In this document: piece by piece, positions 1 to 64,000 of the stretch
How positions within the stretch are numbered: the stretch's first letter is position 1
How the letters are laid out: every line of letters starts with the position of its first letter
Source of the DNA: a virus
Reading direction: 5' to 3' (one strand)
DNA: 64,000 nt
Virus record (IMG/VR): IMGVR_UViG_3300023223_000479
Notes under the pieces: model-generated
Told to the model about the DNA's origin: nothing
Seen by the model: only the letters and a program-made list of their open reading frames with translations
Database searches by the model: none
Translations under genes and position numbers: made by a program

Positions 1-1758
1 TTGAAAATAGTGCCATCCTACCCTATCTGCCTGCCATATAGTACCTCCACCTACCCACTGGTAATGTCCGTTAGGGTTATCCATCTCCATGATAAACGTA
101 AGCCCCACAACACTATATAATTTAGCTAATCCATGTATAAGATTAGCCCTAGGCATATGACCCACAGAATTAGTAGCAGAAAAAATAGGATTCTCAAACG
201 TAGTCCTACATGCATCCTCAGGCTCATGAATAACTAACTGTGAAAACCTAAAACCCTTCTCAAATTCTATACAATTCTGATCGAATAACTGTATATCATT
301 ATCCTGCTTAAACTTAAGTACGTAATTCCTACACTCCTCCAATACTATCTCTGTTATATCCGCATCACAGTTTACCTTAGGAGTCCAATCCTCATGAGTA
401 TCTGTGGTATAGAAATCTGATATCTTGATAAACTCTACTGTTTTATTTTCCTCGTTTGTGAGCATGTACAATCCTCGCTCATGTATAAATCCTTTGATAA
501 CATCTGTTATAGATATTGCCGAATCTAATGTATCACACAAATCTACTGTATCTCCTAATAGAATTCCAGTAAGGGGTATAAAATTAAATACCCCCTCCCC
601 TGGAGGTATAAGTATTTGAGCAGCCGGTGGAGGTGTTGCTAAAGGATCTTCTAATACTTGAATCTGCACTATATCACCTGCCTCCAAAGGTATATCTACC
701 TCTAATACCATAGGATCTCCTGGAGTTACCGTATTAGGGTAATTCTCCTGACCAACATTTACACCGTTAACAAATACAGCCCATATTACAGGCTGAGTAT
801 AAGATACGTTAGAAGCTGGAAAAGGTATAGCAGGTACTAGATCCCCATCATTCAACTCAAACCTAACCCTCATGTATGCGTTAAATGGTTGAGTCCAGGC
901 TTTAAAATACCAATAATCATCTAAGGCAACTGTAGAATCTAATACATTTGAGGTTACGTTTAATGGATCATAAGGACCGCCTATAGGTATAAATTCTTTA
1001 TTTGTTCTTTGTAATTCCGTATCAGATACACCAAATACGCCCCTAGTAAAGGGTAATGATAACCCCTCAAACTCGTCAGATATAGAGTAATCTCCTATAA
1101 GGGTATAACCCGCAAAAGTAAACGCTACCTCAAGTAACCATTTCAAATATACATGAGGTCTTAAGTCATATATAGATACTCTTGTTTTTTGCCTCCACCA
1201 TCCATAATGGACAGGGTAATAAGATGCACCTATAAAGCTATAATCAAAGGGAGTACCCAATTTGCCTAACCTATCCCAACTATCCCTAACATTGTCCTCA
1301 TCAAATACGTGGGAGCCTAAGGGAATATCGCACCACTCAAGATCTTTAAATATTACTGACCAATTATAGTTAGCCCCTGTTAAATCGCATTGATAAATTA
1401 TTGTTCCTCTTACTTGATTATTAACCATCTCAGTTACCTCCAATATCCCGCCTCCTACCAGGATATCTATACCATCTATTAGTAGCCTAGCCGTAATTCT
1501 CTTATGTAGTATTTTATTTGTTATCTTATCTACTCTGAATACGTACTGTAGTGCTTTGTTTGTTTGTGGTGTACCTAGTAACTGTACCTGCTTAGAAAAG
1601 GGGTTAGCTGCTGCACTAAGTTTGAATATATCTGTTATGGCGTATGTAGTAGCTATATCAGGAGCAGCCAATAAATCTACCTCAAAAAAATCTAATTCGT
1701 CTTCTCTACGAATCAATAAACATATAGTTGTAGGTGTTGCTGATGCTCCTAATATCAT
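1..1758 (-). CDS. Phage tail structural protein, 3'-truncated by the window edge (>586 aa)
   Basis: Not in the ORF track. Translates open from ATG 1758 (MILGASATPTTICLLIRRED...) to the window start (...WHYFQ). The N-terminal YAITDIFKLSAAANPFSKQVQLLGT resembles Bacteroidota phage tail hub-type proteins. Confidence 0.7.
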   Translation of the reverse strand, partial: MILGASATPTTICLLIRREDELDFFEVDLLAAPDIATTYAITDIFKLSAAANPFSKQVQLLGTPQTNKALQYVFRVDKITNKILHKRITARLLIDGIDILVGGGILEVTEMVNNQVRGTIIYQCDLTGANYNWSVIFKDLEWCDIPLGSHVFDEDNVRDSWDRLGKLGTPFDYSFIGASYYPVHYGWWRQKTRVSIYDLRPHVYLKWLLEVAFTFAGYTLIGDYSISDEFEGLSLPFTRGVFGVSDTELQRTNKEFIPIGGPYDPLNVTSNVLDSTVALDDYWYFKAWTQPFNAYMRVRFELNDGDLVPAIPFPASNVSYTQPVIWAVFVNGVNVGQENYPNTVTPGDPMVLEVDIPLEAGDIVQIQVLEDPLATPPPAAQILIPPGEGVFNFIPLTGILLGDTVDLCDTLDSAISITDVIKGFIHERGLYMLTNEENKTVEFIKISDFYTTDTHEDWTPKVNCDADITEIVLEECRNYVLKFKQDNDIQLFDQNCIEFEKGFRFSQLVIHEPEDACRTTFENPIFSATNSVGHMPRANLIHGLAKLYSVVGLTFIMEMDNPNGHYQWVGGGTIWQADRVGWHYFQ

Positions 1759-1770
1759 TTTGTAAAATTT

Positions 1771-2199
1771 TTACACCTTAGTACGCCTCTTTTTCTCATT
1801 CACCTGAACATTCATATTAGTAGGCTTCTTGTTGGCTATCATCTTCAATGAAGTATAAGCCTCGTATATCAAAGTAACCACACCACATAGATAGAGCGTG
1901 TATAAGAGACTAACTCCAAACCCTATACCTACGTACCATCCTGGTAGAGATCTATCCACCACAAGCACTATAGTAGCTACAAACATAGGTAAACCTCCGA
2001 ACGTACTACTTTGACATTTATAGCACCCAAGTAGAGGCTTATAGTACCAAGATCCAAGCTCCCTTTTAAACATTTGATTAATACCATAAAGTATTAACCC
2101 CCTCCCCTCATCATCCTTATGATTAGCCGCAATGAACGCTCCTATAATTATAAAAGCGTTCACAAATGAACCTACAACAAAAAACATTAAATACTCCAT
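1771..2199 (-). CDS. Multi-pass membrane protein with CxxC (KPLLGCYKC), DUF1360-like/holin-like
   Basis: About three hydrophobic segments; its stop codon lies inside palindrome 1761. Confidence 0.5.
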   Translation of the reverse strand: MEYLMFFVVGSFVNAFIIIGAFIAANHKDDEGRGLILYGINQMFKRELGSWYYKPLLGCYKCQSSTFGGLPMFVATIVLVVDRSLPGWYVGIGFGVSLLYTLYLCGVVTLIYEAYTSLKMIANKKPTNMNVQVNEKKRRTKV

Positions 2200-2206
2200 A
2201 CCTCAA

Positions 2207-3778
2207 CTATATATTTGTTAACGATTGTTTTGTCTGATCAATTTTATATGATATAGGAATTTGCAGTAACTTATTAACCGAATCTGTTAATATTGATTCC
2301 TCACCCAACACCACTACAGGAGTTAATACATCCATATATCCCTCTGCCACGTATACCTCTGGACTCGTAAAAAAATCTATCAATCTCTCCCTGGTATAAT
2401 CGGATTGGGGTAGCCTATGAGTGAATACTCTAAACTCCTCTCCAAATATCTTATTATATATCTTAATACCTCCCTCTGAGGTTAGGCAATCCTCACACTT
2501 ATAGAACTCCTGAGCCTGGATGTTAAGCTTAAAGAAGCTCTCGCATGTAGCCTCCAATACATCCCACCTTCCGAACTTATTCAAATAGTAAAATACAGTC
2601 CTGCAATTACAGCACTCCCTCTCTTTAGCACTCCTGTAATTAACGGTTACTAATTGGAAAGTTCTAAACCCATCTCCCGATAATACTATAGTGGTTGGTC
2701 CCTCATAGTGAGGTAATATTGTTTCTGATGCGTCTGCTATACCCGTTACATTTATACATAAGATACCATCCCTATCTACATTAATTGCTTCTAAAGAAAT
2801 AACAGGAACTCCTGGAGATTGAGAGGGAAGGGTACTAACCACTATACTCCACTGTATAGGTACAGGATCATTTCCTGATACATGACCATACAGAAACACC
2901 TCAGTACCCGCACATACTTTTAGCTCGTTACCATCTAATACATTCAGATAATTAATATCTGCAAAATTATGATAAGAGTGGTCGAACAATCCTGGAGCCT
3001 CATCTATAGCGCACAAAGCATTAGTAAATGAGTACGTATCAGGAGAGTTAACAAATAGTCCCAATCCACTAGGACCATTCACAGCAAATCTAAAATTCAT
3101 CAATGCCAATGTAGGGTATTGAATGGTTAAGAATGGAGGTAATGTAGCTCCTAATGTAGGTGGTGGTGATTTTATTAAATCCTTAATAAATTGATGTATG
3201 TCTATACACAACTCTACAAATAACTCCCCTGTAAATTTATTTGTGGTTATTAACGGCACTACGAATAAATTATCTATTAAACATATCTCAGCAGGATCTA
3301 ATGAAATATTAACCTGTAGCTGAATACTAATATTGTATGGAGATAATATTACAGGGTCTACTCCCGCCACTAAAAATAACACCCCCAAAGGGGATGTTTC
3401 AGGACCATACACTAGGTCAAACTCAGATCCCGGTTTAAGGGCCGCTATGACTATTATTGGTCCTACCTGAGTTACTAGATAATTAGCAGGAGTTAGAGCC
3501 TCTAAACCTACTATAGCCGCTAATGTATTAATTGTAGTAGCGATAGGGTTAGCCCCTATTAGAATATCAAAGGGTAATGCAGGAGCAACCCTATATGTGA
3601 ATTGATTACCATCTAAAGAAAATGTTTCCCCATCTAGGGGATTAACAACCATCACCAACTGTATAAACCAACTCGTACCAGGGTCTACAATAAAATCTGT
3701 ATCATTAAAGCACAAGCAAAATTTGCAATGTGCTGGATACAATGTATTAGAATCTATTGGCTGTAGGGTTAGGGGCAT
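2207..3778 (-). CDS. Tail/baseplate structural protein (523 aa)
   Basis: Beta-rich; C-terminal YLNKFGRWD segment resembles the conserved 'N..GG.D' motif of Bacteroidota phage tail genes; lies in the structural module. Confidence 0.6.
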   Translation of the reverse strand: MPLTLQPIDSNTLYPAHCKFCLCFNDTDFIVDPGTSWFIQLVMVVNPLDGETFSLDGNQFTYRVAPALPFDILIGANPIATTINTLAAIVGLEALTPANYLVTQVGPIIVIAALKPGSEFDLVYGPETSPLGVLFLVAGVDPVILSPYNISIQLQVNISLDPAEICLIDNLFVVPLITTNKFTGELFVELCIDIHQFIKDLIKSPPPTLGATLPPFLTIQYPTLALMNFRFAVNGPSGLGLFVNSPDTYSFTNALCAIDEAPGLFDHSYHNFADINYLNVLDGNELKVCAGTEVFLYGHVSGNDPVPIQWSIVVSTLPSQSPGVPVISLEAINVDRDGILCINVTGIADASETILPHYEGPTTIVLSGDGFRTFQLVTVNYRSAKERECCNCRTVFYYLNKFGRWDVLEATCESFFKLNIQAQEFYKCEDCLTSEGGIKIYNKIFGEEFRVFTHRLPQSDYTRERLIDFFTSPEVYVAEGYMDVLTPVVVLGEESILTDSVNKLLQIPISYKIDQTKQSLTNI

Positions 3779-3975
3779 ACTCCATTTATAAAAGCCTCAG
3801 TATATGTAAACGTGCTATCCTTCAATAGTGTTTGATCTCCTCCTGTATCGCACTGCACCACTATATCTATCTCAATATTAAAACTCTCTCCCTCCAGTAC
3901 CACAGTACCTACATCTATTTGACGGATAGCATTGAAATCTGTTTCAAAATCTGATTCAGTAAATGTTACTGGCAT
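3769..3975 (-). CDS. Small structural-module protein
   Basis: Acidic 68-aa ORF, co-directional, with a TATATTTG box 4 nt upstream of the ATG. Confidence 0.6.
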   Translation of the reverse strand: MPVTFTESDFETDFNAIRQIDVGTVVLEGESFNIEIDIVVQCDTGGDQTLLKDSTFTYTEAFINGVCP

Positions 3976-3988
3976 AGCACAAATATAG

Positions 3989-4438
3989 TCAAATATTAGT
4001 TAATCGCCTTAGTATCTCCTCGCCTATTCCTAGCTTCTGTATCTCCCTATCCAAGAGCCTCATTAGTATCTTCTCTGATTGGCCTATAAGGTTTATAGGT
4101 CTTCTTGGGTTTGTTGCTATTGAACGGGCTAAAAGGAAATCAGGTATAGATAATCCTTTAGCCGCTTTCCACTTTCTTAACGGTTCCACTAATACAAATG
4201 TATTGCCTACTTTCTTAACGGGAAATTTAGTATTTGCTCTTTTACCTCTCTGTATAAATACGTATCCTCCACCCGCAAACACGTCATATGTAACTAAGTT
4301 ACCTATATGAGTAGTTACTACTCTAATAGAATTTAAAGTAATCTTAGTAACTACTTTCCTATTTCTAACCAAAGGTATTTGAAATACCGTTCTTATCTTC
4401 TTACCTAAGGCTACTGCTCTGCTATTATCTACTGGCAT
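3989..4438 (-). CDS. Putative neck/tail-completion protein
   Basis: Basic 149-aa protein next to the terminator-like gene; call rests on synteny and composition. Confidence 0.45.
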   Translation of the reverse strand: MPVDNSRAVALGKKIRTVFQIPLVRNRKVVTKITLNSIRVVTTHIGNLVTYDVFAGGGYVFIQRGKRANTKFPVKKVGNTFVLVEPLRKWKAAKGLSIPDFLLARSIATNPRRPINLIGQSEKILMRLLDREIQKLGIGEEILRRLTNI

Positions 4439-4459
4439 TATGTAAAAATTTTACACCCC

Positions 4460-5053
4460 CTATTTAGGAGGCTTAGGCTGATTTACCTCACTCCAACTAC
4501 TACCCTTCTCAGCCGGATCAAACCTACTACAGCATAACTCTGAAGCTGTACCCACAAATGTTATAGTCATAATAACGTTTATCAGCTTGTGTATACGAGT
4601 TCTCTTTGTCTCCTCAGGAGCATCATTATTAGTTACAGGGTCATACTCAATAATTACTATAGCATCACCCTCCTGATTAAAATCATACACTCCTATAGGT
4701 GCTCCCGGCTTCTTTTTCTTACCCGTTAGCCACTGAGCTATCTCTATTAAATCTATCTGGAATCCCCTGGCAGATCTCAAAGCCTTCAAATAAAACTCAG
4801 ACTCAGTATTACAATCGTCTAACTCAGGATTAGGAAATGCTATAGCCACTATTAGCTCTACGCTTACCGTCTCCTCATTGAACGTTGTAAGCCTGCTGAC
4901 CGCTGTTATTACCGGAAACTTTACATCCTCCTCAAAGGGTATCTTATCAATATCCTTTATAGGTGTGAATTGTAGCTCATGGTTATTTAGATGACTACCC
5001 TCTATTATATCTCTGACCGCAAACTCTAAAGGATCTCTTATTAGTGCATTCAT
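4460..5053 (-). CDS. Putative tail terminator-like protein
   Basis: Acidic 197 aa with an FPVITAV...VELIVAIA pattern; position in the tail module. Confidence 0.45.
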   Translation of the reverse strand: MNALIRDPLEFAVRDIIEGSHLNNHELQFTPIKDIDKIPFEEDVKFPVITAVSRLTTFNEETVSVELIVAIAFPNPELDDCNTESEFYLKALRSARGFQIDLIEIAQWLTGKKKKPGAPIGVYDFNQEGDAIVIIEYDPVTNNDAPEETKRTRIHKLINVIMTITFVGTASELCCSRFDPAEKGSSWSEVNQPKPPK

Positions 5054-5241
5054 TTTCTTTTCTTTTTTGCCTCTGCATCTATTTCTTTTTGTCTCTTCTT
5101 TGTCTCCTTCACTACCATATCTGCCTGCTGATCTATATACCTCATATGGTTAAATATTGTCTTTGTTGGTAATGCCATTAACTCATCCTCAGTATAATCA
5201 ATGTAACCAGCAGGTATCAATGACTCTCTTAGCACCCCCAA
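5050..5241 (-). CDS. C-terminal part of the probable -1 frameshift product of the tail assembly chaperone
   Basis: This frame stays open upstream of the TTG start, back to the slippery site at 5352-5361 (YSGTAILDSKYRDIFEEK...FYKNWNWLGVL). Confidence 0.6.
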   Translation of the reverse strand: MGVLRESLIPAGYIDYTEDELMALPTKTIFNHMRYIDQQADMVVKETKKRQKEIDAEAKKKRK

Positions 5242-5279
5242 CCAATTCCAGTTTTTATAAAACGCTTTCCTCTCGGGGC

Positions 5280-6230
5280 TTACCGGCCTTTCTGTTGTTT
5301 TCTCTTCAAAGATATCTCTGTACTTAGAGTCCAGAATTGCCGTGCCAGAATAAAAAAATTTATAATTGCCTTAGCCTTATCCAAGGTTAATTTTCTAAAG
5401 TATCCAGCCCTCATAAATGCCTTCTTAGCATTGTATTTCTCTCCATGAGGTACACAAATATGAGAGATTAATTTATGGGCGTTCTCAAACATTCCTTTCT
5501 CAAATTCTGCCGCATATCCGGCTATTAATTTCATCCGCGCATTTCTCTCCTTAAGGTCCGTTATGTTATCCCAATCAGTATCATTTATCCACTTCATATA
5601 GTCGTCCTCATCTACCCCTGCCTCCTGCATTTTAATCTTCAATTTCTCAGGTATAGTGGGTAGTTGCTTACGCAAAAAATCCGTATTCATACGGCTCTCA
5701 AAGTTTATCTCAGCTACAGGAACTAAAACAAATAGTCCTTTCTTTATCTTTTTTATTTCCTTATTTATCTTCCTCCTCTTAATTACTTCAAGAAATCCTA
5801 AAACTCTTAATTCCTGTTTTAACAATTCTATATCAGGAGCCATAGCCTCAGGTAGATAAAAATGTATTATAGGCTGTATTTTATCCTTAGATACTATAAC
5901 TATTGCCTCCTTCAATACAAATAAATTCTCTACTGCTACTTGAGCTAATACCTTATGTTGAGACTCCTGCAATATTGCTTTTAGCTGTTTAGCTACGGTA
6001 TCTCCAAGACCTACGAAACAGTTAGCAATATCCATCTCTAAATCGCCTTTCTTATCCTCCTCCACCATCAGCATCTCCATCTCTAAATCCGCTAACCTGG
6101 ATCTATGAGCAGCCTCATCGGGTAATAAAGCTGTGAACTCCTGAAACCCTCCTAACTCAATATCACAATCCCTGCTAGGAATTTTTAGCTTTTGTTTACC
6201 GGACTTAGTTTGTACGTGTATTATCTCCAT
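5280..6230 (-). CDS. Tail assembly chaperone (gpG-like), 316 aa
   Basis: Coiled-coil, acidic protein with slippery A-AAT-TTT-TTT near its 3' end and an overlapping -1 ORF. Confidence 0.55.
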   Translation of the reverse strand: MEIIHVQTKSGKQKLKIPSRDCDIELGGFQEFTALLPDEAAHRSRLADLEMEMLMVEEDKKGDLEMDIANCFVGLGDTVAKQLKAILQESQHKVLAQVAVENLFVLKEAIVIVSKDKIQPIIHFYLPEAMAPDIELLKQELRVLGFLEVIKRRKINKEIKKIKKGLFVLVPVAEINFESRMNTDFLRKQLPTIPEKLKIKMQEAGVDEDDYMKWINDTDWDNITDLKERNARMKLIAGYAAEFEKGMFENAHKLISHICVPHGEKYNAKKAFMRAGYFRKLTLDKAKAIINFFILARQFWTLSTEISLKRKQQKGR

Positions 6231-6231
6231 A

Positions 6232-7062
6232 TCAACACAACTTTAAAATATTATCCTTTAGCTTCAAAAATCTCTTAGCCTGATATATAGTAAATTTCCT
6301 CTCTTTTTCCAACCTATCTAACATATTCATATAGTATCCGGGCATCCTATCTAAATCCAACTCCTCCATATACTTCAAAGCATCCTCTACAGACAAATGA
6401 GATAGCTCATCGACCCCTCCATCCAATGTCTTTGACAATTCTCCTAGTTCCCTGGCTACACCCTCATGAAGATCTACAGGCAAATCTAAAATAGTATCTA
6501 CCAAAAAATAAGTACCTATACAATTACTCAATATTATAGGCTCCCCATTATTTCCATGAGCTATACGGGATCTAGCCCTATCTATGGACTCATCTAATTT
6601 CTGTAATACCTTCCTCAAATCCTTATACTGATCCCCTTTCATCAAGTGTTTTATCCTCTCATATCCTCCCTGAAAAATAAGCAGTCCCGCTATCATTGGG
6701 GTTAGTGTTGATGAGTAATCCTCAGGTGTTTCAACATCCACTACTATAGGCACCCTGTTAAACTGTACTAAATGACTATTCAGAATCTCTATCAAATACG
6801 TTTGCATGTACCCGTGTACGCTCTTACCTGACCCCTCGTTTGTACACTCACCCTTACTCCAAAGCCTATAAGATTGTTTTCCTATATAGGTAGATCCTCT
6901 ATCTGTTCGTACCTTGTAAGTAGTTATCCTCCAATCACACTCCATATTAGCTACATACTCTACCGATACCGATACAAACCCCACAACATCATAAAAGCAT
7001 AGCTCAAACGTTCTTGAGCTTGTATCTACTGTTTCTTCCTTCTTTATTTTTCTCTTTCTCAT
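6232..7062 (-). CDS. Hypothetical protein (276 aa)
   Basis: Long ORF; ATG 3 nt downstream of palindrome 7066. Confidence 0.75.
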   Translation of the reverse strand: MRKRKIKKEETVDTSSRTFELCFYDVVGFVSVSVEYVANMECDWRITTYKVRTDRGSTYIGKQSYRLWSKGECTNEGSGKSVHGYMQTYLIEILNSHLVQFNRVPIVVDVETPEDYSSTLTPMIAGLLIFQGGYERIKHLMKGDQYKDLRKVLQKLDESIDRARSRIAHGNNGEPIILSNCIGTYFLVDTILDLPVDLHEGVARELGELSKTLDGGVDELSHLSVEDALKYMEELDLDRMPGYYMNMLDRLEKERKFTIYQAKRFLKLKDNILKLC

Positions 7063-7083
7063 ACCTGTAAAATTTTTACACCT

Positions 7084-7737
7084 CTAAACAAACCCTCCTA
7101 GCTCCTGGTCCCTATACTCTCTCATAGTGTTCAGAGCTAAATTATGCACTGCCTCATTACGTACATCCCCTTGATGCCCCTTAGTGTGACATACATTTAT
7201 CAGCATATCGAAATCATTTTTCTTAATCTCCCATATCTGCTTCCATAATTCTACATGCTCAATAGTTTCTCCATCTGCTTTCTTCCAACCATTAAACACC
7301 CACCCCACTAAGTAGCTGTTATACCCATTCACCACATACAAGGCATCAGATACTATCTTAACGATGGAATCATACTTATAGTCACAATGCCAACACAATG
7401 CTCTATACAAGCCTAATAGCTCTGTCTTGCCTGTTTTCCATCCCTCATTAGCTTTGGACTCCTCATAGATACATTCCGGCTCTAGTCCCTCATAGGCTAC
7501 CAACCCATAAGCCCCAAATACCCTCCCCTTATGCTGCTCATACTTATCATTTAAAATATGAGAGCTACCATCTATATAAACAAACCACACATCCTTAATA
7601 GGCTCCTCAGCCTTAAACCTAATAGCCGGATGTACTATTATTGTAGGGTTTCCTTGGTCCTCATCCCAAGGCATTAAGGGCTCATCCTCCTTATCTCTAT
7701 CGGGATCTACCCACAGTATCTTATTACTCATGCTCAA
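7084..7737 (-). CDS. rnhA: Ribonuclease HI
   Basis: Motifs YIDGSS, TELLG, SDALYVVNG, WKKADG...HVELWK, HTKGH and NEAVHNLA match the RNase H acidic active-site layout. Confidence 0.9.
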   Translation of the reverse strand: MSMSNKILWVDPDRDKEDEPLMPWDEDQGNPTIIVHPAIRFKAEEPIKDVWFVYIDGSSHILNDKYEQHKGRVFGAYGLVAYEGLEPECIYEESKANEGWKTGKTELLGLYRALCWHCDYKYDSIVKIVSDALYVVNGYNSYLVGWVFNGWKKADGETIEHVELWKQIWEIKKNDFDMLINVCHTKGHQGDVRNEAVHNLALNTMREYRDQELGGFV

Positions 7738-7993
7738 CTTGATTAAGGTCTAATTCAGGCTTATTAAATGTAGTGCTTAGTTTTACCGGCTGCACACTAT
7801 CTCCGAATGTCAACACAGATACGTATATTCTACCGGTGAATAAAAATTTTATCCTACCCCATAATCCCATACCCCAACACATAACTACACCCTTCTCCAA
7901 GGTATTACTATCCTTGTATGCAGGTAAGCTATTACCCTCTCCTAGTCCTGATCCTACTACGGTATTAGATTCCTTAAACTTGACTGGTTTCAT
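7724..7993 (-). CDS. Conserved phage hypothetical protein
   Basis: MKPVKFKESN...LPAY...VMCW...GRIYVSVLTFG...QP pattern is common in phage ORFs. Confidence 0.7.
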   Translation of the reverse strand: MKPVKFKESNTVVGSGLGEGNSLPAYKDSNTLEKGVVMCWGMGLWGRIKFLFTGRIYVSVLTFGDSVQPVKLSTTFNKPELDLNQVEHE

Positions 7994-8031
7994 AGCTATT
8001 ATTTAACACCCTCTCTTAGTCACCAAATATA

Positions 8032-8064
8032 CAAAAAATAAAGGGAGACTAAAAGAGCCTCCCT
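8032..8064 (-). terminator. Rho-independent terminator
   Basis: AGGGAGGCT-CTTTT-AGTCTCCCT followed by TTATTTTTTG, downstream of the helicase. Confidence 0.8.
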
Positions 8065-8087
8065 CACACAAAACACACTTACAATTA

Positions 8088-9689
8088 TCATTTTTTCTTT
8101 TCGGGCTTAGGCAAATATACTAATTCATTCTTAGCCCTGGTTACAGCCACATACTCCAAGTTCCTCTCCTGCTGTATTTGCCAAGGTTTAGAGGCATACT
8201 TACTAGGCATCAACTCAGGATGCAAAATAAATACCCTACCATTCTCCAAGCCCTTAGCCCTATGTATTGTAGATAGTACAATACCATCTTTATCATCACT
8301 AAATATGGTCTTAATTGTATTACAGATCTGAGAGGGTGTATTGCAATTCCTCATCTCCTCAAACACCCTAATAATTTCAAGCTTCTGATTAAAGTTAATA
8401 TACTCCTGCTCATCCTGTATCTCGTTGGGGCAGACACCCTTTCTAATGAGCCGATTTGTTATCTTTTGAAGCATACCCTCAAACCTCATCCACATAGTTT
8501 TTAAACTCTTTGTTCTTGTAGATTCTACTACCTGAATAAGATGCTTACCAATATCTCTACCCATGATATTAGCCTTAATCCCCTTAGCTAGGAATTTCAA
8601 ACACATCTCCACAAGGGGTAAAGTATTACGGCATAAAACATAGTCCCCTACTCGTACCTCTTCAGGTTTCCCTACTCTTACTATCCCCTCTAATGCTCCT
8701 GGTTTCCATTGGATATCCTCGACAATCTTTTGAGCCTCCTTAATGATATTAATATCGCACCTATAACAAACAGTAAGAGGAAGCGTTTTTGTATTGGGCA
8801 TCTGCTGTAGTTTTTCAAAGCTTTCGGCATCTGCTCCTGCAAATCCATAGATAGCCTGCCTATCATCACCTACTGCAATAAACCTTCCAATCCTATGCTT
8901 GATCACCCGCTGTACTAAAGCTCTCTGAGCAGCGTTTAAATCTTGAGCCTCATCTACAAATACCCGATCATAGCCCCACACCCTGATAGAGTCTTGAGCC
9001 ATAATAGGGTAATACACCATATCTACAAAATCAAATACTTTCTTATCCTGATATGCCTCAACCACACAGTTAACATTATCCAAGTGCTGCTTATTCATCT
9101 GCTCTAACACCTCAATACAATGATCTATCTCACCGTTAAATATATCTATTCCATGCTTTACAGCTACCTCAGCAATCTCCTCCTTAGTAGATGCTAATGA
9201 TAGTCTAGCCATATCTACAAGCTTCTTAACGTTGTACCTGTAATTTCTGGTAAGGCTATCCCAATGCTCATTGTTTGGATCTACCTGCATCTCCTTACCG
9301 CTTGCCTCATCCATCACAGATATAACCCAATTCTTAGCCATAACCCCTATATAGTTCTTAGCCTTGTTATTATCTAGCTCTATCGTCTTCAAATTCCATC
9401 TCAAGATAGACCATCCCAAACCATGCAGAGTCTTAATATCCAGCTTGAAATTATGCCATACCTTTTTGAATCTGGACTCAAACTCCTCTTTGATGCTTTT
9501 ATTAAACGCCAAAAATAGCACCTTAAAACTATAGGTTACATTTGTAGGTAAGAATTGCAAAGCGTGCTCTATAGTAAATGTTTTACCTGATCCGGCCCTG
9601 GCTTTTATAACCAGATTAGAAGCACCTAATTTAATCTGTTCAAATACGGTTAACTGCTGATTATTATAAACTATTTTTTGAGATACCAT
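8088..9689 (-). CDS. UvrD/Rep-family SF1 helicase
   Basis: Motifs ARAGSGKT, DEAQD, VGDDRQAIYGFAGA, YRC, STIHRAKGLE and YVAVTRAK. Confidence 0.93.
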   Translation of the reverse strand: MVSQKIVYNNQQLTVFEQIKLGASNLVIKARAGSGKTFTIEHALQFLPTNVTYSFKVLFLAFNKSIKEEFESRFKKVWHNFKLDIKTLHGLGWSILRWNLKTIELDNNKAKNYIGVMAKNWVISVMDEASGKEMQVDPNNEHWDSLTRNYRYNVKKLVDMARLSLASTKEEIAEVAVKHGIDIFNGEIDHCIEVLEQMNKQHLDNVNCVVEAYQDKKVFDFVDMVYYPIMAQDSIRVWGYDRVFVDEAQDLNAAQRALVQRVIKHRIGRFIAVGDDRQAIYGFAGADAESFEKLQQMPNTKTLPLTVCYRCDINIIKEAQKIVEDIQWKPGALEGIVRVGKPEEVRVGDYVLCRNTLPLVEMCLKFLAKGIKANIMGRDIGKHLIQVVESTRTKSLKTMWMRFEGMLQKITNRLIRKGVCPNEIQDEQEYINFNQKLEIIRVFEEMRNCNTPSQICNTIKTIFSDDKDGIVLSTIHRAKGLENGRVFILHPELMPSKYASKPWQIQQERNLEYVAVTRAKNELVYLPKPEKKK

Positions 9690-9729
9690 AGTGTATTTGT
9701 TTTGTGTGTATGGTAAAGGTAAGATTTAT

Positions 9730-10470
9730 TTACCAACAAAACAAATACCTATAAGGGTTCATATAAATATTGTAATCACTATCGATGTATACCCGCTTAC
9801 TTACAGGTATTTTATATAGAAAGTTTCCAAACAATCTCTTTTTAATATTTGTTTCATAGGTTTCATCTGTTATAATCCTCTGCCTACCGTACTCCTTATT
9901 TCTAATTCCCACCCAAACAGCAGATTGAAAATCTCTAGGCTCTACCTGTAACTCCTTGGCTAACTCGGTTATGTAATCCTCTATTTGGGTATACTGCTTA
10001 TCTGTAACGTTATAGTATTTCTTACCGTTCCTCTCTGTAGGTATTAATCCACAAGCTTTAGCTACCCACATATCGCAAACTACAGGTTTATTATCTCCTA
10101 ACATATTCCTTTTAAAGGATTCTATCTTTCTTCCTGCAAAATCCTCCCCTCTCATTGTTTTCTCTATCTGTATAACCATAGCAGGTAGAAAATCCGGCTC
10201 CTCATTATCTCCCATTATATCTAACCCCTCCTGAATCCGGTATAATATTTTTAGGGTTTGGGTTACGTTGGCACTTAGTTGAGTTCTCTGAGATGTAGCG
10301 GCTAATAAGGTTATTACTAATTCCCAATCATACCCGAACAACCATTTTATAAATTTAAGGTTATCCTCATACCAATTGGTATGATCCCTACCCTCCTGGA
10401 AATACTGTATTAGAATATCCCTATCTATATCGATGAGCCTACTACCTGTAAAAATTTTACACTCGCTCAT
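9730..10470 (-). CDS. Phage hypothetical protein, possibly HhH/DNA-glycosylase-like fold (DUF7178-like)
   Basis: NWY...LAATS...N...KIESF..N..G....VVCDMW pattern. ATG overlaps the MTase stop; codons 4-8 (CKIFT) are palindrome 10447. Confidence 0.45.
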   Translation of the reverse strand: MSECKIFTGSRLIDIDRDILIQYFQEGRDHTNWYEDNLKFIKWLFGYDWELVITLLAATSQRTQLSANVTQTLKILYRIQEGLDIMGDNEEPDFLPAMVIQIEKTMRGEDFAGRKIESFKRNMLGDNKPVVCDMWVAKACGLIPTERNGKKYYNVTDKQYTQIEDYITELAKELQVEPRDFQSAVWVGIRNKEYGRQRIITDETYETNIKKRLFGNFLYKIPVSKRVYIDSDYNIYMNPYRYLFCW

Positions 10471-11420
10471 AATCCCATAGTATTTACCATTACTCTTACT
10501 ACCTCCTGCATCAAAGGAACTACTACAGAATTACCGAACTGTTTATAAGCCTGAGTATCAGATACAACTATTTCAAACCAATCAGGAAACCCCATTAACT
10601 TTCTACACTCATTAGGAGTTAATCTCCTGGGATTTTTACCCTCCTGAGGTATTAATATCTCAGATCCATCCTTATAATATCTAGCGCTTAATGTTCTTGT
10701 AGTTCCCTCCAAATCAACCAACCCAAACCCAAACCCGTTACCTTTAAGCTTATGCTTATTTGCATGATTCTGTAAACAAGTCCACAACCCATCTGATAAG
10801 GTATATTTATCAGGTATTTTAATATCTAATATATCTCTAACGCAAGGTACTATAGTAGATATCTCTACCTGATCGAAATCAAATAGTACCTTACCTCCAA
10901 AATATACTTTATCTAGCCCCACAATTAAAATCCTCTCTCTATTTTGAGGTACAAAACCCTTACCATTTAATATTCTATAGCTAACATTATATCCCAGATA
11001 ATTAAGAACATTCGTAATAACTTTGAATGTCCTCCTTTTATCATGATATTTCAAATTCTTTACATTCTCTAATAAGAATGCTTTAGGTCTCTTCTCCTTT
11101 ATTATTCTGGCTACCTCGAAAAATAGTGTGCCCTTGGTTTCATCATAAAATCCATGATCAGCGCCTATACTATTTTTCTTTGAAACTCCAGCCAATGAAA
11201 ACGGCTGGCAAGGAAAACCGCCCACCAATATATCATGATCCGGCACCTCCTTAGCATCTACTAAACCTATATCACCCTCAATTCTACATGCAAAATTATG
11301 CCAATAAGTTTCTCTGGAAAACTTATCTATCTCAGATGAGAAAATACATTTACCTCCATTCTCCTCTAAAGCTATTCTAAACCCTCCAATACCTGCAAAT
11401 AAATCTATAAATGTAAACAT
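10467..11420 (-). CDS. dcm: DNA cytosine-C5 methyltransferase, Dcm/M.EcoRII-like
   Basis: Motifs FIDLFAGIGG, GFPCQPFS, ENVKNL, PQNRERI and QFGNSV. The TRD RTLSARYYKDGSEIL is typical of the Dcm/EcoRII (CCWGG) group. Confidence 0.93.
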   Translation of the reverse strand: MFTFIDLFAGIGGFRIALEENGGKCIFSSEIDKFSRETYWHNFACRIEGDIGLVDAKEVPDHDILVGGFPCQPFSLAGVSKKNSIGADHGFYDETKGTLFFEVARIIKEKRPKAFLLENVKNLKYHDKRRTFKVITNVLNYLGYNVSYRILNGKGFVPQNRERILIVGLDKVYFGGKVLFDFDQVEISTIVPCVRDILDIKIPDKYTLSDGLWTCLQNHANKHKLKGNGFGFGLVDLEGTTRTLSARYYKDGSEILIPQEGKNPRRLTPNECRKLMGFPDWFEIVVSDTQAYKQFGNSVVVPLMQEVVRVMVNTMGL

Positions 11421-11448
11421 ATAGGTATTACATCTTTACTATATTTAT

Positions 11449-11649
11449 CTAAATATTAATAGCCTGAAGCGTGTAACCTGTTTGGAATTCCCAATACGCG
11501 ATTTTGTCCGCCTTATTATCTCTCTCATCATATTTCATTCCTTCCTCTCGCTCAGTTGTTACTGTTTTTAAGGGCTCACCACATATAATTAATTCCGTAC
11601 CGAATTGAGATGTAAGGAGGATGTATTGTTGATGCTTACTGTTTTTCAT
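11449..11649 (-). CDS. Small hypothetical protein (probable start MKNSKH)
   Basis: The tracked N-terminal extension is actually the 45-bp promoter repeat shared with 61054-61098. Confidence 0.6.
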   Translation of the reverse strand: MKNSKHQQYILLTSQFGTELIICGEPLKTVTTEREEGMKYDERDNKADKIAYWEFQTGYTLQAINI

Positions 11650-11660
11650 AATCTTTTCTC

Positions 11661-11705
11661 TTTTGTTATAACATAAAGGTAAGCTTTTTATATTTACCAC
11701 ACAAG
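11661..11705 (-). repeat. 45-bp promoter/leader element identical to 61054-61098 (opposite orientation)
   Basis: CTTGTGTGGTAAATATAAAAAGCTTACCTTTATGTTATAACAAAA; contains the TACCTTTA -7 box. Confidence 0.92.
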
Positions 11706-11755
11706 TCCTACAAAAAATAATTTGTAAAATTTTTACACTCGCTCATATCATCTGA

Positions 11756-12073
11756 TTACTTATTATCACTCTCCCACATCTGCCTAGCATCCTCCCTAAC
11801 CCTCATACAATCCGGCCCTCCTGACTCTCCCTGTAAATATTTTACAATAGTAGCTTCAGATCTGCTATACTTACTTGCTAATATTTTTAGCTTTCTACTC
11901 CTATGCATAGTCCCTAACATATAGGTTATACATTCTAGTACTACCGGCTCTTTTTTACCCTCATCCAGATCATCTGAGTGCTCAAAATTATCTAACTTAA
12001 AATTATCAGGTATCTCTTTCTTATGATTTAAAGGATATTTGTCCTTTCTAAACCAGTTATTCCTACTACCCAT
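11756..12073 (-). CDS. Hypothetical protein (possible HTH)
   Basis: 105 aa, alone between palindromes 11723 and 12083. Confidence 0.6.
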   Translation of the reverse strand: MGSRNNWFRKDKYPLNHKKEIPDNFKLDNFEHSDDLDEGKKEPVVLECITYMLGTMHRSRKLKILASKYSRSEATIVKYLQGESGGPDCMRVREDARQMWESDNK

Positions 12074-12185
12074 AATGGTAACTGTAAATTTTTTACACTC
12101 TGTTTAGTTCTATCCTTAATATCCTAATAATACCCATCAGGCGCAAGCGCCCACAAATTTACCGATTATTGATGGTACAATAGAA

Positions 12186-13040
12186 TCACCTTAAAGCTTT
12201 AGATCTTGTAGTTATTAACTCAGATATAGGGAGTAATCTATTACACTCCTGGTAAGCATAACATTGTCCCTTACAGTACCATATAAGGTTATCGCCTTGA
12301 TCGGTACATCTTATATCTAGCACCTCCCCTTGAGTAAAGTTAGTTAGGGTAAAAATATTAATCATTCTTATTAGCCCGAAACCCTTCAACATCTTCCTAT
12401 AATAACTGCCGGTCATCTTACTGAGATTAAACCACTCACCCACTTTTTTAGCTGATATAGGTCTTAGGATTGCTCCGATGTTAGCAGTCCTCCTCTTACC
12501 CTCCAAATAAGTTTGAGTTCTATGGTTATACCTCAGTATAGAATATATGCAGGATGCTCTTAATGTTCTATTCGACGTTAGGTACTGAGCGGGTATCCTG
12601 GCACTCTGTACCCTCTTCCTGGTATCATTAACATACAATTCGACTACACCCCTCCACCCTCTCACAAAGTCGTCTGTGATCCAGCCTAATCTCTTTAATT
12701 TTTTAATGTGTATATTTGCCGTTTGTCTGGTATAGCCCATCACCATCGATAGCTGCTTCAGGGATACTATATACCTGCCATCACCCGAAACAGTCTTGAA
12801 GTATTTCAGGTATAAATAAGTCCTCAATAGAGGCAGATGATTATTCTTTATTACCTCAACTATAACAGGTAATGGAATATTTATATTATGATCTAGTTGA
12901 AAATTTTTGCTATAACTTACCCGCTCTTTAAAAGAGGTTTCTATTATCTCAGTACCTAAGATTCTGGAGTTATTTATCATACCTTCGACAGTACAACAAA
13001 CGTACTCAAAGCAGCTACAACAAACAAGCAGCGTTAACAC
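12186..13040 (-). CDS. Replication-initiator-like winged-HTH protein
   Basis: HTH-like LKQLSMVMGYTRQTANIHIKKLKRLGWI and a second ISAKKVGEWFNLSKMT; true start probably internal. Confidence 0.45.
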   Translation of the reverse strand: MLTLLVCCSCFEYVCCTVEGMINNSRILGTEIIETSFKERVSYSKNFQLDHNINIPLPVIVEVIKNNHLPLLRTYLYLKYFKTVSGDGRYIVSLKQLSMVMGYTRQTANIHIKKLKRLGWITDDFVRGWRGVVELYVNDTRKRVQSARIPAQYLTSNRTLRASCIYSILRYNHRTQTYLEGKRRTANIGAILRPISAKKVGEWFNLSKMTGSYYRKMLKGFGLIRMINIFTLTNFTQGEVLDIRCTDQGDNLIWYCKGQCYAYQECNRLLPISELITTRSKALR

Positions 13041-13128
13041 TATAGTACCCCTAAATAGTACCTCAGGTCAACGCTGCTTAAAGATCTCCTCACCTATGGG
13101 ATAGAGATACTCTACTACCTTAAACTCC

Positions 13129-13788
13129 TTATACCTTCTTTAAATTAGGTTTACCCTTTTCAGTTACTTTCTCAACAGGTGTAATCCCCTGCTTAATAAA
13201 CCTACCCGCACCTGAATGTAATATCTTTTTGTAATCAGGTATCTTTTCCTCACCTGTAAATATGTTATACAAAAAGATATTGTTACGAGCATTGGGATTA
13301 TCCAATATCATCTTTTTCAAAATCCTATCGGCTGATGCCCTATTATAGGGTAATGTATGAGAATATTCAATATCTTTTTTGGGGTGGAACCCTACCTGTA
13401 ATCCAGGAGGAGCCGACATAAAAAGTATTTGAGTGGGGTTATTAGTCTCATCGCTGCATATAACCCACTGACCCTGTATATTAGCGGCTGTCTTAGGTTT
13501 AGTTATCCCGAATAAAGACATAGTGAGGGATTGCCCCTGATGCATCCTACCAACTGATAGAGATAACTGTTGATTGAGTTTACCTAATCGAGTCTTTTCA
13601 ATCTGATAGTTTGAGTAAATTTTATTATAATCCTCTCCATACCCTCCCTCAGACTTAGGTTTATCCATCTTTTTTAGTGCTTCCTGCCCATCCTCATATT
13701 TTTTCAACACCTCTTTAGCATTCTGCTCCATATCTCCAAGAGTCTTAACTCTTGAAATATGGTTAATATTATTCGGCAAATAATTCAT
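13129..13788 (-). CDS. Hypothetical protein (219 aa)
   Basis: Long ORF with normal composition. Confidence 0.7.
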   Translation of the reverse strand: MNYLPNNINHISRVKTLGDMEQNAKEVLKKYEDGQEALKKMDKPKSEGGYGEDYNKIYSNYQIEKTRLGKLNQQLSLSVGRMHQGQSLTMSLFGITKPKTAANIQGQWVICSDETNNPTQILFMSAPPGLQVGFHPKKDIEYSHTLPYNRASADRILKKMILDNPNARNNIFLYNIFTGEEKIPDYKKILHSGAGRFIKQGITPVEKVTEKGKPNLKKV

Positions 13789-13797
13789 TATCTATTG

Positions 13798-14346
13798 TTA
13801 AAATTCGTTAATCTGCAAATTAGTTTTTTCTTTGATTATCTGCAACAGTACTAACTCATCCTTAAGCTCTACTATTAATTTAACATTGTCCGGCAATCCT
13901 GGATCATCATCAGGGTTATACTCAGGATCATTTCTGTAATTGTGCTCCCTGGATACATTGAATTTCTTTGTACTGCATATGATATTGGATAGCTCGTAAT
14001 CCCCTCCCTCATCGTACCTATCCATCTCATAATCACAAGTACGATTCTTTATCTTTTTAGATGAGGAATCTAATAAATTCTTTTTCTTTAACTCCCATTT
14101 ATCAGGGTGAACAACCAACCAAAAATATGCAAACTCAGTAAAGGTTAATTTAAATCCTTTACCATCCCTCTTAGCATTATTTCTGTGAAAGTTATAGCAA
14201 TACTTTAGAGGAGCAATATGTTTACGATTTGTAGTGTAACATGTATTGCAAAAACCCCCCCTACCCTTACTAGGTTTCTTTCGACAATATAAAGATATAC
14301 AGATACCCTCTTTAGGGTTAGTCTTTAAAGGGATTTTGTATATCAT
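13798..14346 (-). CDS. HNH-like (beta-beta-alpha-Me) endonuclease
   Basis: CNTC zinc pair, FKLTFTEF and MDRYDEGGDYELSNI resemble phage homing-endonuclease-like proteins. Confidence 0.55.
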   Translation of the reverse strand: MIYKIPLKTNPKEGICISLYCRKKPSKGRGGFCNTCYTTNRKHIAPLKYCYNFHRNNAKRDGKGFKLTFTEFAYFWLVVHPDKWELKKKNLLDSSSKKIKNRTCDYEMDRYDEGGDYELSNIICSTKKFNVSREHNYRNDPEYNPDDDPGLPDNVKLIVELKDELVLLQIIKEKTNLQINEF

Positions 14347-14668
14347 AATTCCTTTTATATACTGTGTTTGAATCCCCTACTCCCCCATGCCTAATTATCA
14401 ATCTCTTCCTCATCATCCACTTCAATAGTCCCTTAGACCCCTTCAAATAAACGCCTATACTAGCTACCGTCTTATCGGGTACATTTAACTCCCTAACCAA
14501 TACCTTTAACATATCTTTAGAGTCCATATAACCCTGTAACTTATATGTAGCGCTATCAAAAGCCTCAAGTATCTTAGTGGTCCTTATAGCCCGTTTAGAT
14601 GAGTGATTTTTATTAACGGTTACTCTATTTAACCCGTTAACGTCTGTATTGTCTATAATTTCTTCCAT
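14318..14668 (-). CDS. Hypothetical protein
   Basis: 116-aa co-directional ORF. Confidence 0.6.
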   Translation of the reverse strand: MEEIIDNTDVNGLNRVTVNKNHSSKRAIRTTKILEAFDSATYKLQGYMDSKDMLKVLVRELNVPDKTVASIGVYLKGSKGLLKWMMRKRLIIRHGGVGDSNTVYKRNYDIQNPFKD

Positions 14669-14671
14669 ACC

Positions 14672-15043
14672 CTACACAATATAAAGAATTTTATTTAAAG
14701 TATTCCAGTTAAACTTACGCCATTCACCTATAGTGTGATCGTAAAAGTTTTGTGATCCCTCTATCCCGGTCATAGGTACTTGATAATTAGGATTATTTGA
14801 TAGTGCATCACACTCCTCAAGTATTACCTTTTTAGTAGACCCTATAGCAAACCGCTCTAAGCCAGTACTCTTCTTTATGAATGTAAAGGCTATCCTACCT
14901 CTACCTCTGAGTAATCTTTTCAGCAGTTGCCTCTTATAGGTATCCCATGCTGTAGCCATTGCCTCAGCCCATTCCATACCTTTTTTAGATAAGTGCCAAG
15001 CGTAAGCTGTTATCGCTGATCTATTATATGTAATTGCTTTCAT
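14672..15043 (-). CDS. SH3/WYL_2 (DUF2693)-like protein
   Basis: AW...AW N-terminus, then FTFIKKSTGLERFAIGS and FYDHTIGEWRKF; own TACCTTTG promoter at 15063-15070. Confidence 0.7.
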   Translation of the reverse strand: MKAITYNRSAITAYAWHLSKKGMEWAEAMATAWDTYKRQLLKRLLRGRGRIAFTFIKKSTGLERFAIGSTKKVILEECDALSNNPNYQVPMTGIEGSQNFYDHTIGEWRKFNWNTLNKILYIV

Positions 15044-15191
15044 AATTATAAACGTTGATACTCAAAGGTAAGCTTTATATACTTATGAAGCAAATAAATG
15101 TAAGTTACTTGAAGAGATGTAAAATTTTTACAAGTTGGGCTAGGATAGTAATAGTAGAAAGCTTACCTTTATTTTATAATAAAAAGAAACT

Positions 15192-15467
15192 ATGAACACT
15201 CAAAGCAATACACCTCCAAATAATATCTCTGAAAAAGGATGGACTATGTTATGCGATATAGCCACTGATGCATCTAACAAAAGGGTAGAATTAATACAAA
15301 AATATAAGGCCCAAGGGCAAGGCAATATAGTGGTTAACCTTAAGCATGGTGCTAAATATATTTATGGGGAAACAGTACCCCAACCTTATATACAATTACC
15401 TGGAAAAATAGGTATGCAACAGCAAATAGATGATTGGGATTTATGGAAGTTAACAGATACATTATGA
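15192..15467 (+). CDS. Hypothetical protein in an inverted block
   Basis: Preceded by the AAAGCTTACCTTTA promoter motif; block bracketed by palindromes 15118 and 15793. Confidence 0.7.
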   Translation: MNTQSNTPPNNISEKGWTMLCDIATDASNKRVELIQKYKAQGQGNIVVNLKHGAKYIYGETVPQPYIQLPGKIGMQQQIDDWDLWKLTDTL

Positions 15468-15754
15468 ATCTGATAAAGCAACCAATCATATCCTATAATC
15501 AGTTCCACAGTTCTCACAAATCATTTATTGATTTGGTAACAGGTAAGGTGTATACCTTTGTGAGGACGAATAAAAACAAGTGGTGCCTACAGTATGTGGG
15601 AATCAGGAAAAGCAAAAAACAATGTTTTATGTTGGCTCTAATCTCTGTAAAGTATGAAGTACCAAAGCCGGAATACTATCACTTTTATTGTCCCGGTATA
15701 CGTGCTGGAATCGTAGGTAAAACCAAGAACGGGTTATTTGAGTACGAATATTAA
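15464..15754 (+). CDS. Hypothetical protein in an inverted block (start MNLIKQ)
   Basis: ATGA overlap with the stop of the preceding gene. Confidence 0.65.
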   Translation: MNLIKQPIISYNQFHSSHKSFIDLVTGKVYTFVRTNKNKWCLQYVGIRKSKKQCFMLALISVKYEVPKPEYYHFYCPGIRAGIVGKTKNGLFEYEY

Positions 15755-15802
15755 TATCTATTACTGCTAAGATAAGGCACTTATATACAGCCTATAAAAA
15801 TT

Positions 15803-17413
15803 TTACACACTAACACCCCCACCTCCTCCCTCCAAATCATCTCGGTACTTCCTCATCCAATTCCACATAACAGCGGCATCAAACAGGTTAGGCGATTTCC
15901 CGCCTAACTGCTCCTTTACCTGAGCCTTAGGTATTATCTTTATCTTCTGAGTACCAGGGGCTTTCTTATGAGCTATACACTCCTTTTTAAATTGCCTCTT
16001 TATTTCTGGACTCTCATAAACAATACCAAACTCTGCCTTATTCAACTCATCAAAGAAAGTCCATATCATTTGAGATCTCAAAGATACAAAATCTATATAA
16101 TTCTTACCGTTCTCATCCAAGGGTAAAGCCTCTTTATTTGCCCCACCAATCAAGCTCACACACTCGTAATCTTCATTCTGTAGCGTTTCTAGGGTACTCC
16201 ATCCAGGACCATTACTATCTACCCCTATCTGCTCATCATAGATATCATAATCTCCTAATGTAGGTATGTTGTAATTCAAGTACCCCAAATCCTCACACTC
16301 ATCAGAATCATATATTAAATTGTAGGCTAAATGAGATGCATTGGGACATACAAACTCCCTCATTAATTCTAATCTATTCTTTCTGCCAAACGCTACTGCT
16401 CCCTTATCACCGTTCGTAGATCGTGCAACGTCAACACCCACAGCGTTATAGCTCTCATCATCCCAGGGAAATTCATCATCATCTAGCGCCCCTAACTCAT
16501 AAGCCCTATCTAATGATCCAGCTTTTAATAACGAATCTATACCCTCTTTAGGAGATATCCCTCTAACCCTTGATTTAAATATAGCCGTATCTATGTTCTC
16601 ATTATTCAATCCTGCTTTCTTTTTTATACTTAATTGAGATACAGCACCTACATACACATCCTCTCCTAGCACTACATTAGGATAATCAAACCCTGATATC
16701 TGAATATGAACTACATCAAACCTCTCACAAAACTCATGTAGGGCATCTGTTTGGCTGTCAGGATTACCCATAACAATAATCATATTGTTAGCTGATACAG
16801 AGGTTTCAGTAATCGATTTTAATACGCTATGAGGTACGCCTGCACCCTCATCTATCACATATAGCATATGCTCACCGTGACCGCCTTGCAAAGTTATATT
16901 GGTAGTCTCTCCTGCCTTAACCCTGGCACCAAATCCGAATGCCTGCCACTTACTACTTTCTAAATCTTCATCGTCACAACTAATCCTCATACTATCATAT
17001 ATCCTAGCCTGAGGCTGTAATCTTTGAAACTTAGGAAAAGCCATCTGTACCTCTAACCACAAAGTCTTTTTTAAATGTCCGGCTGTGGGAGATATCATCC
17101 TAACCGTTGACTTTTCAAATACATCTAAAAACCAGTAGATTATCCTGGCAACAGAAAAAGATTTGCCTACCCCTGTAGCAGCCTCAACCCCTACCCATAC
17201 ACCCATAGCAAGAGTTTCCCACATCTTACATAGAGGATCTACTGTACCATCCCAATCATGGTTACTATACTCAGGGTATAGGCTCCACCTGTAGTCCTTC
17301 TCATCCTCTCCCCATCTCTCTACTAACCACAACATAGGATCTAATGCATATAGATCCCTCTTATTGGGGTAAACATCATAAAAATTCTTGGAATTTACCT
17401 CTACAGTACCCAT
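15803..17413 (-). CDS. terL: Terminase large subunit
   Basis: Walker A AATGVGKS, Walker B YVIDEG, coupling motif MGNP, nuclease GVDVA, GVDSNGPG and PNLFDA. Palindromes at both ends. Confidence 0.92.
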   Translation of the reverse strand: MGTVEVNSKNFYDVYPNKRDLYALDPMLWLVERWGEDEKDYRWSLYPEYSNHDWDGTVDPLCKMWETLAMGVWVGVEAATGVGKSFSVARIIYWFLDVFEKSTVRMISPTAGHLKKTLWLEVQMAFPKFQRLQPQARIYDSMRISCDDEDLESSKWQAFGFGARVKAGETTNITLQGGHGEHMLYVIDEGAGVPHSVLKSITETSVSANNMIIVMGNPDSQTDALHEFCERFDVVHIQISGFDYPNVVLGEDVYVGAVSQLSIKKKAGLNNENIDTAIFKSRVRGISPKEGIDSLLKAGSLDRAYELGALDDDEFPWDDESYNAVGVDVARSTNGDKGAVAFGRKNRLELMREFVCPNASHLAYNLIYDSDECEDLGYLNYNIPTLGDYDIYDEQIGVDSNGPGWSTLETLQNEDYECVSLIGGANKEALPLDENGKNYIDFVSLRSQMIWTFFDELNKAEFGIVYESPEIKRQFKKECIAHKKAPGTQKIKIIPKAQVKEQLGGKSPNLFDAAVMWNWMRKYRDDLEGGGGGVSV

Positions 17414-17434
17414 TGTGTAAAAATTTTACACTCT

Positions 17435-17638
17435 CTATTTGTGGCTTAGAACGCTATCAATAGCTTTTATCTTCTCTAACATAGTATCAAACTCATACAA
17501 TACTCCATCCATTGTAAGCTCTATAGTATCCATCTGAGGTATTGAATCTGTACTATTTGTATCCTTATTGTCAGTATAGCACCCGATCAACAGCAAGCTA
17601 CTTAATAAGGGTATCATAAACTTTCTGTACAATATCAT
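17435..17638 (-). CDS. Lipoprotein, probable o-spanin
   Basis: Lipobox LLLIG-C; 5' end overlaps the 3' end of the membrane coiled-coil gene. Confidence 0.5.
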   Translation of the reverse strand: MILYRKFMIPLLSSLLLIGCYTDNKDTNSTDSIPQMDTIELTMDGVLYEFDTMLEKIKAIDSVLSHK

Positions 17639-17879
17639 TTTGTTTCTTTTGTATCTCCTGCAATTCCTCTATCTTCTCATTGATAGAGGTTAACTGGTAC
17701 TGTAGTAGGTCGGGATTAATCTGCTCAATTTTAACAACTCGTTTTTTAAGGCTGTCTATCTCAAAATTGGTAGTTACTTTCATAGTGTAATAACTACCAA
17801 TAAATCCAATTACTACTACAACTATAGTTATAATATTCCCAAGAGAAAGCTTAAAGCCTGTTTCCTTAATCGAAGTCAT
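17598..17879 (-). CDS. Membrane-anchored coiled-coil protein, probable i-spanin (or holin)
   Basis: Single N-terminal TM segment (IITIVVVVIGFIG) followed by a coiled coil. Confidence 0.5.
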   Translation of the reverse strand: MTSIKETGFKLSLGNIITIVVVVIGFIGSYYTMKVTTNFEIDSLKKRVVKIEQINPDLLQYQLTSINEKIEELQEIQKKQNDIVQKVYDTLIK

Positions 17880-17902
17880 AATAATAATACGGTAACTGAT
17901 TT

Positions 17903-18544
17903 CTATAAATTAGCTCCAGCTTTAATAAAGCCGGAAACGTGTATTTCTCCATCTAATACCTCAAAAGACAATACATCACACTCTCCATCTATATTGCTTA
18001 ACGTTACGCTTACGCTATTAGCAAATACAGGTAACTCAATGATCCCTGTTAATCCCTGCTCCAATAACAATACACCTCTTAATCCCTGCTTCTTTTTCCA
18101 TACTACAGTAGTAGTTTCGTTGGCTTTAGGCTTTATATAGATCCTGTTATTTATCTTATCCAAAGGTACATTAATAGACCCACTAACCTCTATTAGATTT
18201 ATAACCTGAGTATGAAACCCAAACATTTTAGATGAAAACTTTCTACGCTTAACTAATGGGTATAGTGCTTCTAAAGAACTATGTAAAGTATCTACTGGCT
18301 CTGCTGCCATCCTAACCATTTTCTTTTTATCTTCCGTAGCCATTGAGGGATAATCATCCCCAAGATGATGCATTAACCCTCCTCTCATTCTAAGTGGATC
18401 TCCGTACCCATCCATAAAAGCAGCTACCCACTCATCTAATATATCTGATACATCTGAATACCCTACAGAGGGAGTCTCTGAGGGAGATAATAACTCATAG
18501 CTCTTACCATTCGGATCATCTTCTTTATATAGTATTGGATGCAT
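17903..18544 (-). CDS. Hypothetical protein, structural region
   Basis: 213-aa ORF with a beta-rich C-terminus. Confidence 0.65.
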   Translation of the reverse strand: MHPILYKEDDPNGKSYELLSPSETPSVGYSDVSDILDEWVAAFMDGYGDPLRMRGGLMHHLGDDYPSMATEDKKKMVRMAAEPVDTLHSSLEALYPLVKRRKFSSKMFGFHTQVINLIEVSGSINVPLDKINNRIYIKPKANETTTVVWKKKQGLRGVLLLEQGLTGIIELPVFANSVSVTLSNIDGECDVLSFEVLDGEIHVSGFIKAGANL

Positions 18545-18551
18545 TACTGTG

Positions 18552-19283
18552 TTATTGTGGTCCTACTGTTGTTATCCTATACCTTAAATCACTCGCATCA
18601 TACTCCATATCACATACTCCTCCAGGCTTCAAATCAAAATCACTAGCAGCCCTAAACCTATTAGGTATAGAGGAGGATATATTATTCTTTAAAGTTATCG
18701 TATCACTGCCTATATTGACTAGCCTAACCTTAATACCATTCACAGCAGGTACTAAAGCCTCAAACCCTGTTAACTCTATAGATGTTGAGGAGTCTAGGTT
18801 TATCTGCCTTACCATTATAAGACCTGTAGCCGGTCCTGGTAAAGCATCTAAAAATCCAGGAGGATTATAATTATCTGTATCGGTAATTAACTGAGCAGGA
18901 GTTAATATTATCAATGGTATCTCTCCCCTTACTACCCACTCAAAAGTATCAGAATAAAAATCTACTGATTGACCCTGAGTATCCAACACCAACTCAGACC
19001 TAAACCCTATCTTTTGAAAAGCAAATGTATTTATAGTGATATTATTTGTGCTCTCATCTGTCCTCTCTATACTATGCTCCCTCCTAGGAGATAACGCTGT
19101 AGTACCTACGTCTGGTAGGTTAAACTCTATATCTCCTCCTGATGCATCTACGGAAAAGGACGTATCATTAGGGCCTACAGTTACGGGAGAATCTGCAAAT
19201 ACAATCTTACGTACAGATGGTATTTCCGCTGTAGCTCCTGCCGATCTATTTTTTTCTATTGATCCTCCCCAATGCGAATGCAT
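18552..19283 (-). CDS. Tail-fibre-associated protein
   Basis: VDASGGDIEFNLP...IERTDESTNNITI repeat type seen in phage fibres. Confidence 0.55.
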   Translation of the reverse strand: MHSHWGGSIEKNRSAGATAEIPSVRKIVFADSPVTVGPNDTSFSVDASGGDIEFNLPDVGTTALSPRREHSIERTDESTNNITINTFAFQKIGFRSELVLDTQGQSVDFYSDTFEWVVRGEIPLIILTPAQLITDTDNYNPPGFLDALPGPATGLIMVRQINLDSSTSIELTGFEALVPAVNGIKVRLVNIGSDTITLKNNISSSIPNRFRAASDFDLKPGGVCDMEYDASDLRYRITTVGPQ

Positions 19284-19284
19284 A

Positions 19285-19629
19285 CTACTCCCAAGTTAAT
19301 TTATCTATATCATCTTGATCAAACTGAACCACATACCCCTTCTTATGAAAGCCATTCCTCTTTGTACCCCCTGTAGTATAGTTCATAACACCCATATTCT
19401 CCATACCTACTCCATCCCTAAACAGCAATAACGGATTCAAATCTATCTTACCAGGAGTACCCCCTATATCTATAATAATCCTATTCTCAAAAACATTTAG
19501 TTGAGCATTCATCATAGCAGAAGGTACGGCACGTTCATTAGCCCCTCCTCCTATACCTCTCTCAGCTACCCACTCCATTTGCATAGATGAGGTATTAAGC
19601 TCTTTGTAAAATTTTGTAGCTACTCCCAT
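19285..19629 (-). CDS. Structural-module hypothetical protein
   Basis: Gly-rich 114 aa, translationally coupled. Confidence 0.6.
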   Translation of the reverse strand: MGVATKFYKELNTSSMQMEWVAERGIGGGANERAVPSAMMNAQLNVFENRIIIDIGGTPGKIDLNPLLLFRDGVGMENMGVMNYTTGGTKRNGFHKKGYVVQFDQDDIDKLTWE

Positions 19630-21143
19630 TATGCCGCTAAATTAGGTAGCCCCTGTCTGTTTCCGCCTTCCTCAGCAGAGAAGTTTGTAAGATCAAATCC
19701 ATCTGCTCCTCCCCCTGATATTAAATTTGTAGTAACGTTATAGGCTACCATAAATTGATTAGCAGCAGCACCCGCTACAGCAAAAGTAGAGCCTCCCGCT
19801 ATAATTGTAGTATTATGTATTCTGGCCCTATTAGCCCCTGAACTAAACTTAACAGCTACAGGAGAATTACCCGCTGCTGTTCCTGATGCCTGATTTATTT
19901 GACTCCATCCAATCCTACCTGAATTCTGTCCCGCACCTATCCTAGAATCTTGCGTCAATGCTATCCGACAATTCCATATAAATGCTCCATTGCGTAGCTG
20001 AGAAATACCCGTACATGATAGGAAATCACAAGCCTCAACAAATCCATCCACAAATCCACAGCTAACCCCTATCTCTGTTCTCCAAATGTTACCGGTGAGA
20101 ATACCCCCATTAGATAGAATACTTAGCCTTATTCTACACCTTAAGATACTTCCAGGCGCTATAGCTCCATCAATAGCATTATTATCAAAGAAACACTCTG
20201 AGAGAGTCCCTATTAGAGTTCCGGCATTACCTCCAAAACTAAACTGAGCCTGAGTAACCAAACGGTATCCAGTACCATCAAAGGAATTACCCACCCCCAC
20301 AGCAAACTCTCCCAAACATTCAAAGAACCCTGCTATAATAACATCAGCACTCCAATTTAATCCTAAAGCCCCACTACTACAATTATCATAGGAGCCTCCT
20401 ATTGTAGCCCCTACTACTGAATCCATATCTAAAAATGTTCCTGTAGTGCTAACCACATGAACCCTAAGCCAATGTCCTCCAATATCGGTGATACCTACTC
20501 CTGCCTTAATTTCTCCATCCACTATTATATCCTGGTAATGGTGCCGACTCCTACCAAACCCATCTAATGTATCTTGATTGATAGTTATAGACTTACAGTT
20601 AAACCCTCCTATCCATGTTTCAGTATCATGCCCCGCATCGATGGTTATATCTCCCAGATACAATCTTGTAGCCCCTGCAAAAGCATCTATCTCTACGCGC
20701 CTATCCGCTATTTCTACTGCTGTCCAAGTCTCAATAGCAGGCTTAACACTAGGGCAAGGAATAAACCTCTCAGCGAGTAAAGTAACCCCCTGTTTAATAT
20801 TACCATCCTCCCCGCTAAAATCGCCTTGATTAACCACTATTACCCACCACTGACCCATAAGATCATCAGCACGATCTATAGCAGTTTGTAGAATCTTATA
20901 GGGTTTGTTACGGTCCTGCTCTTTGGCCTTTCCATCATCTCCTCCAACCAGATCTACAAATATAACCCCATAGAATGTAGGTTTGTATGTTCCATCTGGT
21001 ATGTTCCAATTCCCATCCTTATCTAAAAAACTATCGGCAGGAGCACCCCCACTACCAGGGACTACTCCAGGATTAGACCCCTTATATACTCCCCATCTTC
21101 CTTTCTGGGTTAAGCCGTCAAAGTTACTTTTTCCTCCACCCAT
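19629..21143 (-). CDS. Tail spike/fibre with right-handed beta-helix
   Basis: VDLVGGDDG...KPYKILQTAIDRA pectate-lyase-like start, then Gly/Asn/Cys-rich beta repeats; 504 aa. Confidence 0.65.
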   Translation of the reverse strand: MGGGKSNFDGLTQKGRWGVYKGSNPGVVPGSGGAPADSFLDKDGNWNIPDGTYKPTFYGVIFVDLVGGDDGKAKEQDRNKPYKILQTAIDRADDLMGQWWVIVVNQGDFSGEDGNIKQGVTLLAERFIPCPSVKPAIETWTAVEIADRRVEIDAFAGATRLYLGDITIDAGHDTETWIGGFNCKSITINQDTLDGFGRSRHHYQDIIVDGEIKAGVGITDIGGHWLRVHVVSTTGTFLDMDSVVGATIGGSYDNCSSGALGLNWSADVIIAGFFECLGEFAVGVGNSFDGTGYRLVTQAQFSFGGNAGTLIGTLSECFFDNNAIDGAIAPGSILRCRIRLSILSNGGILTGNIWRTEIGVSCGFVDGFVEACDFLSCTGISQLRNGAFIWNCRIALTQDSRIGAGQNSGRIGWSQINQASGTAAGNSPVAVKFSSGANRARIHNTTIIAGGSTFAVAGAAANQFMVAYNVTTNLISGGGADGFDLTNFSAEEGGNRQGLPNLAA

Positions 21144-21145
21144 GA

Positions 21146-21391
21146 TTAAGCATTTGTTACTATCACCTTAGGACCACCTACATCATCAAATGTAAAATTT
21201 ATAGGCTGATATAGTGCGGTATCTGGATCAGTGGTATCCAATAAAGCCCACTGAGCAGGAGTTTTTGATTCATCCAATACAGGATGGTAAAGCCAGTTAG
21301 AGCCTGCCATAAATTTTATCTCATCTGTGAGATCGAGTTTAGGCTCTAGCTCTGTAGCGGCTGATAATAATTGTGGTCCTGTTAATGCCAT
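21146..21391 (-). CDS. Small structural protein
   Basis: 81 aa in the fibre operon. Confidence 0.6.
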   Translation of the reverse strand: MALTGPQLLSAATELEPKLDLTDEIKFMAGSNWLYHPVLDESKTPAQWALLDTTDPDTALYQPINFTFDDVGGPKVIVTNA

Positions 21392-21394
21392 ATC

Positions 21395-22450
21395 TTAAAA
21401 GTATGCGTCTATTCTAACTTCATTTAAGGTGTCAGCAGGGTCATGCTGAACAAATTGCAAATCTTTAACCTGCTCCTCCCCTATCACCTCTACAGTATCA
21501 TGGTCCCTTATTGGTTGACCATTAACTAAATTCAATGTAGCATTAACCCCATAATATACAGGGTTGACTGCTGTAGTAGTGGGTTGTGCTATAACCGTAA
21601 ATATAGCCCTTGTGGCTCCAAAGCTTGCCAATATGGCTCCTATGCTTACTACTGTATTACCTCCTAGGACAATGCTAGTACCCAATAAAAATACCCAGGG
21701 TCTACCGTTCTCAGGATGGAGTAATGTTTTATTAAGAGTTACCCCCTCCAAATACGCTTGAGTAGTGGTGTTATAGTATGATGTTAAAAGTATTACTGGG
21801 TTATTGGATGTAAGAGTCCAGAATATATATTTGATTTGGTCTATCAAATCTCCCTCATTGTATTTACCTACAAACTCTGCAAGAGCTACAAACCTATCCT
21901 CCTGCTTCTGTATCCTCCCCTTAATAGGCTCCATAGTTCCTACAGGTACGTAAGTTACTGTAGGATCAAGTATAGTAACAAATGAGAAAGATATTACCCC
22001 ATCCTCACTTGTAATCTGCTGATAGGCATACGTACCATTGGAGCTATCCCTGAAAATTATAAATTGGTCAGAATCACTATCATCTACTATATCCGCTAAT
22101 ATAGCTGATAGGGTAGCCTCAGACGCTAACCCTGGTCCTCCAGGTGCTCCCACTGGCATAGACTGTAATAAGCTTTGTAACTGCTCTAGGAGTACGTCTA
22201 TATCATTACCGTGTGGAGGTAAAGTAGCTATTGGATCAGCTACCCTAGTGGGATCTATAATATATTTTGCAGCGCTGGATGTCCAGTTAGTGGGGTTAAG
22301 TAATATTGCAGAAACCTTTTTACCGCTAATATTTGTTTTTGCCTTTGATAGCTCGTATCCATTGATAGGTAAATACTTTGGTTGGTCCTCATAATCAGGG
22401 TGAATCATTTTGATTCCAGCCGAATTAGGAGCTATAGAAAATACTATCAT
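21395..22450 (-). CDS. Putative virion protein (351 aa)
   Basis: First gene of the fibre operon; beta-rich with a Pro/Gly linker. Confidence 0.6.
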   Translation of the reverse strand: MIVFSIAPNSAGIKMIHPDYEDQPKYLPINGYELSKAKTNISGKKVSAILLNPTNWTSSAAKYIIDPTRVADPIATLPPHGNDIDVLLEQLQSLLQSMPVGAPGGPGLASEATLSAILADIVDDSDSDQFIIFRDSSNGTYAYQQITSEDGVISFSFVTILDPTVTYVPVGTMEPIKGRIQKQEDRFVALAEFVGKYNEGDLIDQIKYIFWTLTSNNPVILLTSYYNTTTQAYLEGVTLNKTLLHPENGRPWVFLLGTSIVLGGNTVVSIGAILASFGATRAIFTVIAQPTTTAVNPVYYGVNATLNLVNGQPIRDHDTVEVIGEEQVKDLQFVQHDPADTLNEVRIDAYF

Positions 22451-22549
22451 TGTGTTGAGGTATCGTTAACTGGCAAATTAACAATATTATATCATATAAT
22501 CAATAAAAATTTACCTTCCTAATATGGTAAGATATTTTTTGTAAAATTT

Positions 22550-22867
22550 TTACAACCCCCTGAATATCTTTATACCTATAAACCTCAACATCCTAAGCAG
22601 TACAATCTTTCTCCTCCTCCTAATAGATATCCCAAATAGTACTATCTTACTCCGCTTAATATTGGGCTTACTTAACTCCCTCAACCTTTTAAGATCCTCA
22701 ATCACTCCTGATAAACTTTGTAGCCTTTCATCTGAGAAATCAGGAGGTAATCCTAGTATAATAGAATTTACCCTGAACTCCTGCCAATCACACCTGATAC
22801 TCTCTACTAAAGCTATCCTATCCTCTATAGTTGAGTTATCCATTATGTAGGTATTATCGGTTATCAT
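22550..22867 (-). CDS. Hypothetical protein
   Basis: Stop codon inside palindrome 22540. Confidence 0.55.
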   Translation of the reverse strand: MITDNTYIMDNSTIEDRIALVESIRCDWQEFRVNSIILGLPPDFSDERLQSLSGVIEDLKRLRELSKPNIKRSKIVLFGISIRRRRKIVLLRMLRFIGIKIFRGL

Positions 22868-23459
22868 ACTTATTTATCAGCTTATTACCATTGCCCATCC
22901 ATATACAACTTCTATCAAACGCATCTGATACGTTTTGTATATAACCTCCCTCAGTTATAATACTCTTCAACTTAGATTTAAATCCTATTAATGATAGGCT
23001 AGATTTTAAATTATTACACCCCTTACAAGCAGGAACAATTATTCTGCCTCCTTGAGATACTGGTATTAAATGGTCTTTAGTTGAAAGTATTTCCCAATCA
23101 AAGCGTACTCCACAATAAAAACACGAATTACCTTTAAGTCTAAAATAATCAGTTAAATGCTTCTGTATCTTAGCTCTTTTATCTCTGTTAGATAGCGCTC
23201 TCTCAGATTTACTAGAAGGAAAGGTATTTACTATTATCGGAGAAATTAACTCCTCTCTACTATAAATAATGGGTAAATTTTTTAGTCTCTGTAACCCCTG
23301 CTTATTTCCGCTGGACATAGTACCGTATACAACCTTAACAGTCTTTGGAGATACCCTTATCACTGGATACCAAATAGCACCAATACCTCCTATATACTCC
23401 TCTCCAAACTTATCAGGAGTCCTCTGCTTATATACATAATATTTTTCTAAGATGATCAT
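22854..23459 (-). CDS. HNH endonuclease
   Basis: CFYCG...TKDHLIPVSQGG...ACKGCNNLK. Confidence 0.85.
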   Translation of the reverse strand: MIILEKYYVYKQRTPDKFGEEYIGGIGAIWYPVIRVSPKTVKVVYGTMSSGNKQGLQRLKNLPIIYSREELISPIIVNTFPSSKSERALSNRDKRAKIQKHLTDYFRLKGNSCFYCGVRFDWEILSTKDHLIPVSQGGRIIVPACKGCNNLKSSLSLIGFKSKLKSIITEGGYIQNVSDAFDRSCIWMGNGNKLINKYDNR

Positions 23460-23463
23460 TACC

Positions 23464-25968
23464 TTACTTTATAATTCCGTTTCTCTTACCGTAGGGTATC
23501 CTCCAGGCATTAACCTTATTAGTAATCATCCTAACGGCCTTACCTATATCCTCAGTTAATGGGCGCTTCCAAATTACTTTTGTCTTCCACCACTCAACTG
23601 CCTTCCATACCTCCATAGTTAATCTCCTCAAATCTGATCCCCTAAACCCATCATTAAGCCTATGCAATATAGCAAACTCTACAAACTTCTTTTCCTCTGC
23701 TATCTCAGCCTTTCTCTGATCCCTCATCTCCCATAATTCACGGATGACCCACATATAATTAACCCTCTCCTGCCGACTATTAATATAGTATTCTATATCC
23801 TCCAAATCTATTTGATCATAGTTCAATACTGCCTTATCATCTCTATAGATTTTAAAGGATAATCTGTTCTTTCTCTTATGTCCTAAATCTCTCCAATCCC
23901 AATCATTACTAACCTCATCCTCTGGGTTATACTTTATCAATAGCTGCTCTGTTTTGTACCTTATTTTTAATCTTTTAGATACCCTGGACTCACTATTATA
24001 GTATGTCTTTGAATCGTCTGTATAATGCCTATAGCTGTACTCAGACCAATACCATTCATAATCCTTAGTACCTCTGGGAGAATTTTTAAACATCTCCTCT
24101 AGCTGCTGAATAGCACTATCTATAACCGTCTGATCCTTATCTATCCATACCTCATGAGTATTTACAGGTTTACCATAACCCATACTATCATGTAATACTA
24201 CCTCTCCCTTATTTTTACCCTCAGTGCCTTGCTTATATATATAAACGGTCCTAGTCTCTTCCACCCACATACTCTCTACGGTATATATACCATCTTTAGG
24301 CTGATTAGGTAAACTGTATACGTCTTTATCTTTCCATCCACTACCAAACCTACCGTCTAATCTATCTGTAATATCCCGCCCAAACCCTCCTATAACAATT
24401 ACTCTAGACCCTCTCTCTATCTTATCGTTAGCCTCATCCTTAAATCTACCAAAAGGTAACATACCATCAGGCAATACGTACTCATCATCCTGCACAAATA
24501 GAAGTACGCCCTTATGAGTATCAGGATTAGAGAAACTGAATCCTGCCGGTATAGGTTTAAATATATCTGTTCTGTCCAATATCCCCTGTAGCATCAGCGC
24601 CTTTTTCATGTACGGAAACTGTTTCTCATACATCTCATCAGATATCTTATCTCTCTTCTCCTCAGAGGTATAGCTGTTAAATTTCCCTGATAATTCCTGA
24701 TAATGGTTTTCCATCTCAGATAACAAGGGAAACATTCTAGGCTGAAAGTTAATATTGCTGCATATCCTGTATATCTTCTCACCATTACGGATTAAAATAT
24801 ATGTAGACCTATCATCTTGATTCCTTTGTGCATTAGCCCAAAAGTTAGCCTCTCCCTTATAGTATGCTCTCGTTTGTCTGGATATCTGTAACGCCACTAT
24901 TCCCTTTTCAGTCGGAATCAATCGTTCATAATTAATACCCTCCTTATCATTCATAGGCTCACATAACCACCTATCAAAGTCTTGTATATTACCTGAGTGT
25001 ATTCCTGGTACTCCCTCCTTTAGTATTCTGGGATCTCCTGCCTCCTCATCCATATACAAAAGCATCTGAAACAAATGTATTACCTCTTTAGGAGATGCAG
25101 GAGTACCGTCCTGTATTTGTATTACCTTCTCATGCACTCCCAGATATAACTCAATCACAGCAATCATCTCCTGCATCTTTTTGATCTTCTTTTGAAAGTC
25201 AGCCACAATCAATTGCATCTCATCCATTATTAAGGATAACTCATTTTTCTTACCCTCAATCTTTTTCTTTTCTAATTCAATCTTATCCATTAGAGATCTC
25301 TCCATCAGCATAAACCTCCTATTCATAGAGGCTTTAACTATAGCAACATGCTTACTCTTCTCCTCAAGATCCTCTTTAACTCCCTCAATAACATCCTTAT
25401 TTATCCTGCCTATTAAGGCAGTACCGGAATCAAAATTAACCGACTCATCCCAATATTTATCAGTTCCCGCTATCCCTACCTGCTTCAATCCCATAGCCTC
25501 CTCTTGGTACTCTGATAGGGGCTTATTCAATCGTAACCAGTCCTTATCAAACCCTGCCTCTAAGCTTTTAGGCGTTTCGTCGTCTACCCATTGCTCAGGG
25601 TCATCCTGCCTTAACCAAGATAGCCACACCTTTACCGGCTTAATCCATATTACATCCTCATCTGTTACCTCTCCTGCATCGTATGCGGTACGTAAGTGCT
25701 CTCTCCCTGGTACACTCTTAGTTACAAACTTATACTTATTATATATCTCTCTGGTAGCAGTCCAATCAATCTCAGATTCCTGCACCTCAATCTTAGCTAC
25801 TCTATATATCTCTCCATCAGGCTTAATATATACTATCCCTACCCTCACCTCATTAGGCTTACCCAAATCCTTTAGTCTCTGATCTACATATTCAAGATCA
25901 TCCATCTCCTTAATCACCTGCTGTTGATGCTGAGGAGATATAGTGTTTTGTATTTGTGCCGGTTTCAT
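23464..25968 (-). CDS. Large hypothetical protein (834 aa) with a central coiled coil
   Basis: Long intact ORF; no catalytic motif recognised. Confidence 0.85.
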   Translation of the reverse strand: MKPAQIQNTISPQHQQQVIKEMDDLEYVDQRLKDLGKPNEVRVGIVYIKPDGEIYRVAKIEVQESEIDWTATREIYNKYKFVTKSVPGREHLRTAYDAGEVTDEDVIWIKPVKVWLSWLRQDDPEQWVDDETPKSLEAGFDKDWLRLNKPLSEYQEEAMGLKQVGIAGTDKYWDESVNFDSGTALIGRINKDVIEGVKEDLEEKSKHVAIVKASMNRRFMLMERSLMDKIELEKKKIEGKKNELSLIMDEMQLIVADFQKKIKKMQEMIAVIELYLGVHEKVIQIQDGTPASPKEVIHLFQMLLYMDEEAGDPRILKEGVPGIHSGNIQDFDRWLCEPMNDKEGINYERLIPTEKGIVALQISRQTRAYYKGEANFWANAQRNQDDRSTYILIRNGEKIYRICSNINFQPRMFPLLSEMENHYQELSGKFNSYTSEEKRDKISDEMYEKQFPYMKKALMLQGILDRTDIFKPIPAGFSFSNPDTHKGVLLFVQDDEYVLPDGMLPFGRFKDEANDKIERGSRVIVIGGFGRDITDRLDGRFGSGWKDKDVYSLPNQPKDGIYTVESMWVEETRTVYIYKQGTEGKNKGEVVLHDSMGYGKPVNTHEVWIDKDQTVIDSAIQQLEEMFKNSPRGTKDYEWYWSEYSYRHYTDDSKTYYNSESRVSKRLKIRYKTEQLLIKYNPEDEVSNDWDWRDLGHKRKNRLSFKIYRDDKAVLNYDQIDLEDIEYYINSRQERVNYMWVIRELWEMRDQRKAEIAEEKKFVEFAILHRLNDGFRGSDLRRLTMEVWKAVEWWKTKVIWKRPLTEDIGKAVRMITNKVNAWRIPYGKRNGIIK

Positions 25969-25996
25969 AAATAATTGAGATGTAAAAATTTTACAC

Positions 25997-26359
25997 TTAT
26001 CTAGCAGTTTTAAAATTACCGTCCTTACACTCTCTCATATGGTCCGTACATGATCCTTTCTCAAAATCTCCAGATATTGTATAAATATGTAGGTAATTAG
26101 TTTTAACTACCTTACCTCCTCTATGATAAGTATATTTACGCTCTGTTATAATCCTCCTACCATCAACTATCATATAGCAGTTTCCCTCTTTACCTTTCAT
26201 TGACTGGTCATGGTTTATAGTGATATCAGAGTAAGTAGCATCTTTAACTACTGTAGGGTTCTCCCTTATACCTTCCCCTCCTAGATTGTACAGATCATTA
26301 AACCCCTCACTCAATCGCCTATGTCTAGCTATAAGTTCTGTATATGTTAAGTCGTTCAT
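25997..26359 (-). CDS. Hypothetical protein
   Basis: Own TACCTTTG box (26382-26389); single gene between palindromes 25981 and 26419. Confidence 0.7.
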   Translation of the reverse strand: MNDLTYTELIARHRRLSEGFNDLYNLGGEGIRENPTVVKDATYSDITINHDQSMKGKEGNCYMIVDGRRIITERKYTYHRGGKVVKTNYLHIYTISGDFEKGSCTDHMRECKDGNFKTAR

Positions 26360-26442
26360 AACCTTATTACTTTATTATAATCAAAGGTAAGCTTTCATAC
26401 TTACAATTCCTAACTACCTGTAAAATTTTTACACCCTATATA

Positions 26443-26473
26443 ACAAGAAAGAGCCGGTCATTAGTACCGGCTC
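26443..26473 (-). terminator. Rho-independent terminator
   Basis: GAGCCGGT-ACTAATG-ACCGGCTC followed by TTTCTTGTT. Confidence 0.8.
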
Positions 26474-26716
26474 CCTGAAAAACTACTGTAGGGTTGGATG
26501 GATTATATTTTACTCTGTATTGGATTGCCTAGCACTCCTAGAGTCGTTTAACGCTTCAGTACAAATATGACTATTTCTTTTTACTTCTGCAAGTGTTCTT
26601 AACCTTACCCTCTATATACATCCACTCATCTATCTTATCCAATAATCCCTCATGAGTCTTCTTAGTACCTAAGATAGCATCTCTATTGCTGTGATATTGT
26701 CTCTTAGAGTATCCCA

Positions 26717-27265
26717 TTAGCTTTTATTCTCCTGATAGGCTAATACGTTAGATAAAATAACTTGAGTCTCTTCGATAGATAACTCCTTACCTCCAGGTAT
26801 CTTACCCTTACCTCTAGCCCATTCCCACATATCTAAAGTTTCATTTGTAGGTTTAAAATCCACCACATATAACGCTGAGTCTATCTCACCTCCACTTATC
26901 CAGTACTGCTTACCAGGGGCTAACACCTCACCTACAGGAGTGTAATCATCTGGTATAGTAAAGTCACCTCCTAAGGGGATCAATACTACCTTTTTAGCAA
27001 ACACCTCAACCCATAACACGTTAAGCCCCTTGAGTATTTTTGATACTACAAAAAACTCTCTACTGAGTATATTGTTTATAGTATCTAATTGTTTAGGGCT
27101 TTTTGCTTTTATCTTATACCTGTTATGCCTAAGTATTCCACGCTTTTCATTAGATATATCACAAGATATACCATGGACTTTCAGCCTATGCCTTATAACA
27201 TATGAACTAAACCTATACATAGTTATAGGATCAAACTCATAAGGAGGTTTATTTATCTCACCCAT
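26717..27265 (-). CDS. Hypothetical protein (182 aa)
   Basis: Coupled ORF. Confidence 0.7.
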   Translation of the reverse strand: MGEINKPPYEFDPITMYRFSSYVIRHRLKVHGISCDISNEKRGILRHNRYKIKAKSPKQLDTINNILSREFFVVSKILKGLNVLWVEVFAKKVVLIPLGGDFTIPDDYTPVGEVLAPGKQYWISGGEIDSALYVVDFKPTNETLDMWEWARGKGKIPGGKELSIEETQVILSNVLAYQENKS

Positions 27266-27806
27266 GATTATTTGCTTTAGGATTCACATACACGCATAGG
27301 GCATCCTCATCATAGCTCACCCCTAACTCTATAATAATCATTAGAATAGGAATAACATCCATACTCTCCAGGTAGTCTATTTTTATCTGTTTAGTGTTAG
27401 ACCGTCTAACCCATTGAATGCTCTTGTAAGAAATGCCTTTTTGCCTCATAGATATAGTCAGGTCCAGTACGCTATATACTTCTTTCTTGATAACCTCTAC
27501 AGGCTTCTCAGGGTACATCTCTCTCTTCCAATTATCATAAGCTTTTATGCCCATGAGCTTAAGCGCTACACCCTCAGCGCTCTCAATAATAACGTAGCTA
27601 AATTGATTATCACAGATAGCCTCCATCATTGTAGGCTCACTCCGATACAGCGCCTCAAACACTCTTATATCCTCAGGCAATTGTAAGCATTCGGGACCAT
27701 CACAGAGGGTAACTGTCACCTGATCCGGTTTAAGGAATCTATCTAACCTAAATAATATCTCAACATTATCATCTAATGGAGATACATAATTAGCATTACT
27801 ATTCAT
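27258..27806 (-). CDS. Hypothetical protein (182 aa)
   Basis: Coupled ORF. Confidence 0.7.
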   Translation of the reverse strand: MNSNANYVSPLDDNVEILFRLDRFLKPDQVTVTLCDGPECLQLPEDIRVFEALYRSEPTMMEAICDNQFSYVIIESAEGVALKLMGIKAYDNWKREMYPEKPVEVIKKEVYSVLDLTISMRQKGISYKSIQWVRRSNTKQIKIDYLESMDVIPILMIIIELGVSYDEDALCVYVNPKANNHG

Positions 27807-28086
27807 TTGATTATTTTTTAATACGCAATTATTGACAAGATAGTATATTTAGGCGGTATAATCAAATACCAAAGCAAAGGCTATCATTAACAACCTTATG
27901 AGGGATCAGGTGCCCGTAGGTACTATAGAGAGTGATAGCTATCAGAGATACTGAGGCTATCTTTGAGATAATAAAATTTTTCATCGTTGTAAGCGTTTTG
28001 TTTAATAATACCTAAAGGTAAGGTTTGTATAATTACCAAACAACTGCTTACATCTAAAATATATAATAATATATAAAAATTTTACA

Positions 28087-28116
28087 AAAAAAAGAGGCTC
28101 CCGAATAAAGAGCCTC
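28087..28116 (-). terminator. Rho-independent terminator abutting palindrome 28072
   Basis: GAGGCTC-TTTATTCGG-GAGCCTC plus a T-run that leads straight into the palindrome. Confidence 0.8.
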
Positions 28117-28202
28117 AATTAATTGCGCTTAAAAAATATATGACCATTACGACTATTCCAACATCAAACAAAGCTAATAAAAATTAACGAATATACAAAG
28201 CC

Positions 28203-29770
28203 CTATACCTGCTCTATTCTGAATAGATTAAACTCAAATAGTATCAGTAACAAATATAAGAGAAACCACCACACAGATTTATTACAGTCTGCTACCATAT
28301 ATACCGGTATCACTATCACTATCCCGGTTACTATTCTATTCAATACAGCGACCACAAACCTTCTCTTACCTAATCTATGGGTAGGCCAATTAACATCCCT
28401 TACCTTCCTGGATATATCCCTCACCCTTAATCTCTTTACCTCCATACCTCTTATAGTACCTACATATAGACCTAATAAGAACGTTATAGCTATTATAATA
28501 GTAATCATGGTAATAGCTCCTCTGGATCTCCTTTATCTTCCTGGTCATCGTCTAACACCCACTGCTGGCAAAATATAGACTTAGGTGATCCCTGCTCATT
28601 CCTTACCCCCATGAATGCCCCTGATACCGGCTCATACCCTTCTGAGTCTGCTTTATTACATAGAGTATTGAATGCCCTTGCATCATCAGCAGCTACCATT
28701 ATATACTTAACTTTCATATCCAAAGATATCAATATTTTACCAAAAGAAAAAGCCGGTAACTATACCGACTTTCTACTTAATGTATAGCGTACTATTACCC
28801 TAACAAAGAATTGATATGAGTAAGTCCAAATTCGGTAACAGTATTTTCCTGTAACATCGGATTCATTCTTACCTTCTTATTATTATTTGTCACATCTATA
28901 TAATAAGATTCGTCCTTATATACAAAAGGTTTAACAAGATCCCATTTTAATAAAGCCCCATAATCATTTCTAAAATAATCTCCCTCAGGATAATTAGTAC
29001 CTATATCTCTGGCTCTGGTTTCTCCATCATAATCAGGATCAGATTTTTTCTGTTCAATTGCCAATGATAGCAAAAGGTGTAACTGCTCAAGTGTTAATTT
29101 ATTCATGATTGTAAATATTTAATTTCGTTATCTATTATATCTGTAGCTGACTCAATAGGAAGTTCTGGGTACTCCTCGCATACCCCACTCTGGCAAACGT
29201 AACAATAACTATCACAAGCCGATACATCCCAATCATCAGTAACTACATTATAAACTTCCTCTGTAGTTACCCAATATATACAAAATGATCCCTCACCTCC
29301 ACAATCCACCCTATACTTAATACCTGCATAATGATCCCCATAAGTAGCATTAACATCATAAGCGTTTAACCTATCACTTTCATAATCTCTACCCTCTATA
29401 GGATCTACTAGGGCTTTAATCTTATCAAATAATCTCTTAGCATGACTCATGATACCTCCTCCCTCATTTCCTTACTCCACTGAGTCAAAAATACGTATAG
29501 GGGGTGAGGATCATTATCTCCTACTCTAATTATTCTCACCCCTATAATAGCATAATCACCTTTATCTACCCTAACCATATAGACACCTCTCCTCATAGCA
29601 GGTATCCTATGTACTGTCTTACCTATCGGTCCTGATACATGAGGCTTATCTACCTGAATTCTAGGCATCGTGCTAAGCCTCTTAATTACAAGCTTATTTA
29701 CCTCCTGCTGATTCCTAATAATTTTGTTATCAGTTTCATAACTCATAGTTGTAAGTGTTTGGTGTAACAA
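28203..29770 (-). other. Run of five small hypothetical genes (28203-28508 membrane, 28505-28732, 28795-29106, 29103-29450, 29447-about 29745)
   Basis: Overlapping, co-directional ORFs; hairpin terminator at about 28742-28772; TACCTTTG box at 29775-29782. Confidence 0.65.
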
Positions 29771-30249
29771 TAACCAAAGGTAAGGTTTATATAATTAACA
29801 TCCTAATAAGAAAGGTAGCCCCGTATAGAGACTACCTTTACCAACGTTTAGAAAGCAATGACCCTTAATAGATCATCTTATTTGAAAGAACGAGACTAAC
29901 TATATTTTATAATCAAAGTAAAGGGTTTCTCTTTTATCCTCAAACGTATTTAAGTAGTTGCTCTGGGAATCAGTCTAAGTATCTGATTCAACTCATTTTT
30001 ATTCTCACAGTCACAACGAGAGCTTACCCTTTACTTTGACTACTACCTTACGAAATTTTTTACAATCTCTGCGATAGGTCTATCATAGTTCCTTCTATAA
30101 GAGGAAAAGGAAATAATAGAAATATTTATATTATTAGATACAGGTTTATACTCTGCCTTCTGCCTTACTTTTTTCTTTTGTGCCATACCCCAATATAACA
30201 ATTTACCCTTACCTATCAAACCTCTGAGGAAGTGTAAAATTTTTACAGG

Positions 30250-30813
30250 TTACTTACTCAGTCTACTACTCAACTCCTTAATTACATCTCTCCAAACATC
30301 GCCCCCTCTAAACTTATCTACATAAGATTTTTTACCTACATAAATAGATGCCCTAGATTTATTTAAATATTTAGCTAATGTAGGTATAGTGTTTCCCCTA
30401 ATGCACTCAAACTCAATACACATACCAACTATTAGAGCCGATCTACCTACAGATCCAGGAGACATTTTATATACGCACTTCTTTATAAGATTGTACCTAT
30501 CTATATCATTTTCTATATAGCCTAATCTCCTTTTAAATTCAAGTCGGGATATATCTGGACCATCCCCTATATCTAACCCTACCTTAATAGGTATAACCTC
30601 TGTCTTAGGTTCTGAGGACATAATTACGGTAGGTCTGGATCTACTTTGTTTACTCTCCTCCTTAATTGCTCTCTTAAGCTCCTCCTCAGCCTCAGCAATC
30701 TCCTTAGTAGTAAACCCCACATCCTTACCTCCAGATAATAATGATGAGGCTCTATCCATTACCTCGTAATACTCTCCCACAAGCTTTATTTTTACCTCTA
30801 CTTCTACCTGCAT
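30250..30813 (-). CDS. Hypothetical protein with possible C-terminal HTH
   Basis: TIPTLAKYLNKSRASIY resembles an HTH. Confidence 0.6.
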   Translation of the reverse strand: MQVEVEVKIKLVGEYYEVMDRASSLLSGGKDVGFTTKEIAEAEEELKRAIKEESKQSRSRPTVIMSSEPKTEVIPIKVGLDIGDGPDISRLEFKRRLGYIENDIDRYNLIKKCVYKMSPGSVGRSALIVGMCIEFECIRGNTIPTLAKYLNKSRASIYVGKKSYVDKFRGGDVWRDVIKELSSRLSK

Positions 30814-30856
30814 AATTAACCTCTTTATCTTAAAAATTTCTTTAAGTCCTCGGATA

Positions 30857-31177
30857 TTAGTTGATCTCAGCAGCCCTAGGACTATTGCAATTAAAATCTA
30901 ATGTACCATTAGTACAGTTCCCGTTAGGGATAGTATCTGAGGTTGGTCCTCCCACACAACAAGTAACCATAGCTACAGCAGCAGATGGGTTATTACTATC
31001 CCTTGCCGTCACTTGATAAACCTCATTCCCTACCGGAATAATAAAATCATAATCGCTTGCTGCTTTTATCACACGCTTCTCCTCCCCTACCCTGGTACAT
31101 GTACCTGTAGCCCCATATGTAACCTTCACAAGGAAGTCACAGTTTGGAGTTTGATTACTTACATTAAATAAGGGCAT
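30857..31177 (-). CDS. Cys-rich beta-sandwich-like hypothetical protein
   Basis: 106 aa with six Cys; TATATTTAGG box upstream. Confidence 0.6.
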   Translation of the reverse strand: MPLFNVSNQTPNCDFLVKVTYGATGTCTRVGEEKRVIKAASDYDFIIPVGNEVYQVTARDSNNPSAAVAMVTCCVGGPTSDTIPNGNCTNGTLDFNCNSPRAAEIN

Positions 31178-31415
31178 TATTTTTATTATTTATTTTACTA
31201 AAATTAATTATCCAATACCTAAATATACTACCTACCTATTGAATATCAAACACCCCCTATATAGCCTCTACATCGCCTACCTACAACTATCTCTCCTGCT
31301 ATGTACTAATGTATGATATAGGCTTGGAATTGATTACATCGTCTTATTTACAATAAGACCTAAATGCAAAATATCCCAGATCTATCAGGGATACTCTACT
31401 GTAAAAATTTTACAC

Positions 31416-31443
31416 AAAAAGATAGGGGAGCTATCCCCCCTAT
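31416..31443 (-). terminator. Probable terminator next to palindrome 31400
   Basis: ATAGGGG...CCCCTAT stem followed by CTTTTTG. Confidence 0.6.
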
Positions 31444-31477
31444 TATGTATATACGCTTGTACCTAAACTTAATGGCC

Positions 31478-32035
31478 TTAGATACATAAATATCCTGCAC
31501 CTCCATTCGTAGCCGCTACGATTCGTTTAGTGGGCGTATCCGTTACCCTAATTGTGTATTCAATTTCAAACCCTCTCAAGATCTCTTTATTTTTGAGATC
31601 TCCTTGCCTACTACAAGTAACAGCATAAGAAAGTTGTGTTACCGTCTTCGTACAAGTCTGTTGAGAAGTAACCCGTAAATTGGGTTGTTCCAGGATCTCA
31701 AGGTGTCTTACATTTTTATATCTAGTTAGAGATACAGTCAGTACCTCCTCAGCCTCAATCAGGTCAGGTATATCAGAGATAGGATCAAAACGATCACTAA
31801 CCTGATCTACGCGACTCTGAGAAGCCTGTACCTCAATGCTGCAAAACATCATTCCCATAAGGAATAACAAGCACAACGTTGAGGAAACAAAATTCAAAAT
31901 TTGCCTCATAGTAATAAATTTTAGTTTTACTTGTTGACTGAGTAAGTGTAGCCCTTTCATAATGCTTTCCAACTCTCCAACTAATGAGAATCTTCTGCTA
32001 CACTTATATATCTCTTTGTCTATCATTGAAATCAA
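31478..32035 (-). CDS. Hypothetical protein with a hydrophobic, signal-like segment
   Basis: Start uncertain (32026 or internal MRQIL). Confidence 0.55.
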   Translation of the reverse strand: MISMIDKEIYKCSRRFSLVGELESIMKGLHLLSQQVKLKFITMRQILNFVSSTLCLLFLMGMMFCSIEVQASQSRVDQVSDRFDPISDIPDLIEAEEVLTVSLTRYKNVRHLEILEQPNLRVTSQQTCTKTVTQLSYAVTCSRQGDLKNKEILRGFEIEYTIRVTDTPTKRIVAATNGGAGYLCI

Positions 32036-32098
32036 ATATAGGTAATTATTATTCTCTACGCAATAGTGGGTTTAGGGTTTCGAGGTAATGTAAAATTT

Positions 32099-32446
32099 TT
32101 ACACATCCCTACCTAAATTAACCTCCAAGATAAACTTAACCAACTTACCCAAAAGCCGTACTAACTCATCTTTTCTTTCCTGAGTCAATAACCCGCTACA
32201 GGATACAGTTATGTAATAATCCATATAGTTTAATTTATTAGATGCCTTCCGCCAAATATTCCTATAATGACCAAAGTTACCTATACCCATATATAATATC
32301 CCCTCATTGATAACTAACTTCCCTCCACCCCCCTCCTCAGGCACTACAATTTGTATAGATACATCCTGATCTAAATCATCTTCCTCAGGAGAGATAGCAA
32401 ACTGATATCCTTTATTTCTCTCTGTGGTTATTAAAGTAATATTCAT
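32099..32446 (-). CDS. Hypothetical protein
   Basis: Stop codon inside palindrome 32089. Confidence 0.65.
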   Translation of the reverse strand: MNITLITTERNKGYQFAISPEEDDLDQDVSIQIVVPEEGGGGKLVINEGILYMGIGNFGHYRNIWRKASNKLNYMDYYITVSCSGLLTQERKDELVRLLGKLVKFILEVNLGRDV

Positions 32447-32925
32447 AATAACTCTGTTTCTATAGGTACATCAATCCAAACATCAGCATTAGTAGCGGTC
32501 CAATTAAATAACTGCTGTAGTTTATGAGGATCACCGTTACCATAACCACTACCATGTATAAACCCTTTGAAACATTCCTTAGACTTAAGCCATCTAAACC
32601 TCATTGTAGGAGTTAATAACTGAGTATGGGCCTTAGATCTATCTATTCTCAACTCAGGGTATAACTCCCATAACTGCTTCTTGGTTTCTTTAGTCATAGG
32701 TACTACAGATATTCCTAGCTCTATGGCTAGCTCTATTTCCCCTCTCATGCCCTTAGATATTTTATCCCCGTACAACCTCACCTCATCCATTACCCTCCTA
32801 TTGAATAGCTCTACATCATTCTTAATACCTCTGGTTCTATGCTCAGGTATAGAATCCGTTAAGGCTATACAGTCAGCATAATAAGGAACAAAAGGAACTA
32901 CATCCGGCTCCTCCATATTAATCAT
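32443..32925 (-). CDS. DUF4406/nucleoside-deoxyribosyltransferase-like fold protein
   Basis: PFVPY...R..GI...DEVRLYG..IS.GM..EIELA..LGI.V pattern. Confidence 0.55.
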   Translation of the reverse strand: MINMEEPDVVPFVPYYADCIALTDSIPEHRTRGIKNDVELFNRRVMDEVRLYGDKISKGMRGEIELAIELGISVVPMTKETKKQLWELYPELRIDRSKAHTQLLTPTMRFRWLKSKECFKGFIHGSGYGNGDPHKLQQLFNWTATNADVWIDVPIETELL

Positions 32926-33014
32926 TAATACTATATTTGAGATCCTATTAATATTTTATTTAACATCTCCTCCTATTGGGTGTGCAATATATACTACCTT
33001 CATATCCTTATTTA

Positions 33015-33467
33015 TTAAAGTTCTCCAAACTCTCTTAAACTGTTTAGCCTCGATAGAAATTCACCTATAGTAAGCACCGTATCGTAAGCATTACCCTTAC
33101 CTATTGAATGATCTAATACCTCAGTACCAGATGCCTCTAAAGCTTTTATAAACCCCGTATTCTTATATAGTCCCTCATAGGCTTTATCTAAGAGATCCTG
33201 ATACTCTTGAGACTGCCTATCAATTTCCTTTCCCCTCCAATATAGCTTTTGATGCATTTTCCAGGTATGGTAACGACTACCTGCTTTCTTAGCTTCATAT
33301 CCCGCTAATATGCGTATATGTAATTGAGTATCCTCATTACTTGTTTTAAGGGATTGCAAAAACCCCTCCATACTCTCACACCATACCCCATCTACAGGGA
33401 AAGGATGGCGTGCAAAATTACTTAGCTCGTTACCTGGATACTTTGTTTTTGATCCTATGTCTATCAT
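33015..33467 (-). CDS. T4 gp30.3-like NADAR-family protein
   Basis: LSNFARHPFPVDG..CESMEGFLQSLK, LYWRG..IDR.S.EYQ.LLDKAY and LDHSIG...TVLT..EF. Confidence 0.8.
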   Translation of the reverse strand: MIDIGSKTKYPGNELSNFARHPFPVDGVWCESMEGFLQSLKTSNEDTQLHIRILAGYEAKKAGSRYHTWKMHQKLYWRGKEIDRQSQEYQDLLDKAYEGLYKNTGFIKALEASGTEVLDHSIGKGNAYDTVLTIGEFLSRLNSLREFGEL

Positions 33468-33480
33468 TGTTTTATATTTG

Positions 33481-33549
33481 TGGAGCTAAGGGGAATCGAA
33501 CCCCATTCCTCTATTATGTTGAGATGCTTTGCCATTAAGCTATAGCCCC
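33481..33549 (-). tRNA. tRNA-Ala-like element with an aberrant anticodon arm (pseudo-tRNA)
   Basis: GGGGCTA/TAGCTCC acceptor with G3-U70 and A73, D-arm GCTT-AATGGCA-AAGC, T-loop TTCGATT. The anticodon/variable region is only 19 nt, has no U33 and no NGC; no encoded CCA. Confidence 0.7.
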
Positions 33550-33552
33550 TAA

Positions 33553-34849
33553 TTATTTACCTCTTTGTAATTCCCGTATATCATCATGAGCATACCCTAA
33601 CCTAATCTGTAGATTACTTACCTCCTCTTTAAGTCTACCTATCTCATATCCCTGCTGACTGCTCTCCTCTCTATGCTTTGCCTCTAATTCATTAATCTTT
33701 ATACTCTCATGATTCCTTATAGAGTTTATCATTCTATCAGATTCCATATCCTGCATACAGCCGACACCAAACCATATATCTTTAGCTAACTGCTTCGTCT
33801 TCTCTTCACCTATTTTTATTTCTACCTCTGCCTCAGATAGGTGCTCATAAATACTTTCTTCATAATGATCTAATTCTATACTCATGATTACGAGTTTAAT
33901 CTAAATTTACCGTACGCCCAATACCCTACCAATAATCCACAATCCCCACATAAAATATCACTTTCAGATATATGCCCCTGAATAGTATCAGTTATTTTTT
34001 CCTTAAACCCATTCTTAGGTTCGCACTGACAATTAGGACATTCTTTTGGAGGCTTATCATCTTCCTCCTTTTTGTTAATCCACCAATCCTCCTCATTCCA
34101 TATCCTCTTACCCCTACCCACTAACAATAGCTCCTCATCAGTAAGCTCCCGGTACTTACCAGATAGATAAACATCCTCATAGCCTCCCTCCCTGGTTTCC
34201 TCTCCTCCTATTAATCCTCCCTCCCACAACCATATACCATCATGCTCAGGCTTATCAAATCCCATCTCATCAAAATGATCTAAATCATACTCCTCAAGGA
34301 TCAACCAAGTGTGATAACCTACATGAGCTAACACTATTCCCTCCTCACCTTTACAGGCTACTACAGCTAAAGATAGCTTAGATGTATTCCACCCTTCAGC
34401 AATTGCTTTTTCTTTATCTAAAGGATTCACTGCTTGCAATCGTTTAAGGTCTTTTAACTTTTGTTTGAAATCTACCATTATACCATCCATTGTTTTAATC
34501 CATCAAATCCAAAAAATTCTGCCGCATTCTCTACCTGCTGAGGCTCATCTACTTTCTGCTCCTCCTTCTCTTCTATCTCCTCCTCAGCCTCTTTAAACTT
34601 TGCCTGCTCAATGCTATCCAGTCTCTCTAACTCACTCCTCATACGTGCAAGATAATAATCTACCTTACGAACATCAACACCCCTAAGAGAGTATACGGCT
34701 GCTGTAGCCTTACCCAATCTTACTAAGGCATACTCAGGAGCATCTATATTAGCCATTACAACATCTACAGATGTCATAAACAATCTATAGGCTAGATCGT
34801 GTACACACCCTTTAAGACCTTGTTTTAGTTTTCTGTAGTATTGTTTCAT
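33553..34849 (-). other. Three hypothetical genes (33553-33885, 33888-34490 with C-terminal CxxC...CxxC, 34478-34849)
   Basis: Coupled co-directional ORFs. Confidence 0.7.
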
Positions 34850-35040
34850 GATTACTTAATTAGATAGTGCGCTCAAATACTCCGAATCAATTCCTTTGTA
34901 GTGTTTACCGCTCAGAAGATGTATAATCTCACATCTCTTACCCTTTACCTCTAATACACTATACAAGCCCTTAAGCAATCCCTGTAGGTTATGGTTGAGT
35001 AAGCTGAGTATATCTCCTGTTTTGATCATACCTAAAGGTA

Positions 35041-35095
35041 AGGTTTTATATTGAGTGATCCTAATTAGGTTTTATATTGAGTGATCCTAATTAGG
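35041..35095. repeat. Perfect 26-bp tandem duplication in a promoter region
   Basis: AGGTTTTATATTGAGTGATCCTAATT x2 plus AGG, between a TACCTTTA box (35033-35040) and palindrome 35097. Confidence 0.92.
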
Positions 35096-35112
35096 GTGTA
35101 AAAATTTTACAC

Positions 35113-35143
35113 CAAAACAAAAAGAGATCTCCTATGAGATCCC
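35113..35143 (-). terminator. Terminator between palindromes 35097 and 35178
   Basis: GGGATCTC-ATAG-GAGATCTC followed by TTTTTGTTTTG. Confidence 0.75.
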
Positions 35144-35187
35144 AATTTGCTAACTAAAAGAAAACATTTATCGTACCTGTAAAATTT

Positions 35188-36141
35188 TTACAGTCTTGAT
35201 ATCTTCGTACTAAAATGATCGTTCAAACACCTTGCCCCATTAACAGTAATTTTACGCTGCCAGCAGCCATAACGGCCTGACCAACGTAATGATACGGGAG
35301 CATTCTTTAAAGTCGCTCTAACGCTGTCTGAGGGCTTACCCTGGTCAAAGAACACCTGAAGCCTATCAGCCTCATAGTTCAGAGCTATATAACCACCCTC
35401 ATAGATATTAAACCTATACTCTATCTGCTCATCTGATTGGGCATTAACCTTTGCCTCTAACTCTGCTACTCTACCCTTAAGCCTCTTAATGTTTGCATTG
35501 TTATTTGTTAGCTGATATCCTGCAAACCCTGTAGTACCTAAATGATTAGGCTTTATTAAATCATAGGCGGATTGGACTTTAAACCCCAAGTCCTTCAACC
35601 CCTTCAATTTATCCTCCTCAGATAAACTCTTATTACGGCATACCTTATTAACTGCCTTCATAACCCTTTGCAACTTCTCCCTATTACCCAAATCCTTTCT
35701 AGCCTTCTGTAGATCTATCTCAACTTGGGTAAGTCCTGCATCCTCAAAATCCTGCCTAATCTTCTGCTTCTTAAGCCTATACATAAACTTATCAGGAAAT
35801 TCATGAAACTCCTCTGATCTCTTTCCCTCTGATCTATTAGCCTTCTCAGCACGTCTTTGGTTATACCCAGATGGTCCCGTAATCATCGAACTTGTACAGC
35901 TTCCTTTAGCACTCATCCAAGCAATAAACAATCTAATATACTTCTCTTTGAACTCATCTACCTGATCAAGGTAAACCTCCTCAAGCTCATTGATACAGTC
36001 CTGTAGATGTTTAGAGTAATGGGTTATCATATAATTACCTCTCTTCTCAGGTACATGAGACGTACCATAATGAGCACGATTTGCAAGCTCTTTATGAGGC
36101 TCTAATAGTAGTGTACCTAAAGATGTTTTCTTGTTACCCAT
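35188..36141 (-). CDS. DUF3560/LPD-type polyvalent-protein-like gene
   Basis: TSHVPEKRG, SSMITGPS, ANIKRLKGRVAEL, N.EADRLQVFFD.KP and LRWS...GCWQR are seen in phage and conjugative-element proteins. The promoter box 3 nt upstream suggests a start at 36141. Confidence 0.6.
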   Translation of the reverse strand: MGNKKTSLGTLLLEPHKELANRAHYGTSHVPEKRGNYMITHYSKHLQDCINELEEVYLDQVDEFKEKYIRLFIAWMSAKGSCTSSMITGPSGYNQRRAEKANRSEGKRSEEFHEFPDKFMYRLKKQKIRQDFEDAGLTQVEIDLQKARKDLGNREKLQRVMKAVNKVCRNKSLSEEDKLKGLKDLGFKVQSAYDLIKPNHLGTTGFAGYQLTNNNANIKRLKGRVAELEAKVNAQSDEQIEYRFNIYEGGYIALNYEADRLQVFFDQGKPSDSVRATLKNAPVSLRWSGRYGCWQRKITVNGARCLNDHFSTKISRL

Positions 36142-36190
36142 GATCAAAGGTAATGTTTATATATAACAATTGCAAGTAGATGTAAAATTT

Positions 36191-38206
36191 TTACATCCTG
36201 TTTGTATACTGATTAATCTTATACCTATATAAATCCTGTATCATACAATCACACAAAGCATTGATAACCTTAAGCAGTTCCTTCCAATTATCATCTATAT
36301 TACCAGTCTCTATTAGCCGTATACTCTCCCCTGTAGCCTCCTCATATAGCCCCTCTAAATAGCTTAAGCAGGATATAAAAGCCGAATGATCCTTATGGGC
36401 GGGTGTAGTAATGTAGTGCTTACTCTTAAACCACTGCTTTAAATAATTCTTATACGCTCTCATGTTCAATAGGCTCCTTTCTATCTTTAATAAGCCGGTA
36501 TGCATCTCGCACATAACTACGATCAATATTCATAACCTTCTCAAAGTTTAGTATAGCATCCATAGCAAATCCAAATCTCTTACACGATGTAAATGAATAC
36601 TGCTCTCTATGCTCTGGGTGAATATAAACTACTCTATAGATATAGTCATACCTCATACTCTCCCTTAATAATCCTCACTATATCCCGATTACTTACCTTA
36701 ATAGCTCTCTGCTCTGCCACACACTTAAGGTACTTAGGTACATCATAATGAGGCTTATTCTTCTGCTTACCTAAATGATAATGGCACCTCTTAATACCTA
36801 ATAGCTTGGCTACCTTATGTAATCCCTCTATAGAGAAAGGGTGTACAACTAAATGTACCCCATCCCAGTACGGCTTATATAATTCATCTCTCCAAGGAAT
36901 ATTTGTGCCTGATATATCATCACATCCTATATCCATAATCTAATCTATTTTATCTCTTCCCCATACCAGCTTTTACGCAAGTCGCTAAACCCCTTAAACT
37001 GTATAACTTGATTACCGCTGTTTAAAGCTTTTTCAATACTTTCCTCCATAGTCTTAGCCCTATAGTTAGGTTGAGATTGTAAGTCTGTTATGACTACAAA
37101 TCCATAAGTATTATCAATAAGATTAGTACCTAACCGGGAAAGAATGGCTACAGTATTCTTATGCTTATATGCATACAGCTTTGCTCTACCTTTCTTCACT
37201 GCCTCTTTTATAGAAACTGTTATAGGCTCAGAAGTATCTTTTGTTAAATGTCTCACAGTGTTAATTTATTTTATGATAAACTATTAATACCCCAGTCTGT
37301 TGTTTAGGAGGAGGACCAAAAGCCTGATAAGCCTCTGCACACTGAGCTATAGTAATAGGTTTAGGACATTTACCTACAGGTCTTATGTTTACATGTACGT
37401 CCTCATAGCTAGTATAACCAGCCCAAAAAGCACCCTCGTATTCTTCCACCTCAAACCATAGCATACATCTCCACCTACTAGAGCCTATACTTTGTATAGC
37501 CCTACACCTACTACATGTTTTAGGCTGTCTTGCTTTTATCATTCCCATGCATAATAAACCAAAACAAACGGATTAACTACAGGAACACGCATCTCAATAC
37601 ATATAAACCTGGATAGCCTAAACTCTGTCTCCCCCATAGTAAAAAGGTAAAAAGACCTACCATTAGACTTTGGAACTATTTTCCTATAAATACTATTACA
37701 AGGATACAAAGGGTTAGGTAATCCTATCTCCTGCCATATACTCATACGTCTCTGTAGAGGTAGATATTGATACATTGGTTTATATACAAGTATCATCTCT
37801 CGGGTATATTAGCCATCCTCATAAGGTCTATAAAATGATATATGGTGGAGCATGATACACCGTTATAAGTATCTGGAGGTTTACCCCTACCCTTTGTTCT
37901 CTTAGTCAAACGTAAATAATAACCTTTACTAAATATCTCAGTAACATAACTATCCTTTTCAAAAGTCATAGAGATTGGAGTTATAATCAACATAGTCCAC
38001 CCCTGCTCCTCTACTTCTTTCTGTATTATCAGAGGCATCCTTACAGCATTATACCCTGCTGCTAATTGTAACGACTTTATATTATGGCCTAATACCTTAA
38101 TCCCTTCACTCCATTTCTTATCACCTACCACCATCTGTACTATAGATCCGTACCTTACCTCCTCAGGTGTTGGATAGAAATAACCGTCTTTAATTGTATT
38201 ATACAT
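36191..38206 (-). other. Cluster of small hypothetical genes (36191-36526, 36450-36656, 36945-37256, 37261-37548, 37539-37796, 37793-38206, plus the DUF4031 gene)
   Basis: Tightly coupled ORFs between palindromes 36181 and 38210. Confidence 0.6.
36646..36936 (-). CDS. DUF4031-like protein
   Basis: HLV...EGLHKVAKLLGIKR......PHYDVP......RAIKVS. Confidence 0.7.
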   Translation of the reverse strand: MDIGCDDISGTNIPWRDELYKPYWDGVHLVVHPFSIEGLHKVAKLLGIKRCHYHLGKQKNKPHYDVPKYLKCVAEQRAIKVSNRDIVRIIKGEYEV

Positions 38207-38309
38207 GATTGTAAATTTTTTACACTTTGTTACTTACCTCCCCATCTCATATACGCATATAGTCCGACTATACAAACCATCCCTATTATTATTGTTGATG
38301 CTTCTATAC

Positions 38310-38750
38310 TCATGGTCTAAATACTATAACACCCATACCTAACGTAGCAATTCCTCCTAATATTATCATACCACAAAATCCTCCTATACCTTCCATTGCC
38401 TTCATACCTCCCTCACCTAATCTATCATCCATGTTTTTACAGGGGGGACAATCAGATACTATCTTTATCCTAGATTGACCAATAGCAATCATATCTCCTA
38501 TCTGTACCTGAGCATCAATAAGTAAGTTCCTCCTGGTATCTTCGAACTCAATCCGCTTACCTAACCTCTTTCTAATCTGACATAATTGATCTATAGTCAT
38601 TATAGTAACCTGCCTCTTACGTACCTTAGTGGATTCTAGTTTATAGTACCTATCACCCACTATTCCTACCCCCTTATCTAAAGTACATTCCATCTCCATT
38701 TTCATAGGCTTATTATGGATCTCCCTCAACGATATGTAAATCAAACTCAT
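38310..38750 (-). CDS. MOSC domain protein (YiiM-like)
   Basis: GIVGDRY, RQVTIM, RRNLLID, IG...I.I...CPPC..MD.RLG.G...AM.G.GG. Confidence 0.85.
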   Translation of the reverse strand: MSLIYISLREIHNKPMKMEMECTLDKGVGIVGDRYYKLESTKVRKRQVTIMTIDQLCQIRKRLGKRIEFEDTRRNLLIDAQVQIGDMIAIGQSRIKIVSDCPPCKNMDDRLGEGGMKAMEGIGGFCGMIILGGIATLGMGVIVFRP

Positions 38751-38878
38751 ACTGTAAAATTTTTACACCCATTACAAATCTTAGGGCTACTATTAGGTTT
38801 AGCGGACCTGTAAAACCCCTTCCCGCATTTAAGGCAGATTGTCCACACTACTCTATAATTCTTTTTCCTCTTTGCCAT
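38747..38878 (-). CDS. Small zinc-ribbon-like protein (43 aa), not in the ORF track
   Basis: MAKRKKNYRVVWTICLKCGKGFYRSAKPNSSPKICNGCKNFTV*. TATATTGG box 3 nt upstream; stop overlaps the MOSC ATG. Confidence 0.6.
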   Translation of the reverse strand: MAKRKKNYRVVWTICLKCGKGFYRSAKPNSSPKICNGCKNFTV

Positions 38879-38901
38879 ACCCCAATATACTAACATTGAC
38901 T

Positions 38902-38935
38902 CAAAAAATAAAGGAGCCGATCTCTCAGCCCCTTT
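38902..38935 (-). terminator. Rho-independent terminator
   Basis: AAGGGGCTGA...TCGGCTCCTT followed by TATTTTTTG. Confidence 0.7.
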
Positions 38936-38956
38936 TGCAGATCCGTGAAAAGTATT

Positions 38957-39724
38957 CTATGGACTGCCTTCATTATCGCACTCTGAGCAAATACCCGCAA
39001 CTACATTACCTACTGCTATACCACAACTACTACACCCCTCAGTAATAGGCCAACGTCCTGTACCTCCACACTCATAGCAGGGATCTGTAATATAGTCACT
39101 AGAGCCTCCTGAACCATTACAATAAGTACATATACTCTTCTCCTCTACTAAAGGCTTACCTGACCCCTGACAATAAGTACAGGGACTATCAGTGTGCTTA
39201 CCCTCATGATTACCAGTACCCTCACAGTAAGCACACTCGCTTTCTCCTTTCTCTACTGTAGTTATTATTCCTCCATCATGTATAACCCTACCTGATTCCG
39301 CATAATTATACTTAACCTCATCCACTATGTACTTATTAACCTTAATCTCAACCCCCTCTAATGATGGTGCTATATCTACTACTAGGGGGAGAATATCCTG
39401 ATCCGCCTGACCTAAATACTCAAGCCCATAATTAGGCCCTCTCTTTACAAAAGACCATCTACCCTCAACCACCCCATTAAGTATTGCTGAGGCTCCCGTA
39501 AATATCTCCTGCATCGTCTTCATGAATGCATAATACTCTTTCCCTTTATCCTTATCCCTAAATATAAATCCTGCTGCTGATCGTCCCCGCCTTATCTCTA
39601 CAAACTCCATCTTAGCCTCAAACTCATAGTTATCTACCCACTCATAGTGCTCTACGGGGTAAGTACAATAGTTAACAAGATTGCCATTCTTAAAAGGAAT
39701 CTGATATTTCTTTGAATCTGCCAT
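38957..39724 (-). CDS. Phage protein with a C-terminal DnaJ-type zinc finger
   Basis: Four CxxCxGxG repeats (CAYCEGTG, CTYCQGSG, CTYCNGSG, CYECGGTG) plus CSSC/CSEC. Confidence 0.75.
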   Translation of the reverse strand: MADSKKYQIPFKNGNLVNYCTYPVEHYEWVDNYEFEAKMEFVEIRRGRSAAGFIFRDKDKGKEYYAFMKTMQEIFTGASAILNGVVEGRWSFVKRGPNYGLEYLGQADQDILPLVVDIAPSLEGVEIKVNKYIVDEVKYNYAESGRVIHDGGIITTVEKGESECAYCEGTGNHEGKHTDSPCTYCQGSGKPLVEEKSICTYCNGSGGSSDYITDPCYECGGTGRWPITEGCSSCGIAVGNVVAGICSECDNEGSP

Positions 39725-39810
39725 ATCTCTAATTTATCAATTATATCCTATGCCAACAATATACCAAAAGCACCTATAGGCCATAGATTATTTATCAGCG
39801 GCTCTATCAC

Positions 39811-41007
39811 CTAATTCTGAGAGTAAAAATCCATTACCAAATCTATGCCGTCTACAACTGATGTACTAACATACTCACATATCATAGCATCTAATACCTC
39901 TTCGCTCCAGGGGTACTTATTCCAAAAATCTTTAAAGGTATAGGTAAAACAAACCACATCACACTTACTATTTTTAAACTTCACATATACTCTAACCTTG
40001 CTACATGTAATACAGTCTGGATTATATCCCTCTGAATCTATTACTATGTTATGTATAGCGCTCTTTGTGGTAACTAATGCCCATACAAAGGTAATACCTC
40101 TTTTCTTTATCTTACTTAGGATTTTAACCTTATTATAGTTACTCATAACTCATCCTCCCTTATAGAGAATACGAATCTCTCATTATCAATACCGTTAATA
40201 CTTAATGTCTTAAACTTCTGCTCATCAAATACCTCCTTAAACTTAACCGCTTGTTCCTCATCCTTCACTATACCAAGACTTTCCCAAGCAACCGGATCAA
40301 TAGTTAAGTACATATTAAAAACAAAGTTATCCTCAAACACCTCAATAATATGCTTAATACCCTCCCTAATCCCTACCCATAGTTCATAAGCCTCTAACAT
40401 CTCTTTATGAACCAAATCAATAAATATTTGTTTCTTATCGAAGAAATCAATAATAGGTGTAGTGTTTTTCATTGTGTAAGTGTTTCGTTATATAATACCT
40501 AAAGGTAATCTTTAATTACTTACCCTCCAAATTCGCTCAATACAATTATATGATTTGTAAAATTTTTACACCCTACTGAGGAATATCAATTCTCTTTAAC
40601 TCTTCTCCTGTTAATCCCCTATATAGCTCCTGCACCTGATGCATGTATTTGATATGTCTCATTGTTAAACTATCACTATCTCCCTGGTATCTTGACTTTA
40701 ACATAAACCCTAACCCATCTTTCCAACCCATATCAAACCTAGCTGAGGGATGTCCCGGACTCCATGCATCTAAGTTTAGAAACCCTGGTTTAAACTCATC
40801 AAAACCAAACCATTTAATCAGTAGCTCCTTAGTGACCGATACTCCTACTAATTTAGTAGCAGATATAGATAACATATCAGGACCATCCTCAAAAGTATGG
40901 TGCAGCCTACCATAACGGTCAACTACAATCTTAGCATAAGTATTATGCATCTTAGACTTTGGTGCAACAATACTATACCAGCAATCCGATATTAATCTAA
41001 CTGACAT
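39811..41007 (-). other. Hypothetical genes 39811-40146, 40143-40472 and 40573-41007 (the last YopX-like)
   Basis: Co-directional ORFs; 40573-41007 ends in IKYMHQVQELYRGLTGEEL, typical of phage YopX-like proteins. Confidence 0.6.
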
Positions 41008-41009
41008 AA

Positions 41010-41642
41010 TTAAAAGTATAGTTTACTCCTACAATTATCAAACTGCTTCTGGCACCTAAACAACGTACCGTCTGTGGCTTTATGGTTAACCGCTACAGGG
41101 ATCAACTGTATACTCAACATCTGAGCTACTGTAGCCCTATGTCTACCATCATGATTATTATTACCTTCTAAGCCGTATGTAGCTATCCAGCACGAATCTA
41201 TAGGCTTACCCTGTATCATTCGTTTAGCCAATCTCAATACTCCCTTCCTATGATAGTCATCAGTAATAGATAATCTTGGGCAATAACTCAAAAACAACTC
41301 AGGAGGATACCACTCAATACCTAACTCATAAGCGTAATTATATAATAATGACTCCTTATAGTCTTCCTCTGTCTCAGGTATCGGGTAAGTTAATATCTGA
41401 TCCAGACTCCTATCCCTGCCTACTAACTCAATAGTATCTTTGGGCCATAACCAACTCCGAACTATTTTAATAGTATTCTCACATACCTGCATAGTATCTC
41501 CCTCAGATATATCAAAGTGAGGGTACTGCTTATACATAGATTGTCTTAGTTCCTGGTACTTCTTAGGATGAATTAATAGAGTGTGAGGAATCTTAATATT
41601 ATGGTCAAACTCATAGCACTGACTACATAATTGATCGATCAT
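41010..41642 (-). CDS. ParB/Srx-N-like domain protein
   Basis: NHDGRHRA...IPV resembles the ParB-N DGxHR motif. Confidence 0.5.
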   Translation of the reverse strand: MIDQLCSQCYEFDHNIKIPHTLLIHPKKYQELRQSMYKQYPHFDISEGDTMQVCENTIKIVRSWLWPKDTIELVGRDRSLDQILTYPIPETEEDYKESLLYNYAYELGIEWYPPELFLSYCPRLSITDDYHRKGVLRLAKRMIQGKPIDSCWIATYGLEGNNNHDGRHRATVAQMLSIQLIPVAVNHKATDGTLFRCQKQFDNCRSKLYF

Positions 41643-41809
41643 AATTTAGTTAGTCTTAGGTTTACAATTACTATGCTTCTTTTCAAACCCCTTCGACCAT
41701 TCAAGCCAATCATTAATAGGCGTACTACCGTCCTCACTGGTTGGAGGATTCTGGTAAACACCACAATTTAGACACTTTGCCCCCTTACCCTTAGCAATTA
41801 TATGCTTAC

Positions 41810-43786
41810 TCACAGCTTTTGTTGATATTTATATTCCTTCTGTAAATTATCAATCCTATCTTTCTCCTCCCGAGGTAGCTCCTGAAAAGTTGTACGCTTA
41901 CCCTCAAATACCATAGAGGATGAGTGAGGTACACCCATAGCATAGAGATAATCCTTACTAGCCTCCTTATGCTTCTCTCTCCTCTCTATTAGCTCAGGTG
42001 TCTCCTCTGCTCTCTCACCTGTACCTAACATTCCTCCATTAATGCCGCAATACGGGCACCAATACTCTGAACCAGGGAAAGAGAATGTCCAAATCAAAGG
42101 AACAGGATACTCTGGATGATTACTACATATTTTCATATTTGTAACATTTTTACAGGTTACTCATCCAATAGTACAATACTCTTAGTAGCTATGCAAGCCT
42201 CAAAATGTTCGCGAGTATAGTACAATACAGATTTGTGACAAGGCGTTATACTACAGTCAGAACCCTCTGCTAGTGTAATATAACAAGCATCCTTATCCTC
42301 TCCACTACTTCTAGGATAAGCTACGTTAGATATCTCAAATCTCTTACCACCTATTTCAAATATCCCATCAATGTATTTTTCCATTGTAATTCTATTTATC
42401 TAAATCTACTACATCTCCCTCTTTGATACAATCCTCAAATTCATTGCATGTATAGTACATCAATGATTTATCTAAATTACCTGTTACTGAGCAGCAATCA
42501 AACTCCTCTATTAATGTTACGCTACAAGGCTCCTCCATGCTTCCCGTATTATGTATTATACTGAGCACCCTGAATACTTTGCCGCCTATCTTGAATTGCC
42601 TTTCTAAATACTTTTCCATAATTATTTTTGTCGCTTGATATAACCTACATAAGCCAAAACAATTATAGTAGCTTCTCCATCCTGATCTTGCTTAGGCAAA
42701 TTCTTAATAGTCAGCTTAATATCTTTACGATTATTAAATCCGCTAACCTTTAGTGTAAGCCTCTTATCTAATATATACCGTTTACGTGTATGCCCTACCA
42801 TAACTGTGATATAAAACAATATAGGCCCATCCTTAGGGGCATAACATATCTTAATCTGATACCAGTATAAACGCCCTGTAATATAGTTTATAAACCTTCT
42901 CATGTACTTACTCTCTCCGTTTTTGATAGCCTATCAACGTCTCCAAATATATTTTATGCAATACTAACTTATTCGTATTACCTAACCTGCCATCTGCCTC
43001 ACTAACTGTTAATGGCCTATCCTTAGCAGCCTCAACATAATTAAACTCTATACCCTCCCTGGTATTAATAAAATCCCCTACCAACGTTACCAGATCTTTC
43101 AATAGCTCATCCTGACCCCACTTAACCCCATCTATAAAGAGGTTCTTACACAACTCATCGTAATCAGGGTACTTACCGTATTCAGCTGGATCACCTATTG
43201 CCTTTACCCTATCAGTTGCTGCTAATACTGCTCTTTGTTTATGTAACATGGTACTTACTTATTTTGATTTACTTACTCTATTACTAGCTTTCTTATCGAC
43301 ATCCTTTCTCCTCTTCTGATACTCCCTATTCAGGTGCTTAAGCTGTCCCTTACGATCTCTGAGCGCCCGTATCAACATATCAATCTTATCGTTAACGTAA
43401 GATACATCATGATCAAACTCCATACCCTTAGCGTATCCCGCATCCACAGCCTTAGTAATATTGTCATTAGCCTCCTGTACTGCCTCATAGACACTACTAA
43501 CCCAAACTTTTCCTTTATACTCTGTAGACACAATTATTTCCATAACCTTCCAAAGGGCTTGAGGAGATGTCATACCATGATACTTATCATCATATTGTGA
43601 TCTACCCTCTAACACAGCTAACGCCTCTATTAAAGATAGTCCTCCCCTCTCATGCAATCTTTGTAGGTCTTGCTTATGATTCCGTATAGCCTGATTCTCG
43701 TATAGCTGCATTACATTCCAAGGAATATACTTAAGCAGTTTACTATCAGAACCTATTATCTTAAACTCATTGTTACTCTCACTCAT
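41810..43786 (-). other. Run of small genes: 41810-42136 (CxxH/CxxC), tandem paralogs 42157-42384 and 42392-42619, 42622-42903, 42908-43249, 43259-43786
   Basis: Short, tightly packed co-directional ORFs. Confidence 0.65.
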
Positions 43787-43822
43787 AATCTAACAATCTT
43801 TATTAGTTAATTACTATTTTAC

Positions 43823-44230
43823 TTACTTTGGACCACAAGTATAAAAATCCCAATCACATTCTCCTCTTACTTCGTTATACTCCTGAACAAATTCCACTAC
43901 AGCAGTATATAGAGCCTCGCCTATCGTCTCTCCATAATGTACAGGCATTCTATTTATCCTGACCATATACTGACCCTCCTTATCGATCATCCCAAACGTC
44001 CTACAGTATGCATAATCTCCATCCTCATATTTAATCTTACATATCTTCTCTAAGACCTTAATACATTGACCTGGATTACCGTTAGGCTTCCAATCAATTA
44101 CCGGACCTAAAGACCCCTCAAAACTTGTAGGGTTAGGTACGTAATGATAAAACCCGTTACTATTGCGCTTCTTTATACCACATCCCAAGAACTCAGCAAG
44201 CATATAATTATTCCCATTGATCGTGCTCAT
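43823..44230 (-). CDS. Phage hypothetical protein
   Basis: TATCTTTA box 4 nt upstream of the ATG. Confidence 0.65.
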   Translation of the reverse strand: MSTINGNNYMLAEFLGCGIKKRNSNGFYHYVPNPTSFEGSLGPVIDWKPNGNPGQCIKVLEKICKIKYEDGDYAYCRTFGMIDKEGQYMVRINRMPVHYGETIGEALYTAVVEFVQEYNEVRGECDWDFYTCGPK

Positions 44231-44369
44231 ACCTTAAAGATACAAAATCAATACTTACCTATAAACCCTACCTTTTATGTATAACTACATTGATAAAAAA
44301 GTGTAAAAATTTTACAGGCATTAGGATTTCTCATTATAAAACCTTACCTTTAGGTATACTATCAAATCA

Positions 44370-44627
44370 ATGGCAAGAACTACAGATTATACCGTAACCG
44401 TAACCTCTAAGGAAGGATTCATTAGAGCTACCTTTAGAGAGTACTCTATGACTCAAGGAGATTTAGAAGGGAATGAGTTAGTAATAAATGGTCCTATCAA
44501 TGGAGTAGATATGATGGATATAACTCTGGATGAGTTTACAGATTCAGGAGGCGAACCTTTTATATTTCCTTTAATGGAGAATGCATTAAACCTTTACTTA
44601 TCTGAGAACAATGTAGGAGAGGGGTAG
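44370..44627 (+). CDS. Acidic small protein in an inverted single-gene block
   Basis: Own TACCTTTA box; its TAG abuts palindrome 44628; upstream palindrome at 44302. Confidence 0.75.
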   Translation: MARTTDYTVTVTSKEGFIRATFREYSMTQGDLEGNELVINGPINGVDMMDITLDEFTDSGGEPFIFPLMENALNLYLSENNVGEG

Positions 44628-44637
44628 TGTAAAAATT

Positions 44638-45120
44638 TTACAATTTGATATACTCTGATAGATCGTCCTCTATATAGCCCTTGAACCATTCCCTAAGAAA
44701 GTTTATACCGTACTTACTAAAGTAGTAATCCTTATACTCTCCTATCCCTAATCTATCGTGTATAGCTTTAGCGAATGCATCTGCCTGCTGTTCATAATAT
44801 AGACAATTACTCATACTGCTATAATACGAATCCTCACCGTACTCATTCCATTGAAACCAGTGAGCTATCTCATGAAATATAGTACCATAATCTTTAGTTG
44901 TAGCTAACCCAATTACATTCTCATCGGCATCCATAAACCCAGAACATCCCTCAATCTGATAAGTAACCCCCATACCTGTTAGCGTACCTACCAACTCCCT
45001 ATCTGATGCCTGCAACAACTTCTTATCCTGGATAGTCTTAACAGTATCCACCACTATCAACTCCATAGCAAGAGGTAGTATCAATTTATTGATGTCAGTT
45101 ATTATCTTAGGAGAGTACAT
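44638..45120 (-). CDS. HExxH metallopeptidase-like (IrrE/ImmA-like) protein
   Basis: TIFHEIAHWFQ...YEQQADAFA. Confidence 0.65.
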   Translation of the reverse strand: MYSPKIITDINKLILPLAMELIVVDTVKTIQDKKLLQASDRELVGTLTGMGVTYQIEGCSGFMDADENVIGLATTKDYGTIFHEIAHWFQWNEYGEDSYYSSMSNCLYYEQQADAFAKAIHDRLGIGEYKDYYFSKYGINFLREWFKGYIEDDLSEYIKL

Positions 45121-45325
45121 ATATTAACAACACTATTATACCTGTCTCTATCACACATACCCCTCTAAGTATCATTTGAGTATACCAGTCATCATTCATA
45201 TCGCCCCCTCAAAATTATAGTTGATCTCCCTACCCCGTACCTTAGTATCCCATTTGACCTTTACTTTATCTCCTATGCTGAGGTATTTACCCTCCTTATC
45301 TTTCAACTCTATCTCTACTACCATA

Positions 45326-45887
45326 TTAAGCCTCCTCCTTTAATACTTTTACAGCCCACTCCAAGTACTCTATCTGAAAATCAAAAGAATATACGGGTAT
45401 ACTATCATGTATAGATTGACCTATCAATGCTTTAAAGCCAGTACCCATATATCCCTCACCCTTACCATTATGCGCTGACCATCCCCAATGCCTCTCATTA
45501 CCTCCCTCAACATAGTTAGCTACCTGTACTATATTGTCCTCAATTATACGAGCATATATAGTACCAATCACATCTTCCTCAGGTTCCTGTATATTCCTCA
45601 ATTCTATCAGAGTAGGTAGGGTATGATTACTTATTATTTGTTTCATATTCCTAATTTAATCATATACTACGACTGAGGCAAGGCTGTAAAATTTTTACAC
45701 CTTACCGGTCCTCAACTAATTCATATCTAGTATTCCACCTACTCAAACCGTAGTCATAATAAGGTATACCTCGCCATCTCAAAACAGGTACATCCTCCAA
45801 TAATATCAACAGTATCTCACAAGCCGTATATAATCCCTGATCTACTGCAAACATCAATCCCTTGTACTTTTCCTTATCGTAGATCAT
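45326..45887 (-). other. Two small hypothetical genes (45326-45646, 45702-45887)
   Basis: Co-directional ORFs on either side of palindrome 45685. Confidence 0.55.
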
Positions 45888-47143
45888 ATCTGAAACCCCT
45901 TTTTATACTTCTTTATTTTGGACGTATCTAAGGACTTACCCCCCTCATCTGACCCCTCTATATCAACGTCTTCCCTATCTTGCTCTAATACGTCTTCTAT
46001 CCCTGAATAGTCGGTTCCTAAGATCTTATCCCTAAAGGTATTCTTTTTGGATTGCAATTTCCTTACCTTTTCCTCAGCCTCTTTATTGTCCTCCTCTATC
46101 TGTTTCTGATCTGTAGTGTGTAGATGTAAGTGTTGAAAGTTACCCTCTAGCTCTATCTTATCCTTGGGAGCCATCCCGGTTATCTTATCTGAGTACTGTA
46201 TTGTAGCCAGATCTACCTCCAAATCCTTCTCATCTAATATCTCCTTGTCCACTGTAATCTTATTACCATCTTTGTCTATTTTCTTCTCAGTAGTTGTTCT
46301 AGTTTTAAACGTCTTCCTCTTTACCATCCTATCCCTTAATGCTATCCGACTCAAGTCCATCAACTCCTGTACATCTGTCTCCCTGGCTAACCTTATCATC
46401 TCCTTACGGACTATCTTAGTATCCTCCCATACTCCCTCTATCTGCTCATACCTCTTTGCTAAGATGCCATAAAATACTTTCTCTGTTGTTCCGGCCTTTA
46501 TGCAGCAATTAACCAGTGTTAAAAACCCGCTCTCCCATTTGTATAGCTGCTCTCCCCTGCTGTTTATAACGGTAGGTATTTTCAATGCTATACACTCAAC
46601 ATAGTACTTACACACCACAGAGAATGTCTTGATAGCCTGTATTATTTGTGTATCCGCATCTATAGCAGTGTAATCGTATTCCTTATTCAGGGATTTAGAC
46701 ATTACCTTACATACCTCAAGTTCGTGAACCAAGTCTAGCTCTATTACCCACTTACCAAAAGAGAAACTATTTATCTTCTGCTCCCTGTATAATTGTTTAA
46801 ATGTCTTGTTAGTATACTGATATCCCTCGATAATGGCTAGGCATTTTTTGAGCTTAGTTTCTTTGGAGTATCTGGTACGCTTTTTATCGCCGTCCGTAAC
46901 TTTATTAGTGCCCTTCTTAACTAACCCCTCGTATATAGTATTGTACTTTCTCTGTAATGCTCCAAACCCTTTCCTCCTTAGGAAGGAATTAAATAGCCTT
47001 CTAGTTATTCCGTTTAAAGCACATACCTCAGCTATGCTCAGTTTAGAATTATCTTGTATACCCTGTATAATACTGGTACAGGTAGCTCTACGCTCTACAT
47101 CTGTTTTAAATTTGTACTCTGGTGTTGATTTACGTTTCGCCAT
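45884..47143 (-). CDS. Multi-HTH DNA-binding protein, possibly a terminase small subunit
   Basis: Repeated HTH-like units (SIAEVCALNGITRRLF; TFKQLYREQKINSFSFGKW) and a C-terminal ITGMAPKDKIELEG reminiscent of TerS tails. Confidence 0.45.
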   Translation of the reverse strand: MAKRKSTPEYKFKTDVERRATCTSIIQGIQDNSKLSIAEVCALNGITRRLFNSFLRRKGFGALQRKYNTIYEGLVKKGTNKVTDGDKKRTRYSKETKLKKCLAIIEGYQYTNKTFKQLYREQKINSFSFGKWVIELDLVHELEVCKVMSKSLNKEYDYTAIDADTQIIQAIKTFSVVCKYYVECIALKIPTVINSRGEQLYKWESGFLTLVNCCIKAGTTEKVFYGILAKRYEQIEGVWEDTKIVRKEMIRLARETDVQELMDLSRIALRDRMVKRKTFKTRTTTEKKIDKDGNKITVDKEILDEKDLEVDLATIQYSDKITGMAPKDKIELEGNFQHLHLHTTDQKQIEEDNKEAEEKVRKLQSKKNTFRDKILGTDYSGIEDVLEQDREDVDIEGSDEGGKSLDTSKIKKYKKGFQI

Positions 47144-47159
47144 TAAGTCTGTAAAATTT

Positions 47160-47447
47160 TTACAACTTATGTTTGTTTTCTGTTATCCAATCTATAGCCT
47201 CTTGTCCTTGTATCCTATCCCTATTATCAAACTGTACATATGCTGATATTGTTTCTCCATGACCGCAGCACGCATTAATAACTCCTGGTAACGTACCTAA
47301 GCAAGCATCATGCCCCTCTATAGTATTATGCCTATTGCACTCTCCACACGGTCTATCCTTATAGGTAGTGGCTGTAGGTTCTTGAGTATCTTTGAATAGC
47401 CATTGATCGTCTATCTCCTCTATTTGATGTCCTCTTAGCTTGCTCAT
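47160..47447 (-). CDS. Cys-rich phage hypothetical protein
   Basis: CGEC...HDACLGTLPGVINACCGHG, a conserved phage family pattern. Confidence 0.7.
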   Translation of the reverse strand: MSKLRGHQIEEIDDQWLFKDTQEPTATTYKDRPCGECNRHNTIEGHDACLGTLPGVINACCGHGETISAYVQFDNRDRIQGQEAIDWITENKHKL

Positions 47448-47769
47448 AGCTGTTACCTCTGGTTCTTTCTATAATATCAAAGCCTCTACATCCTCTCCTA
47501 TATCCTAACGGCCTTATTACACAGCCTGTAGCCCTTACTATTGATGTCCCAAGTTTATACCCGCTCTTTGATATAGATAACTCCGTATGGAAGGCTATCC
47601 CGTACCATATACCACATACTTCACCATAATAATAAGAATCTGGGTACTCTTCAACATCTATACTTGAAAACATTAATATACCATAATCATCAACACAAGC
47701 TACTGTGATATAATTTGGTACACCATTAAATACCTCCTGAGTAAGTTCTTTATCTCCCTGGTAACTCAT
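47359..47769 (-). CDS. Hypothetical protein
   Basis: Its overlap with the next gene suggests the 3' end may be frameshifted. Confidence 0.45.
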   Translation of the reverse strand: MSYQGDKELTQEVFNGVPNYITVACVDDYGILMFSSIDVEEYPDSYYYGEVCGIWYGIAFHTELSISKSGYKLGTSIVRATGCVIRPLGYRRGCRGFDIIERTRGNSYEQAKRTSNRGDRRSMAIQRYSRTYSHYL

Positions 47770-49073
47770 TTGCTCCCCTCTGGTTTAATATTTATCTCCT
47801 CCTTTATGCTCTGATATAAATCCCTCGCCAACACCGTACCTCTATATGTTTTGTCGTATTTCTCCATCTGTATATCGTAGCCATGTTTGGCTAAAAATTC
47901 ATCCGTCTCTGACTCCCTTATAACATCCTCCTTCTCATACAATCCTAATGCACTTGCTATACCTATTACCAGTACATCTTTATCCTCCTCAAATACCTTA
48001 GGTAGATTATTATATATGATCTCACTCACTATCCTAAGCTTTCCATTCCTTGTAGGCTTAAAATCTACGCTATCTAATAAATCCATAATCTGTACTCTAG
48101 TATTACCCCTACGAGGAGGAGCCTGAACTAACATCTTTTTCTTATACATCTCCTCGGTTTCCTCTACATTGCCCCGCTCTATATCCTTTATCTTGCCCTC
48201 CTCTAGTTGATCTATTATAGCCTTAACGAATAGTACCCACAAGTTAGTATACTGGTATTCTTTCTTATACCGTTCTATAGCTCCCTCATACCAATCTGCT
48301 TTATCCCAATCAGACCCTAACCCTAAATCATACCATATACCTATAATAATAAAATCTTTGGAGGATCTAAAATCTTTAGGAATAGTATTAGCTACTATAC
48401 CCCCTATTAATCTCCGCTTACCCTCTATAGTAAAATTGCATACATGTAACTCATCCTCTAGTAGCTCTTTAATCCTCTTTATACAATTCTCAGTATCAAT
48501 GGCTGCTGTAGTACATAAAAGATACGCGGCTTCTACTCCCATATCCTCCTGTATAGAATTATTAAACCCATGCTCTATAACTCCCTCACCATCTTTACCT
48601 AATCTTACATGCTCAAAATCTATTAGATTTTTATCCTGATCTACTGTTTCTAACTCTTCCTTATTACTTACCTGAACATCTACTATAGATACTGTACTTA
48701 ATGCCTCCTCTACCTGAATATTAGTTACCTCTGTACGTACATATTTCATTAGGTTCTGGTATAGCCTAGTACCCTCAATCTCCTCAAACATACCTGCATC
48801 CCCATGATGTTTAGATACATCAGCGTATCTCTGGGATAGCTCCTGAAAAGTGAAAGACCTATGCCGCAATAGTTGAGTACCTATTGCTCTGCTGGTATCT
48901 ATCTTAACAGTTAAATACCCATGTTCAAAAGGACTCCAATGCTTATTAGCTATCAAATACTTTAACAGCTTATCCCCCTCCACTTTCTTATCTTTTCGAG
49001 AGGAAGAAACCCTAGCTATTTCAACTACAAAATCCTCTGCTTTAGGTGTTGAACAAATTAACTCCACTTTCAT
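47766..49073 (-). CDS. thyX: ThyX (flavin-dependent thymidylate synthase) N-terminal half fused to an unrelated sequence
   Basis: ARVSS, HWSPFEH, TSRAIGTQLLRHRSFTFQELSQRYADV match ThyX; after about residue 98 no ThyX motifs remain. Confidence 0.75.
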   Translation of the reverse strand: MKVELICSTPKAEDFVVEIARVSSSRKDKKVEGDKLLKYLIANKHWSPFEHGYLTVKIDTSRAIGTQLLRHRSFTFQELSQRYADVSKHHGDAGMFEEIEGTRLYQNLMKYVRTEVTNIQVEEALSTVSIVDVQVSNKEELETVDQDKNLIDFEHVRLGKDGEGVIEHGFNNSIQEDMGVEAAYLLCTTAAIDTENCIKRIKELLEDELHVCNFTIEGKRRLIGGIVANTIPKDFRSSKDFIIIGIWYDLGLGSDWDKADWYEGAIERYKKEYQYTNLWVLFVKAIIDQLEEGKIKDIERGNVEETEEMYKKKMLVQAPPRRGNTRVQIMDLLDSVDFKPTRNGKLRIVSEIIYNNLPKVFEEDKDVLVIGIASALGLYEKEDVIRESETDEFLAKHGYDIQMEKYDKTYRGTVLARDLYQSIKEEINIKPEGSK

Positions 49074-49504
49074 AATATTATACCTCTGTAAATTTTTTAC
49101 ACTTCAATCTGTTGCGCCTATATAGGTCTTGTACTGCTTATCATTCATGCCCAAGTATTCGGATAGAGGTAATTTAGAGTTTCCCTCATGCCCCTCATCC
49201 ACCATATCATCTATCTGCCTTACCTTTGCTCGGAACTCATCACCCTCCTGCCTTACTACCATCTTAATACCAAAAAACGTACATCCTATATACTCTCTGG
49301 TATCTCTCTCAGGATACTTAAACCCTGCCTTTGATGCGCTACTTCCTATAGAGGATAAAAATTATACGCTATGTTTATAGGATTATACCTTACCTTGATG
49401 CTCCTCCTCTCTTAATACATCAATAACATGCTGATTCACCACCAACACTATCTCATCTGATGGTAAATGATCCTTTACTATCTCTATTAAATTCTCTGTA
49501 TAAT

Positions 49505-51065
49505 TCATTTTGTTACCTCAACAGTTATACAATCTAATTCTACAATATACCTCAATACCTTGATATAACATATCCCACATCTCATGCTCAAGGAAGAATT
49601 ACCCCCATCCCGATATAGTCTAAAGGCTTTAATCCATATCGGATCGTACCTATTTATACTTCTCTTTTTTACTGTTTTCCTTAGGTGTTCTACCTCTTCA
49701 CATTCTACCATATTTGATAAGGCTTATCCATTCTATACTGCTCTCTGTCTATATCATAATCATTGCTAAACACGATGTTAATATCCTCCAAATCATCTAT
49801 CAAATCTGTACCTACTGCGAAGATATCAGGATCAAATATCTCCTCCAGGTATGCATGATTAGGGGCTAACTTCCTAATCTGCTTCTCAGGAGTAACTACT
49901 ACTACCCTGGATATAATCGGAATATCTCCAGGTATAACCTCCTCAAAATCTCCTCTTACATCCGTTATATCAGAACCCTCCTGAATAGCCTTCACTACCT
50001 TACCATAGCTGTCTGGATGTACTACCAACCTATACTTTTTAACCTTAGCTAAGTTAACCTGTATTTGATTTATAGCGTCTGCCATCTTATCTAACATCGA
50101 TTCATTATCGCCCATAATATCCTCCAATTACCTTAACTTTGAACTTTCTTTCCCATATCTTAACCTCTTCAATATGGTTATCATTATGATGATTAATAGA
50201 TATATACGCTAATGTAATCCAAAACCATCTTAACTTATACTGTAATCTATATACAGGAGAGAACCAACTAACACCTATGATTATTCTATATTTACGCATG
50301 ATGTAAAATTTTTACAAATTATCTATCCCTCCACTTCTTTATACTATTAACAGACCTATCCTCTACATCAATAATAAACACTATTGTAGGTATTAACGGG
50401 ATAATGTATACCAATCTCTTTTTATCATCAATATACACTCCCCACCAAAGGTCTCGCCAATTAAACCTTACCCGTATCCTATTAGTAGCTATACAAAATA
50501 TCAGTATACCTATAACAAATACTATAATACATGCAAGCAATAATTTAAAGCCTAAATCCTTCAAAGTGTAAGCCTATATAATGAACCCTTTAACAAATCC
50601 GTATCCTTACCTCAGTTTTGTAATTAAATCCCTTATAATGTATCTATGCCTCCCATACATCACTTACCGCCCACTCTGGACAGCCCTCTCTATTCTCTGA
50701 GCAATTCCTATAGATTCGAATTATCTTAACCTTAAATTTCTTACCTCCCCTAATGACACTGGCAACAAACGTCTTTTCCTTATGAAATCCTGCATTAGGG
50801 GCTTGTCTCTTAGCCGATTCTTTTACTACTTCTATGTCTATCATTTTACCTTTATTTTAGACTTAAGGTATTCCTGTATCTTGTCTGCATCTTCCTTGCT
50901 AAAAGCTCCTACATATTGATACCTTCGAATAACCCCTCCTGCTCCTGAGGATTTATTCCATATCTCTTGTCTTATTAACCAGGATACAAAACCCTCTAAT
51001 TGGTCATCATCATCAAATACAATATCTATCCATATACACTCAATAACTTTTACCTTCATACCCAA
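49505..51065 (-). other. Run of small hypothetical genes (49505-49711, 49705-50127, 50105-50299, 50319-50564 membrane, 50644-50844, 50841-51059)
   Basis: Coupled co-directional ORFs; TATCTTTG box 3 nt upstream of ATG 51059. Confidence 0.6.
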
Positions 51066-51112
51066 AGATACCTCTCCTTATCCCTGCTGTCAAGGGTGCA
51101 ATTTTGTCCGTA

Positions 51113-51583
51113 TTAATCCTCTATTAAGAAATTATCCTTCATGATCTGCTCTATTAAAAAATTTAAACAGTATCCTGAAAAATCATCAGGACCAAGAGAA
51201 ACTATTGCCTTGTGCGGTACTTCGATTTCTCCATTGAATTTGAACGTATCTATACCCCCATCAATCAATCTTATAATCTTATATGATTTATAGCGGTCAA
51301 TTCCTTTCTTATTCCTCTTGATTCTCAGAATTTTTATATATCCGTACTTCTTATCATAGAAATTTGCATATAGCTCTATTCTTATTCTAAATCTGATATC
51401 AAACACTCTAAAATTGAAGTACGAAGATTTCAATTCTAAATCACTAAATCCCCTCAAAGTTTTGGCTTCTGCCTCAAGGCATTTCAAAACATCTGACCCG
51501 GTACTCTTTAAAGAGGTATATACAGAATAATATTTCTGGACATTATTTATTTTTTCGCGGCTAAAATTTTCTCTTGAACTCAT
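51113..51583 (-). CDS. Hypothetical protein (island)
   Basis: Own TATATTTG box; codon style differs from flanking genes. Confidence 0.65.
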   Translation of the reverse strand: MSSRENFSREKINNVQKYYSVYTSLKSTGSDVLKCLEAEAKTLRGFSDLELKSSYFNFRVFDIRFRIRIELYANFYDKKYGYIKILRIKRNKKGIDRYKSYKIIRLIDGGIDTFKFNGEIEVPHKAIVSLGPDDFSGYCLNFLIEQIMKDNFLIED

Positions 51584-51754
51584 TGGTAATTAATTGTTTA
51601 TACTCAAATATAGCCCATCCTCACCTCTATATCAAGGGTGCTAATTTTGGTCTTCAAATACACATTTAAAAGTTTCTTATCTTTGTAATTCGTTCTTTAC
51701 CATTGACACTATATCTAGTATAGTTTGTATCCTCGAAACAACCACACTCAAAAG

Positions 51755-51841
51755 ATGCAAAAGACTATACCGGACTCGTATATACATGCGGTTTCGGTTA
51801 CGTTTTTTGCGGGTACGTGGTTGTACCAGGGGATACCGTAA
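51755..51841 (+). CDS. Putative 28-aa peptide
   Basis: MQKTIPDSYIHAVSVTFFAGTWLYQGIP*, preceded by the same 19-bp leader as the next gene. Confidence 0.35.
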   Translation: MQKTIPDSYIHAVSVTFFAGTWLYQGIP

Positions 51842-51880
51842 CAATGAGCCGCATGTTTTTTTATCCTCAAAACAACCACA

Positions 51881-52234
51881 ATGAAATTCTTAATTATATC
51901 GATGTGCCTGTTCTGTAGTACAAACCTATTCTCTCAACCCCCTGTTATATCTCAGGATTCTGTTTTGATTAGAGTCACTACAGCCGGTAACTATTTTAAA
52001 CACTACCATACAGAAAGGAAACGTGCACTATTCTTTGGCGGATTCTTTATAGCCGTTGGGCAAATACCTCTATGGACCGGGATACGTAATGATGAGCAAG
52101 TGGTTAAGTATTTGGGATATGGTACTGTAGGTGCTGGACTCGTTTATTTTATAGTTCAGAGTCTTCATGCTGAGAGATGGTTAAAGCGTGCCGGAATAGA
52201 ATTGAGTGGGGATGGGGTTAAGTTCCTGTTTTAA
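51881..52234 (+). CDS. Secreted/membrane protein
   Basis: Signal peptide MKFLIISMCLFCSTNLFS plus two TM segments; Bacteroidota-style C-terminus (GVKFLF). Confidence 0.75.
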   Translation: MKFLIISMCLFCSTNLFSQPPVISQDSVLIRVTTAGNYFKHYHTERKRALFFGGFFIAVGQIPLWTGIRNDEQVVKYLGYGTVGAGLVYFIVQSLHAERWLKRAGIELSGDGVKFLF

Positions 52235-52448
52235 AAAGCTCCTTTAGCTCAACACCTAAACCCTTAGCAATATTGTATAGCGTTTCAATCCTTGGATTTC
52301 TATGCCCGTTCTCAATCTTGCTGATAGTAGATTTGGGAATTCCAGATACCGCCTCCAGTTCCGACAACGACAAACCAGCTTTTCCCCTTAAATTCCTGAT
52401 CCGTTTCCCCAACTCTGTTTTGAATTCTTTCACGCATAAAGTTTGCAA
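52218..52448 (-). CDS. XRE/Cro-C1 HTH transcriptional regulator
   Basis: LGKRIRNLR...LSLSELEAVSGIPKSTISKIENGHRNPRIETLYNIAKGLGV. Confidence 0.92.
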   Translation of the reverse strand: MQTLCVKEFKTELGKRIRNLRGKAGLSLSELEAVSGIPKSTISKIENGHRNPRIETLYNIAKGLGVELKELFKTGT

Positions 52449-52519
52449 GTTAATATCATTTTAGTGTTGACGTTTTCGACAACGATTTCTATATTGCGCC
52501 ACACCTTCCAAAACAATAG

Positions 52520-52724
52520 TATGAAAACACAATATAGTATTACTATCCCTATCGACCATCCTAAGCCTAGAGAGTATTTGTATCTTTTACATGAGGCAAT
52601 AGGTCAGGTTATGATCCTGGTATTCGAGCGGAGAAAACTTGATTTAGAGGCTTATGAGACTGACTCCTTAGGTACTTTAACAGACTTACAATTGAGGATT
52701 GCTAAACAATTATTCGAGAAATAA
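52520..52724 (+). CDS. Hypothetical protein divergent from the XRE gene (probable start MKTQY)
   Basis: ORF track 52443-52724; first ATG at 52520. Confidence 0.55.
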
Positions 52725-52778
52725 GTAGAGTTTATTTGTAGGGAAATGGGGCTATGGAGGTAGTCCCGTTTTTATTTG

Positions 52779-53383
52779 TCAGGGTGTAAATGGGATTCTC
52801 TCAACGATCAACTCTTCATTCTCCCAAACCTTATTATTCCTATGCCGGTATTCAATACTGTATTTCTCAGGTAGGTATTGGGGGTAGGTGTCTGTGAATT
52901 TCTTTAACGAACGAAAGCCCTCCTTTGATTCGGAAGGCTTCCACTGGATAAGGATTTGGGTTGAATTCATGATCGGTATTTATTTGACGGTTACAAATCT
53001 ATTTGCAGGCCATGAGCTAAATGATCCGTTCATAATTGTAATTCCTTGGAGCGTTACCAGATCGTAATATTTGGCCCCTGACTGATACCATGTTCCCGCT
53101 ACGATTGCTTGTAAGTCTTGCGTTTTGTGTGATACTGTTTTCATCTTTATTTTTAGGTGAGTATCCGTTAAAATGGGCGAAGGTTCATTTTTTGCATTAA
53201 CACCAAGTCGCGCTTTAAGCTTGTGATCATGTACCTGATTGCAAACATTCTCTTGTTAAGGCGAGGATGAAGTTTATTTTTAATCCCTTCGTTCCATTGG
53301 TCGATGAGTTCGTTAATTCTTGTTACTACTTTACTTTGTGATTGTGTGAATGCGTTCATAATCTTTTTCGTTTGGTATACCAC
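52779..53383 (-). other. Three small genes (52779-52970, a 54-aa MKTVSHK... ORF at about 52980-53144, 53168-about 53359)
   Basis: Co-directional operon with a TATATTTG box at 53383-53390. Confidence 0.55.
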
Positions 53384-53507
53384 AAATATATGCGTAATAA
53401 TTGTAATAACCTAGTACTATTTACAATTATGTTAATAATAGTTGTAAATGTTGCGGTATGGTAACGACTCCGTTTTTATTTGTCAATTCTTCATCGTCTT
53501 TTATTGA

Positions 53508-54206
53508 TTACCCTACATATCTAAATAATCTTTCTACTACAGGCTTACCCTCCTCAAGCCTTAAAACAGATTTCATCTCCATCTCCCAAACACACTCAAA
53601 ATCATCAGGAGCATTATATTCAGATATAAATACTATATGGCCCTCCCTAGTCTTTTGTCTGCACCATTCCCAAAATCTAATACCATCAAACTTTGAAACA
53701 TTATATTCAGTAGTTCCTTTATAGGGAGGATCACAATAAATGATAGACTTTTCCGGTATATATAATCTATCGTATTGTCTATAACCTAGCTGTACTCCTT
53801 GCAGTTTTCTCGATTGTCTAACAGCAGCTTTATAGCCAGATTTTATATAATCCTTACCCTTTGAATCTCTTCTCCATCCTCCAAAATACTTACCTCCAAA
53901 ACTTAAATGAAATCCGTAATATCCTTTCATACCAGGATCTTTAGAGGATTTCATTTGATGGTAAATCCCCTCATTTGTATCTGCATTAGATTTAGGTAAC
54001 TCATCAAGCCTATCTCGGATTGTTTCTAATGCTTTTATTGCGTAGAAATTGCTGTCCCCTCCTATACGATTACCGGAAACCTTATCAATCATATTTCCAC
54101 CACCCACAAAAGGCTCAACATAAAATTGTCTATAACCCCTTCTCTCTTTTAGGATTATCTTTAATATATGTTTCGCCAATTTTGTCTTACTCCCCATGTA
54201 TATCAT
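53508..54206 (-). CDS. D12-class N6-adenine DNA methyltransferase (Dam-like)
   Basis: YMGSK, YVEPFVGGG and IYCDPPY motifs. Confidence 0.88.
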   Translation of the reverse strand: MIYMGSKTKLAKHILKIILKERRGYRQFYVEPFVGGGNMIDKVSGNRIGGDSNFYAIKALETIRDRLDELPKSNADTNEGIYHQMKSSKDPGMKGYYGFHLSFGGKYFGGWRRDSKGKDYIKSGYKAAVRQSRKLQGVQLGYRQYDRLYIPEKSIIYCDPPYKGTTEYNVSKFDGIRFWEWCRQKTREGHIVFISEYNAPDDFECVWEMEMKSVLRLEEGKPVVERLFRYVG

Positions 54207-54670
54207 ATACCAATATAACCTCCCTGATTCCCGCTGTCAAGAATACAACAAAACCTTACCTTATACTAAATTCTAAATACTATCCAAATTTATTTTTGAC
54301 TCAGGACTTTTAATGTGTAGCTTCGTACCGTTACACTCTTACAAAATGGGGCAAAGAAAAACCCCTAAGGACTTCAGATCCGAAGGGGTGTAAAAAATTT
54401 ACAAAGTACCTCAAAGGTACTGATTGCTAATGTTATATCCTAACTATGAATATATTCAAAGACAGTAAAGCTATGCCCAAAAAGTACCTTAAAAATCACT
54501 ATAAAACCCGCAATTATTAGCTATCAATTGCTCTTGTTTTACTCCCTCAAATTCTCTGTATTTCAGCCTTTGTTTTTGACAAAAGGTGTCAAGACTCAGA
54601 CGTATATTATAGTAGATTAAAAATCGAAAGCGAGGCTCCGAGTCGAAACTTTGCCCCGCTTTCTCAACAA

Positions 54671-55960
54671 ATGAATGTTATGATCAAGATAGTCAAATCT
54701 AACCGTAAAGTAAGCCCCTTCAGCGGAATCTCTTTTGTTATCAATGAGATTGAAAAAGCCTATATACCCGCACTCATTGATAACTCATTTCCTAAACGTC
54801 ACGGCAGTAGCAAGTACGGATATGCTGATGCAATTCTCTCCCTGATTTATGGTACAATATGCGGGGCTGATAGATTGGATGATTATGCCTCTCTAAAAGG
54901 TAAACTCAACGATTCCTCCCTTAATATTCCCTCTCCTGTATCGTTGGGTAGGATCATGAAAGAGAAACTTAAAACCTCTAATACTGTAGTAGGTAATCAC
55001 ACCATCAACATCAACGAAAGACTCAACGAGTTACTATTGGATATAGCCGTTTCTTTGGGTCAACTCAACGTGAATAACAAATACATTTTAGATTATGATA
55101 ATACCTGCATCCCTTGTGAGAAAGAGGATTCAGATTGGACCTATTTGAAATTTAGAGGGTATCAACCAGGAGTATCCTTTATAGGTCAGATTCCAGTTTA
55201 TATTGAAGGTATGAACGGGAACAATAACGCTAAGTTCGATCAGACCAATACATTAAAGCGCACCCTCTCAAATCTCAAACGGAAAGGAATACAAGTTAAA
55301 GTATTTCGGGCTGATGCTGCCAGTTATCAAAGTGAAATATTTGAGTTAATGACAGAGGAAAACATAACTATTTTTGTACGGGCTGAAAATAATCCTGATC
55401 TGATGGACTTCATAAAATACCACAGATCTAACGCATGGGATACTGTAACGCTGAAATACGACACCTTTGAAATATGTAGCTTTGAATACACACCTTTCAG
55501 CGCACAAAAGAGCTATAGAAAAAACCAGAAAGAATACAGGATAGTTACAGCCCGCAGACCAAGAGCAGATGGTAAGCCACATCATATAACAGGAGAGCCT
55601 TACGTATATCGTTCAATCATTACCGACGACCAAAACATATCAGACTTAGAGGTGATTGCGACCTATAACCAACGTGGCGCAATCGAAAGGAACTTCGATG
55701 TTCTTAATAATGATTGGAACTGGAATAAGCTCCCATTCTCTTTCCTCAGTGAGAATACAGCCTTTATGATCATTACCGCTATGGGGTTAGTTATGTACAA
55801 GTATATCGTTGAGTTATTTGCTGATAGGGTGGATTGGATTGAGGAAACAGATAGGCTAAAGAGGTTTCGGTATAACGTTATATCAGTAGCAGGAGAATGG
55901 GAAGGGGATACTCTTATGATACACGATGAGAGTAGACCCTGGGAGCAGCTTGTGGGGTGA
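54671..55960 (+). mobile_element. IS1380-family transposase (DDE_Tnp_1_4)
   Basis: SPFSGISF N-terminus, LDYDNT, GYQPG, RADAASY and YNQRGAIERNFD match Bacteroidota IS1380 transposases; 429 aa, intact. Element ends not identified. Confidence 0.88.
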
Positions 55961-56080
55961 TATAAGGAACTATATTTGAGAGTAAATGGTTAGGAGATAG
56001 ATACCTCCTTTTTTATTGAACCCCCATTACTTTATCTAAATTCCTTATCATGGTTTAACCTGCTTTCAGTATATTGGAAT

Positions 56081-56305
56081 ATGTCTTTATCAGAATCAGA
56101 AATTAGAGTATTAATTCAAAATCTAAAATGCCCAGATCATGGAAGCAATATAAACTTTAGCCTTACCCCCAAAATTGAGATTCATATCTATCAGAATAAG
56201 CCAGAAGTTATAATAAATAGTAAGGATGTTTGCTGCATAAGATTCTCCCTAATAATCCGCGAAAAAGTAGACCTAGCCCTAAAATCTAGCTTTGAACAGG
56301 GATAA
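56081..56305 (+). CDS. Hypothetical protein (CPDH...CC)
   Basis: 74-aa ORF downstream of the transposase. Confidence 0.5.
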   Translation: MSLSESEIRVLIQNLKCPDHGSNINFSLTPKIEIHIYQNKPEVIINSKDVCCIRFSLIIREKVDLALKSSFEQG

Positions 56306-56534
56306 TAATAACACTTTCCTTATAATCTTCTGTTTGCTTGTATCTATGGGCATCATGAACTACCAAAGTAATATGGCCCTTATGGGTATGATCACCAATT
56401 GTATATTCTACATATCCATTATCAAATATTTTTATATCTGGCTTTAACCCATATATATCCTTGGCTTCGTATAGGAGTTTGGGTGTTGATTCTTCCTTGG
56501 TATTCCTAATATCTTTTTCTTCTGTATGTCCCAT
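56286..56534 (-). CDS. Hypothetical protein
   Basis: 82-aa ORF. Confidence 0.55.
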   Translation of the reverse strand: MGHTEEKDIRNTKEESTPKLLYEAKDIYGLKPDIKIFDNGYVEYTIGDHTHKGHITLVVHDAHRYKQTEDYKESVIIIPVQS

Positions 56535-56677
56535 TTTATATTGCTTTTGTTGGGGTAATTAAGGATGCTTGTGAGGAATTAATTACATTTATTATTATCT
56601 CAATCAGGAATGACTATTGTTCGTTAGAGAAGCTTATTATTTGAAAGATTTAGGTCAAGTAAGGCATAATACAATTA

Positions 56678-57145
56678 TTAATATTTACAAAGCATATTCC
56701 TGGTTTTAGGACCATGCTCTAGGTACTTATCCCACTTTACCCATCCTAACTTAGTCTCAAACCCCCAATCCCTCTTAGATCTACCCATAATAACAAAAGT
56801 AATTACAGGCTTAATTTGATGTTGGGGTAACACTACCCTATGCAAACTCTTGGACCGCCTATAAGCTATACTCAAAAATCCTCTAGTACTGGGTACGGTA
56901 TTTACCGTATGTTTTTTCCTACGGTACTCAATATACTCACCCCTCAATACTATAGATAAAAAGCTCCAAGGATGATCATGCAAACACCTATCCCCATCAC
57001 TTCTATATATCCAATGAATACAAAAAGAAAGTATAGGTGTTTTTAACACGGTCCTCCTATATAAATATATATCATCTCCTTCCTTTACTACCATCTTCTG
57101 CCATAATGCCCACCTTTTCCACCAGAACTTTTCATTTTTACTCAT
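56678..57145 (-). CDS. Cupin-like phage protein (start MSKNEK)
   Basis: CLHDHPWSFLSIVLRGEYIEY...HRV motif; TATCTTTG box 3 nt upstream of ATG 57145. Confidence 0.65.
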   Translation of the reverse strand: MSKNEKFWWKRWALWQKMVVKEGDDIYLYRRTVLKTPILSFCIHWIYRSDGDRCLHDHPWSFLSIVLRGEYIEYRRKKHTVNTVPSTRGFLSIAYRRSKSLHRVVLPQHQIKPVITFVIMGRSKRDWGFETKLGWVKWDKYLEHGPKTRNMLCKY

Positions 57146-57171
57146 ACTCAAAGATACAAAAATTAAGGGTA

Positions 57172-59194
57172 TCAATAAAGGGGAGGCGTCCAAAAGCCTA
57201 AGGCAAACCATCCCCACTGTATCACCCCCTCATAATCACATACCACATAATCCTTATTTGCATTAGCCTTAATACAGCAATCCTCAGCATAACTATATAA
57301 CACTCTATAACTTTTCCACTTGCTCCTATGACCCTTAACTAAAGAGTTTATCTGTCCCTGACCATCTCCATAAATTAAACCTCCATCTGCCAAATAGGGC
57401 TTTAAAGCCAAATCTTTAAACTTATTATCCAATACATAAAACCTATCAGGAGCCTCGATCAACTCAACATGCAAATCTATAGTACGGGTGGTGTCGCTAC
57501 TTGTTCTGTATAACCTGAAATGGTCTAACCAGGAAAGTATTACCCTATCTCTACCCAGAGAATAACCATAATCCTGTAGCACCTTAACCTGGATACCTGC
57601 TATATCTATCAGTGATATACCATAATTCTTTAATAGTTTCCTAGCTCTCCAATTCCACCCATCTCTCATACTCCTACTTATCCAAATCTCTTTGGGTAGT
57701 CCTTTCTTCTTTACTAAAGCTGTTATACGTTTAACTGTAAACATAATTTAATCCTCTCCGAATGAATGAAACAACTGCTCAGTAACTAACCTATCATTAA
57801 CTATCTTAAGCGTTTTACAAAGTTGCTCCGCTGTGAAATTAGATCTTTTTATAGATTCTAACATCTTCCTCACATTCAATGCCTCAGCTACATACTCTAT
57901 CGGTATTCCCTGCCTTAAACACTCACACACATTATTATCCTCAATCATAAGCTGTAAAAATTTTACACCTATATAAATTTAAGAACAGCAGATATACCCT
58001 CTACACTTCCAAACATAACCTCATAAGATAACGTCTGAGTAAAAAAACCGTTCTGCTTCAAATACCACGTACCCCTAGTACATGTAAAAAACACTCCCTG
58101 GGATTTTACCCTAACCCTATATTTAATATTGATCTCTTCTATAGTCATGCTATTCCACTACTTTAAAATTACCTCTACTACATGATTTATCGGGGTCATT
58201 GGATAACTCTACATCACTAGGCCAATCAAAGCATAGTTCCTCATCCGGCATAGCATCATTTACTATCAACTCTACGGTATCCGATTTTAAAGTACTCAAT
58301 ACTTTCTCCCCTCCTGGTAGTACCATTCCAGGCATCACCCCCAACGGTATACTACCCTCACTCTTTTTGAAATACTTCATAAGCGTTTTAGTATTGGCCG
58401 TAACCCTATCCGGTATACCTCGCTCATGAACTATCTTAGCCAACCTCCTAACTACTATATTATCGCTCATGCCCCTACATTAAGTACCAATGCTATATCT
58501 CTGAATCCGCCTATGCTCTTACCCAATATAGCTACCTCAGCATCATGAGGATTGCTTATTCCCAACTTCATACATCCAAACCCATTTAAGCCGTACTGCA
58601 CTCCTTTTATCTCCACCACAGGCATATCTCTAATAGGATGCTTTAACTCCACCACAGCCTCTTTAAACGGCCAAATATTGCCAAATTCATTCCTAGTTAA
58701 AAGAATACTATCTAAGGTAGATGCTCTCTCTATATATTTATCAAATACATTCATAATTATAGATCAGGGTGTACCCTGCAAATTAAAGACGTTAGATTAA
58801 CCACAAAACACGTATCCTCTCCCTCTTTCATATCGAAATTAGCTGTACCCTGCCAATAAGATACAAACCCACTCTCATAAATAGCAGCATATACTTTAAG
58901 CCCTATACCTTTTTCTCCGAAAGAAGATAGCACCATTTTAGTAGAATCCTTTATAGCCTGATAATGACCTATAGGATAATTACCAAACCGCTCAGGATGT
59001 CCTCTGAACTTCTTTAGATCAAACCCTAATTGATTCATTCGGGTAAGTAATAGCAAAAATACTACCTCCTCAAAGCAATAATTACCTCTAGTAGATTTAC
59101 TATCTAGCTTATCAAATATCCTACGTATTCTCCAATTACTAAGCTGAGATATATTTACACCTACCTTACTAAGATCCTGTAATTTATATATCAT
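57172..59194 (-). other. Hypothetical genes 57172-57744, 57748-57948, about 57969-58148, 58150-58470, 58467-58754, 58757-59194
   Basis: Coupled co-directional ORFs. Confidence 0.6.
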
Positions 59195-59360
59195 TTTGTT
59201 ATCGTAAAAGTAATACGCTTTCCGGCAAACCTATCAACCTTAACCCTCATTCGTAATATCTTACAATGCATTATAATTACTCTCCTCTGGTCCTTAGTTA
59301 ATTTACTAAGCCTCATCCTCTCATATAACTTACATTGCTTCTCTACCAAATACAACATAC

Positions 59361-60983
59361 TCATACTATCATAATATTATTCCTACTCGCCCTGGAGCAG
59401 GAGGTGTACAATAATCTCCTATGATAATCCGCTGATGCCATCGATTTAAACAATGTATTAATATCGTACTCAATCACAAATACAGTATCAAAACTACTAC
59501 CCTGAGATCTATGTGAGGTAGTGGCATGAGCATAAGTAAATTTAGCAAACACTTTTTGTAAATCATAATATTGACCCCATGCTATTCTAGCCTCATTTTT
59601 CTCCTTTGCAAACTTATGTTTTATTGCCTTCTGCCGCCACTCCTCTATAAATGCCTCAAACTCTGCCAACTCGGAAGGAAACAATATCTTACACGATGAG
59701 GGTAATATATCTCCCGTTCTATCACACTGGTACTCTACCTCAGTGTCGTAGTATCTGAATGTATGGTCCCTACCTATAATATGGGCTTTCGGAAAAGATA
59801 TAGTAGCCTCTATAGGATCTACTACCTTAAGCTCTGTAAAATTAGAGTGCTTAACTACCCTCTCTCCCGTTTCTAAATCTAATTCAAGTATAGGAGATCT
59901 GGTTATTATACTCTCACCTGGAATCAATGTAGGTAATTCCTCTGAATACTGATCCCTATAAATGAGCTTTCTTATTCTATGATTCCACCCCTCCACACAC
60001 TTATTATGATAGGCTATTACCTTAACATAATCGTTATCCTTTTTATAATGCTCACTACCGAAATACTTCAGCAATAGCTCATCTAGTTTATCGTCTCTCC
60101 GATCAATATAATATACTCCTCCTGTATCAGAGGTAATTGTTTTCTTTGGCCTATCTCTGTAGTTAGCTAATCGGATATCTGTAGCCATCGCCAATACAGG
60201 GTTATCCAATGCCTGCCGCATAACAGTGATTAGGTTGGATACTCGTATATCGTGGAATTCATGGTAAGACTGAGCAAATACGGTAGATATTCCCTTAATT
60301 AATCCTTTCTTATTCACTGGAGGTATTTGATCCGAATCACCTACAAATATTAATACTAGATCATCTTTCCAAGATAGTAACTCATCTACCAAAGAAAGAG
60401 CCTCCTTAGAATCTCCCGACTTGCCTAACATACTACACTCATCCACTATCACCACATCAAACCCTCCTATAGGCTCCTGACCCTCCATATACTTGTTAGG
60501 TGCGTATACCTCCTTACCATCCACTATACTAAGCTTTAACCCTAATAGGCTATGTACTGTAGCGTAATGTACTCTCGAATGGCTAGCCATGTTCACCTTA
60601 GCCCTATCATTGCTAAACTCTCTAAATGCATTAGTAAATGGGGATAACTTCCTAGTGATCTTTACAGCCTTATGGGTAGGGCAAATGATAGCTACATTCA
60701 TATTAGTCTTATGCAGCATCAAATGTACCAGCGTGGTTATTAAAGTAGTTTTACCCGTTCCTGCATGACCTAATAACAAATGGGCCTTACCCTCAGTGCC
60801 TTTAAAAAATCTCCTGAGATTATCTAAGGCTATCTTTTGTTCCTGAGTTAGAAAGCCTATATCAGGGTACTCAGATATATCTACCTTCTTAATATCTACC
60901 TTGGGAGCTATAAGCTTTAGGCTGAGTAATTGCTCTATAGGTGTTAGGCTAGATACTTGTGGAATCTTCTTAAGACTAATCAT
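59361..60983 (-). CDS. Dda/RecD-like SF1B helicase
   Basis: GHAGTGKT, PTHKA, IVDECSM, VGDSDQIPPV, YAHATTSHRSQGSSFD and LYTSCSRA. Start 60983 is favoured by the promoter box 3 nt upstream. Confidence 0.9.
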   Translation of the reverse strand: MISLKKIPQVSSLTPIEQLLSLKLIAPKVDIKKVDISEYPDIGFLTQEQKIALDNLRRFFKGTEGKAHLLLGHAGTGKTTLITTLVHLMLHKTNMNVAIICPTHKAVKITRKLSPFTNAFREFSNDRAKVNMASHSRVHYATVHSLLGLKLSIVDGKEVYAPNKYMEGQEPIGGFDVVIVDECSMLGKSGDSKEALSLVDELLSWKDDLVLIFVGDSDQIPPVNKKGLIKGISTVFAQSYHEFHDIRVSNLITVMRQALDNPVLAMATDIRLANYRDRPKKTITSDTGGVYYIDRRDDKLDELLLKYFGSEHYKKDNDYVKVIAYHNKCVEGWNHRIRKLIYRDQYSEELPTLIPGESIITRSPILELDLETGERVVKHSNFTELKVVDPIEATISFPKAHIIGRDHTFRYYDTEVEYQCDRTGDILPSSCKILFPSELAEFEAFIEEWRQKAIKHKFAKEKNEARIAWGQYYDLQKVFAKFTYAHATTSHRSQGSSFDTVFVIEYDINTLFKSMASADYHRRLLYTSCSRASRNNIMIV

Positions 60984-61053
60984 ACTCAAATATACCTACA
61001 ATAGATTATTAAGGCAAAGGTGTAAAATTTTTACAAAGTATTTTAGGTGGAGG

Positions 61054-61098
61054 CTTGTGTGGTAAATATAAAAAGCTTACCTTTATGTTATAACAAAA
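61054..61098 (+). repeat. 45-bp promoter/leader element identical to 11661-11705
   Basis: Exact inverted copy about 49 kb away, again next to a palindrome. Confidence 0.92.
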
Positions 61099-61109
61099 AA
61101 GAAAAAGAA

Positions 61110-61325
61110 ATGAAAACTTCAAAAATAACCGCCGGAACTTACAGCATCACAACAGCAAACGGAAAAGTATTTGTAGCACGTAAAGGAAAAAACGGGTTTT
61201 GGAGTTTGTTTAACTGTAAAGATTCAGATTCGACTCATGAAGATAACTGGCAAGATACCTACAACTCCTTGAAAGAATGTAAGTTAGAGGCAGAAAGATT
61301 CTCTAAGTTTGACCACACTAACTAA
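61110..61325 (+). CDS. Small protein in an inverted single-gene block (start MKTSK)
   Basis: Promoter, gene and terminator lie between palindromes 61021 and 61389. Confidence 0.75.
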   Translation: MKTSKITAGTYSITTANGKVFVARKGKNGFWSLFNCKDSDSTHEDNWQDTYNSLKECKLEAERFSKFDHTN

Positions 61326-61344
61326 AATAAAATAGCATAACAAC

Positions 61345-61372
61345 AAAGAAAGCCGGATCAATCCGGCTTTTT
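61345..61372. terminator. Bidirectional terminator
   Basis: AAGCCGGAT-CA-ATCCGGCTT with A-rich and T-rich flanks between convergent genes. Confidence 0.8.
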
Positions 61373-61404
61373 GTATTTTCCACTGATCTGTAAAATTTTT
61401 ACAC

Positions 61405-61767
61405 CTACGAAGTCTTCGCAAAGATCTTCACAAATGCTACAAACTTAACCGCTACGTTCGTTAGTAAGTCCTGACCATTTTTAAGGTTATGATCCAATCT
61501 CTCAAGTATCGCCCATGAATCTACGGTATTTGCTAACTTATAATCAGCCGTTAGCTTAGTGATAATGGCCGTATTGATCTCAGCCATTATATTAGTGAAG
61601 GTAGTAGTCTCTGTAGCATTCTCTACCGTTGCACGGGGAATATCTATAATAAGCTCCTTAGCCTCATACTCATCATCTGTGAACTCAACTACAGCAGCAG
61701 GAATAAACCCCTCTGGGATCAATTCTGGAGGTATACCTAATTTAGTTCCGTTGTGATTTAAAGCCAT
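61405..61767 (-). CDS. Putative virion protein, paralog of 61773-62147
   Basis: Shared pattern NGTK.G.P..LIP...P.V..F......K......P.A.VENA. Confidence 0.7.
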   Translation of the reverse strand: MALNHNGTKLGIPPELIPEGFIPAAVVEFTDDEYEAKELIIDIPRATVENATETTTFTNIMAEINTAIITKLTADYKLANTVDSWAILERLDHNLKNGQDLLTNVAVKFVAFVKIFAKTS

Positions 61768-61772
61768 TATGA

Positions 61773-62147
61773 TTAATTAATTTTTACAAAGTATGTTATA
61801 TGACAATGATATACGAGTGCAACATCTGTATACCTCTCCTCAACTGTATTAAAGTTGTTCTCAATCCTGGTTAACACCCCATGAGCATCTATATCTGAAA
61901 CAATAAAATCTACATCTGCACTAATAAACGCTGATATATCCCCGTTCAATTGAGCAAATAAAGCATCCATTGTTAAGCCTGCATCAGCATTCTCCACCCC
62001 TGCCTTAGGCACATCAAATAATGCATCCTTCTTACTATACGTAGAATCTACCTCATCAAAGGTAGTAACAGTAGGTAGTGTATGAGTGATAGGTATTAAA
62101 GAATTAGGTAATCCATTCTTAGTACCATCATAATTAAATACGCCCAT
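61773..62147 (-). CDS. Putative virion protein, paralog of 61405-61767
   Basis: Same shared pattern as its neighbour. Confidence 0.7.
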   Translation of the reverse strand: MGVFNYDGTKNGLPNSLIPITHTLPTVTTFDEVDSTYSKKDALFDVPKAGVENADAGLTMDALFAQLNGDISAFISADVDFIVSDIDAHGVLTRIENNFNTVEERYTDVALVYHCHITYFVKIN

Positions 62148-62212
62148 TGATATCTATATTAATATTTTTTAGAAAAACAAATATAATAATTTTATATCTG
62201 ATTATCAAACTT

Positions 62213-62653
62213 TTATAAGACAGTTATAATAACCCCTGCTGACTCCTTATCTATTACGACCTGAGGATCAACTACAGGTACTATATGTTTGTAGTCGTCG
62301 TCCGGTATCCAGGCTACCCTATCACTGTATCCTGGATGTTTTTTATCTAGGTGCTTATACTTTTGCCCTGACATACAATCTAAGAGGGTTTCGATAGGGT
62401 TCACAAAATCAAACCTCCTCTTATCCGTTCTTATAAACTTAAATTTAATATGTAGAGGATACGGCTTATCCTTGGTTAAGTTTTGAAACACTTTCTTATG
62501 CTTAACCCAATACTTAAGAGTAGCGGATATATACTCCTTAACCCGCTTATTATCTACCAACTTAGGAAACTTACCCGCCCGTACTATCTCCTTACCATTC
62601 TTAGCAGAGGGTACATTTCCAGGTATGTATATTTGATTGTCCTTTAATTCCAT
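62213..62653 (-). CDS. RusA-like Holliday junction resolvase
   Basis: IPGNVPSAKNG...RRFDFVNPIETLLDCM...WIPDDD. Confidence 0.7.
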   Translation of the reverse strand: MELKDNQIYIPGNVPSAKNGKEIVRAGKFPKLVDNKRVKEYISATLKYWVKHKKVFQNLTKDKPYPLHIKFKFIRTDKRRFDFVNPIETLLDCMSGQKYKHLDKKHPGYSDRVAWIPDDDYKHIVPVVDPQVVIDKESAGVIITVL

Positions 62654-62661
62654 AGTCCTAT

Positions 62662-63258
62662 CTAATTCGCATCTCTAATCTTTCCTTTAAGATCATGCTT
62701 CTTAATGAGGTATGCCCTTATTTTTTCTAACTTATCCCAACACTTCATCTCATTTCTAACCTGACCTACCCCGTTATCCATATGGGTATGACACTCGCAA
62801 CATGTAGGTACTTGATTCTCTTTATCCAGCACTAGCCCCTCATGCCCTCCACACTCACCTACTCCTATTACATGGGCATAATTACAAGCTTCATTACAGC
62901 TTAACCACCTACCACACTCTATACAATAATTATTTTCTTCATCTAACCATTCCTCCTTTAATTCAAGCCGTACTAACCTTAATTTAGCCTTAATATCTTT
63001 ATTTTGCTTTGTTTGCTGTTTGATGCGCTGTGAGGAGCTATCTTTTGATTTTGATACTCTCGTATCAGAATACCTTAGATAACTCCTCCTGCCGTATGTA
63101 GTGACTACGTAATCACCTATATTAGATTCCTCCTTAACCCTATCCTGCCACTTCTTAGTACTATCCTTCTGATACTCATTATAATGATTCCAACACCTAC
63201 TAAGTTTCCTGGCTACCTCTTGACATCCCTTAACACTGCATATTTGTATTTTACCCAT
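62662..63258 (-). CDS. NinG/HNH-like protein (start MGKIQ)
   Basis: N-terminal CSVKGC...C..H and C-terminal CIECG...AHVI...CCECH. The tracked N-terminal extension runs through palindrome 63260. Confidence 0.65.
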   Translation of the reverse strand: MGKIQICSVKGCQEVARKLSRCWNHYNEYQKDSTKKWQDRVKEESNIGDYVVTTYGRRSYLRYSDTRVSKSKDSSSQRIKQQTKQNKDIKAKLRLVRLELKEEWLDEENNYCIECGRWLSCNEACNYAHVIGVGECGGHEGLVLDKENQVPTCCECHTHMDNGVGQVRNEMKCWDKLEKIRAYLIKKHDLKGKIRDAN

Positions 63259-63283
63259 CTGTAAAAATTTTACACCTCTAAAC

Positions 63284-63496
63284 TTATAAGTCATTAACAG
63301 CATTTAATGCAGTTGTTAAAGACTTAACTACTTCCTTTATATTTTTAACCCCCTTCAATCCATCCAAAGCAATCTCTATCTCATCCTCAAGATGATGTAA
63401 CTTTGCATGTAGCATATGACACTCAGCCACAGCTAACAAATATTTTGTATCCTGAGAGGGACAATCAACCTGCTCAGATTTTGGTATATAATTCAT
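63284..63496 (-). CDS. Hypothetical protein
   Basis: Single gene between palindromes 63260 and 63514. Confidence 0.6.
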   Translation of the reverse strand: MNYIPKSEQVDCPSQDTKYLLAVAECHMLHAKLHHLEDEIEIALDGLKGVKNIKEVVKSLTTALNAVNDL

Positions 63497-63530
63497 TGCT
63501 TATTAAATTAATTTGTAAAATTTTTACACC

Positions 63531-64000
63531 CTATCCTATTAATCTGGAGGGCTCAGTCTCTCCTCCCTCTATTCTCAATACATCGGCATGAGTCATATCC
63601 ATAGTCTGACAATGGGTAATAATATGGGTATTGATTGTTTCCAGATCGACTAAGAATATCTGAGATAATCGATGTACAGTATCAACATCAATATTACTAT
63701 AAGGCTCATCAAATATCTGTAGATCCACATTTACTTTCTCCCTCCACAACCTACCCAAACTCTTAGCCAATAATACATTTGCTATAACCAATTGGCCGGA
63801 ACTCGCCTTAGCTGCCAACCTCTCCCGGCCCTGTATCATCAACTCACACTCAAACCTATTACCCTCATCTACAAAGAATCTAATATTAGTCCCTAACTCA
63901 CTGGCATACTCATGAGCATACCTGTTAATCCTATCCAACTTCAGATTAATGATAAACTTCTTTAAGCCCCTGGCTCCACATATCTTAGAGGATACATAAA
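63531..64000 (-). CDS. SbcC/Rad50 (gp46-like) ABC ATPase, 5'-truncated by the window edge
   Basis: Frame open to the window end (..GARGLKKFIINLKLDRIN..); signature ASSGQ, Walker B/D-loop IFDEPYSNID, H-loop IITH. Confidence 0.88.
   Translation of the reverse strand, partial: YVSSKICGARGLKKFIINLKLDRINRYAHEYASELGTNIRFFVDEGNRFECELMIQGRERLAAKASSGQLVIANVLLAKSLGRLWREKVNVDLQIFDEPYSNIDVDTVHRLSQIFLVDLETINTHIITHCQTMDMTHADVLRIEGGETEPSRLIG

Follow-up and report, generated by a model that had tools for sequence, protein, structure and literature searches.

Recurrent 15-base palindrome at gene junctions of an uncultivated Bacteroidota-type phage: possible dispersed operators

The DNA analysed here, referred to as the window, is a 64,000-nt stretch from an uncultivated phage (IMG/VR record IMGVR_UViG_3300023223_000479) with a Bacteroidota-type host. 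A motif scan detected 28 exact and 8 one-mismatch copies of the 15-base palindrome TGTAAAAWTTTTACA, giving 36 in the window; no two-mismatch copy was found in a window-wide scan. The initial annotation had located all 28 exact copies correctly and counted 7 one-mismatch copies, one too few. Its split of the central base on the plus strand (T in 18 exact copies and A in 10) was also correct. The first exact copy starts at 1761 and the last occupies 63514-63528. When one-mismatch copies are counted, the widest spacing is 5.1 kb (17416 to 22540), the value given earlier; between exact copies only, it is 7.6 kb (50302 to 57953). This latter stretch covers the island and the IS, from which the motif had been described as absent, and its sole copy is the one-mismatch copy at 54389. 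Shuffling of the window with preservation of dinucleotides yielded no exact copy in 100 shuffles, in agreement with the previous estimate that the number is far above chance. The copies, together with one promoter read directly, are as follows.

1761..1775, exact: provides the TAA stop of ORF 1771-2199, next ATG 2 nt on; G001 ortholog at 52889
4441..4455, exact: junction, stop 4 nt before and ATG 2 nt after; G001 ortholog at 55623
7066..7080, exact: junction, 3 nt to stop and 3 nt to ATG; G001 ortholog at 58511
10447..10461, exact: codons 4-8 of ORF 9730-10470, within the left copy of a 25-bp direct repeat around a methyltransferase module; G001 ortholog at 60196
11723..11737, exact: right copy of the 25-bp repeat; TTACCTT box of a host-type promoter 40 nt downstream, minus strand
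11832..11846, one mismatch: within ORF 11756-12073
12083..12097, one mismatch: 9 nt upstream of the ATG of ORF 11756-12073; G001 ortholog at 61134
15118..15132, exact: between divergent host-type promoters (TTACCTT boxes at 15071, minus strand, and 15163, plus strand), hence upstream of both starts; G001 ortholog at 64185, identical layout
15793..15807, one mismatch: overlaps the terL stop and ends the plus-strand block 15192-15754; G001 ortholog at 64554
17416..17430, exact: 2 nt upstream of the terL ATG; no counterpart in G001
22540..22554, exact: provides the stop of ORF 22550-22867, 89 nt upstream of a 351-aa gene; G001 ortholog at 71529
25981..25995, exact: 12 nt upstream of an 834-aa gene; G001 ortholog at 74927
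26360..26418, minus strand: host-type (Bacteroidota) promoter, with a TTAGGA -33 box 5-6 nt past the palindrome, a 20-nt spacer and a TAccTTTG -7 box
26419..26433, exact: flanked by intrinsic terminator 26476-26448 and a host-type promoter (box at 26390)
28072..28086, one mismatch: flanked by terminator 28116-28094 and a promoter (box at 28021)
30233..30247, exact: junction, stop 2 nt before
31400..31414, exact: 8 nt past terminator stem 31443-31422
32089..32103, exact: provides the stop of ORF 32099-32446
35097..35111, exact: flanked by terminator 35143-35124 and a promoter (box at 35041)
35178..35192, exact: provides the stop of primase-like gene 35188-36147
36181..36195, exact: provides a stop; TTACCTT promoter box 27 nt downstream
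38210..38224, one mismatch: ATG 3 nt downstream
38753..38767, exact: ATG 2 nt downstream
40556..40570, exact: stop 2 nt before, promoter box 47 nt downstream
42140..42154, one mismatch: junction, ATG 3 nt downstream
44302..44316, exact: promoter box of plus-strand gene 44370-44627 lies 27 nt downstream
44628..44642, exact: between convergent stops at 44627 (plus strand) and 44638 (minus strand)
45685..45699, exact: stop 2 nt before, next ATG 38 nt downstream
47150..47164, exact: 6 nt upstream of a gene for a 419-aa helix-turn-helix protein; G001 ortholog at 10254
49087..49101, one mismatch: ThyX-like gene starts 13 nt downstream
50302..50316, exact: junction, 2 nt to stop and 2 nt to ATG
54389..54403, one mismatch: between a Dam-like methyltransferase gene and the IS transposase gene
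57953..57967, exact: junction, stop 1 nt before and ATG 4 nt after
61021..61035, exact: promoter box of plus-strand gene 61047-61325 at 41 nt downstream
61389..61403, exact: 1 nt past the stop of ORF 61405-61767, with a hairpin and T run coming next on the minus strand; G001 ortholog at 17107
63260..63274, exact: 1 nt upstream of an in-frame ATG in ORF 62662-63303
63514..63528, exact: 2 nt past the stop of an SbcC-like gene

The palindromes occupy the gaps from a stop codon to the next ATG, at a density of about one per 1.8-2 kb. As first described, nearly all copies lie in or overlap tiny intergenic gaps (2 of 36 are inside an ORF), and both ends of terL are marked, by the exact copy at 17416 near its start and the one-mismatch copy on its stop. 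About 40% of sites abut an ATG, and the spacing between palindrome centre and the A of the ATG is most often 10 nt in the window, 9 nt in the relative G002 and 11 nt in the relative G001. Approximately one third of the sites precede the -33 box of a host-type promoter by 4-6 bp; where a TTAGGA -33 box was read directly, the palindrome ended 4-6 nt earlier. Distances from palindrome to TTACCTT box are 27-55 nt in the window, and most host-type promoter cassettes of G001 have the palindrome end 22-25 nt before this box. Four window sites lie within 8-15 nt past an intrinsic terminator, three of them also preceding a promoter, and one lies between divergent promoters in a layout kept in G001. At least 5 window sites are outside predicted transcripts; several sites are in untranscribed spacers, so at least those would act as DNA.

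One-mismatch variants concentrate at the innermost pair of the palindrome, and no window copy had compensating changes across both arms. Given these counts of exact and one-mismatch copies, with no two-mismatch copy and no compensatory change, it is sequence identity, not structure, that is conserved. The flanks are symmetric after allowing for the G-rich coding strand, and the central base on the coding strand is A at 87 of 130 sites pooled from four genomes. The window sites exist, are symmetric and under selection, and lie partly in untranscribed DNA. The earlier proposal of a phage-specific, selected site and true dyad is upheld, and a sequence-specific protein is its most economical reader.

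The initial annotation had considered that the motif might be equally common in the host or in unrelated AT-rich phages. Among 2.9 million viral contigs scanned, only one other, the complete 85.8-kb genome G001, also has it in number (44 copies), and bacterial matches, among those listed, have a single copy each. Neither the host nor AT-richness accounts for the motif. G001 and the window share 70% terL identity and no alignable DNA; the site is kept at 11 of 16 testable orthologous junctions, several of which lie between genes common to both. Other relatives have palindromes of their own. G002 contains 31 exact and 7 one-mismatch copies of TTAAAGTWACTTTAA, with a dyad extending to 17 bp, and G003 contains 27 copies of TAAAGTWACTTTA, the motif being common to these two genomes (27-38 copies of the TTAAAGTWACTTTAA type). 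In both, in-frame sites occur inside large genes (PolA, helicase, DnaB, SbcC), where no junction is available. L139 has GGTTAAAC-N-GTTTAACC, 11 copies in 22.6 kb, seldom near a start codon and mostly at transcription-unit ends beside terminators. In the terL tree, L139 and the window clade are sisters with support of 100/100, and their half-sites have KTAAA in common in the same register.

As to the claimed novelty, the motif string gave no match in the literature searched, and this part stands. The kind of system, however, has been described: in Cluster O mycobacteriophages, a 17-bp dyad repeat recurs 34 times without variation, located in small intergenic gaps (PMC4351075). This repeat, TGTTCGG-N3-CCGAACA in Corndog and its relatives (PMC4351075), resembles the window motif in having more than 30 copies per genome, invariant 7-bp arms with a TGT start, an ACA end and an AT-rich free centre, locations chiefly in short gaps between genes or close to gene starts, no comparable numbers in host genomes, positions kept among relatives with some indels flanked by copies, and a presumed dimeric binder. 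The two differ in sequence, host phylum and phage family, in the spacer (3 nt vs 1 nt here) and in the share of copies inside an ORF (about one third in Corndog vs 2 of 36). Unlike in Cluster O, related lineages here have different palindromes and many copies are at a set distance upstream of promoters.

We propose, with a probability of roughly 0.4, that the palindromes are dispersed double-stranded-DNA operators for a phage-encoded homodimeric regulator exerting genome-wide transcription control. The binding of a protein to the sites, the identity of this binder and the sign of regulation are what we infer. At about one third of sites, the dimer would be placed 4-6 bp upstream of the -33 box, comparable to the geometry of a proximal KorB OB site of RK2, and could contact or obstruct host RNA polymerase; at the remaining sites, which separate genes within an operon, it would serve as a roadblock or loading point. 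We expect a negative net outcome: silencing or temporal shut-off.

Dispersed operators are established for L5, P1 and RK2 KorB. The stoperators of Cluster A mycobacteriophages (L5 gp71) and the P1 C1 operators are, as the palindromes here would be, tens of genome-wide repressor sites, mostly in short intergenic gaps, which silence transcription globally; they are asymmetric, and stoperators are oriented with transcription. L5 and P1 are demonstrably temperate, whereas lysogeny by the phage here is hypothetical. RK2 has about a dozen OB sites, far fewer than the 36-49 copies here. The OB site of RK2 (IncP) is a 13-bp palindrome with a degenerate centre, functioning 4 bp upstream of -35 or kilobases off, and KorB is a ParB-family CTP clamp (PMC11790492). 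OB and window motif are both odd-length palindromes with a free central base, spread over the whole replicon, with some copies that precede the upstream promoter box by a few bp and others that are promoter-distant. Under the operator reading, the mode of action would be like that of KorB OB sites, L5 stoperators and P1 C1 operators.

Several observations stand against operators. Intra-operon sites abutting start codons have no promoter there to regulate, and a roadblock in essential operons needs further explanation in a phage for which neither a tyrosine integrase nor a serine recombinase was detected. The fixed promoter spacing in G001 may reflect duplication of a cassette of about 75 bp instead of selection on spacing. 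The coding-strand preference for a central A is not predicted by a purely symmetric DNA site.

The best candidate binder, though unproven, is a ParB/KorB-like protein of about 380 aa, whose gene in this phage would sit outside the window. All three fully fetched palindrome-bearing relatives (G001, G002 and G003) encode a phrog_1033 ParB-like ORF of 376-385 aa with a GxRR motif and a helix-turn-helix, a ParB-family protein similar in size to RK2 KorB. Its recognition helix is near-identical in G002 and G003, which have a common motif, and differs in G001; the best PDB sequence match of the G003 protein is KorB (E 1.6e-4). Against this candidate, the family is also present in five relatives without high-copy palindromes, including G006, which has a similar recognition helix yet zero copies of the G002/G003 motif. 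The parallel with RK2 differs further in that binding here is predicted and no KorA-like partner is known. Two binders suggested by the initial annotation, the XRE protein at 52218 and the ORF at 41010, are unlikely because no homologue of either was detected in G001, a user of the same motif; the former also sits in the site-free island, and the latter, listed there as ParB-like, gave no ParB signal in Pfam or PHROGs.

Instead of operators, the palindromes could be start signals for middle or late phage transcription. A phage factor or polymerase that has escaped recognition would read them, perhaps extruded as hairpins in the manner of N4 early promoters, and each gene would receive its own leaderless or very short-leader mRNA. 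We regard this as unlikely. The peaks of centre-to-ATG distance would suit it, as would a site density resembling that of T4 promoters. Leaderless starts are conceivable because the host type does not use Shine-Dalgarno sequences, and a palindrome upstream of a host-type promoter could be a second, later promoter for that gene. The promoters of N4 virion RNA polymerase are comparable, with hairpin stems up to 7 bp, a loop centre at -11 and a binding region from -17 to -5 (PMC4496689); both are palindromes of 13-17 nt with a potential 5-7 bp stem and 3-nt loop, centred about 10-11 nt from the would-be message start (PMC4496689). However, N4 promoters need a special G-rich loop and a giant polymerase, whereas the loop here is A/T and no polymerase gene was found. 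N4 has few hairpin promoters only. The complete genome of G001 revealed no phage RNA polymerase or sigma factor, and neither T7-like RNA polymerase nor sigma region 2 was found in G001, G002 or G003. Most large G001 ORFs match replication or virion families (Pfam/PHROGs), with several unmatched, and the confident model of the unassigned 834-aa protein has no polymerase-like fold. A directional promoter would not be expected to show perfect two-fold symmetry, the hairpin is weak (-2.6 kcal/mol, folded as single-stranded DNA), and the L139 palindrome is rarely by a start codon.

Rather unlikely is an architectural role with no direct part in transcription. A parS-like array would then be the loading platform of a ParB-type clamp that helps to segregate a plasmid-like prophage, to condense the phage DNA, or to tag it for replication or packaging. 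The ParB-like protein occurs in all relatives examined, parS and OB sites are likewise palindromic, at 13-16 bp, the in-frame sites of G002 and G003 are away from junctions, and the IS element suggests a long stay in the cell. Nevertheless, site density tracks the number of gene junctions and not DNA length, clusters lie 25-200 bp apart and there are gaps of up to 5-6 kb, and ParB-like genes are also present in palindrome-free relatives.

Still less probable, in our view, is that the palindromes are linkers, as in T4-type PeSL cassettes or integron attC sites, at which cassettes are inserted, lost or inverted by exchange between copies, conservation being a by-product. The 25-bp direct repeat brackets the methyltransferase module, all three short plus-strand blocks are bracketed (15118 and 15793, 44302 and 44628, 61021 and 61389), and a palindrome-plus-promoter head is reused in opposite orientation at 11.7 kb and 61.0 kb. 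Between orthologous anchors of the window and G001, palindromes divide variable regions into cassettes, and they tend toward synteny breaks (odds ratio 3.6), but this enrichment is not significant (p = 0.18). Repeat-repeat recombination has been inferred in Cluster O phages (PMC4351075) and for PeSLs (PMC2839356). PeSLs of T4-type phages (PMC2839356, PMC4122927) are, as here, repeated regulatory cassettes bordering small accessory genes and mediating modular shuffling; the terminator-palindrome-promoter composites at three sites and the promoter head duplicated 49 kb apart are PeSL-like. A PeSL, however, is the promoter and terminator itself, whereas the palindrome is a separate 15-bp element that also occurs alone between common genes and, in relatives, within genes. 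Exchange is further opposed by the sites kept at orthologous junctions, by sites within large conserved genes of G002 and G003, which are not cassette borders, and by the length of 15 bp, which is short for homologous exchange. Dedicated cassette recombination, as suggested earlier, is weakened because no tyrosine or serine recombinase was found in complete G001 with its 44 sites.

An RNA hairpin in polycistronic mRNA, governing translation, re-initiation or endonucleolytic processing at junctions, would fit the stop/start location and abutted ATGs, the coding-strand A and the variants clustered in the would-be loop, but is very improbable, as sites lie outside predicted transcripts, one-mismatch copies (e.g. 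TATAAAA...) break the weak stem with no compensatory variant, and most L139 copies are at transcription-unit ends by terminators.

With dispersed operators as the preferred reading, the palindromes are a genuine signal, and other phages already provide examples of the kind.

Motif scanning of the window detected 28 exact copies of the 15-bp palindrome TGTAAAAWTTTTACA, at the coordinates recorded in the initial annotation, and none in 100 dinucleotide-preserving shuffles. A mismatch-tolerant scan added 8 one-mismatch copies but no two-mismatch copy; the palindrome family is therefore sharply bounded. The central base is W, being T in 18 and A in 10 of the exact copies on the plus strand. When the sites of four genomes were pooled and read on the coding strand, A was found at the centre of 87 of 130 sites, a bias that may stem from this type of host favouring A-rich leaders before start codons. 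After allowing for the G-rich coding strand, this bias was the sole asymmetry of the palindrome and its flanks. Regular spacing along the DNA was ruled out by the presence of clusters 25–200 bp apart and gaps of up to 5–6 kb.

The motif with GG added at its 5′ end was used as the query against 2.9 million viral contigs, and multiple matches were found in one contig only, IMGVR_UViG_3300009788_000005 (G001), a relative of the window phage. The bacterial matches listed were all single copies from diverse taxa, ruling out a motif of the host genome; in these scans the palindrome is specific to the phage group and uncommon in the host or in other phages. The motif string was not found in the literature searched.

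In the protein database, the proteins of the window are assigned to a 94.8-kb contig. No close relative among cultured phages was found (megablast returned nothing, and terL identity was <25%); TerL homologues at approximately 40% identity came from metagenomic contigs of 60–110 kb and from Raineya (Bacteroidota) bins. Nearly all genes of the window lie on the minus strand, as indicated by a strong negative GC skew and by 110 of the 125 called ORFs. Together with two SF1 helicases, a cytosine methyltransferase and a primase-like gene, the window holds the following features.

15803-17413: terL
33480-33549, minus strand: tRNA-Met, anticodon CAT (ARAGORN)
47766-49073: ThyX-like ORF of 435 aa, the first 110 residues matching Pfam Thy1 (positions 1–118 of 191) and the other 325 matching nothing
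51100-56600: mixed-strand island with no exact palindrome and weak GC skew
53508-54206: Dam-like D12 methyltransferase, in the island
54671-55960, plus strand: IS with a DDE_Tnp_1_4 transposase, in the island

Having an IS in its genome hints that the phage stays inside a cell for a long time.

G001 is a complete genome of 85.8 kb with 44 exact copies of TGTAAAAWTTTTACA. It has no DNA alignable with the window and shares with it a protein-level synteny at 30–75% identity (70% for terL). The palindrome stands at the same junction in G001 for 11 of the 16 window sites with a flanking-gene orthologue, and approximately 38% of the G001 junctions carry it. The initial observation of the palindromes holds true, and selection acts on the sites. 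Comparison of the surroundings of terL at 71 related loci revealed repeated promoter cassettes only in most phages, and another palindrome of the same build in one clade, which includes G002 and G003. In G002 (62.8 kb), TTAAAGTWACTTTAA occurs in 31 exact copies and in 7 with one mismatch, the dyad reaching 17 bp; G003 (80.5 kb) carries 27 copies of TAAAGTWACTTTA. According to the terL tree, a 109.9-kb contig, L139 (JGI Ga0564963_000009), and the window clade are sister groups (support 100/100). This contig carries GGTTAAAC-N-GTTTAACC 11 times within 22.6 kb; KTAAA is common to the half-site of that palindrome and the window motif, in the same register. A high-copy palindrome was absent from five complete or nearly complete relatives (G006–G010). 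One of these, G006 (IMGVR_UViG_3300025645_000067), is without the motif of G002 and G003; TTTTATA-NN-TATAAAA, a palindrome of 16 bp, is found in it 6–7 times.

A 17-bp dyad repeat has been described in Cluster O mycobacteriophages (PMC4351075). The present palindrome is similar to it in having tens of copies with invariant inverted arms and a free centre (28 + 8 in the window and 44 in G001), in its location, which in the window is mostly a short intergenic gap or a gene start, and in being specific to a phage group. Judged by this analogy, the kind of site, which the initial annotation had put forward as a candidate undescribed system, is already known; the novelty lies in the motif itself, in variants that differ between lineages and share a core, in the geometry at Bacteroidota promoters and in the candidate reader.

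On the coding strand, the usual order is stop codon, 0–5 nt, palindrome, 1–8 nt and ATG. Of the 28 exact copies in the window, at least 18 are found no more than 10 nt past a stop, 8 contain the TAA that ends the upstream gene, and none is located deep within an ORF. In G002, ATG follows directly after the 17-bp dyad at 14 sites. Copies deep within large genes, with in-frame readthrough, were observed in G002 (7 of 36) and G003 (9 of 27), the genes including those for PolA, helicases, and DnaB-like and SbcC-like proteins; function is therefore not strictly tied to gene starts. Reading of the sequence showed no −33/−7 boxes on either side of the window sites that abut a start, and these sites must be within polycistronic transcripts. 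Other copies adjoin terminators or promoters.

26476, 28116, 31443 and 35143, minus strand: terminator stems, followed by a palindrome within 8–15 nt
15118: palindrome between two divergent promoters, the orthologous G001 site at 64185 having the same layout
26360-26418, 15133-15180, 44317-44360, 36130-36180 and others: promoter cassette in which 20 nt separate a TTAGGA −33 box from a TAccTTTG −7 box, all lying in GCTTACCTTTG

From this predicted layout, several copies lie where no transcript is expected, namely after terminators and between divergent promoters. The hairpin formed by the 15-mer is weak (−2.6 kcal/mol), and the stem is broken in the one-mismatch copies, with no compensated variants. 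Locations outside the expected transcripts, a weak hairpin, uncompensated mismatches and symmetric flanks together favour recognition of double-stranded DNA, probably by a symmetric dimer. We consider it most likely, with a probability of approximately 0.4, that the palindromes are dispersed operators for a phage-encoded dimeric DNA-binding protein, which would act on transcription genome-wide. The palindrome is not an intrinsic terminator, as its stem is all A/T except for one G-C pair and the true terminators are separate stems adjoining the sites. It also differs from PeSL cassettes, in which the repeat is a promoter joined to a terminator stem-loop; the 15-mer is neither and adjoins separate ones or stands alone. 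The stoperators of L5 gp71 are asymmetric and oriented with transcription, whereas the present site and its flanks are symmetric, with a bias at the centre base only (87:43 over the four genomes). Such systems belong to temperate phages with an immunity repressor; a hint of residence in a cell is given here by the IS of the window.

The recurrent promoter of the window consists of TTAG, a 20-nt spacer and TAnnTTTG, which we take to be the Bacteroidota −33/−7 type. The cassette is present in approximately 13 copies in the window and approximately 16 in G001, and a host-type promoter follows the palindrome at three of the four terminator-linked sites. In most G001 cassettes, the palindrome ends 22–25 nt before the TTACCTT box. 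The near-identity of these cassettes extends over approximately 75 bp and takes in the 5′ leader and initial codons (ATGAAA); the constant distance may thus have been inherited and not selected. The corresponding distances in the window are 27–55 nt. Where the TTAGGA −33 box was read directly, it begins 4–6 nt after the end of the palindrome, and in L139 the palindrome precedes TTGACA by 5 nt in two copies and by 35–38 nt in three. Positions 1-22595 of L139 (22.6 kb) contain fifteen near-identical promoter cassettes (TTGACA...TAtcTTTG); a second palindrome, GAAAAATATTTTTC, stands before many of them, and nearly all small genes are equipped with a promoter and a terminator of their own. Shine-Dalgarno sequences are missing from the genes of the window phage. 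A Shine-Dalgarno sequence split by a hairpin, following the T4 gene 38 idea, was ruled out, since motif-free genes are equally without one and the G-rich flank is present at either end of the motif, as a result of the G-richness of the coding strand.

That the palindrome is itself a phage-specific transcription start signal is unlikely. In the complete G001 genome, neither a T7-like polymerase nor sigma region 2 was found. A phage RNA polymerase or sigma factor as the reader was rejected: PF00940 and PF04542 had no matches, although the positive controls for PF00940 likewise matched nothing, and PF08281 gave only a weak helix-turn-helix match inside the ParB-like ORF described below. The sites differ from N4-type hairpin promoters, whose transcripts begin approximately 11 nt from the centre of the loop, in that no cognate phage RNA polymerase was found. 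Most large G001 ORFs match replication or virion families, and several have no match. An 834-aa protein (window 23464-25968) is conserved in the clade (59% identity in G001 and 46% in L139) and gave a confident AlphaFold model (pLDDT 79) with an 85-residue helix; neither Foldseek nor VIA-align detected a PDB match or a polymerase-like match for it.

As candidate readers of dispersed operators, G001, G002 and G003 each encode a ParB-like protein of phrog_1033 (376–385 aa) that combines a helix-turn-helix with a GxRR motif. G002 and G003, which have a palindrome motif in common, differ little in the recognition helix of this protein, and that of G001 is different. Among PDB sequences, KorB matches the G003 protein best; the predicted structure of the G001 protein is a poor model (pLDDT 43). 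No phrog_1033 protein is encoded in the 64-kb window, which is part of the 94.8-kb genome; an orthologue would be expected in the remaining 30.8 kb. G006 likewise encodes a ParB-like protein, and its recognition helix is close to that of G002 and G003. Among the binders proposed in the initial annotation, two helix-turn-helix proteins, one of 419 aa (45884-47143) and a winged-helix protein of 284 aa (12186-13040), are conserved in G001 (43% and 48% identity, respectively) and stay on the list, while two others are unlikely: the ORF at 41010-41642, taken to be ParB-like, has no ParB signal, and neither it nor the XRE protein at 52218 has a detected counterpart in G001. Among 1.8 billion representatives, just five remote homologues of the 419-aa protein turned up, and its match in G002 and G003 is no more than marginal (E = 0.004). 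Small plus-strand and conserved ORFs were discarded as repressors, having no Pfam signal.

The sites resemble KorB/ParB operators (OB, parS) in being palindromes of 13–16 bp in the window phage and its relatives. Proximal KorB OB sites of RK2 act 4 bp upstream of the −35 element and also from 1.5 kb away (PMC11790492), and the close position of the palindrome before the −33 box matches that of the proximal sites. It is conceivable, if doubtful, that a phage sliding clamp of the CTP-dependent ParB/KorB type loads at the palindromes. Its centromere sites would have grown in number from a handful to 30–50, so that one protein would silence or time the whole 95-kb genome, and the site would co-evolve with the clamp in each lineage. 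An architectural, parS-like array is improbable. Unlike in KorB/ParB systems, the ParB-family protein is not accompanied by the sites in the five relatives without a high-copy palindrome, and its presence does not track that of the sites.

Recombination has left several footprints, among them a direct repeat.

10447-10471 and 11723-11747: 25-bp direct repeat (ATGAGCGAG plus the palindrome, minus-strand reading) flanking a cytosine methyltransferase module

At one copy of this repeat a real gene begins, at the other a stub of 12 codons. Palindrome copies bracket each of the three short plus-strand blocks, a head made up of palindrome and promoter is present twice at a distance of 49 kb, and palindromes separate variable cassettes between orthologous anchors in the window and G001 alike. 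The enrichment of sites at synteny breaks (odds ratio 3.6, from crude gene calls) was not significant, and no recombinase is common to the palindrome-bearing genomes: a tyrosine integrase is present in none of G001, G002 and G003, and a serine recombinase in G003 alone. Integron attC and site-specific recombination systems differ accordingly, as the complete G001 has 44 sites and neither a tyrosine nor a serine recombinase. Recombination as a by-product of repeats has been proposed for Cluster O (PMC4351075) and PeSLs (PMC2839356); by analogy, we read it as a consequence of many identical sites, not their purpose, and hold linkers to be a poor explanation of the palindromes. An RNA hairpin signal is very improbable in view of the copies outside expected transcripts, the low stem energy and the uncompensated mismatches. 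Still more unusual than a clamp would be a hairpin promoter for each gene, yielding leaderless mRNAs in a host that lacks Shine-Dalgarno sites, and we give this idea little credence.

Genome-wide dyad repeats in phages have been known since at least 2015 without a function. The present case is favourable for solving this, because three related lineages have three palindromes of one build, orthologous sites are kept despite complete DNA divergence, the geometry relative to Bacteroidota-type promoters is defined, and the list of candidate binders is short. If the ParB/KorB-like candidate is the reader of the dispersed operators, clamp-based long-range silencing would be extended from plasmids to phages. 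If it is not, the sites still mark the borders of transcription units and cassettes, and such marks would aid annotation of a large, almost wholly uncharacterised group of environmental Bacteroidota phages.

Follow-up and report, generated by a model that had tools for sequence, protein, structure and literature searches.

A cassette encoding a C5 cytosine DNA methyltransferase (MTase) lies in a palindrome-bounded slot of the phage DNA analyzed here (the window, a stretch of 64,000 nucleotides), and a complete relative of this phage lacks the cassette. Three copies of a 15-bp palindrome organize the locus, the cassette is framed by a 25-bp direct repeat in which a nonrandom 10-bp extension adjoins the palindrome, and the D12 methylase that fills the slot in the relative is displaced to another part of our genome. 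Whether the slot swapped its cargo by recombination at the palindromes, with the 10-bp extension as the footprint of that exchange, is a question on which we put the balance at about even.

A 25-bp direct repeat adds 10 bp to a junction palindrome

An exact pattern search of the 64-kb window located TGTAAAAWTTTTACACTCGCTCATA on the plus strand at 10447-10471 and 11723-11747, with 0 mismatches to the W-containing pattern, which bears out the direct repeat reported in the initial annotation. The two copies differ solely at the central base (A versus T), and the only other near match in the window, at 30223-30247, has 3 mismatches. The copies are spaced 1,276 bp start to start, with 1,251 bp separating them, and both read TATG AGC GAG TGT AAA on the minus strand. 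Copy A, composed of palindrome 3 (10447-10461) and its extension (10462-10471), provides the stop codon of the MTase and, at 10470, the ATG of a 246-amino-acid (aa) open reading frame (ORF; 9730-10470) that begins with MSECKIFT. Copy B is composed of palindrome 2 (11723-11737) and its extension (11738-11747; TATGAGCGAG on the minus strand). Its ATG at 11746 opens a stub of 12 codons, MSECKNFTNYFL* (11708-11746, minus strand), located 9 nt past the TAA of the ORF at 11756-12073 (gene105) and in the same frame. ORF translation agreed with the earlier reading of one copy as a gene start and of the other as a stranded one.

Fifteen of the 25 repeat bases are the palindrome TGTAAAAWTTTTACA, which is present in 36 copies in the window (≤2 mismatches) versus 0.44 expected and is sited at gene junctions; only the 10-bp extension thus needs explaining. 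With position-specific flank composition, which is skewed toward G and A next to the palindrome on its upstream side (often GAG, AGG, or GGG), the probability that one palindrome pair matches at all 10 extension positions was 6.3 × 10−6. The expected number of such pairs was 0.004 among 630 pairs, and 0.0002 if only the 35 adjacent ones are counted. The extension is therefore nonrandom. It is the longest flank common to any palindromes in the window, where the runners-up are 9 and 7 nt.

The limit of the 25-bp perfect identity against unrelated sequence is sharp. Beyond it, 15 of the next 28 nt match, and in an alternative frame these read RVIISNQMI*, to be compared with RVMVNTMGL* at the MTase C terminus. 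Since 3 of the 630 control pairs are as good and local alignment gave a P value of 0.57, a duplication longer than 25 bp was dropped. A candidate third, degenerate copy inside the ORF at 7724-7993 was also rejected, its peptide MGLW.RIKFLFTG being a conserved motif of the orthologous protein.

A self-promoted cassette with a C5 methyltransferase

The left edge of the first of two variable mini-slots is palindrome 1 (TGTAAATTTTTTACA, 1 mismatch) at 12083-12097, which lies 9 nt upstream of the ATG of gene105 and has a counterpart at 9047-9061 of L124 in the relative. Gene105 (11756-12073, minus strand) encodes a 105-aa ORFan, for which a search among 5.8 billion proteins returned only itself and neither a Pfam nor a PHROG match was obtained.

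The cassette proper starts with a head (11650-11737, minus strand) that comprises the palindrome, a 17-nt spacer, a promoter-like box (cTTG-N20-TAccTTTa; core, 11675-11687), and, ahead of the ATG at 11649, a short leader. This head is a portable element of ~95 nt, 88 to 92% identical to a second copy at 61021-61116, with the identity ending at the outer edge of the palindrome. Over a 63-nt stretch it matches 61054-61116, in inverted orientation, at 92% identity, and the aligned identity runs from the palindrome to ATGAAAA, with none outside. The box AAA[CG]CTTACCTTT occurs 14 times in the window (0.35 expected) and agrees with the flavobacterial sigma-A −7 box, TAnnTTTG (PMC9723704); sigma-70-type promoters showed no enrichment. 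The cassette head is thus predicted to carry a promoter of the Bacteroidota type.

The first cassette gene (11449-11649, minus strand; start taken at the ATG at 11649) encodes a 66-aa ORFan that belongs to no Pfam or PHROG family and gave no tblastn match in phages. Its codon fit is poor, a value that rests on 63 codons only. The second gene (10467-11420, minus strand; phrog_116) encodes the Dcm-like C5 cytosine DNA MTase of 317 aa. Its match to PF00145 (4e-86; 289.8 bits against a cutoff of 22) spans residues 2 to 311 and profile positions 1 to 322 of 324, placing the protein in that family, and homologues align over residues 2 to 315, so that the enzyme is full length. Among solved structures, Dcm-type enzymes of Shigella come closest (PDB 3lx6 and 3me5, 3e-83), and M.HhaI matches at 6e-59; "Dcm," as used in the initial annotation, therefore appears to be a reasonable family label, and relatives such as M.SpyI are annotated differently. 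The MTase reading frame ends in repeat copy A with a TGA that shares bases with the ATG of the following gene (ATGA).

The window shows no depletion of CCWGG sites (94 observed versus 81 expected) but a strong one of GGCC (35 versus 114). The MTase gene has one of the best codon fits in the phage and an ordinary GC content, so there is no compositional sign of a recent foreign origin, and the idea of a foreign composition of the cassette was abandoned. Like other phage orphan MTases (Dcm/EcoRII-type C5 and Dam-type D12), the enzyme is a full-length family member with no restriction-enzyme partner identified next to it, although its best phage homologue is only 62% identical. An orphan C5 MTase on a predicted host-type promoter would fit self-protection of phage DNA. 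Promoter head, 66-aa ORFan, and MTase form a discrete, self-promoted, lineage-specific cassette with palindrome boundaries. The proposal that promoter, small ORF, and MTase are one unit was upheld by a complete collinear relative that is entirely without it.

The start of the DUF7178 gene

Downstream of the cassette lies a conserved backbone gene (9730-10470, minus strand), the 246-aa product of which carries a DUF7178 domain (PF23802, 4e-12) and in which codons 4 to 8 are the palindrome. Its orthologue P0124 is 54% identical, with the alignment starting from our residue 15, and the orthologue in the relative starts 1 nt past the palindrome. The first ~13 residues of our protein have no match in the orthologue, and in a structure model with an overall pLDDT of 89.4, the first ~10 residues are of low confidence (mean, 54). 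Together, these observations suggest that ATGAGCGAG may be a secondary start, in which case either 25-bp copy could be the source of the other. Of the earlier claim that the gene start had been duplicated, the repeat beyond chance stands, but the DUF7178 start as the ancestral source is insecure.

Fold comparison of the model placed Ogg2-type glycosylases on top, and K115 and D133 do not vary among 44 sequences; the protein is likely a DNA glycosylase of the HhH-GPD type. A MTase-DUF7178 pair moving together, as in dcm-vsr or M.MthTI-Mig, was considered and discarded since DUF7178 belongs to the backbone. The gene adjoins the D12 MTase in the relative, it is found without any identified MTase in a third genome (L134), and DUF7178 domain fusions are not MTase specific.

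A collinear relative carries different cargo in the same slots

The relative (G001; IMG/VR 3300009788_000005) is a genome of 85,758 bp with direct terminal repeats and a CheckV completeness of 100%, and it is collinear with the window at 35 to 75% aa identity. No C5 MTase was found anywhere in it. Our locus runs palindrome, 105-aa ORFan, palindrome, C5 cassette, palindrome, and DUF7178, and this order is paralleled in G001 by palindrome, 76-aa ORF, palindrome, Dam-like D12 MTase, palindrome, and DUF7178. Both mini-slots are therefore palindrome bounded in both phages, with differing cargo, and the same three palindromes that enclose gene105 and the C5 cassette here enclose a different small ORF and an adenine methylase there. 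The 76-aa ORF (L124, 9069-9299) replaces gene105 and shares no similarity with it; gene105, an ORFan so replaced, is not a stable flank, contrary to its presumed role as the fixed neighbor of an insertion. The orthologue of the D12 MTase in our phage is located at 53508-54206, ~42 kb from the slot, and is the sole gene out of collinear order relative to G001. In L134, a third relative that is syntenic but more distant, the same backbone genes enclose a different set of genes again. Not every difference in gene content is palindrome bounded, however, since a helicase unit at 8041-9727 is absent from G001 and has no canonical palindromes at its edges.

A relative lacking the MTase had been expected to show a single 25-bp copy joining the flanks. 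G001 instead keeps both boundary palindromes around its adenine MTase, and the event thus looks like a cargo replacement in a preexisting two-palindrome slot. Because G001 is distant (~54% aa identity), a recent empty intermediate is still compatible with these data. As for the proposed insertion into an empty site, the unit and the nonrandom repeat held, whereas the empty, single-copy site was contradicted by the sole collinear relative.

No relative of >90% identity was found in the phage collection, IMG/VR, or JGI metagenomes, and no empty slot turned up among the collections searched. With G001 ~50% diverged, the actual event and its junctions are beyond reconstruction. The phage collection gave no DNA-level match except to the MTase gene. 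IMG/VR scans with the DUF7178 protein, the helicase protein, and the 25-mer returned no matches, and JGI metagenome scans gave 0 matches for a 24-mer and 0 confirmed matches for a DUF7178 alignment. For the helicase, the best homologue (43% identity) is encoded on a partly syntenic contig (RNase H downstream) whose locus lacks DUF7178, MTase, and palindrome. Two terminase-based IMG/VR matches, L127 and L128, were dropped as relatives, having neither palindrome nor synteny.

The palindrome as gene junction punctuation

Most gene junctions carry TGTAAAAWTTTTACA, those of conserved operons included, and not just the variable regions. G001 holds 49 copies of the identical palindrome in 85.8 kb, versus 0 for a control pattern, and among the other IMG/VR contigs listed, single chance matches only were seen. 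The sequence is invariant between two phages with only ~50% identity at the protein level, and the conservation of its positions in both genomes indicates that the palindromes behave as fixed punctuation. It is AT rich, most copies are without a promoter, and as an RNA hairpin it would be weak (−1.0 to −1.8 kcal/mol), and it lacks both a G+C stem and a T-run. L134 has a junction palindrome of its own, TTAAACWGTTTAA.

Proposed cargo exchange and alternative explanations

The window is part of a phage genome of ~95 kb whose host is probably a member of the Bacteroidota and whose gene junctions are punctuated by the 15-bp perfect palindrome. An old variable locus lies between two backbone genes, one for a winged-helix protein (12186-13040) and the other for DUF7178 (9730-10470), split by three palindromes into two slots, the second holding the C5 cassette here and the Dam-like MTase in G001. 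The cassette would have been exchanged by recombination in which the palindromes served as short homology patches, either between coinfecting relatives or via an excised circle, as proposed for the PeSL elements of T4-type phages. The extra 10 bp would be the footprint of this exchange or of an exchange-associated conversion tract that overran the palindrome by 10 bp on its upstream side. As by-products, the methylase would have gained its TGA stop and DUF7178 an ATG upstream of the palindrome, with a dead 12-codon stub left at the other boundary. The copying could have gone in either direction. Several points weigh on this scheme, among them the good codon fit of the MTase gene, the helicase unit with no canonical palindromes at its edges, and the lack of a close relative. 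A 15-bp patch offers very little length for homologous recombination, which counts against exchange at the palindromes, and no recombinase was identified among the neighboring and large ORFs scanned in the window. Moreover, a crossover strictly within the palindrome does not duplicate the 10-bp flank, so an extra assumption is needed: either the flank was already common to donor and recipient, or a conversion tract overran the palindrome.

According to the model of the initial annotation, gene105 was once joined to DUF7178 via a single 25-bp sequence, and the 1.25-kb unit, perhaps in the form of a circle with one palindrome, integrated there, duplicating the true DUF7178 start. The arrangement of extension, palindrome, cargo, extension, and palindrome is what a Campbell-type integration would produce if incoming DNA and target had the 25 bp in common. 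Loss of the former D12 cargo from between palindromes 2 and 3 could have left an empty intermediate (D12 now being elsewhere), and the Cluster O gene 14 precedent takes exactly this form. We nevertheless regard the model as unlikely: the only relative has an occupied two-palindrome slot and not a single copy, gene105 is absent from that relative, and ATGAGCGAG is not demonstrably the ancestral gene start, given an orthologue that starts after the palindrome. In addition, the incoming DNA must already have carried the same 10 bp.

It is likewise doubtful that the cassette was already in place and that short-patch gene conversion or templated repair later copied the 10-bp flank between palindromes, in which case the 25-bp repeat would say nothing about how the cassette arrived. 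Such a process would yield the sharp edge of the identity, and a differing central base fits a tract that ended within the palindrome. Common flanks of 9 nt are also found for other, nonadjacent palindrome pairs in the window and in G001, and an ATG directly upstream of the palindrome is common to all 3 copies at this locus in G001 (versus 5 of 49 genome-wide); these unusually long upstream flanks and the ATG speak for cassette exchange as well. However, a viable intermediate would be needed with the MTase stop and the DUF7178 start rewritten at once. Since cargo turnover in the slot is documented independently of the repeat, linking the repeat to exchange is the simpler reading.

A more active variant of cargo exchange, which we consider quite improbable, would have a phage-encoded candidate protein recognize the palindrome and promote the swaps (integron-like or nicking initiated, with no known integrase). 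If true, the asymmetric 10-bp duplication would be a mechanistic signature of palindrome-targeted swapping, and the family-specific palindromes (TGTAAAAWTTTTACA in two phages and TTAAACWGTTTAA in the third) would have coevolved with that protein. Dedicated mobility, in which a transposase or site-specific recombinase recognizes the palindrome and the 25 bp represent a target site duplication or a recombination core site, is very unlikely. The palindrome is indeed shaped like the binding site of a dimeric protein, and its perfect conservation across the two phages would agree with such a role; a transposase-like gene is present at 54671-55960. That gene, however, is missing from G001 even though the palindromes there are the same, and no transposase, integrase, or terminal inverted repeat was found in or beside the unit. 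The duplication is also asymmetric (10 bp on one side and 0 on the other), unlike that of a staggered cut centered on the palindrome, and the palindromes stay fixed in both genomes. Finally, chance or an extended functional motif can practically be dismissed as the source of the 10-base match, since the flank bias makes 2 or 3 matches in 10 cheap but not a pair with an expectation of 0.004, and the extension occurs on 2 of the 36 palindromes in the window and on none of the 49 in G001.

Comparison with known systems of gene shuffling

The locus is a new example of known phage gene shuffling, as seen with T4-type PeSL and Cluster O dyad repeats, and not a new mechanism. In T4-type phages, ORFan swaps flanked by PeSL, together with mini-circles, have been reported (PMC2839356). 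The likeness to PeSL cassettes (Arbiol et al. 2010, PMC2839356; Comeau et al. 2014, PMC4122927) lies in a short motif, repeated many times, on either side of ORFans and accessory genes, in variable regions where relatives differ by insertion, deletion, or replacement, in a promoter that travels with the gene, and in recombination between flanking copies as the proposed route of exchange. Gene content differences bounded by the motif are present here at both mini-slots in both phages. A PeSL, however, combines a promoter with a terminating stem-loop, whereas our core is a weakly folding, AT-rich palindrome of 15 bp that is found at most gene junctions, conserved operons included, instead of in hyperplastic regions alone. 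Only some palindromes are joined to a promoter, which is predicted to be of the Bacteroidota type and not sigma-70. Recombination between PeSL copies gives mini-circles.

In Cluster O mycobacteriophages, indels lie between copies of a 17-bp dyad repeat, some with two copies versus one in other phages, and a dimeric binding protein is suspected for this dyad of unknown function (Cresawn et al. 2015, PMC4351075). Both systems have >30 copies per genome (36 in 64 kb here and 49 in G001) of a perfect dyad whose TGT...ACA-ended arms are invariant and whose center may be A or T; most copies are intergenic or at the 5′ ends of genes. The systems differ in sequence, host phylum, and phage lineage, in the 10-bp extension past our dyad, and in the nature of the change, which here is a replacement of cargo (C5 versus D12 MTase), with G001 keeping two copies, and not presence versus absence with exactly one copy in relatives. 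A slot that holds a cytosine methylase in our phage and an adenine methylase in the relative provides a case of phage anti-restriction gene swapping that is supported by comparison, with the displaced methylase located elsewhere in our genome. The idea of short regulatory repeats as recombination linkers is thereby extended to an uncultured lineage with Bacteroidota as its probable hosts, and two or three related genomes are now on hand for studying the function of the junction palindrome.

The unit encodes just the ORFan and the MTase, with no transposase, and no inverted-repeat pair inside the 1.28-kb unit was present among the 25 longest of 73 pairs; it is thus not organized as a transposable element. 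Nor is it an integron cassette, as a 15-bp perfect palindrome contrasts with attC, an imperfect palindrome of 57 to 141 bp, and no integrase family match was obtained among the neighboring or large ORFs scanned in the window. Lambdoid morons are promoter-gene-terminator units that one phage carries and its relatives lack between the same neighbors. Our cassette resembles them as an autonomous transcription unit with an accessory gene between backbone genes and in its absence from the relative. It has a promoter but no terminator, the MTase TGA overlapping the DUF7178 ATG, and it differs further from a moron in that its slot is palindrome bounded and is occupied in the relative, too.

The 25-bp repeat and its palindrome

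When the window was searched with the pattern TGTAAAAWTTTTACACTCGCTCATA, we found exactly two occurrences, at 10447-10471 (copy A) and 11723-11747 (copy B), whose sole difference is the central W. On the minus strand, both read TATGAGCGAG and then the palindrome. The ATG in copy A (10470) is the start of the 246-aa ORF 9730-10470, and that in copy B (11746) opens a 12-codon stub, MSECKNFTNYFL*, which begins 9 nt past the stop of ORF 11756-12073 in the same frame. Since the palindrome itself, TGTAAAAWTTTTACA, has 36 copies in the window at ≤2 mismatches, against 0.44 expected, only the 10-bp extension of the repeat pair needs evaluation. Given the observed base frequencies per flank position, one palindrome pair matches at all ten positions with P = 6.3e-6, and the extension is the longest flank common to any pair in the window. 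Exact pattern search and flank statistics thus confirmed that the two-copy repeat described in the initial annotation is real and that its extension is beyond coincidence.

Outward of the 25 bp, 15 of 28 nt match between 11748-11775 and 10472-10499, a value equalled by 3 of 630 control pairs, and local alignment gave no support for similarity beyond the repeat. Over the first 16 of these positions, the differences are four transitions only. In an alternative frame, the stretch upstream of copy B reads RVIISNQMI*, compared with RVMVNTMGL* at the methyltransferase C terminus, and could be a decayed, statistically unproven remnant of an earlier methyltransferase 3' end.

Nearly all palindrome copies are located at junctions of minus-strand genes, typically just past a stop codon, with the following ATG 1 to 12 nt away; some copies precede a promoter-like box by ~17 nt.

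Organization of the methyltransferase cassette

The locus is arranged on the minus strand, starting with palindrome 1 (12097-12083) and a 105-aa ORFan (12073-11756), for which a search of 5.8 billion proteins gave no homologue. It continues with copy B (11747-11723), made up of the 10-bp extension and palindrome 2, then a 17-nt spacer, a promoter-like element cTTG-N20-TAccTTTa (core 11687-11675), a 66-aa ORFan (11649-11449) for which no homologues were found among family profiles or phage sequences, and a full-length C5 cytosine methyltransferase (11420-10467). Copy A (extension plus palindrome 3, 10471-10447) follows, with an ATGA stop/start overlap leading into the DUF7178 gene (10470-9730). 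The ~95 nt running from palindrome 2 as far as the start codon of the 66-aa ORF form a portable head, a second copy of which (88-92% identical) lies at 61021-61116 on the opposite strand, ahead of an unrelated gene; the identity of the two copies ends exactly at the palindrome's outer edge.

The methyltransferase matches PF00145 at 4e-86, and the nearest solved structures are Shigella Dcm-type enzymes (3e-83). Its gene is not truncated, because the best phage homologue (62% identity) aligns to residues 2-315 of 317, and its composition is native to the phage. The window shows no avoidance of CCWGG (94 sites observed versus 81 expected) and strong avoidance of GGCC (35 versus 114; z = -7.8), a pattern consistent with methylation protecting Dcm-type sites, the predicted target, and with avoidance at other sites. 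Tetranucleotide biases suggest avoidance of GGCC-type host restriction. In the same counts, GGNCC occurs 57 times versus 118 expected, CATG is depleted, and GTAC is enriched (267 versus 187 expected).

The box AAA[CG]CTTACCTTT has 14 occurrences where 0.35 are expected, and it agrees with the flavobacterial sigma-A -7 consensus, TAnnTTTG (PMC9723704); sigma-70-type promoters showed no enrichment. Together with a weak match of one protein of the relative to a type-IX-secretion sorting domain, this box points to a probable Bacteroidota host. We infer that the cassette is an orphan C5 methyltransferase driven by a host-type promoter, which should protect the phage DNA from host restriction.

The same slot in related phages

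The phage is almost a singleton in the collections searched. An exhaustive profile-free search with DUF7178 as the query yielded one orthologue, P0124 (54% identity), encoded on an 85,758-bp contig, IMG/VR UViG 3300009788_000005 (G001), a record with direct terminal repeats that CheckV rates as 100% complete. G001 is collinear with essentially the full window at 35-75% amino-acid identity and carries the identical palindrome in 49 copies (≤1 mismatch) at the same kinds of position. No C5 methyltransferase is present anywhere in G001.

In G001, the interval bounded by DUF7178 and the 12186-13040 orthologue shows the same three-palindrome layout with different cargo (coordinates of L124, its stretch around the locus). 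Palindrome 1 (9047-9061) is followed by a 76-aa ORF, which is unrelated to the 105-aa ORF and crosses palindrome 2 (9276-9290) with its 3' end, and then by a D12-class (Dam-like) adenine methyltransferase (9297-9989) whose TAA stop falls within palindrome 3 (9985-9999); the DUF7178 ATG lies one base beyond. In this assembly, a frameshift at a T7 run (about 9590-9620) divides the D12 gene into two ORFs; the gene could be a pseudogene, or the split could stem from slippage or from an error in the assembly. An ATG directly precedes all three palindromes of the locus, versus 5 of 49 genome-wide. Each such ATG opens a frame, MCK(N/I)FT, through the palindrome, the same as that of the window's ATGAGCGAG copies.

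The window's orthologue of this D12 gene (53508-54206, minus strand; PF02086, 2e-13) is the only gene that breaks the collinear order, the G001 gene being directly upstream of DUF7178. A ~6-kb region with no counterpart in G001 (about 50.6-56.7 kb) surrounds it and also contains ORFs on the plus strand and a transposase-like gene (54671-55960).

In L134 (49% GC), a third relative that is syntenic but more distant, the interval between the two backbone genes (the orthologues of 12186-13040 and DUF7178) is occupied by a different set of genes again. Its junction palindrome differs, being TTAAACWGTTTAA, with five copies in 8.7 kb (at 1536, 2685, 3524, 5292 and 7389), one of them centred on G. This suggests that the junction palindrome co-evolves with a putative lineage-specific binding factor.

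Proposed route of cassette acquisition

Comparison with the relatives is more direct evidence for an accessory cassette at this locus than the repeat alone. The best-supported reading is either that recombination, non-allelic or allelic, occurred between palindromes of co-infecting relatives, or that a circle was excised between two palindromes and then re-inserted. Such a mechanism has been proposed and partly demonstrated for the PeSL elements of T4-type phages (PMC2839356). In Cluster O mycobacteriophages, a 17-bp dyad repeat borders indels on both sides, and the same mechanism has been inferred there (PMC4351075). Repeat-flanked gene exchange is a known kind of system. To this, the present analysis adds statistics on the 25-bp repeat, a syntenic and complete genome that shares the palindrome, one specific case of a methylase exchanged for another, with the D12 gene translocated, and a third relative whose junction palindrome is different.

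A crossover strictly inside the palindrome duplicates no flank, and the 10-bp extension therefore needs an added condition: either the partners had that flank in common beforehand, or a conversion or repair tract overran the palindrome by 10 bp. Flanks of 9 nt are common to other palindrome pairs in both the window and G001; these, the differing central base and the ATG flank at the G001 locus suggest that upstream flank carry-over recurs. Whether the gene start was duplicated, as initially proposed, is uncertain, since the orthologue starts past the palindrome. The first ~13 residues of the window's DUF7178 have no counterpart in P0124, and the first ~10 are of low confidence in a model with an overall pLDDT of 89.4. 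At the aligned position of the orthologue's ATG, the window reads ATC/GAT, probably a lost ancestral start. The 10 bp may just as well derive from the native methylase 3' end, copied to the other boundary, or from a 3' end that the upstream gene once had, copied to the DUF7178 side. A rival explanation is later homogenisation of the repeat by an event that had nothing to do with the arrival of the cassette.

Simple insertion into an empty site, the route proposed in the initial annotation, predicts that in a methylase-lacking relative 11756-12073 and 9730-10470 are linked by just one copy of the 25-bp sequence. In G001, the only relative available, both boundary palindromes are instead kept without the C5 cassette, the junction sequences differ, and the upstream ORF is itself variable. 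What stands of that proposal is a discrete, palindrome-bounded accessory cassette at a gene-turnover hot spot. The cargo would thus have been replaced within an old two-palindrome slot; given the divergence of G001, a short-lived empty stage may still have existed in the window's lineage. As to a dedicated system for transposition or site-specific recombination, no recombinase was identified among the neighbouring or large ORFs scanned in the window. This result also weakens the recombination reading, as do the short homology (15-25 bp), the native composition of the methylase and a helicase unit that is not palindrome-bounded. Chance would have to supply a full 10-bp flank match, for which 0.004 pairs are expected among 630 and 0.0002 among 35 adjacent pairs.

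DUF7178 and the helicase unit

The helicase unit (8041-9727, minus strand) is missing entirely from G001, in which DUF7178 is directly followed by the orthologue of ORF 7724-7993. Its edges lack canonical palindromes; all that precedes the next ATG in both phages is a degenerate sequence resembling the palindrome. The UvrD-type helicase gene (8088-9689, minus strand) has its own TAccTTT-type promoter box at 9715-9727, overlapping the DUF7178 end, and an intrinsic terminator at 8065-8041. With its own promoter box and terminator and its absence from the relative, the unit is moron-like.

The top structural matches of DUF7178 (PF23802) are Ogg2-type 8-oxoguanine DNA glycosylases of the HhH-GPD superfamily (Foldseek probability ~1, TM 0.42-0.52, E ~1e-2). 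K115 and D133, invariant across 44 homologues and 18 residues apart within GRKI...VVxDxW, resemble the catalytic Lys/Asp of endonuclease III. Fusions of the domain within very large multi-domain proteins occur as well.

Follow-up and report, generated by a model that had tools for sequence, protein, structure and literature searches.

The 15-bp palindrome TGTAAAAWTTTTACA punctuates the entire genome of an uncultured siphovirus-like phage, of which we analysed a stretch of 64,000 nucleotides (hereafter, the window), apparently part of a 94.8-kb contig. Here, we propose that this dyad marks the boundaries of expression units by binding a protein and, in addition, serves as a short-homology patch for recombination, a reading to which we assign a probability of roughly 55%. 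The host is probably a member of the Bacteroidota, since the promoters are of the -33 TTG/-7 TAnnTTTG type, Shine-Dalgarno sequences are lacking, and relatives of the terminase are found in Raineya genome bins. The original prediction had started from three plus-strand blocks in an otherwise minus-strand region and had viewed them, because palindromes bracket each one, as mobile or invertible cassettes with an integron-like outcome. We draw a distinction between the bracketing, which is real, and that interpretation: the blocks are ordinary self-contained, self-promoted add-on units of the moron or ORFan kind, not invertible integron-like cassettes.

The palindrome occurs 37 times in the window, between positions 1761 and 63528, as compared with 0.64 copies expected by chance (search pattern TGTAAAANTTTTACA, with up to two mismatches allowed; the largest value among shuffles was 5). 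Twenty-eight of these copies are exact, eight carry one mismatch and one carries two. The geometry is 7-1-7, with invariant arms around a centre base that is the sole asymmetry of the dyad, and because both flanks are G/C-rich and the centre base is A or T in a ratio of 48 to 36, the dyad has little polarity. The terminase, compared with 5.8 billion proteins, has one relative at 70% identity, with all others at 46% or less. That relative, the closest to the window, is a complete 85.8-kb phage with 44 exact copies of the 15-mer. Against GenBank phages, megablast of the window gave no match and tblastn gave matches at 31% identity or less only, while scans of viral and metagenome contigs for the combined dyad and promoter pattern recovered the same 85.8-kb relative and chance matches only. 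Bacterial genomes scanned for GTGTAAAAWTTTTACA gave scattered single matches only, with no array-bearing host or prophage among the matches listed.

The position of the dyad is conserved even where its sequence is not. Window and relative keep dyads at orthologous junctions (window/relative: 7066/58511, 22540/71529, 4441/55623, 15118/64185, 15793/64554, and 25981/74927), and a distant syntenic relative (L010) carries a different dyad, TTAAACNGTTTAA, present at the sites orthologous to junction 4441 and to the slot border at 12083, again with TAA inside it. Two junctions are dyad-marked in three lineages. Other terminase relatives were set aside as comparators, namely L134-L137 (myovirus-like baseplate, no repeated palindrome) and L008 (just 3 operator-like copies, at promoters).

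Where does the dyad lie? It borders expression units in either orientation: at stops, at starts, in the gaps that separate a terminator T-run from the next promoter, and at the outer end of promoter heads of ~90 nt. It is present at 26 of the 105 co-directional junctions of the window, equally so among core genes (most copies lie between conserved core genes), where it mostly overlaps a stop codon or lies no more than 6 nt from one, precedes an ATG by 1-4 nt, or does both. In window and relative together, the TAA stop lies within the dyad at 17 sites and the stop precedes it by 0-6 nt at 30 more, while an ATG follows 1-4 nt past the dyad at 23 sites, with a peak at 3 nt. Strand switches outside the 51.8-56.3 kb island invariably carry the dyad (6/6 in the window versus 26/105 co-directional junctions, Fisher p = 4e-4; 10/10 versus 65/231 with the relative pooled, p = 5.5e-6). 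The plus-strand genes of the island itself are unbracketed, as had been stated; a lone imperfect copy (54389) sits at a strand switch there.

Ten of the 12 Bacteroidota-type promoter cores of the window have a dyad 34-62 nt upstream, a variation in spacing that rules out a fixed-distance activator site, and the dyad is present at 7/9 co-directional junctions with a promoter versus 19/96 without (p = 7e-4). At the perfect-stem minus-strand terminators 26451, 28094, and 31422 the dyad comes after the T-run, 8-20 nt past the stem, and thus falls outside the main transcripts there; at two of the three it precedes the next promoter. An imperfect hairpin ahead of the dyad at 35097 has the same look by eye. 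The dyad as an intrinsic terminator is ruled out, as its RNA hairpin is weak (-1.0 to -1.8 kcal/mol) and true GC-rich terminators stand immediately upstream.

Each of the three plus-strand units has a copy of the dyad at both edges, five of the six copies being exact, and the gene content is as originally described. The first unit opens with the exact dyad 15118-15132, located between divergent promoters (a minus-strand core at 15072-15064 and the plus-strand core CTTACCTTT at 15162-15170, which has a Bacteroidota -7 box of the TAnnTTTG type and a -33 TTG upstream) and matched by a dyad at the same place in the relative (64185). Its two plus-strand genes, 15192-15467 and 15464-15754, are coupled by an ATGA overlap, and the convergent terminase gene 15803-17413 ends with a TAA stop inside the right dyad of the unit (15793-15807; one mismatch, TATAAAAATTTTACA). 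The second unit consists of an exact dyad (44302-44316) 26 nt upstream of a plus-strand promoter core (44343-44351), a plus-strand gene of 85 aa (44370-44627) whose TAG abuts the right dyad, and that dyad (44628-44642, exact), which holds the TAA stop of the minus-strand gene 44638-45120. The third has an exact left dyad (61021-61035) orthologous to the single dyad of the relative at 17107, both being 37-38 nt upstream of a helicase ATG, followed on the plus strand by a promoter core (61076-61084), a gene of 71 aa from its ATG (61110-61325), and an intrinsic terminator (61349-61378; 9-bp GC-rich stem, 4-nt loop, and T-run) that reads as a minus-strand terminator too. Its right dyad (61389-61403, exact) is 1 nt past the stop of the minus-strand gene 61405-61767.

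These genes are ORFans: neither the pair in the first unit nor the single genes of the other two have a Pfam or PHROG family match, and two of them (the first gene of unit 1 and the gene of unit 2) found only themselves among 5.8 billion proteins. Units 1 and 2 have their own promoters and lack a clear terminator. Unit 61021-61403 has the promoter, gene, and terminator of a moron, lies between adjacent genes, and is absent from the relative, where both plus-strand units (2/2) are likewise dyad-bracketed. The left dyad of a plus block opens the promoter head of that block, an arrangement shared with 7/9 minus-strand promoters, and the right dyad is the one that comes after the stop of the convergent minus gene, a position that about 47 of the 85 sites of window and relative share. 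Dyads at divergent promoters and convergent ends, the fallback allowed for in the original prediction, account for the bracketing itself.

The minus-strand units singled out alongside (11723-12097, 25981-26433, and 63260-63528) do run from dyad to dyad. Unit 63260-63528 comprises a dyad, a 70-aa gene, and a dyad where the relative has a stop, 1 nt, and an ATG with no dyad. Slot 25981-26433 holds a 120-aa minus-strand ORFan, and small ORFs unrelated to it lie between dyads 74927 and 75538 of the relative. On the minus strand as well, 25-bp direct repeats that include the dyad (10447-10471 and 11723-11747) enclose a 1.3-kb module (10447-11747). It is made up of what is probably the C5 cytosine methylase of the window (a Pfam match, with tentative gene assignment) and a self-promoted gene of 83 aa.

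In one respect the idea of mobile cassettes holds, in that dyad-bounded segments act as units of gene flux; inversion and integron-like site-specific recombination are not supported. Between the window and the one close relative compared, dyad-bounded units have been gained, lost, or replaced, and among ~12 indel or replacement events 5 have a dyad at both borders, versus 8% expected (binomial p = 0.0015). Unit 61021-61403 is missing from the relative, whose empty site keeps one dyad (17107), as is the minus-strand unit 63260-63528, while the plus-strand unit 18409-18973 of the relative is missing from the window. At slots 15118-15807, 10447-12097, and 25981-26433, the two genomes have unrelated genes between conserved dyads. 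Inserted segments start and finish with a full dyad, 0-9 nt from the adjacent stop and start codons. Promoter heads of ~90 nt (dyad, promoter, and leader) that are ~90% identical are also reused on unrelated genes in both genomes, with the similarity beginning exactly at the dyad and stopping at the ATG; the head of unit 3 (61020-61112), for example, is ~90% identical to the minus-strand head 11650-11738.

One alternative is that the dyads are purely regulatory punctuation, such that indel borders and dyads coincide only since both are at gene boundaries and inserted genes need punctuation of their own. We regard this as unlikely. It is consistent with the empty sites of the clean indels, two of three being dyad-free where recombination between two dyads should leave one, as would follow if every expressed gene brought its dyads along or had them selected around it. 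It is also consistent with the marginal enrichment of dyads at synteny breakpoints (15/40 versus 2/16 conserved adjacencies, p = 0.06) and with three indels entirely free of dyads (helicase 8088-9689, gene 14318-14668, and gene 59191-59364). The dyad-free empty sites and the marginal breakpoint enrichment, along with the negative search for a candidate binder (see below), count against our preferred reading as well. However, the excess of events with dyads on both sides, the two copies versus one at 61021-61403, the 25-bp direct repeat with the dyad on either side of the 1.3-kb module, and the exact start of head similarity at the dyad argue against punctuation alone.

A second alternative, which we think quite improbable, is that the dyad acts within polycistronic mRNA, in processing, stability, or the coupling of stop to start in a host without Shine-Dalgarno sequences. 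The very tight spacing, with TAA inside the dyad and the ATG peak 3 nt after it, fits this view, as does the finding that genes without a dyad have no Shine-Dalgarno motif or enrichment upstream (a finding that rules out a "split ribosome-binding site" of Shine-Dalgarno motif plus hairpin). Further, all four imperfect intergenic copies (15793 and 28072 in the window, 34292 and 42116 in the relative) retain a G-U pair on the sense strand, and together with the 3-nt spacing this hints at an RNA-level or translational constraint, contrary to our preferred reading. Yet the hairpin is worth no more than -1 to -1.8 kcal/mol, and the copies past T-runs, upstream of promoters, and between divergent promoters would be carried on little or no RNA. 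Moreover, there is no compensatory variation, the invariant arms point to recognition of sequence and not of structure, and the centre base and flanks are nearly symmetric.

Lastly, a dedicated cassette system would make the dyad the non-polar crossover site of an unrecognised recombinase that inserts or inverts units. In favour are the dyads at 10/10 strand switches outside the island, the inserted segments that end in dyads within 0-9 nt of neighbouring stops and starts, and the symmetry of the site, which would allow either orientation. We nevertheless hold it to be very improbable. The ~45 genes common to window and relative have the same orientation in all cases, and the slot beside the terminase lies on the plus strand in both. 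No recombinase was recognisable in the window, as had been noted, and a Pfam sweep of its 120 ORFs had none among the best 25 of 36 families (the others should exceed E ~5e-6 if ordered by E-value). The complete relative, too, has no tyrosine recombinase (PF00589), serine recombinase (PF00239), or Y1 transposase (PF01797); the last of these also speaks against REP elements with a RAYT transposase, a Y1 HUH enzyme. The centre base has no consistent orientation across brackets (direct in 2, inverted in 2, and undefined in 1), the dyad-free empty sites are unlike products of conservative site-specific recombination, and most copies lie between conserved core genes at positions conserved in three lineages. 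A minimal phage integron, in which an unrecognised activity other than a tyrosine or serine recombinase or Y1 transposase moves ORFan units either way within the lineage and solo dyads are empty docking sites, strikes us as a long shot.

How might the dyad work as both boundary mark and homology patch? It would be the docking sequence of a candidate dimeric DNA-binding protein, probably phage-encoded because the distant syntenic relative has a different dyad at the same junctions. Where units meet, this putative binder may insulate or gate transcription. A sequence of 15-25 bp repeated at so many borders could in turn act as a passive short-homology patch, and recombination there would insert, delete, or swap the segments in between, giving a cassette-like pattern with neither a dedicated recombinase nor inversion. 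As to the identity of the binder, the only clear HTH protein found, the HTH_3 protein 52221-52448, was rejected because it belongs to the foreign island and has no counterpart in the relative; RecT, ERF, ParB (ParB_N, PF02195), and HTH_3 are all lacking there. A parS/ParB-like array was also rejected, PF02195 being neither in the relative nor among the best 25 of 36 Pfam families of the window. Among 30 small conserved proteins, the sole matches in Pfam and PHROGs were a RusA-like resolvase and DUFs.

For the reversed blocks, then, the outcome is deflationary: they are ordinary self-promoted add-on genes. For the dyad, the conservation of position in three lineages while its sequence changed argues for a co-evolving phage protein, the copies between terminator T-runs and promoters argue for action on DNA, and several clean indels have dyads at their edges. 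Identification of the binder would explain how one protein can insulate or gate dozens of expression units and how ORFan genes find a place in compact genomes.

Among known systems, integron attC/IntI and Hin/Gin segments are similar in outcome only, namely gene-sized units bounded by symmetric sites. Unlike integrons, which have an imperfect attC of 57-141 bp with strand-selective extrahelical bases and promoterless, co-oriented cassettes, the phage has a perfect 15-mer, self-promoted plus-strand units opposite to their neighbours, and no IntI tyrosine recombinase in the relative or among the best 25 of 36 Pfam families of the window. Invertible segments of the Hin/Gin/Cin/shufflon type were likewise rejected, with no invertase in the relative or among those 25 window families, inconsistent crossover orientation, and no inverted shared gene.

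Morons of lambdoid phages are promoter-gene-terminator units inserted between phage genes, and unit 61021-61403 resembles them in being self-promoted, with one gene and a terminator, between adjacent operon genes and absent from the relative; a flanking repeat in common, as seen at this unit, is no defining trait of classical morons.

In Cluster A mycobacteriophages, the monomeric immunity repressor of a temperate phage binds stoperators, asymmetric 13-mers that all face one way, and blocks elongating RNA polymerase (PMC9283540). Stoperators too number dozens of near-identical sites in short intergenic spaces genome-wide, and by analogy stoperator action is a possible working model for the dyad. 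The dyad differs in its symmetry (near-even centre and flanks), and the relative has no repressor/HTH_3 or integrase.

The PeSLs of T4-type phages combine a sigma-70 early promoter with a real stem-loop terminator, are confined to hyperplastic regions (Arbiol et al. 2010, PMC2839356; Comeau et al. 2014, PMC4122927), and are proposed to act through homologous recombination with no site-specific enzyme (PMC2839356; PMC4122927). As with PeSLs, short conserved modules of promoter plus symmetric element flank ORFans and bound indels and replacements: heads of ~90 nt are reused on unrelated genes at the borders of variable ORFans, and flux is dyad-bounded. Unlike in PeSLs, the symmetric element here is a weak dyad of 15 bp that is distinct from the true terminators and occurs among core structural and replication genes as well.

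The Cluster O mycobacteriophages have a 17-bp dyad repeat, TGTTCGGNNNCCGAACA, proposed as the binding site of a dimeric protein (Cresawn et al. 2015, PMC4351075), with indels between repeats (PMC4351075), and Microbacterium Cluster EG phages have an 18-bp inverted repeat (PMC7302621). As in Cluster O, there are more than 30 copies per genome (28 exact and 9 near copies in 64 kb here, 44 exact in the relative), with invariant 7-bp arms, a variable centre without clear polarity, and G/C-rich flanks, mostly in short intergenic gaps or gene 5' ends; the motif is conserved in related genomes, at orthologous junctions in our case, and segments with two repeats occur where relatives hold one, as at 61021-61403. 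Unlike in Cluster O, the dyad here regularly contributes the TAA stop codon, precedes the ATG by 3 nt, is strongly tied to promoters (10/12) and to every strand switch outside the island, and is replaced by a different dyad at the same junctions in a distant syntenic relative. Its sequence and geometry (7-1-7, AT-rich) are also different. Several actinobacteriophage clusters have been known for a decade to carry scattered, perfectly conserved dyad repeats whose function has yet to be proven, and the present lineage extends them to another host phylum, probably the Bacteroidota.

The 15-bp palindrome TGTAAAAWTTTTACA, a dyad of 7-1-7 geometry, is a general border mark in this phage, and the three plus-strand blocks of the window are ORFan add-on units with promoters of their own, bordered by copies of this genome-wide dyad. 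The window holds 37 copies at ≤2 mismatches (28 of them exact) where 0.64 are expected. A copy is found at 6/6 edges of the plus-strand units 15118-15807, 44302-44642 and 61021-61403, whose contents (a promoter with two genes, a promoter with one gene, and a promoter, gene and terminator) are also as the original prediction described them. This bracketing is real and goes beyond chance: outside the 51.6-56.6 kb island, which is left out of all strand-switch counts, a palindrome lies at 6/6 strand-switch junctions of the window vs 26/105 co-directional junctions (p = 4e-4). The sole close relative found, IMGVR_UViG_3300009788_000005 (hereafter the relative), has 44 exact copies and retains palindromes at orthologous junctions, and its own plus-strand units, 18494-18943 and 64270-64548, are both bracketed. 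Pooling the two genomes gives 10/10 strand switches with a palindrome vs 65/231 co-directional junctions (p = 5.5e-6).

Of 85 copies counted over both genomes, the upstream gene's TAA stop falls inside the palindrome in 17 and a stop codon lies 0-6 nt ahead of it in 30 more; an ATG follows within 1-4 nt in 23, with a peak at 3 nt, and the terminase is among the genes that start there, as are other large core genes. Palindromes also accompany promoters. Twelve copies of a ~45-nt promoter of the Bacteroidota -33/-7 type (a -33 TTG, then GGTAAnTATAnAAA, then CTTACCTTT(A/G)GTAT) have repeated-motif cores on the minus strand at 9715-9723, 11675-11683, 15064-15072, 26383-26391, 28014-28022, 29776-29784, 35034-35042, 36146-36154 and 40501-40509, and on the plus strand at 15162, 44343 and 61076. 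Downstream of each comes an A-rich leader, 20-25 nt long and lacking a Shine-Dalgarno sequence, and in 10/12 cases a palindrome lies 34-62 nt upstream of the core. The resulting promoter heads are ~90% identical on unrelated genes in opposite orientations, the similarity setting in exactly at the palindrome and ending at the ATG, and co-directional junctions with a promoter carry a palindrome in 7/9 cases vs 19/96 without one (p = 7e-4). At three minus-strand sites with a clear intrinsic terminator (stem ends at 26451, 28094 and 31422), hairpin and T-run are followed by a palindrome 8-20 nt past the stem, with the next promoter coming after it at two of the three; the palindrome at 35097, with an imperfect hairpin ahead of it, has a similar layout by eye. 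Because palindromes generally mark stops, starts and promoter heads, each plus-strand unit starts, on its left, with the palindrome that forms the outermost part of its own promoter head, and ends with the palindrome that comes after or contains the stop of the minus-strand gene converging on it (15803, 44638, 61405), an arrangement shared with dozens of co-directional junctions.

In light of the palindrome being a general border mark, are the plus-strand units mobile or invertible, integron-like cassettes, as the original prediction read them? This reading is partly supported. As judged by genome comparison, the gain, loss and replacement of units at dyads is real, with palindromes at both borders in 5 of ~12 events where ~8% would be expected (p = 0.0015). 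Unit 61021-61403 is missing from the relative, which has a single palindrome (17107, orthologous to window 61021) 6 nt past the upstream stop and 37 nt ahead of the helicase ATG. Conversely, the relative's plus-strand unit 18409-18973 is missing from the window, where stop and ATG are separated by 8 nt, and the window's 63260-63528 (a 70-aa gene between two palindromes) corresponds in the relative to a stop, 1 nt and an ATG. Both of these insertions have a full palindrome at each end, 0-9 nt from the neighbouring codons, and the empty sites opposite them (window 62653-62662 and relative 19596-19598) have none, so that recombination between palindromes does not account for these sites. Three slots (10447-12097, 15118-15807 and 25981-26433) are bordered by conserved palindromes and contain unrelated genes in the two genomes. 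Direct repeats of 25 bp (ATGAGCGAG plus the palindrome, read on the minus strand) at 10447-10471 and 11723-11747 enclose a module of 1.3 kb in which the window's C5 methylase probably lies; one copy starts a DUF7178 gene, in which the palindrome is translated as codons 4-8, and the other starts a stranded 12-codon mini-ORF. The near-identical promoter heads on unrelated genes likewise speak for flux of whole units.

Inversion and integron-like mechanics are not supported, and neither is a dedicated invertible or integron-like system. All ~45 shared genes have the same orientation, with the terminase-side slot plus-oriented in both genomes, and the complete relative encodes no tyrosine or serine recombinase, Y1 transposase, RecT or ERF. 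The orientation of the bracket centre bases is inconsistent, three indels lack any palindrome in addition to the two empty sites, breakpoints are only marginally enriched in palindromes relative to conserved adjacencies (p = 0.06), and most copies lie between conserved core genes. Short-homology recombination at a presumably regulatory repeat is the best explanation for the gain, loss and replacement of units at dyads.

What might bind or read such a repeat? One option is some constraint at the RNA level, for which two points speak: the sharp 3-nt spacing from palindrome to ATG, and the G-U pair in the sense-strand (minus) RNA kept by all four imperfect intergenic copies (window 15793 and 28072; relative 34292 and 42116), whose outer-arm changes are transitions in a sample too small to weigh. 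The RNA hairpin is marginal (-1.0 to -1.8 kcal/mol), the arms are invariant and not covarying, the centre base on the sense strand is near-even (A 48 : T 36) with G/C preferred at both flanks, and copies flanked by divergent promoters (window 15118, relative 64185), or by a terminator T-run on one side and the next promoter on the other, are largely outside transcripts. These features favour a putative dimeric DNA-binding protein, with the palindrome as its site. No ParB was found, and the sole clear HTH protein, encoded in the island, was rejected as the binder, being absent from the relative. A distant syntenic relative (JGI 3300076572 Ga0564963_000009; 54% G+C, terminase 42% identical, syntenic with window 2207-17413) has a different dyad, (GG)TTAAACNGTTTAA(CC), in 9 copies over 21.7 kb (positions 1826-20553), with the same layout of a TAA within the site and a nearby ATG downstream. 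One copy sits at the ortholog of the window 4441 junction and another at the border of a variable slot past the 284-aa gene, the ortholog of window 12083. The position of the dyad has thus been kept through a turnover of its sequence, suggesting a binder that is phage-encoded and co-evolves with the site.

The window is 37% G+C with a strongly negative GC skew and genes almost all on the minus strand, and its recognisable genes include a large terminase, two SF1 helicases, a ThyX-like protein, methyltransferases and a RusA-like resolvase. The relative (85,758 bp, direct terminal repeats, rated complete; terminase 70% identical) encodes a tape-measure protein, DNA polymerase A and a primase. 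The 146-aa protein at 62216-62653 has a counterpart in the relative at 72% identity and a match to the RusA-like Holliday junction resolvase family (phrog_1682, E = 2e-8). In the 435-aa ORF at 47766-49073, the match to thymidylate synthase (ThyX) families is confined to residues 1-90, and the other ~345 residues have no assignment. A seven-gene block adjoining the terminase (window 17435-21391, relative 66300-70849) includes a 504-aa protein and has no BLASTP match in the relative at E ≤ 1e-4; the relative has a 505-aa protein in its place and the block flanks are 50-70% identical, a difference that may reflect a module swap or extreme divergence. The island at 51600-56600 has near-zero GC skew and contains a Cro/C1-type HTH (HTH_3) gene (52221-52448), an IS with a DDE transposase (54671-55960) and a Dam-like methylase (53508-54206). 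It was probably inserted as foreign DNA, and palindrome punctuation is absent from it.

The Bacteroidetes promoter consensus is TTTG / TAnnTTTG. The host is probably a member of the Bacteroidota, since the 12 repeated promoter-like motifs (-33 TTG plus a -7 TAccTTT(G/A) element) fit this consensus, Shine-Dalgarno enrichment is absent upstream of genes without an upstream palindrome, and Raineya (Bacteroidota) genome bins are among the terminase relatives at 40-46% identity.

Dispersed dyads of this kind have been described in Cluster O mycobacteriophages, which carry a 17-bp dyad in >30 copies, most of them in short gaps between genes; its arms are invariant, its flanks G/C-rich, and it shows no clear polarity. 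These phages also have segments between two repeats where relatives carry one, and the authors proposed that a dimeric protein binds the repeats and that recombination takes place between them (PMC4351075). A comparable 18-bp repeat is present in Microbacterium Cluster EG phages (PMC7302621). In T4-type phages, ORFan indels are bordered by PeSLs, cassettes that contain a promoter and undergo recombination (PMC2839356, PMC4122927). The present palindrome combines features of both the dispersed dyad repeats and the PeSLs, and brings them to a new host group, probably the Bacteroidota.
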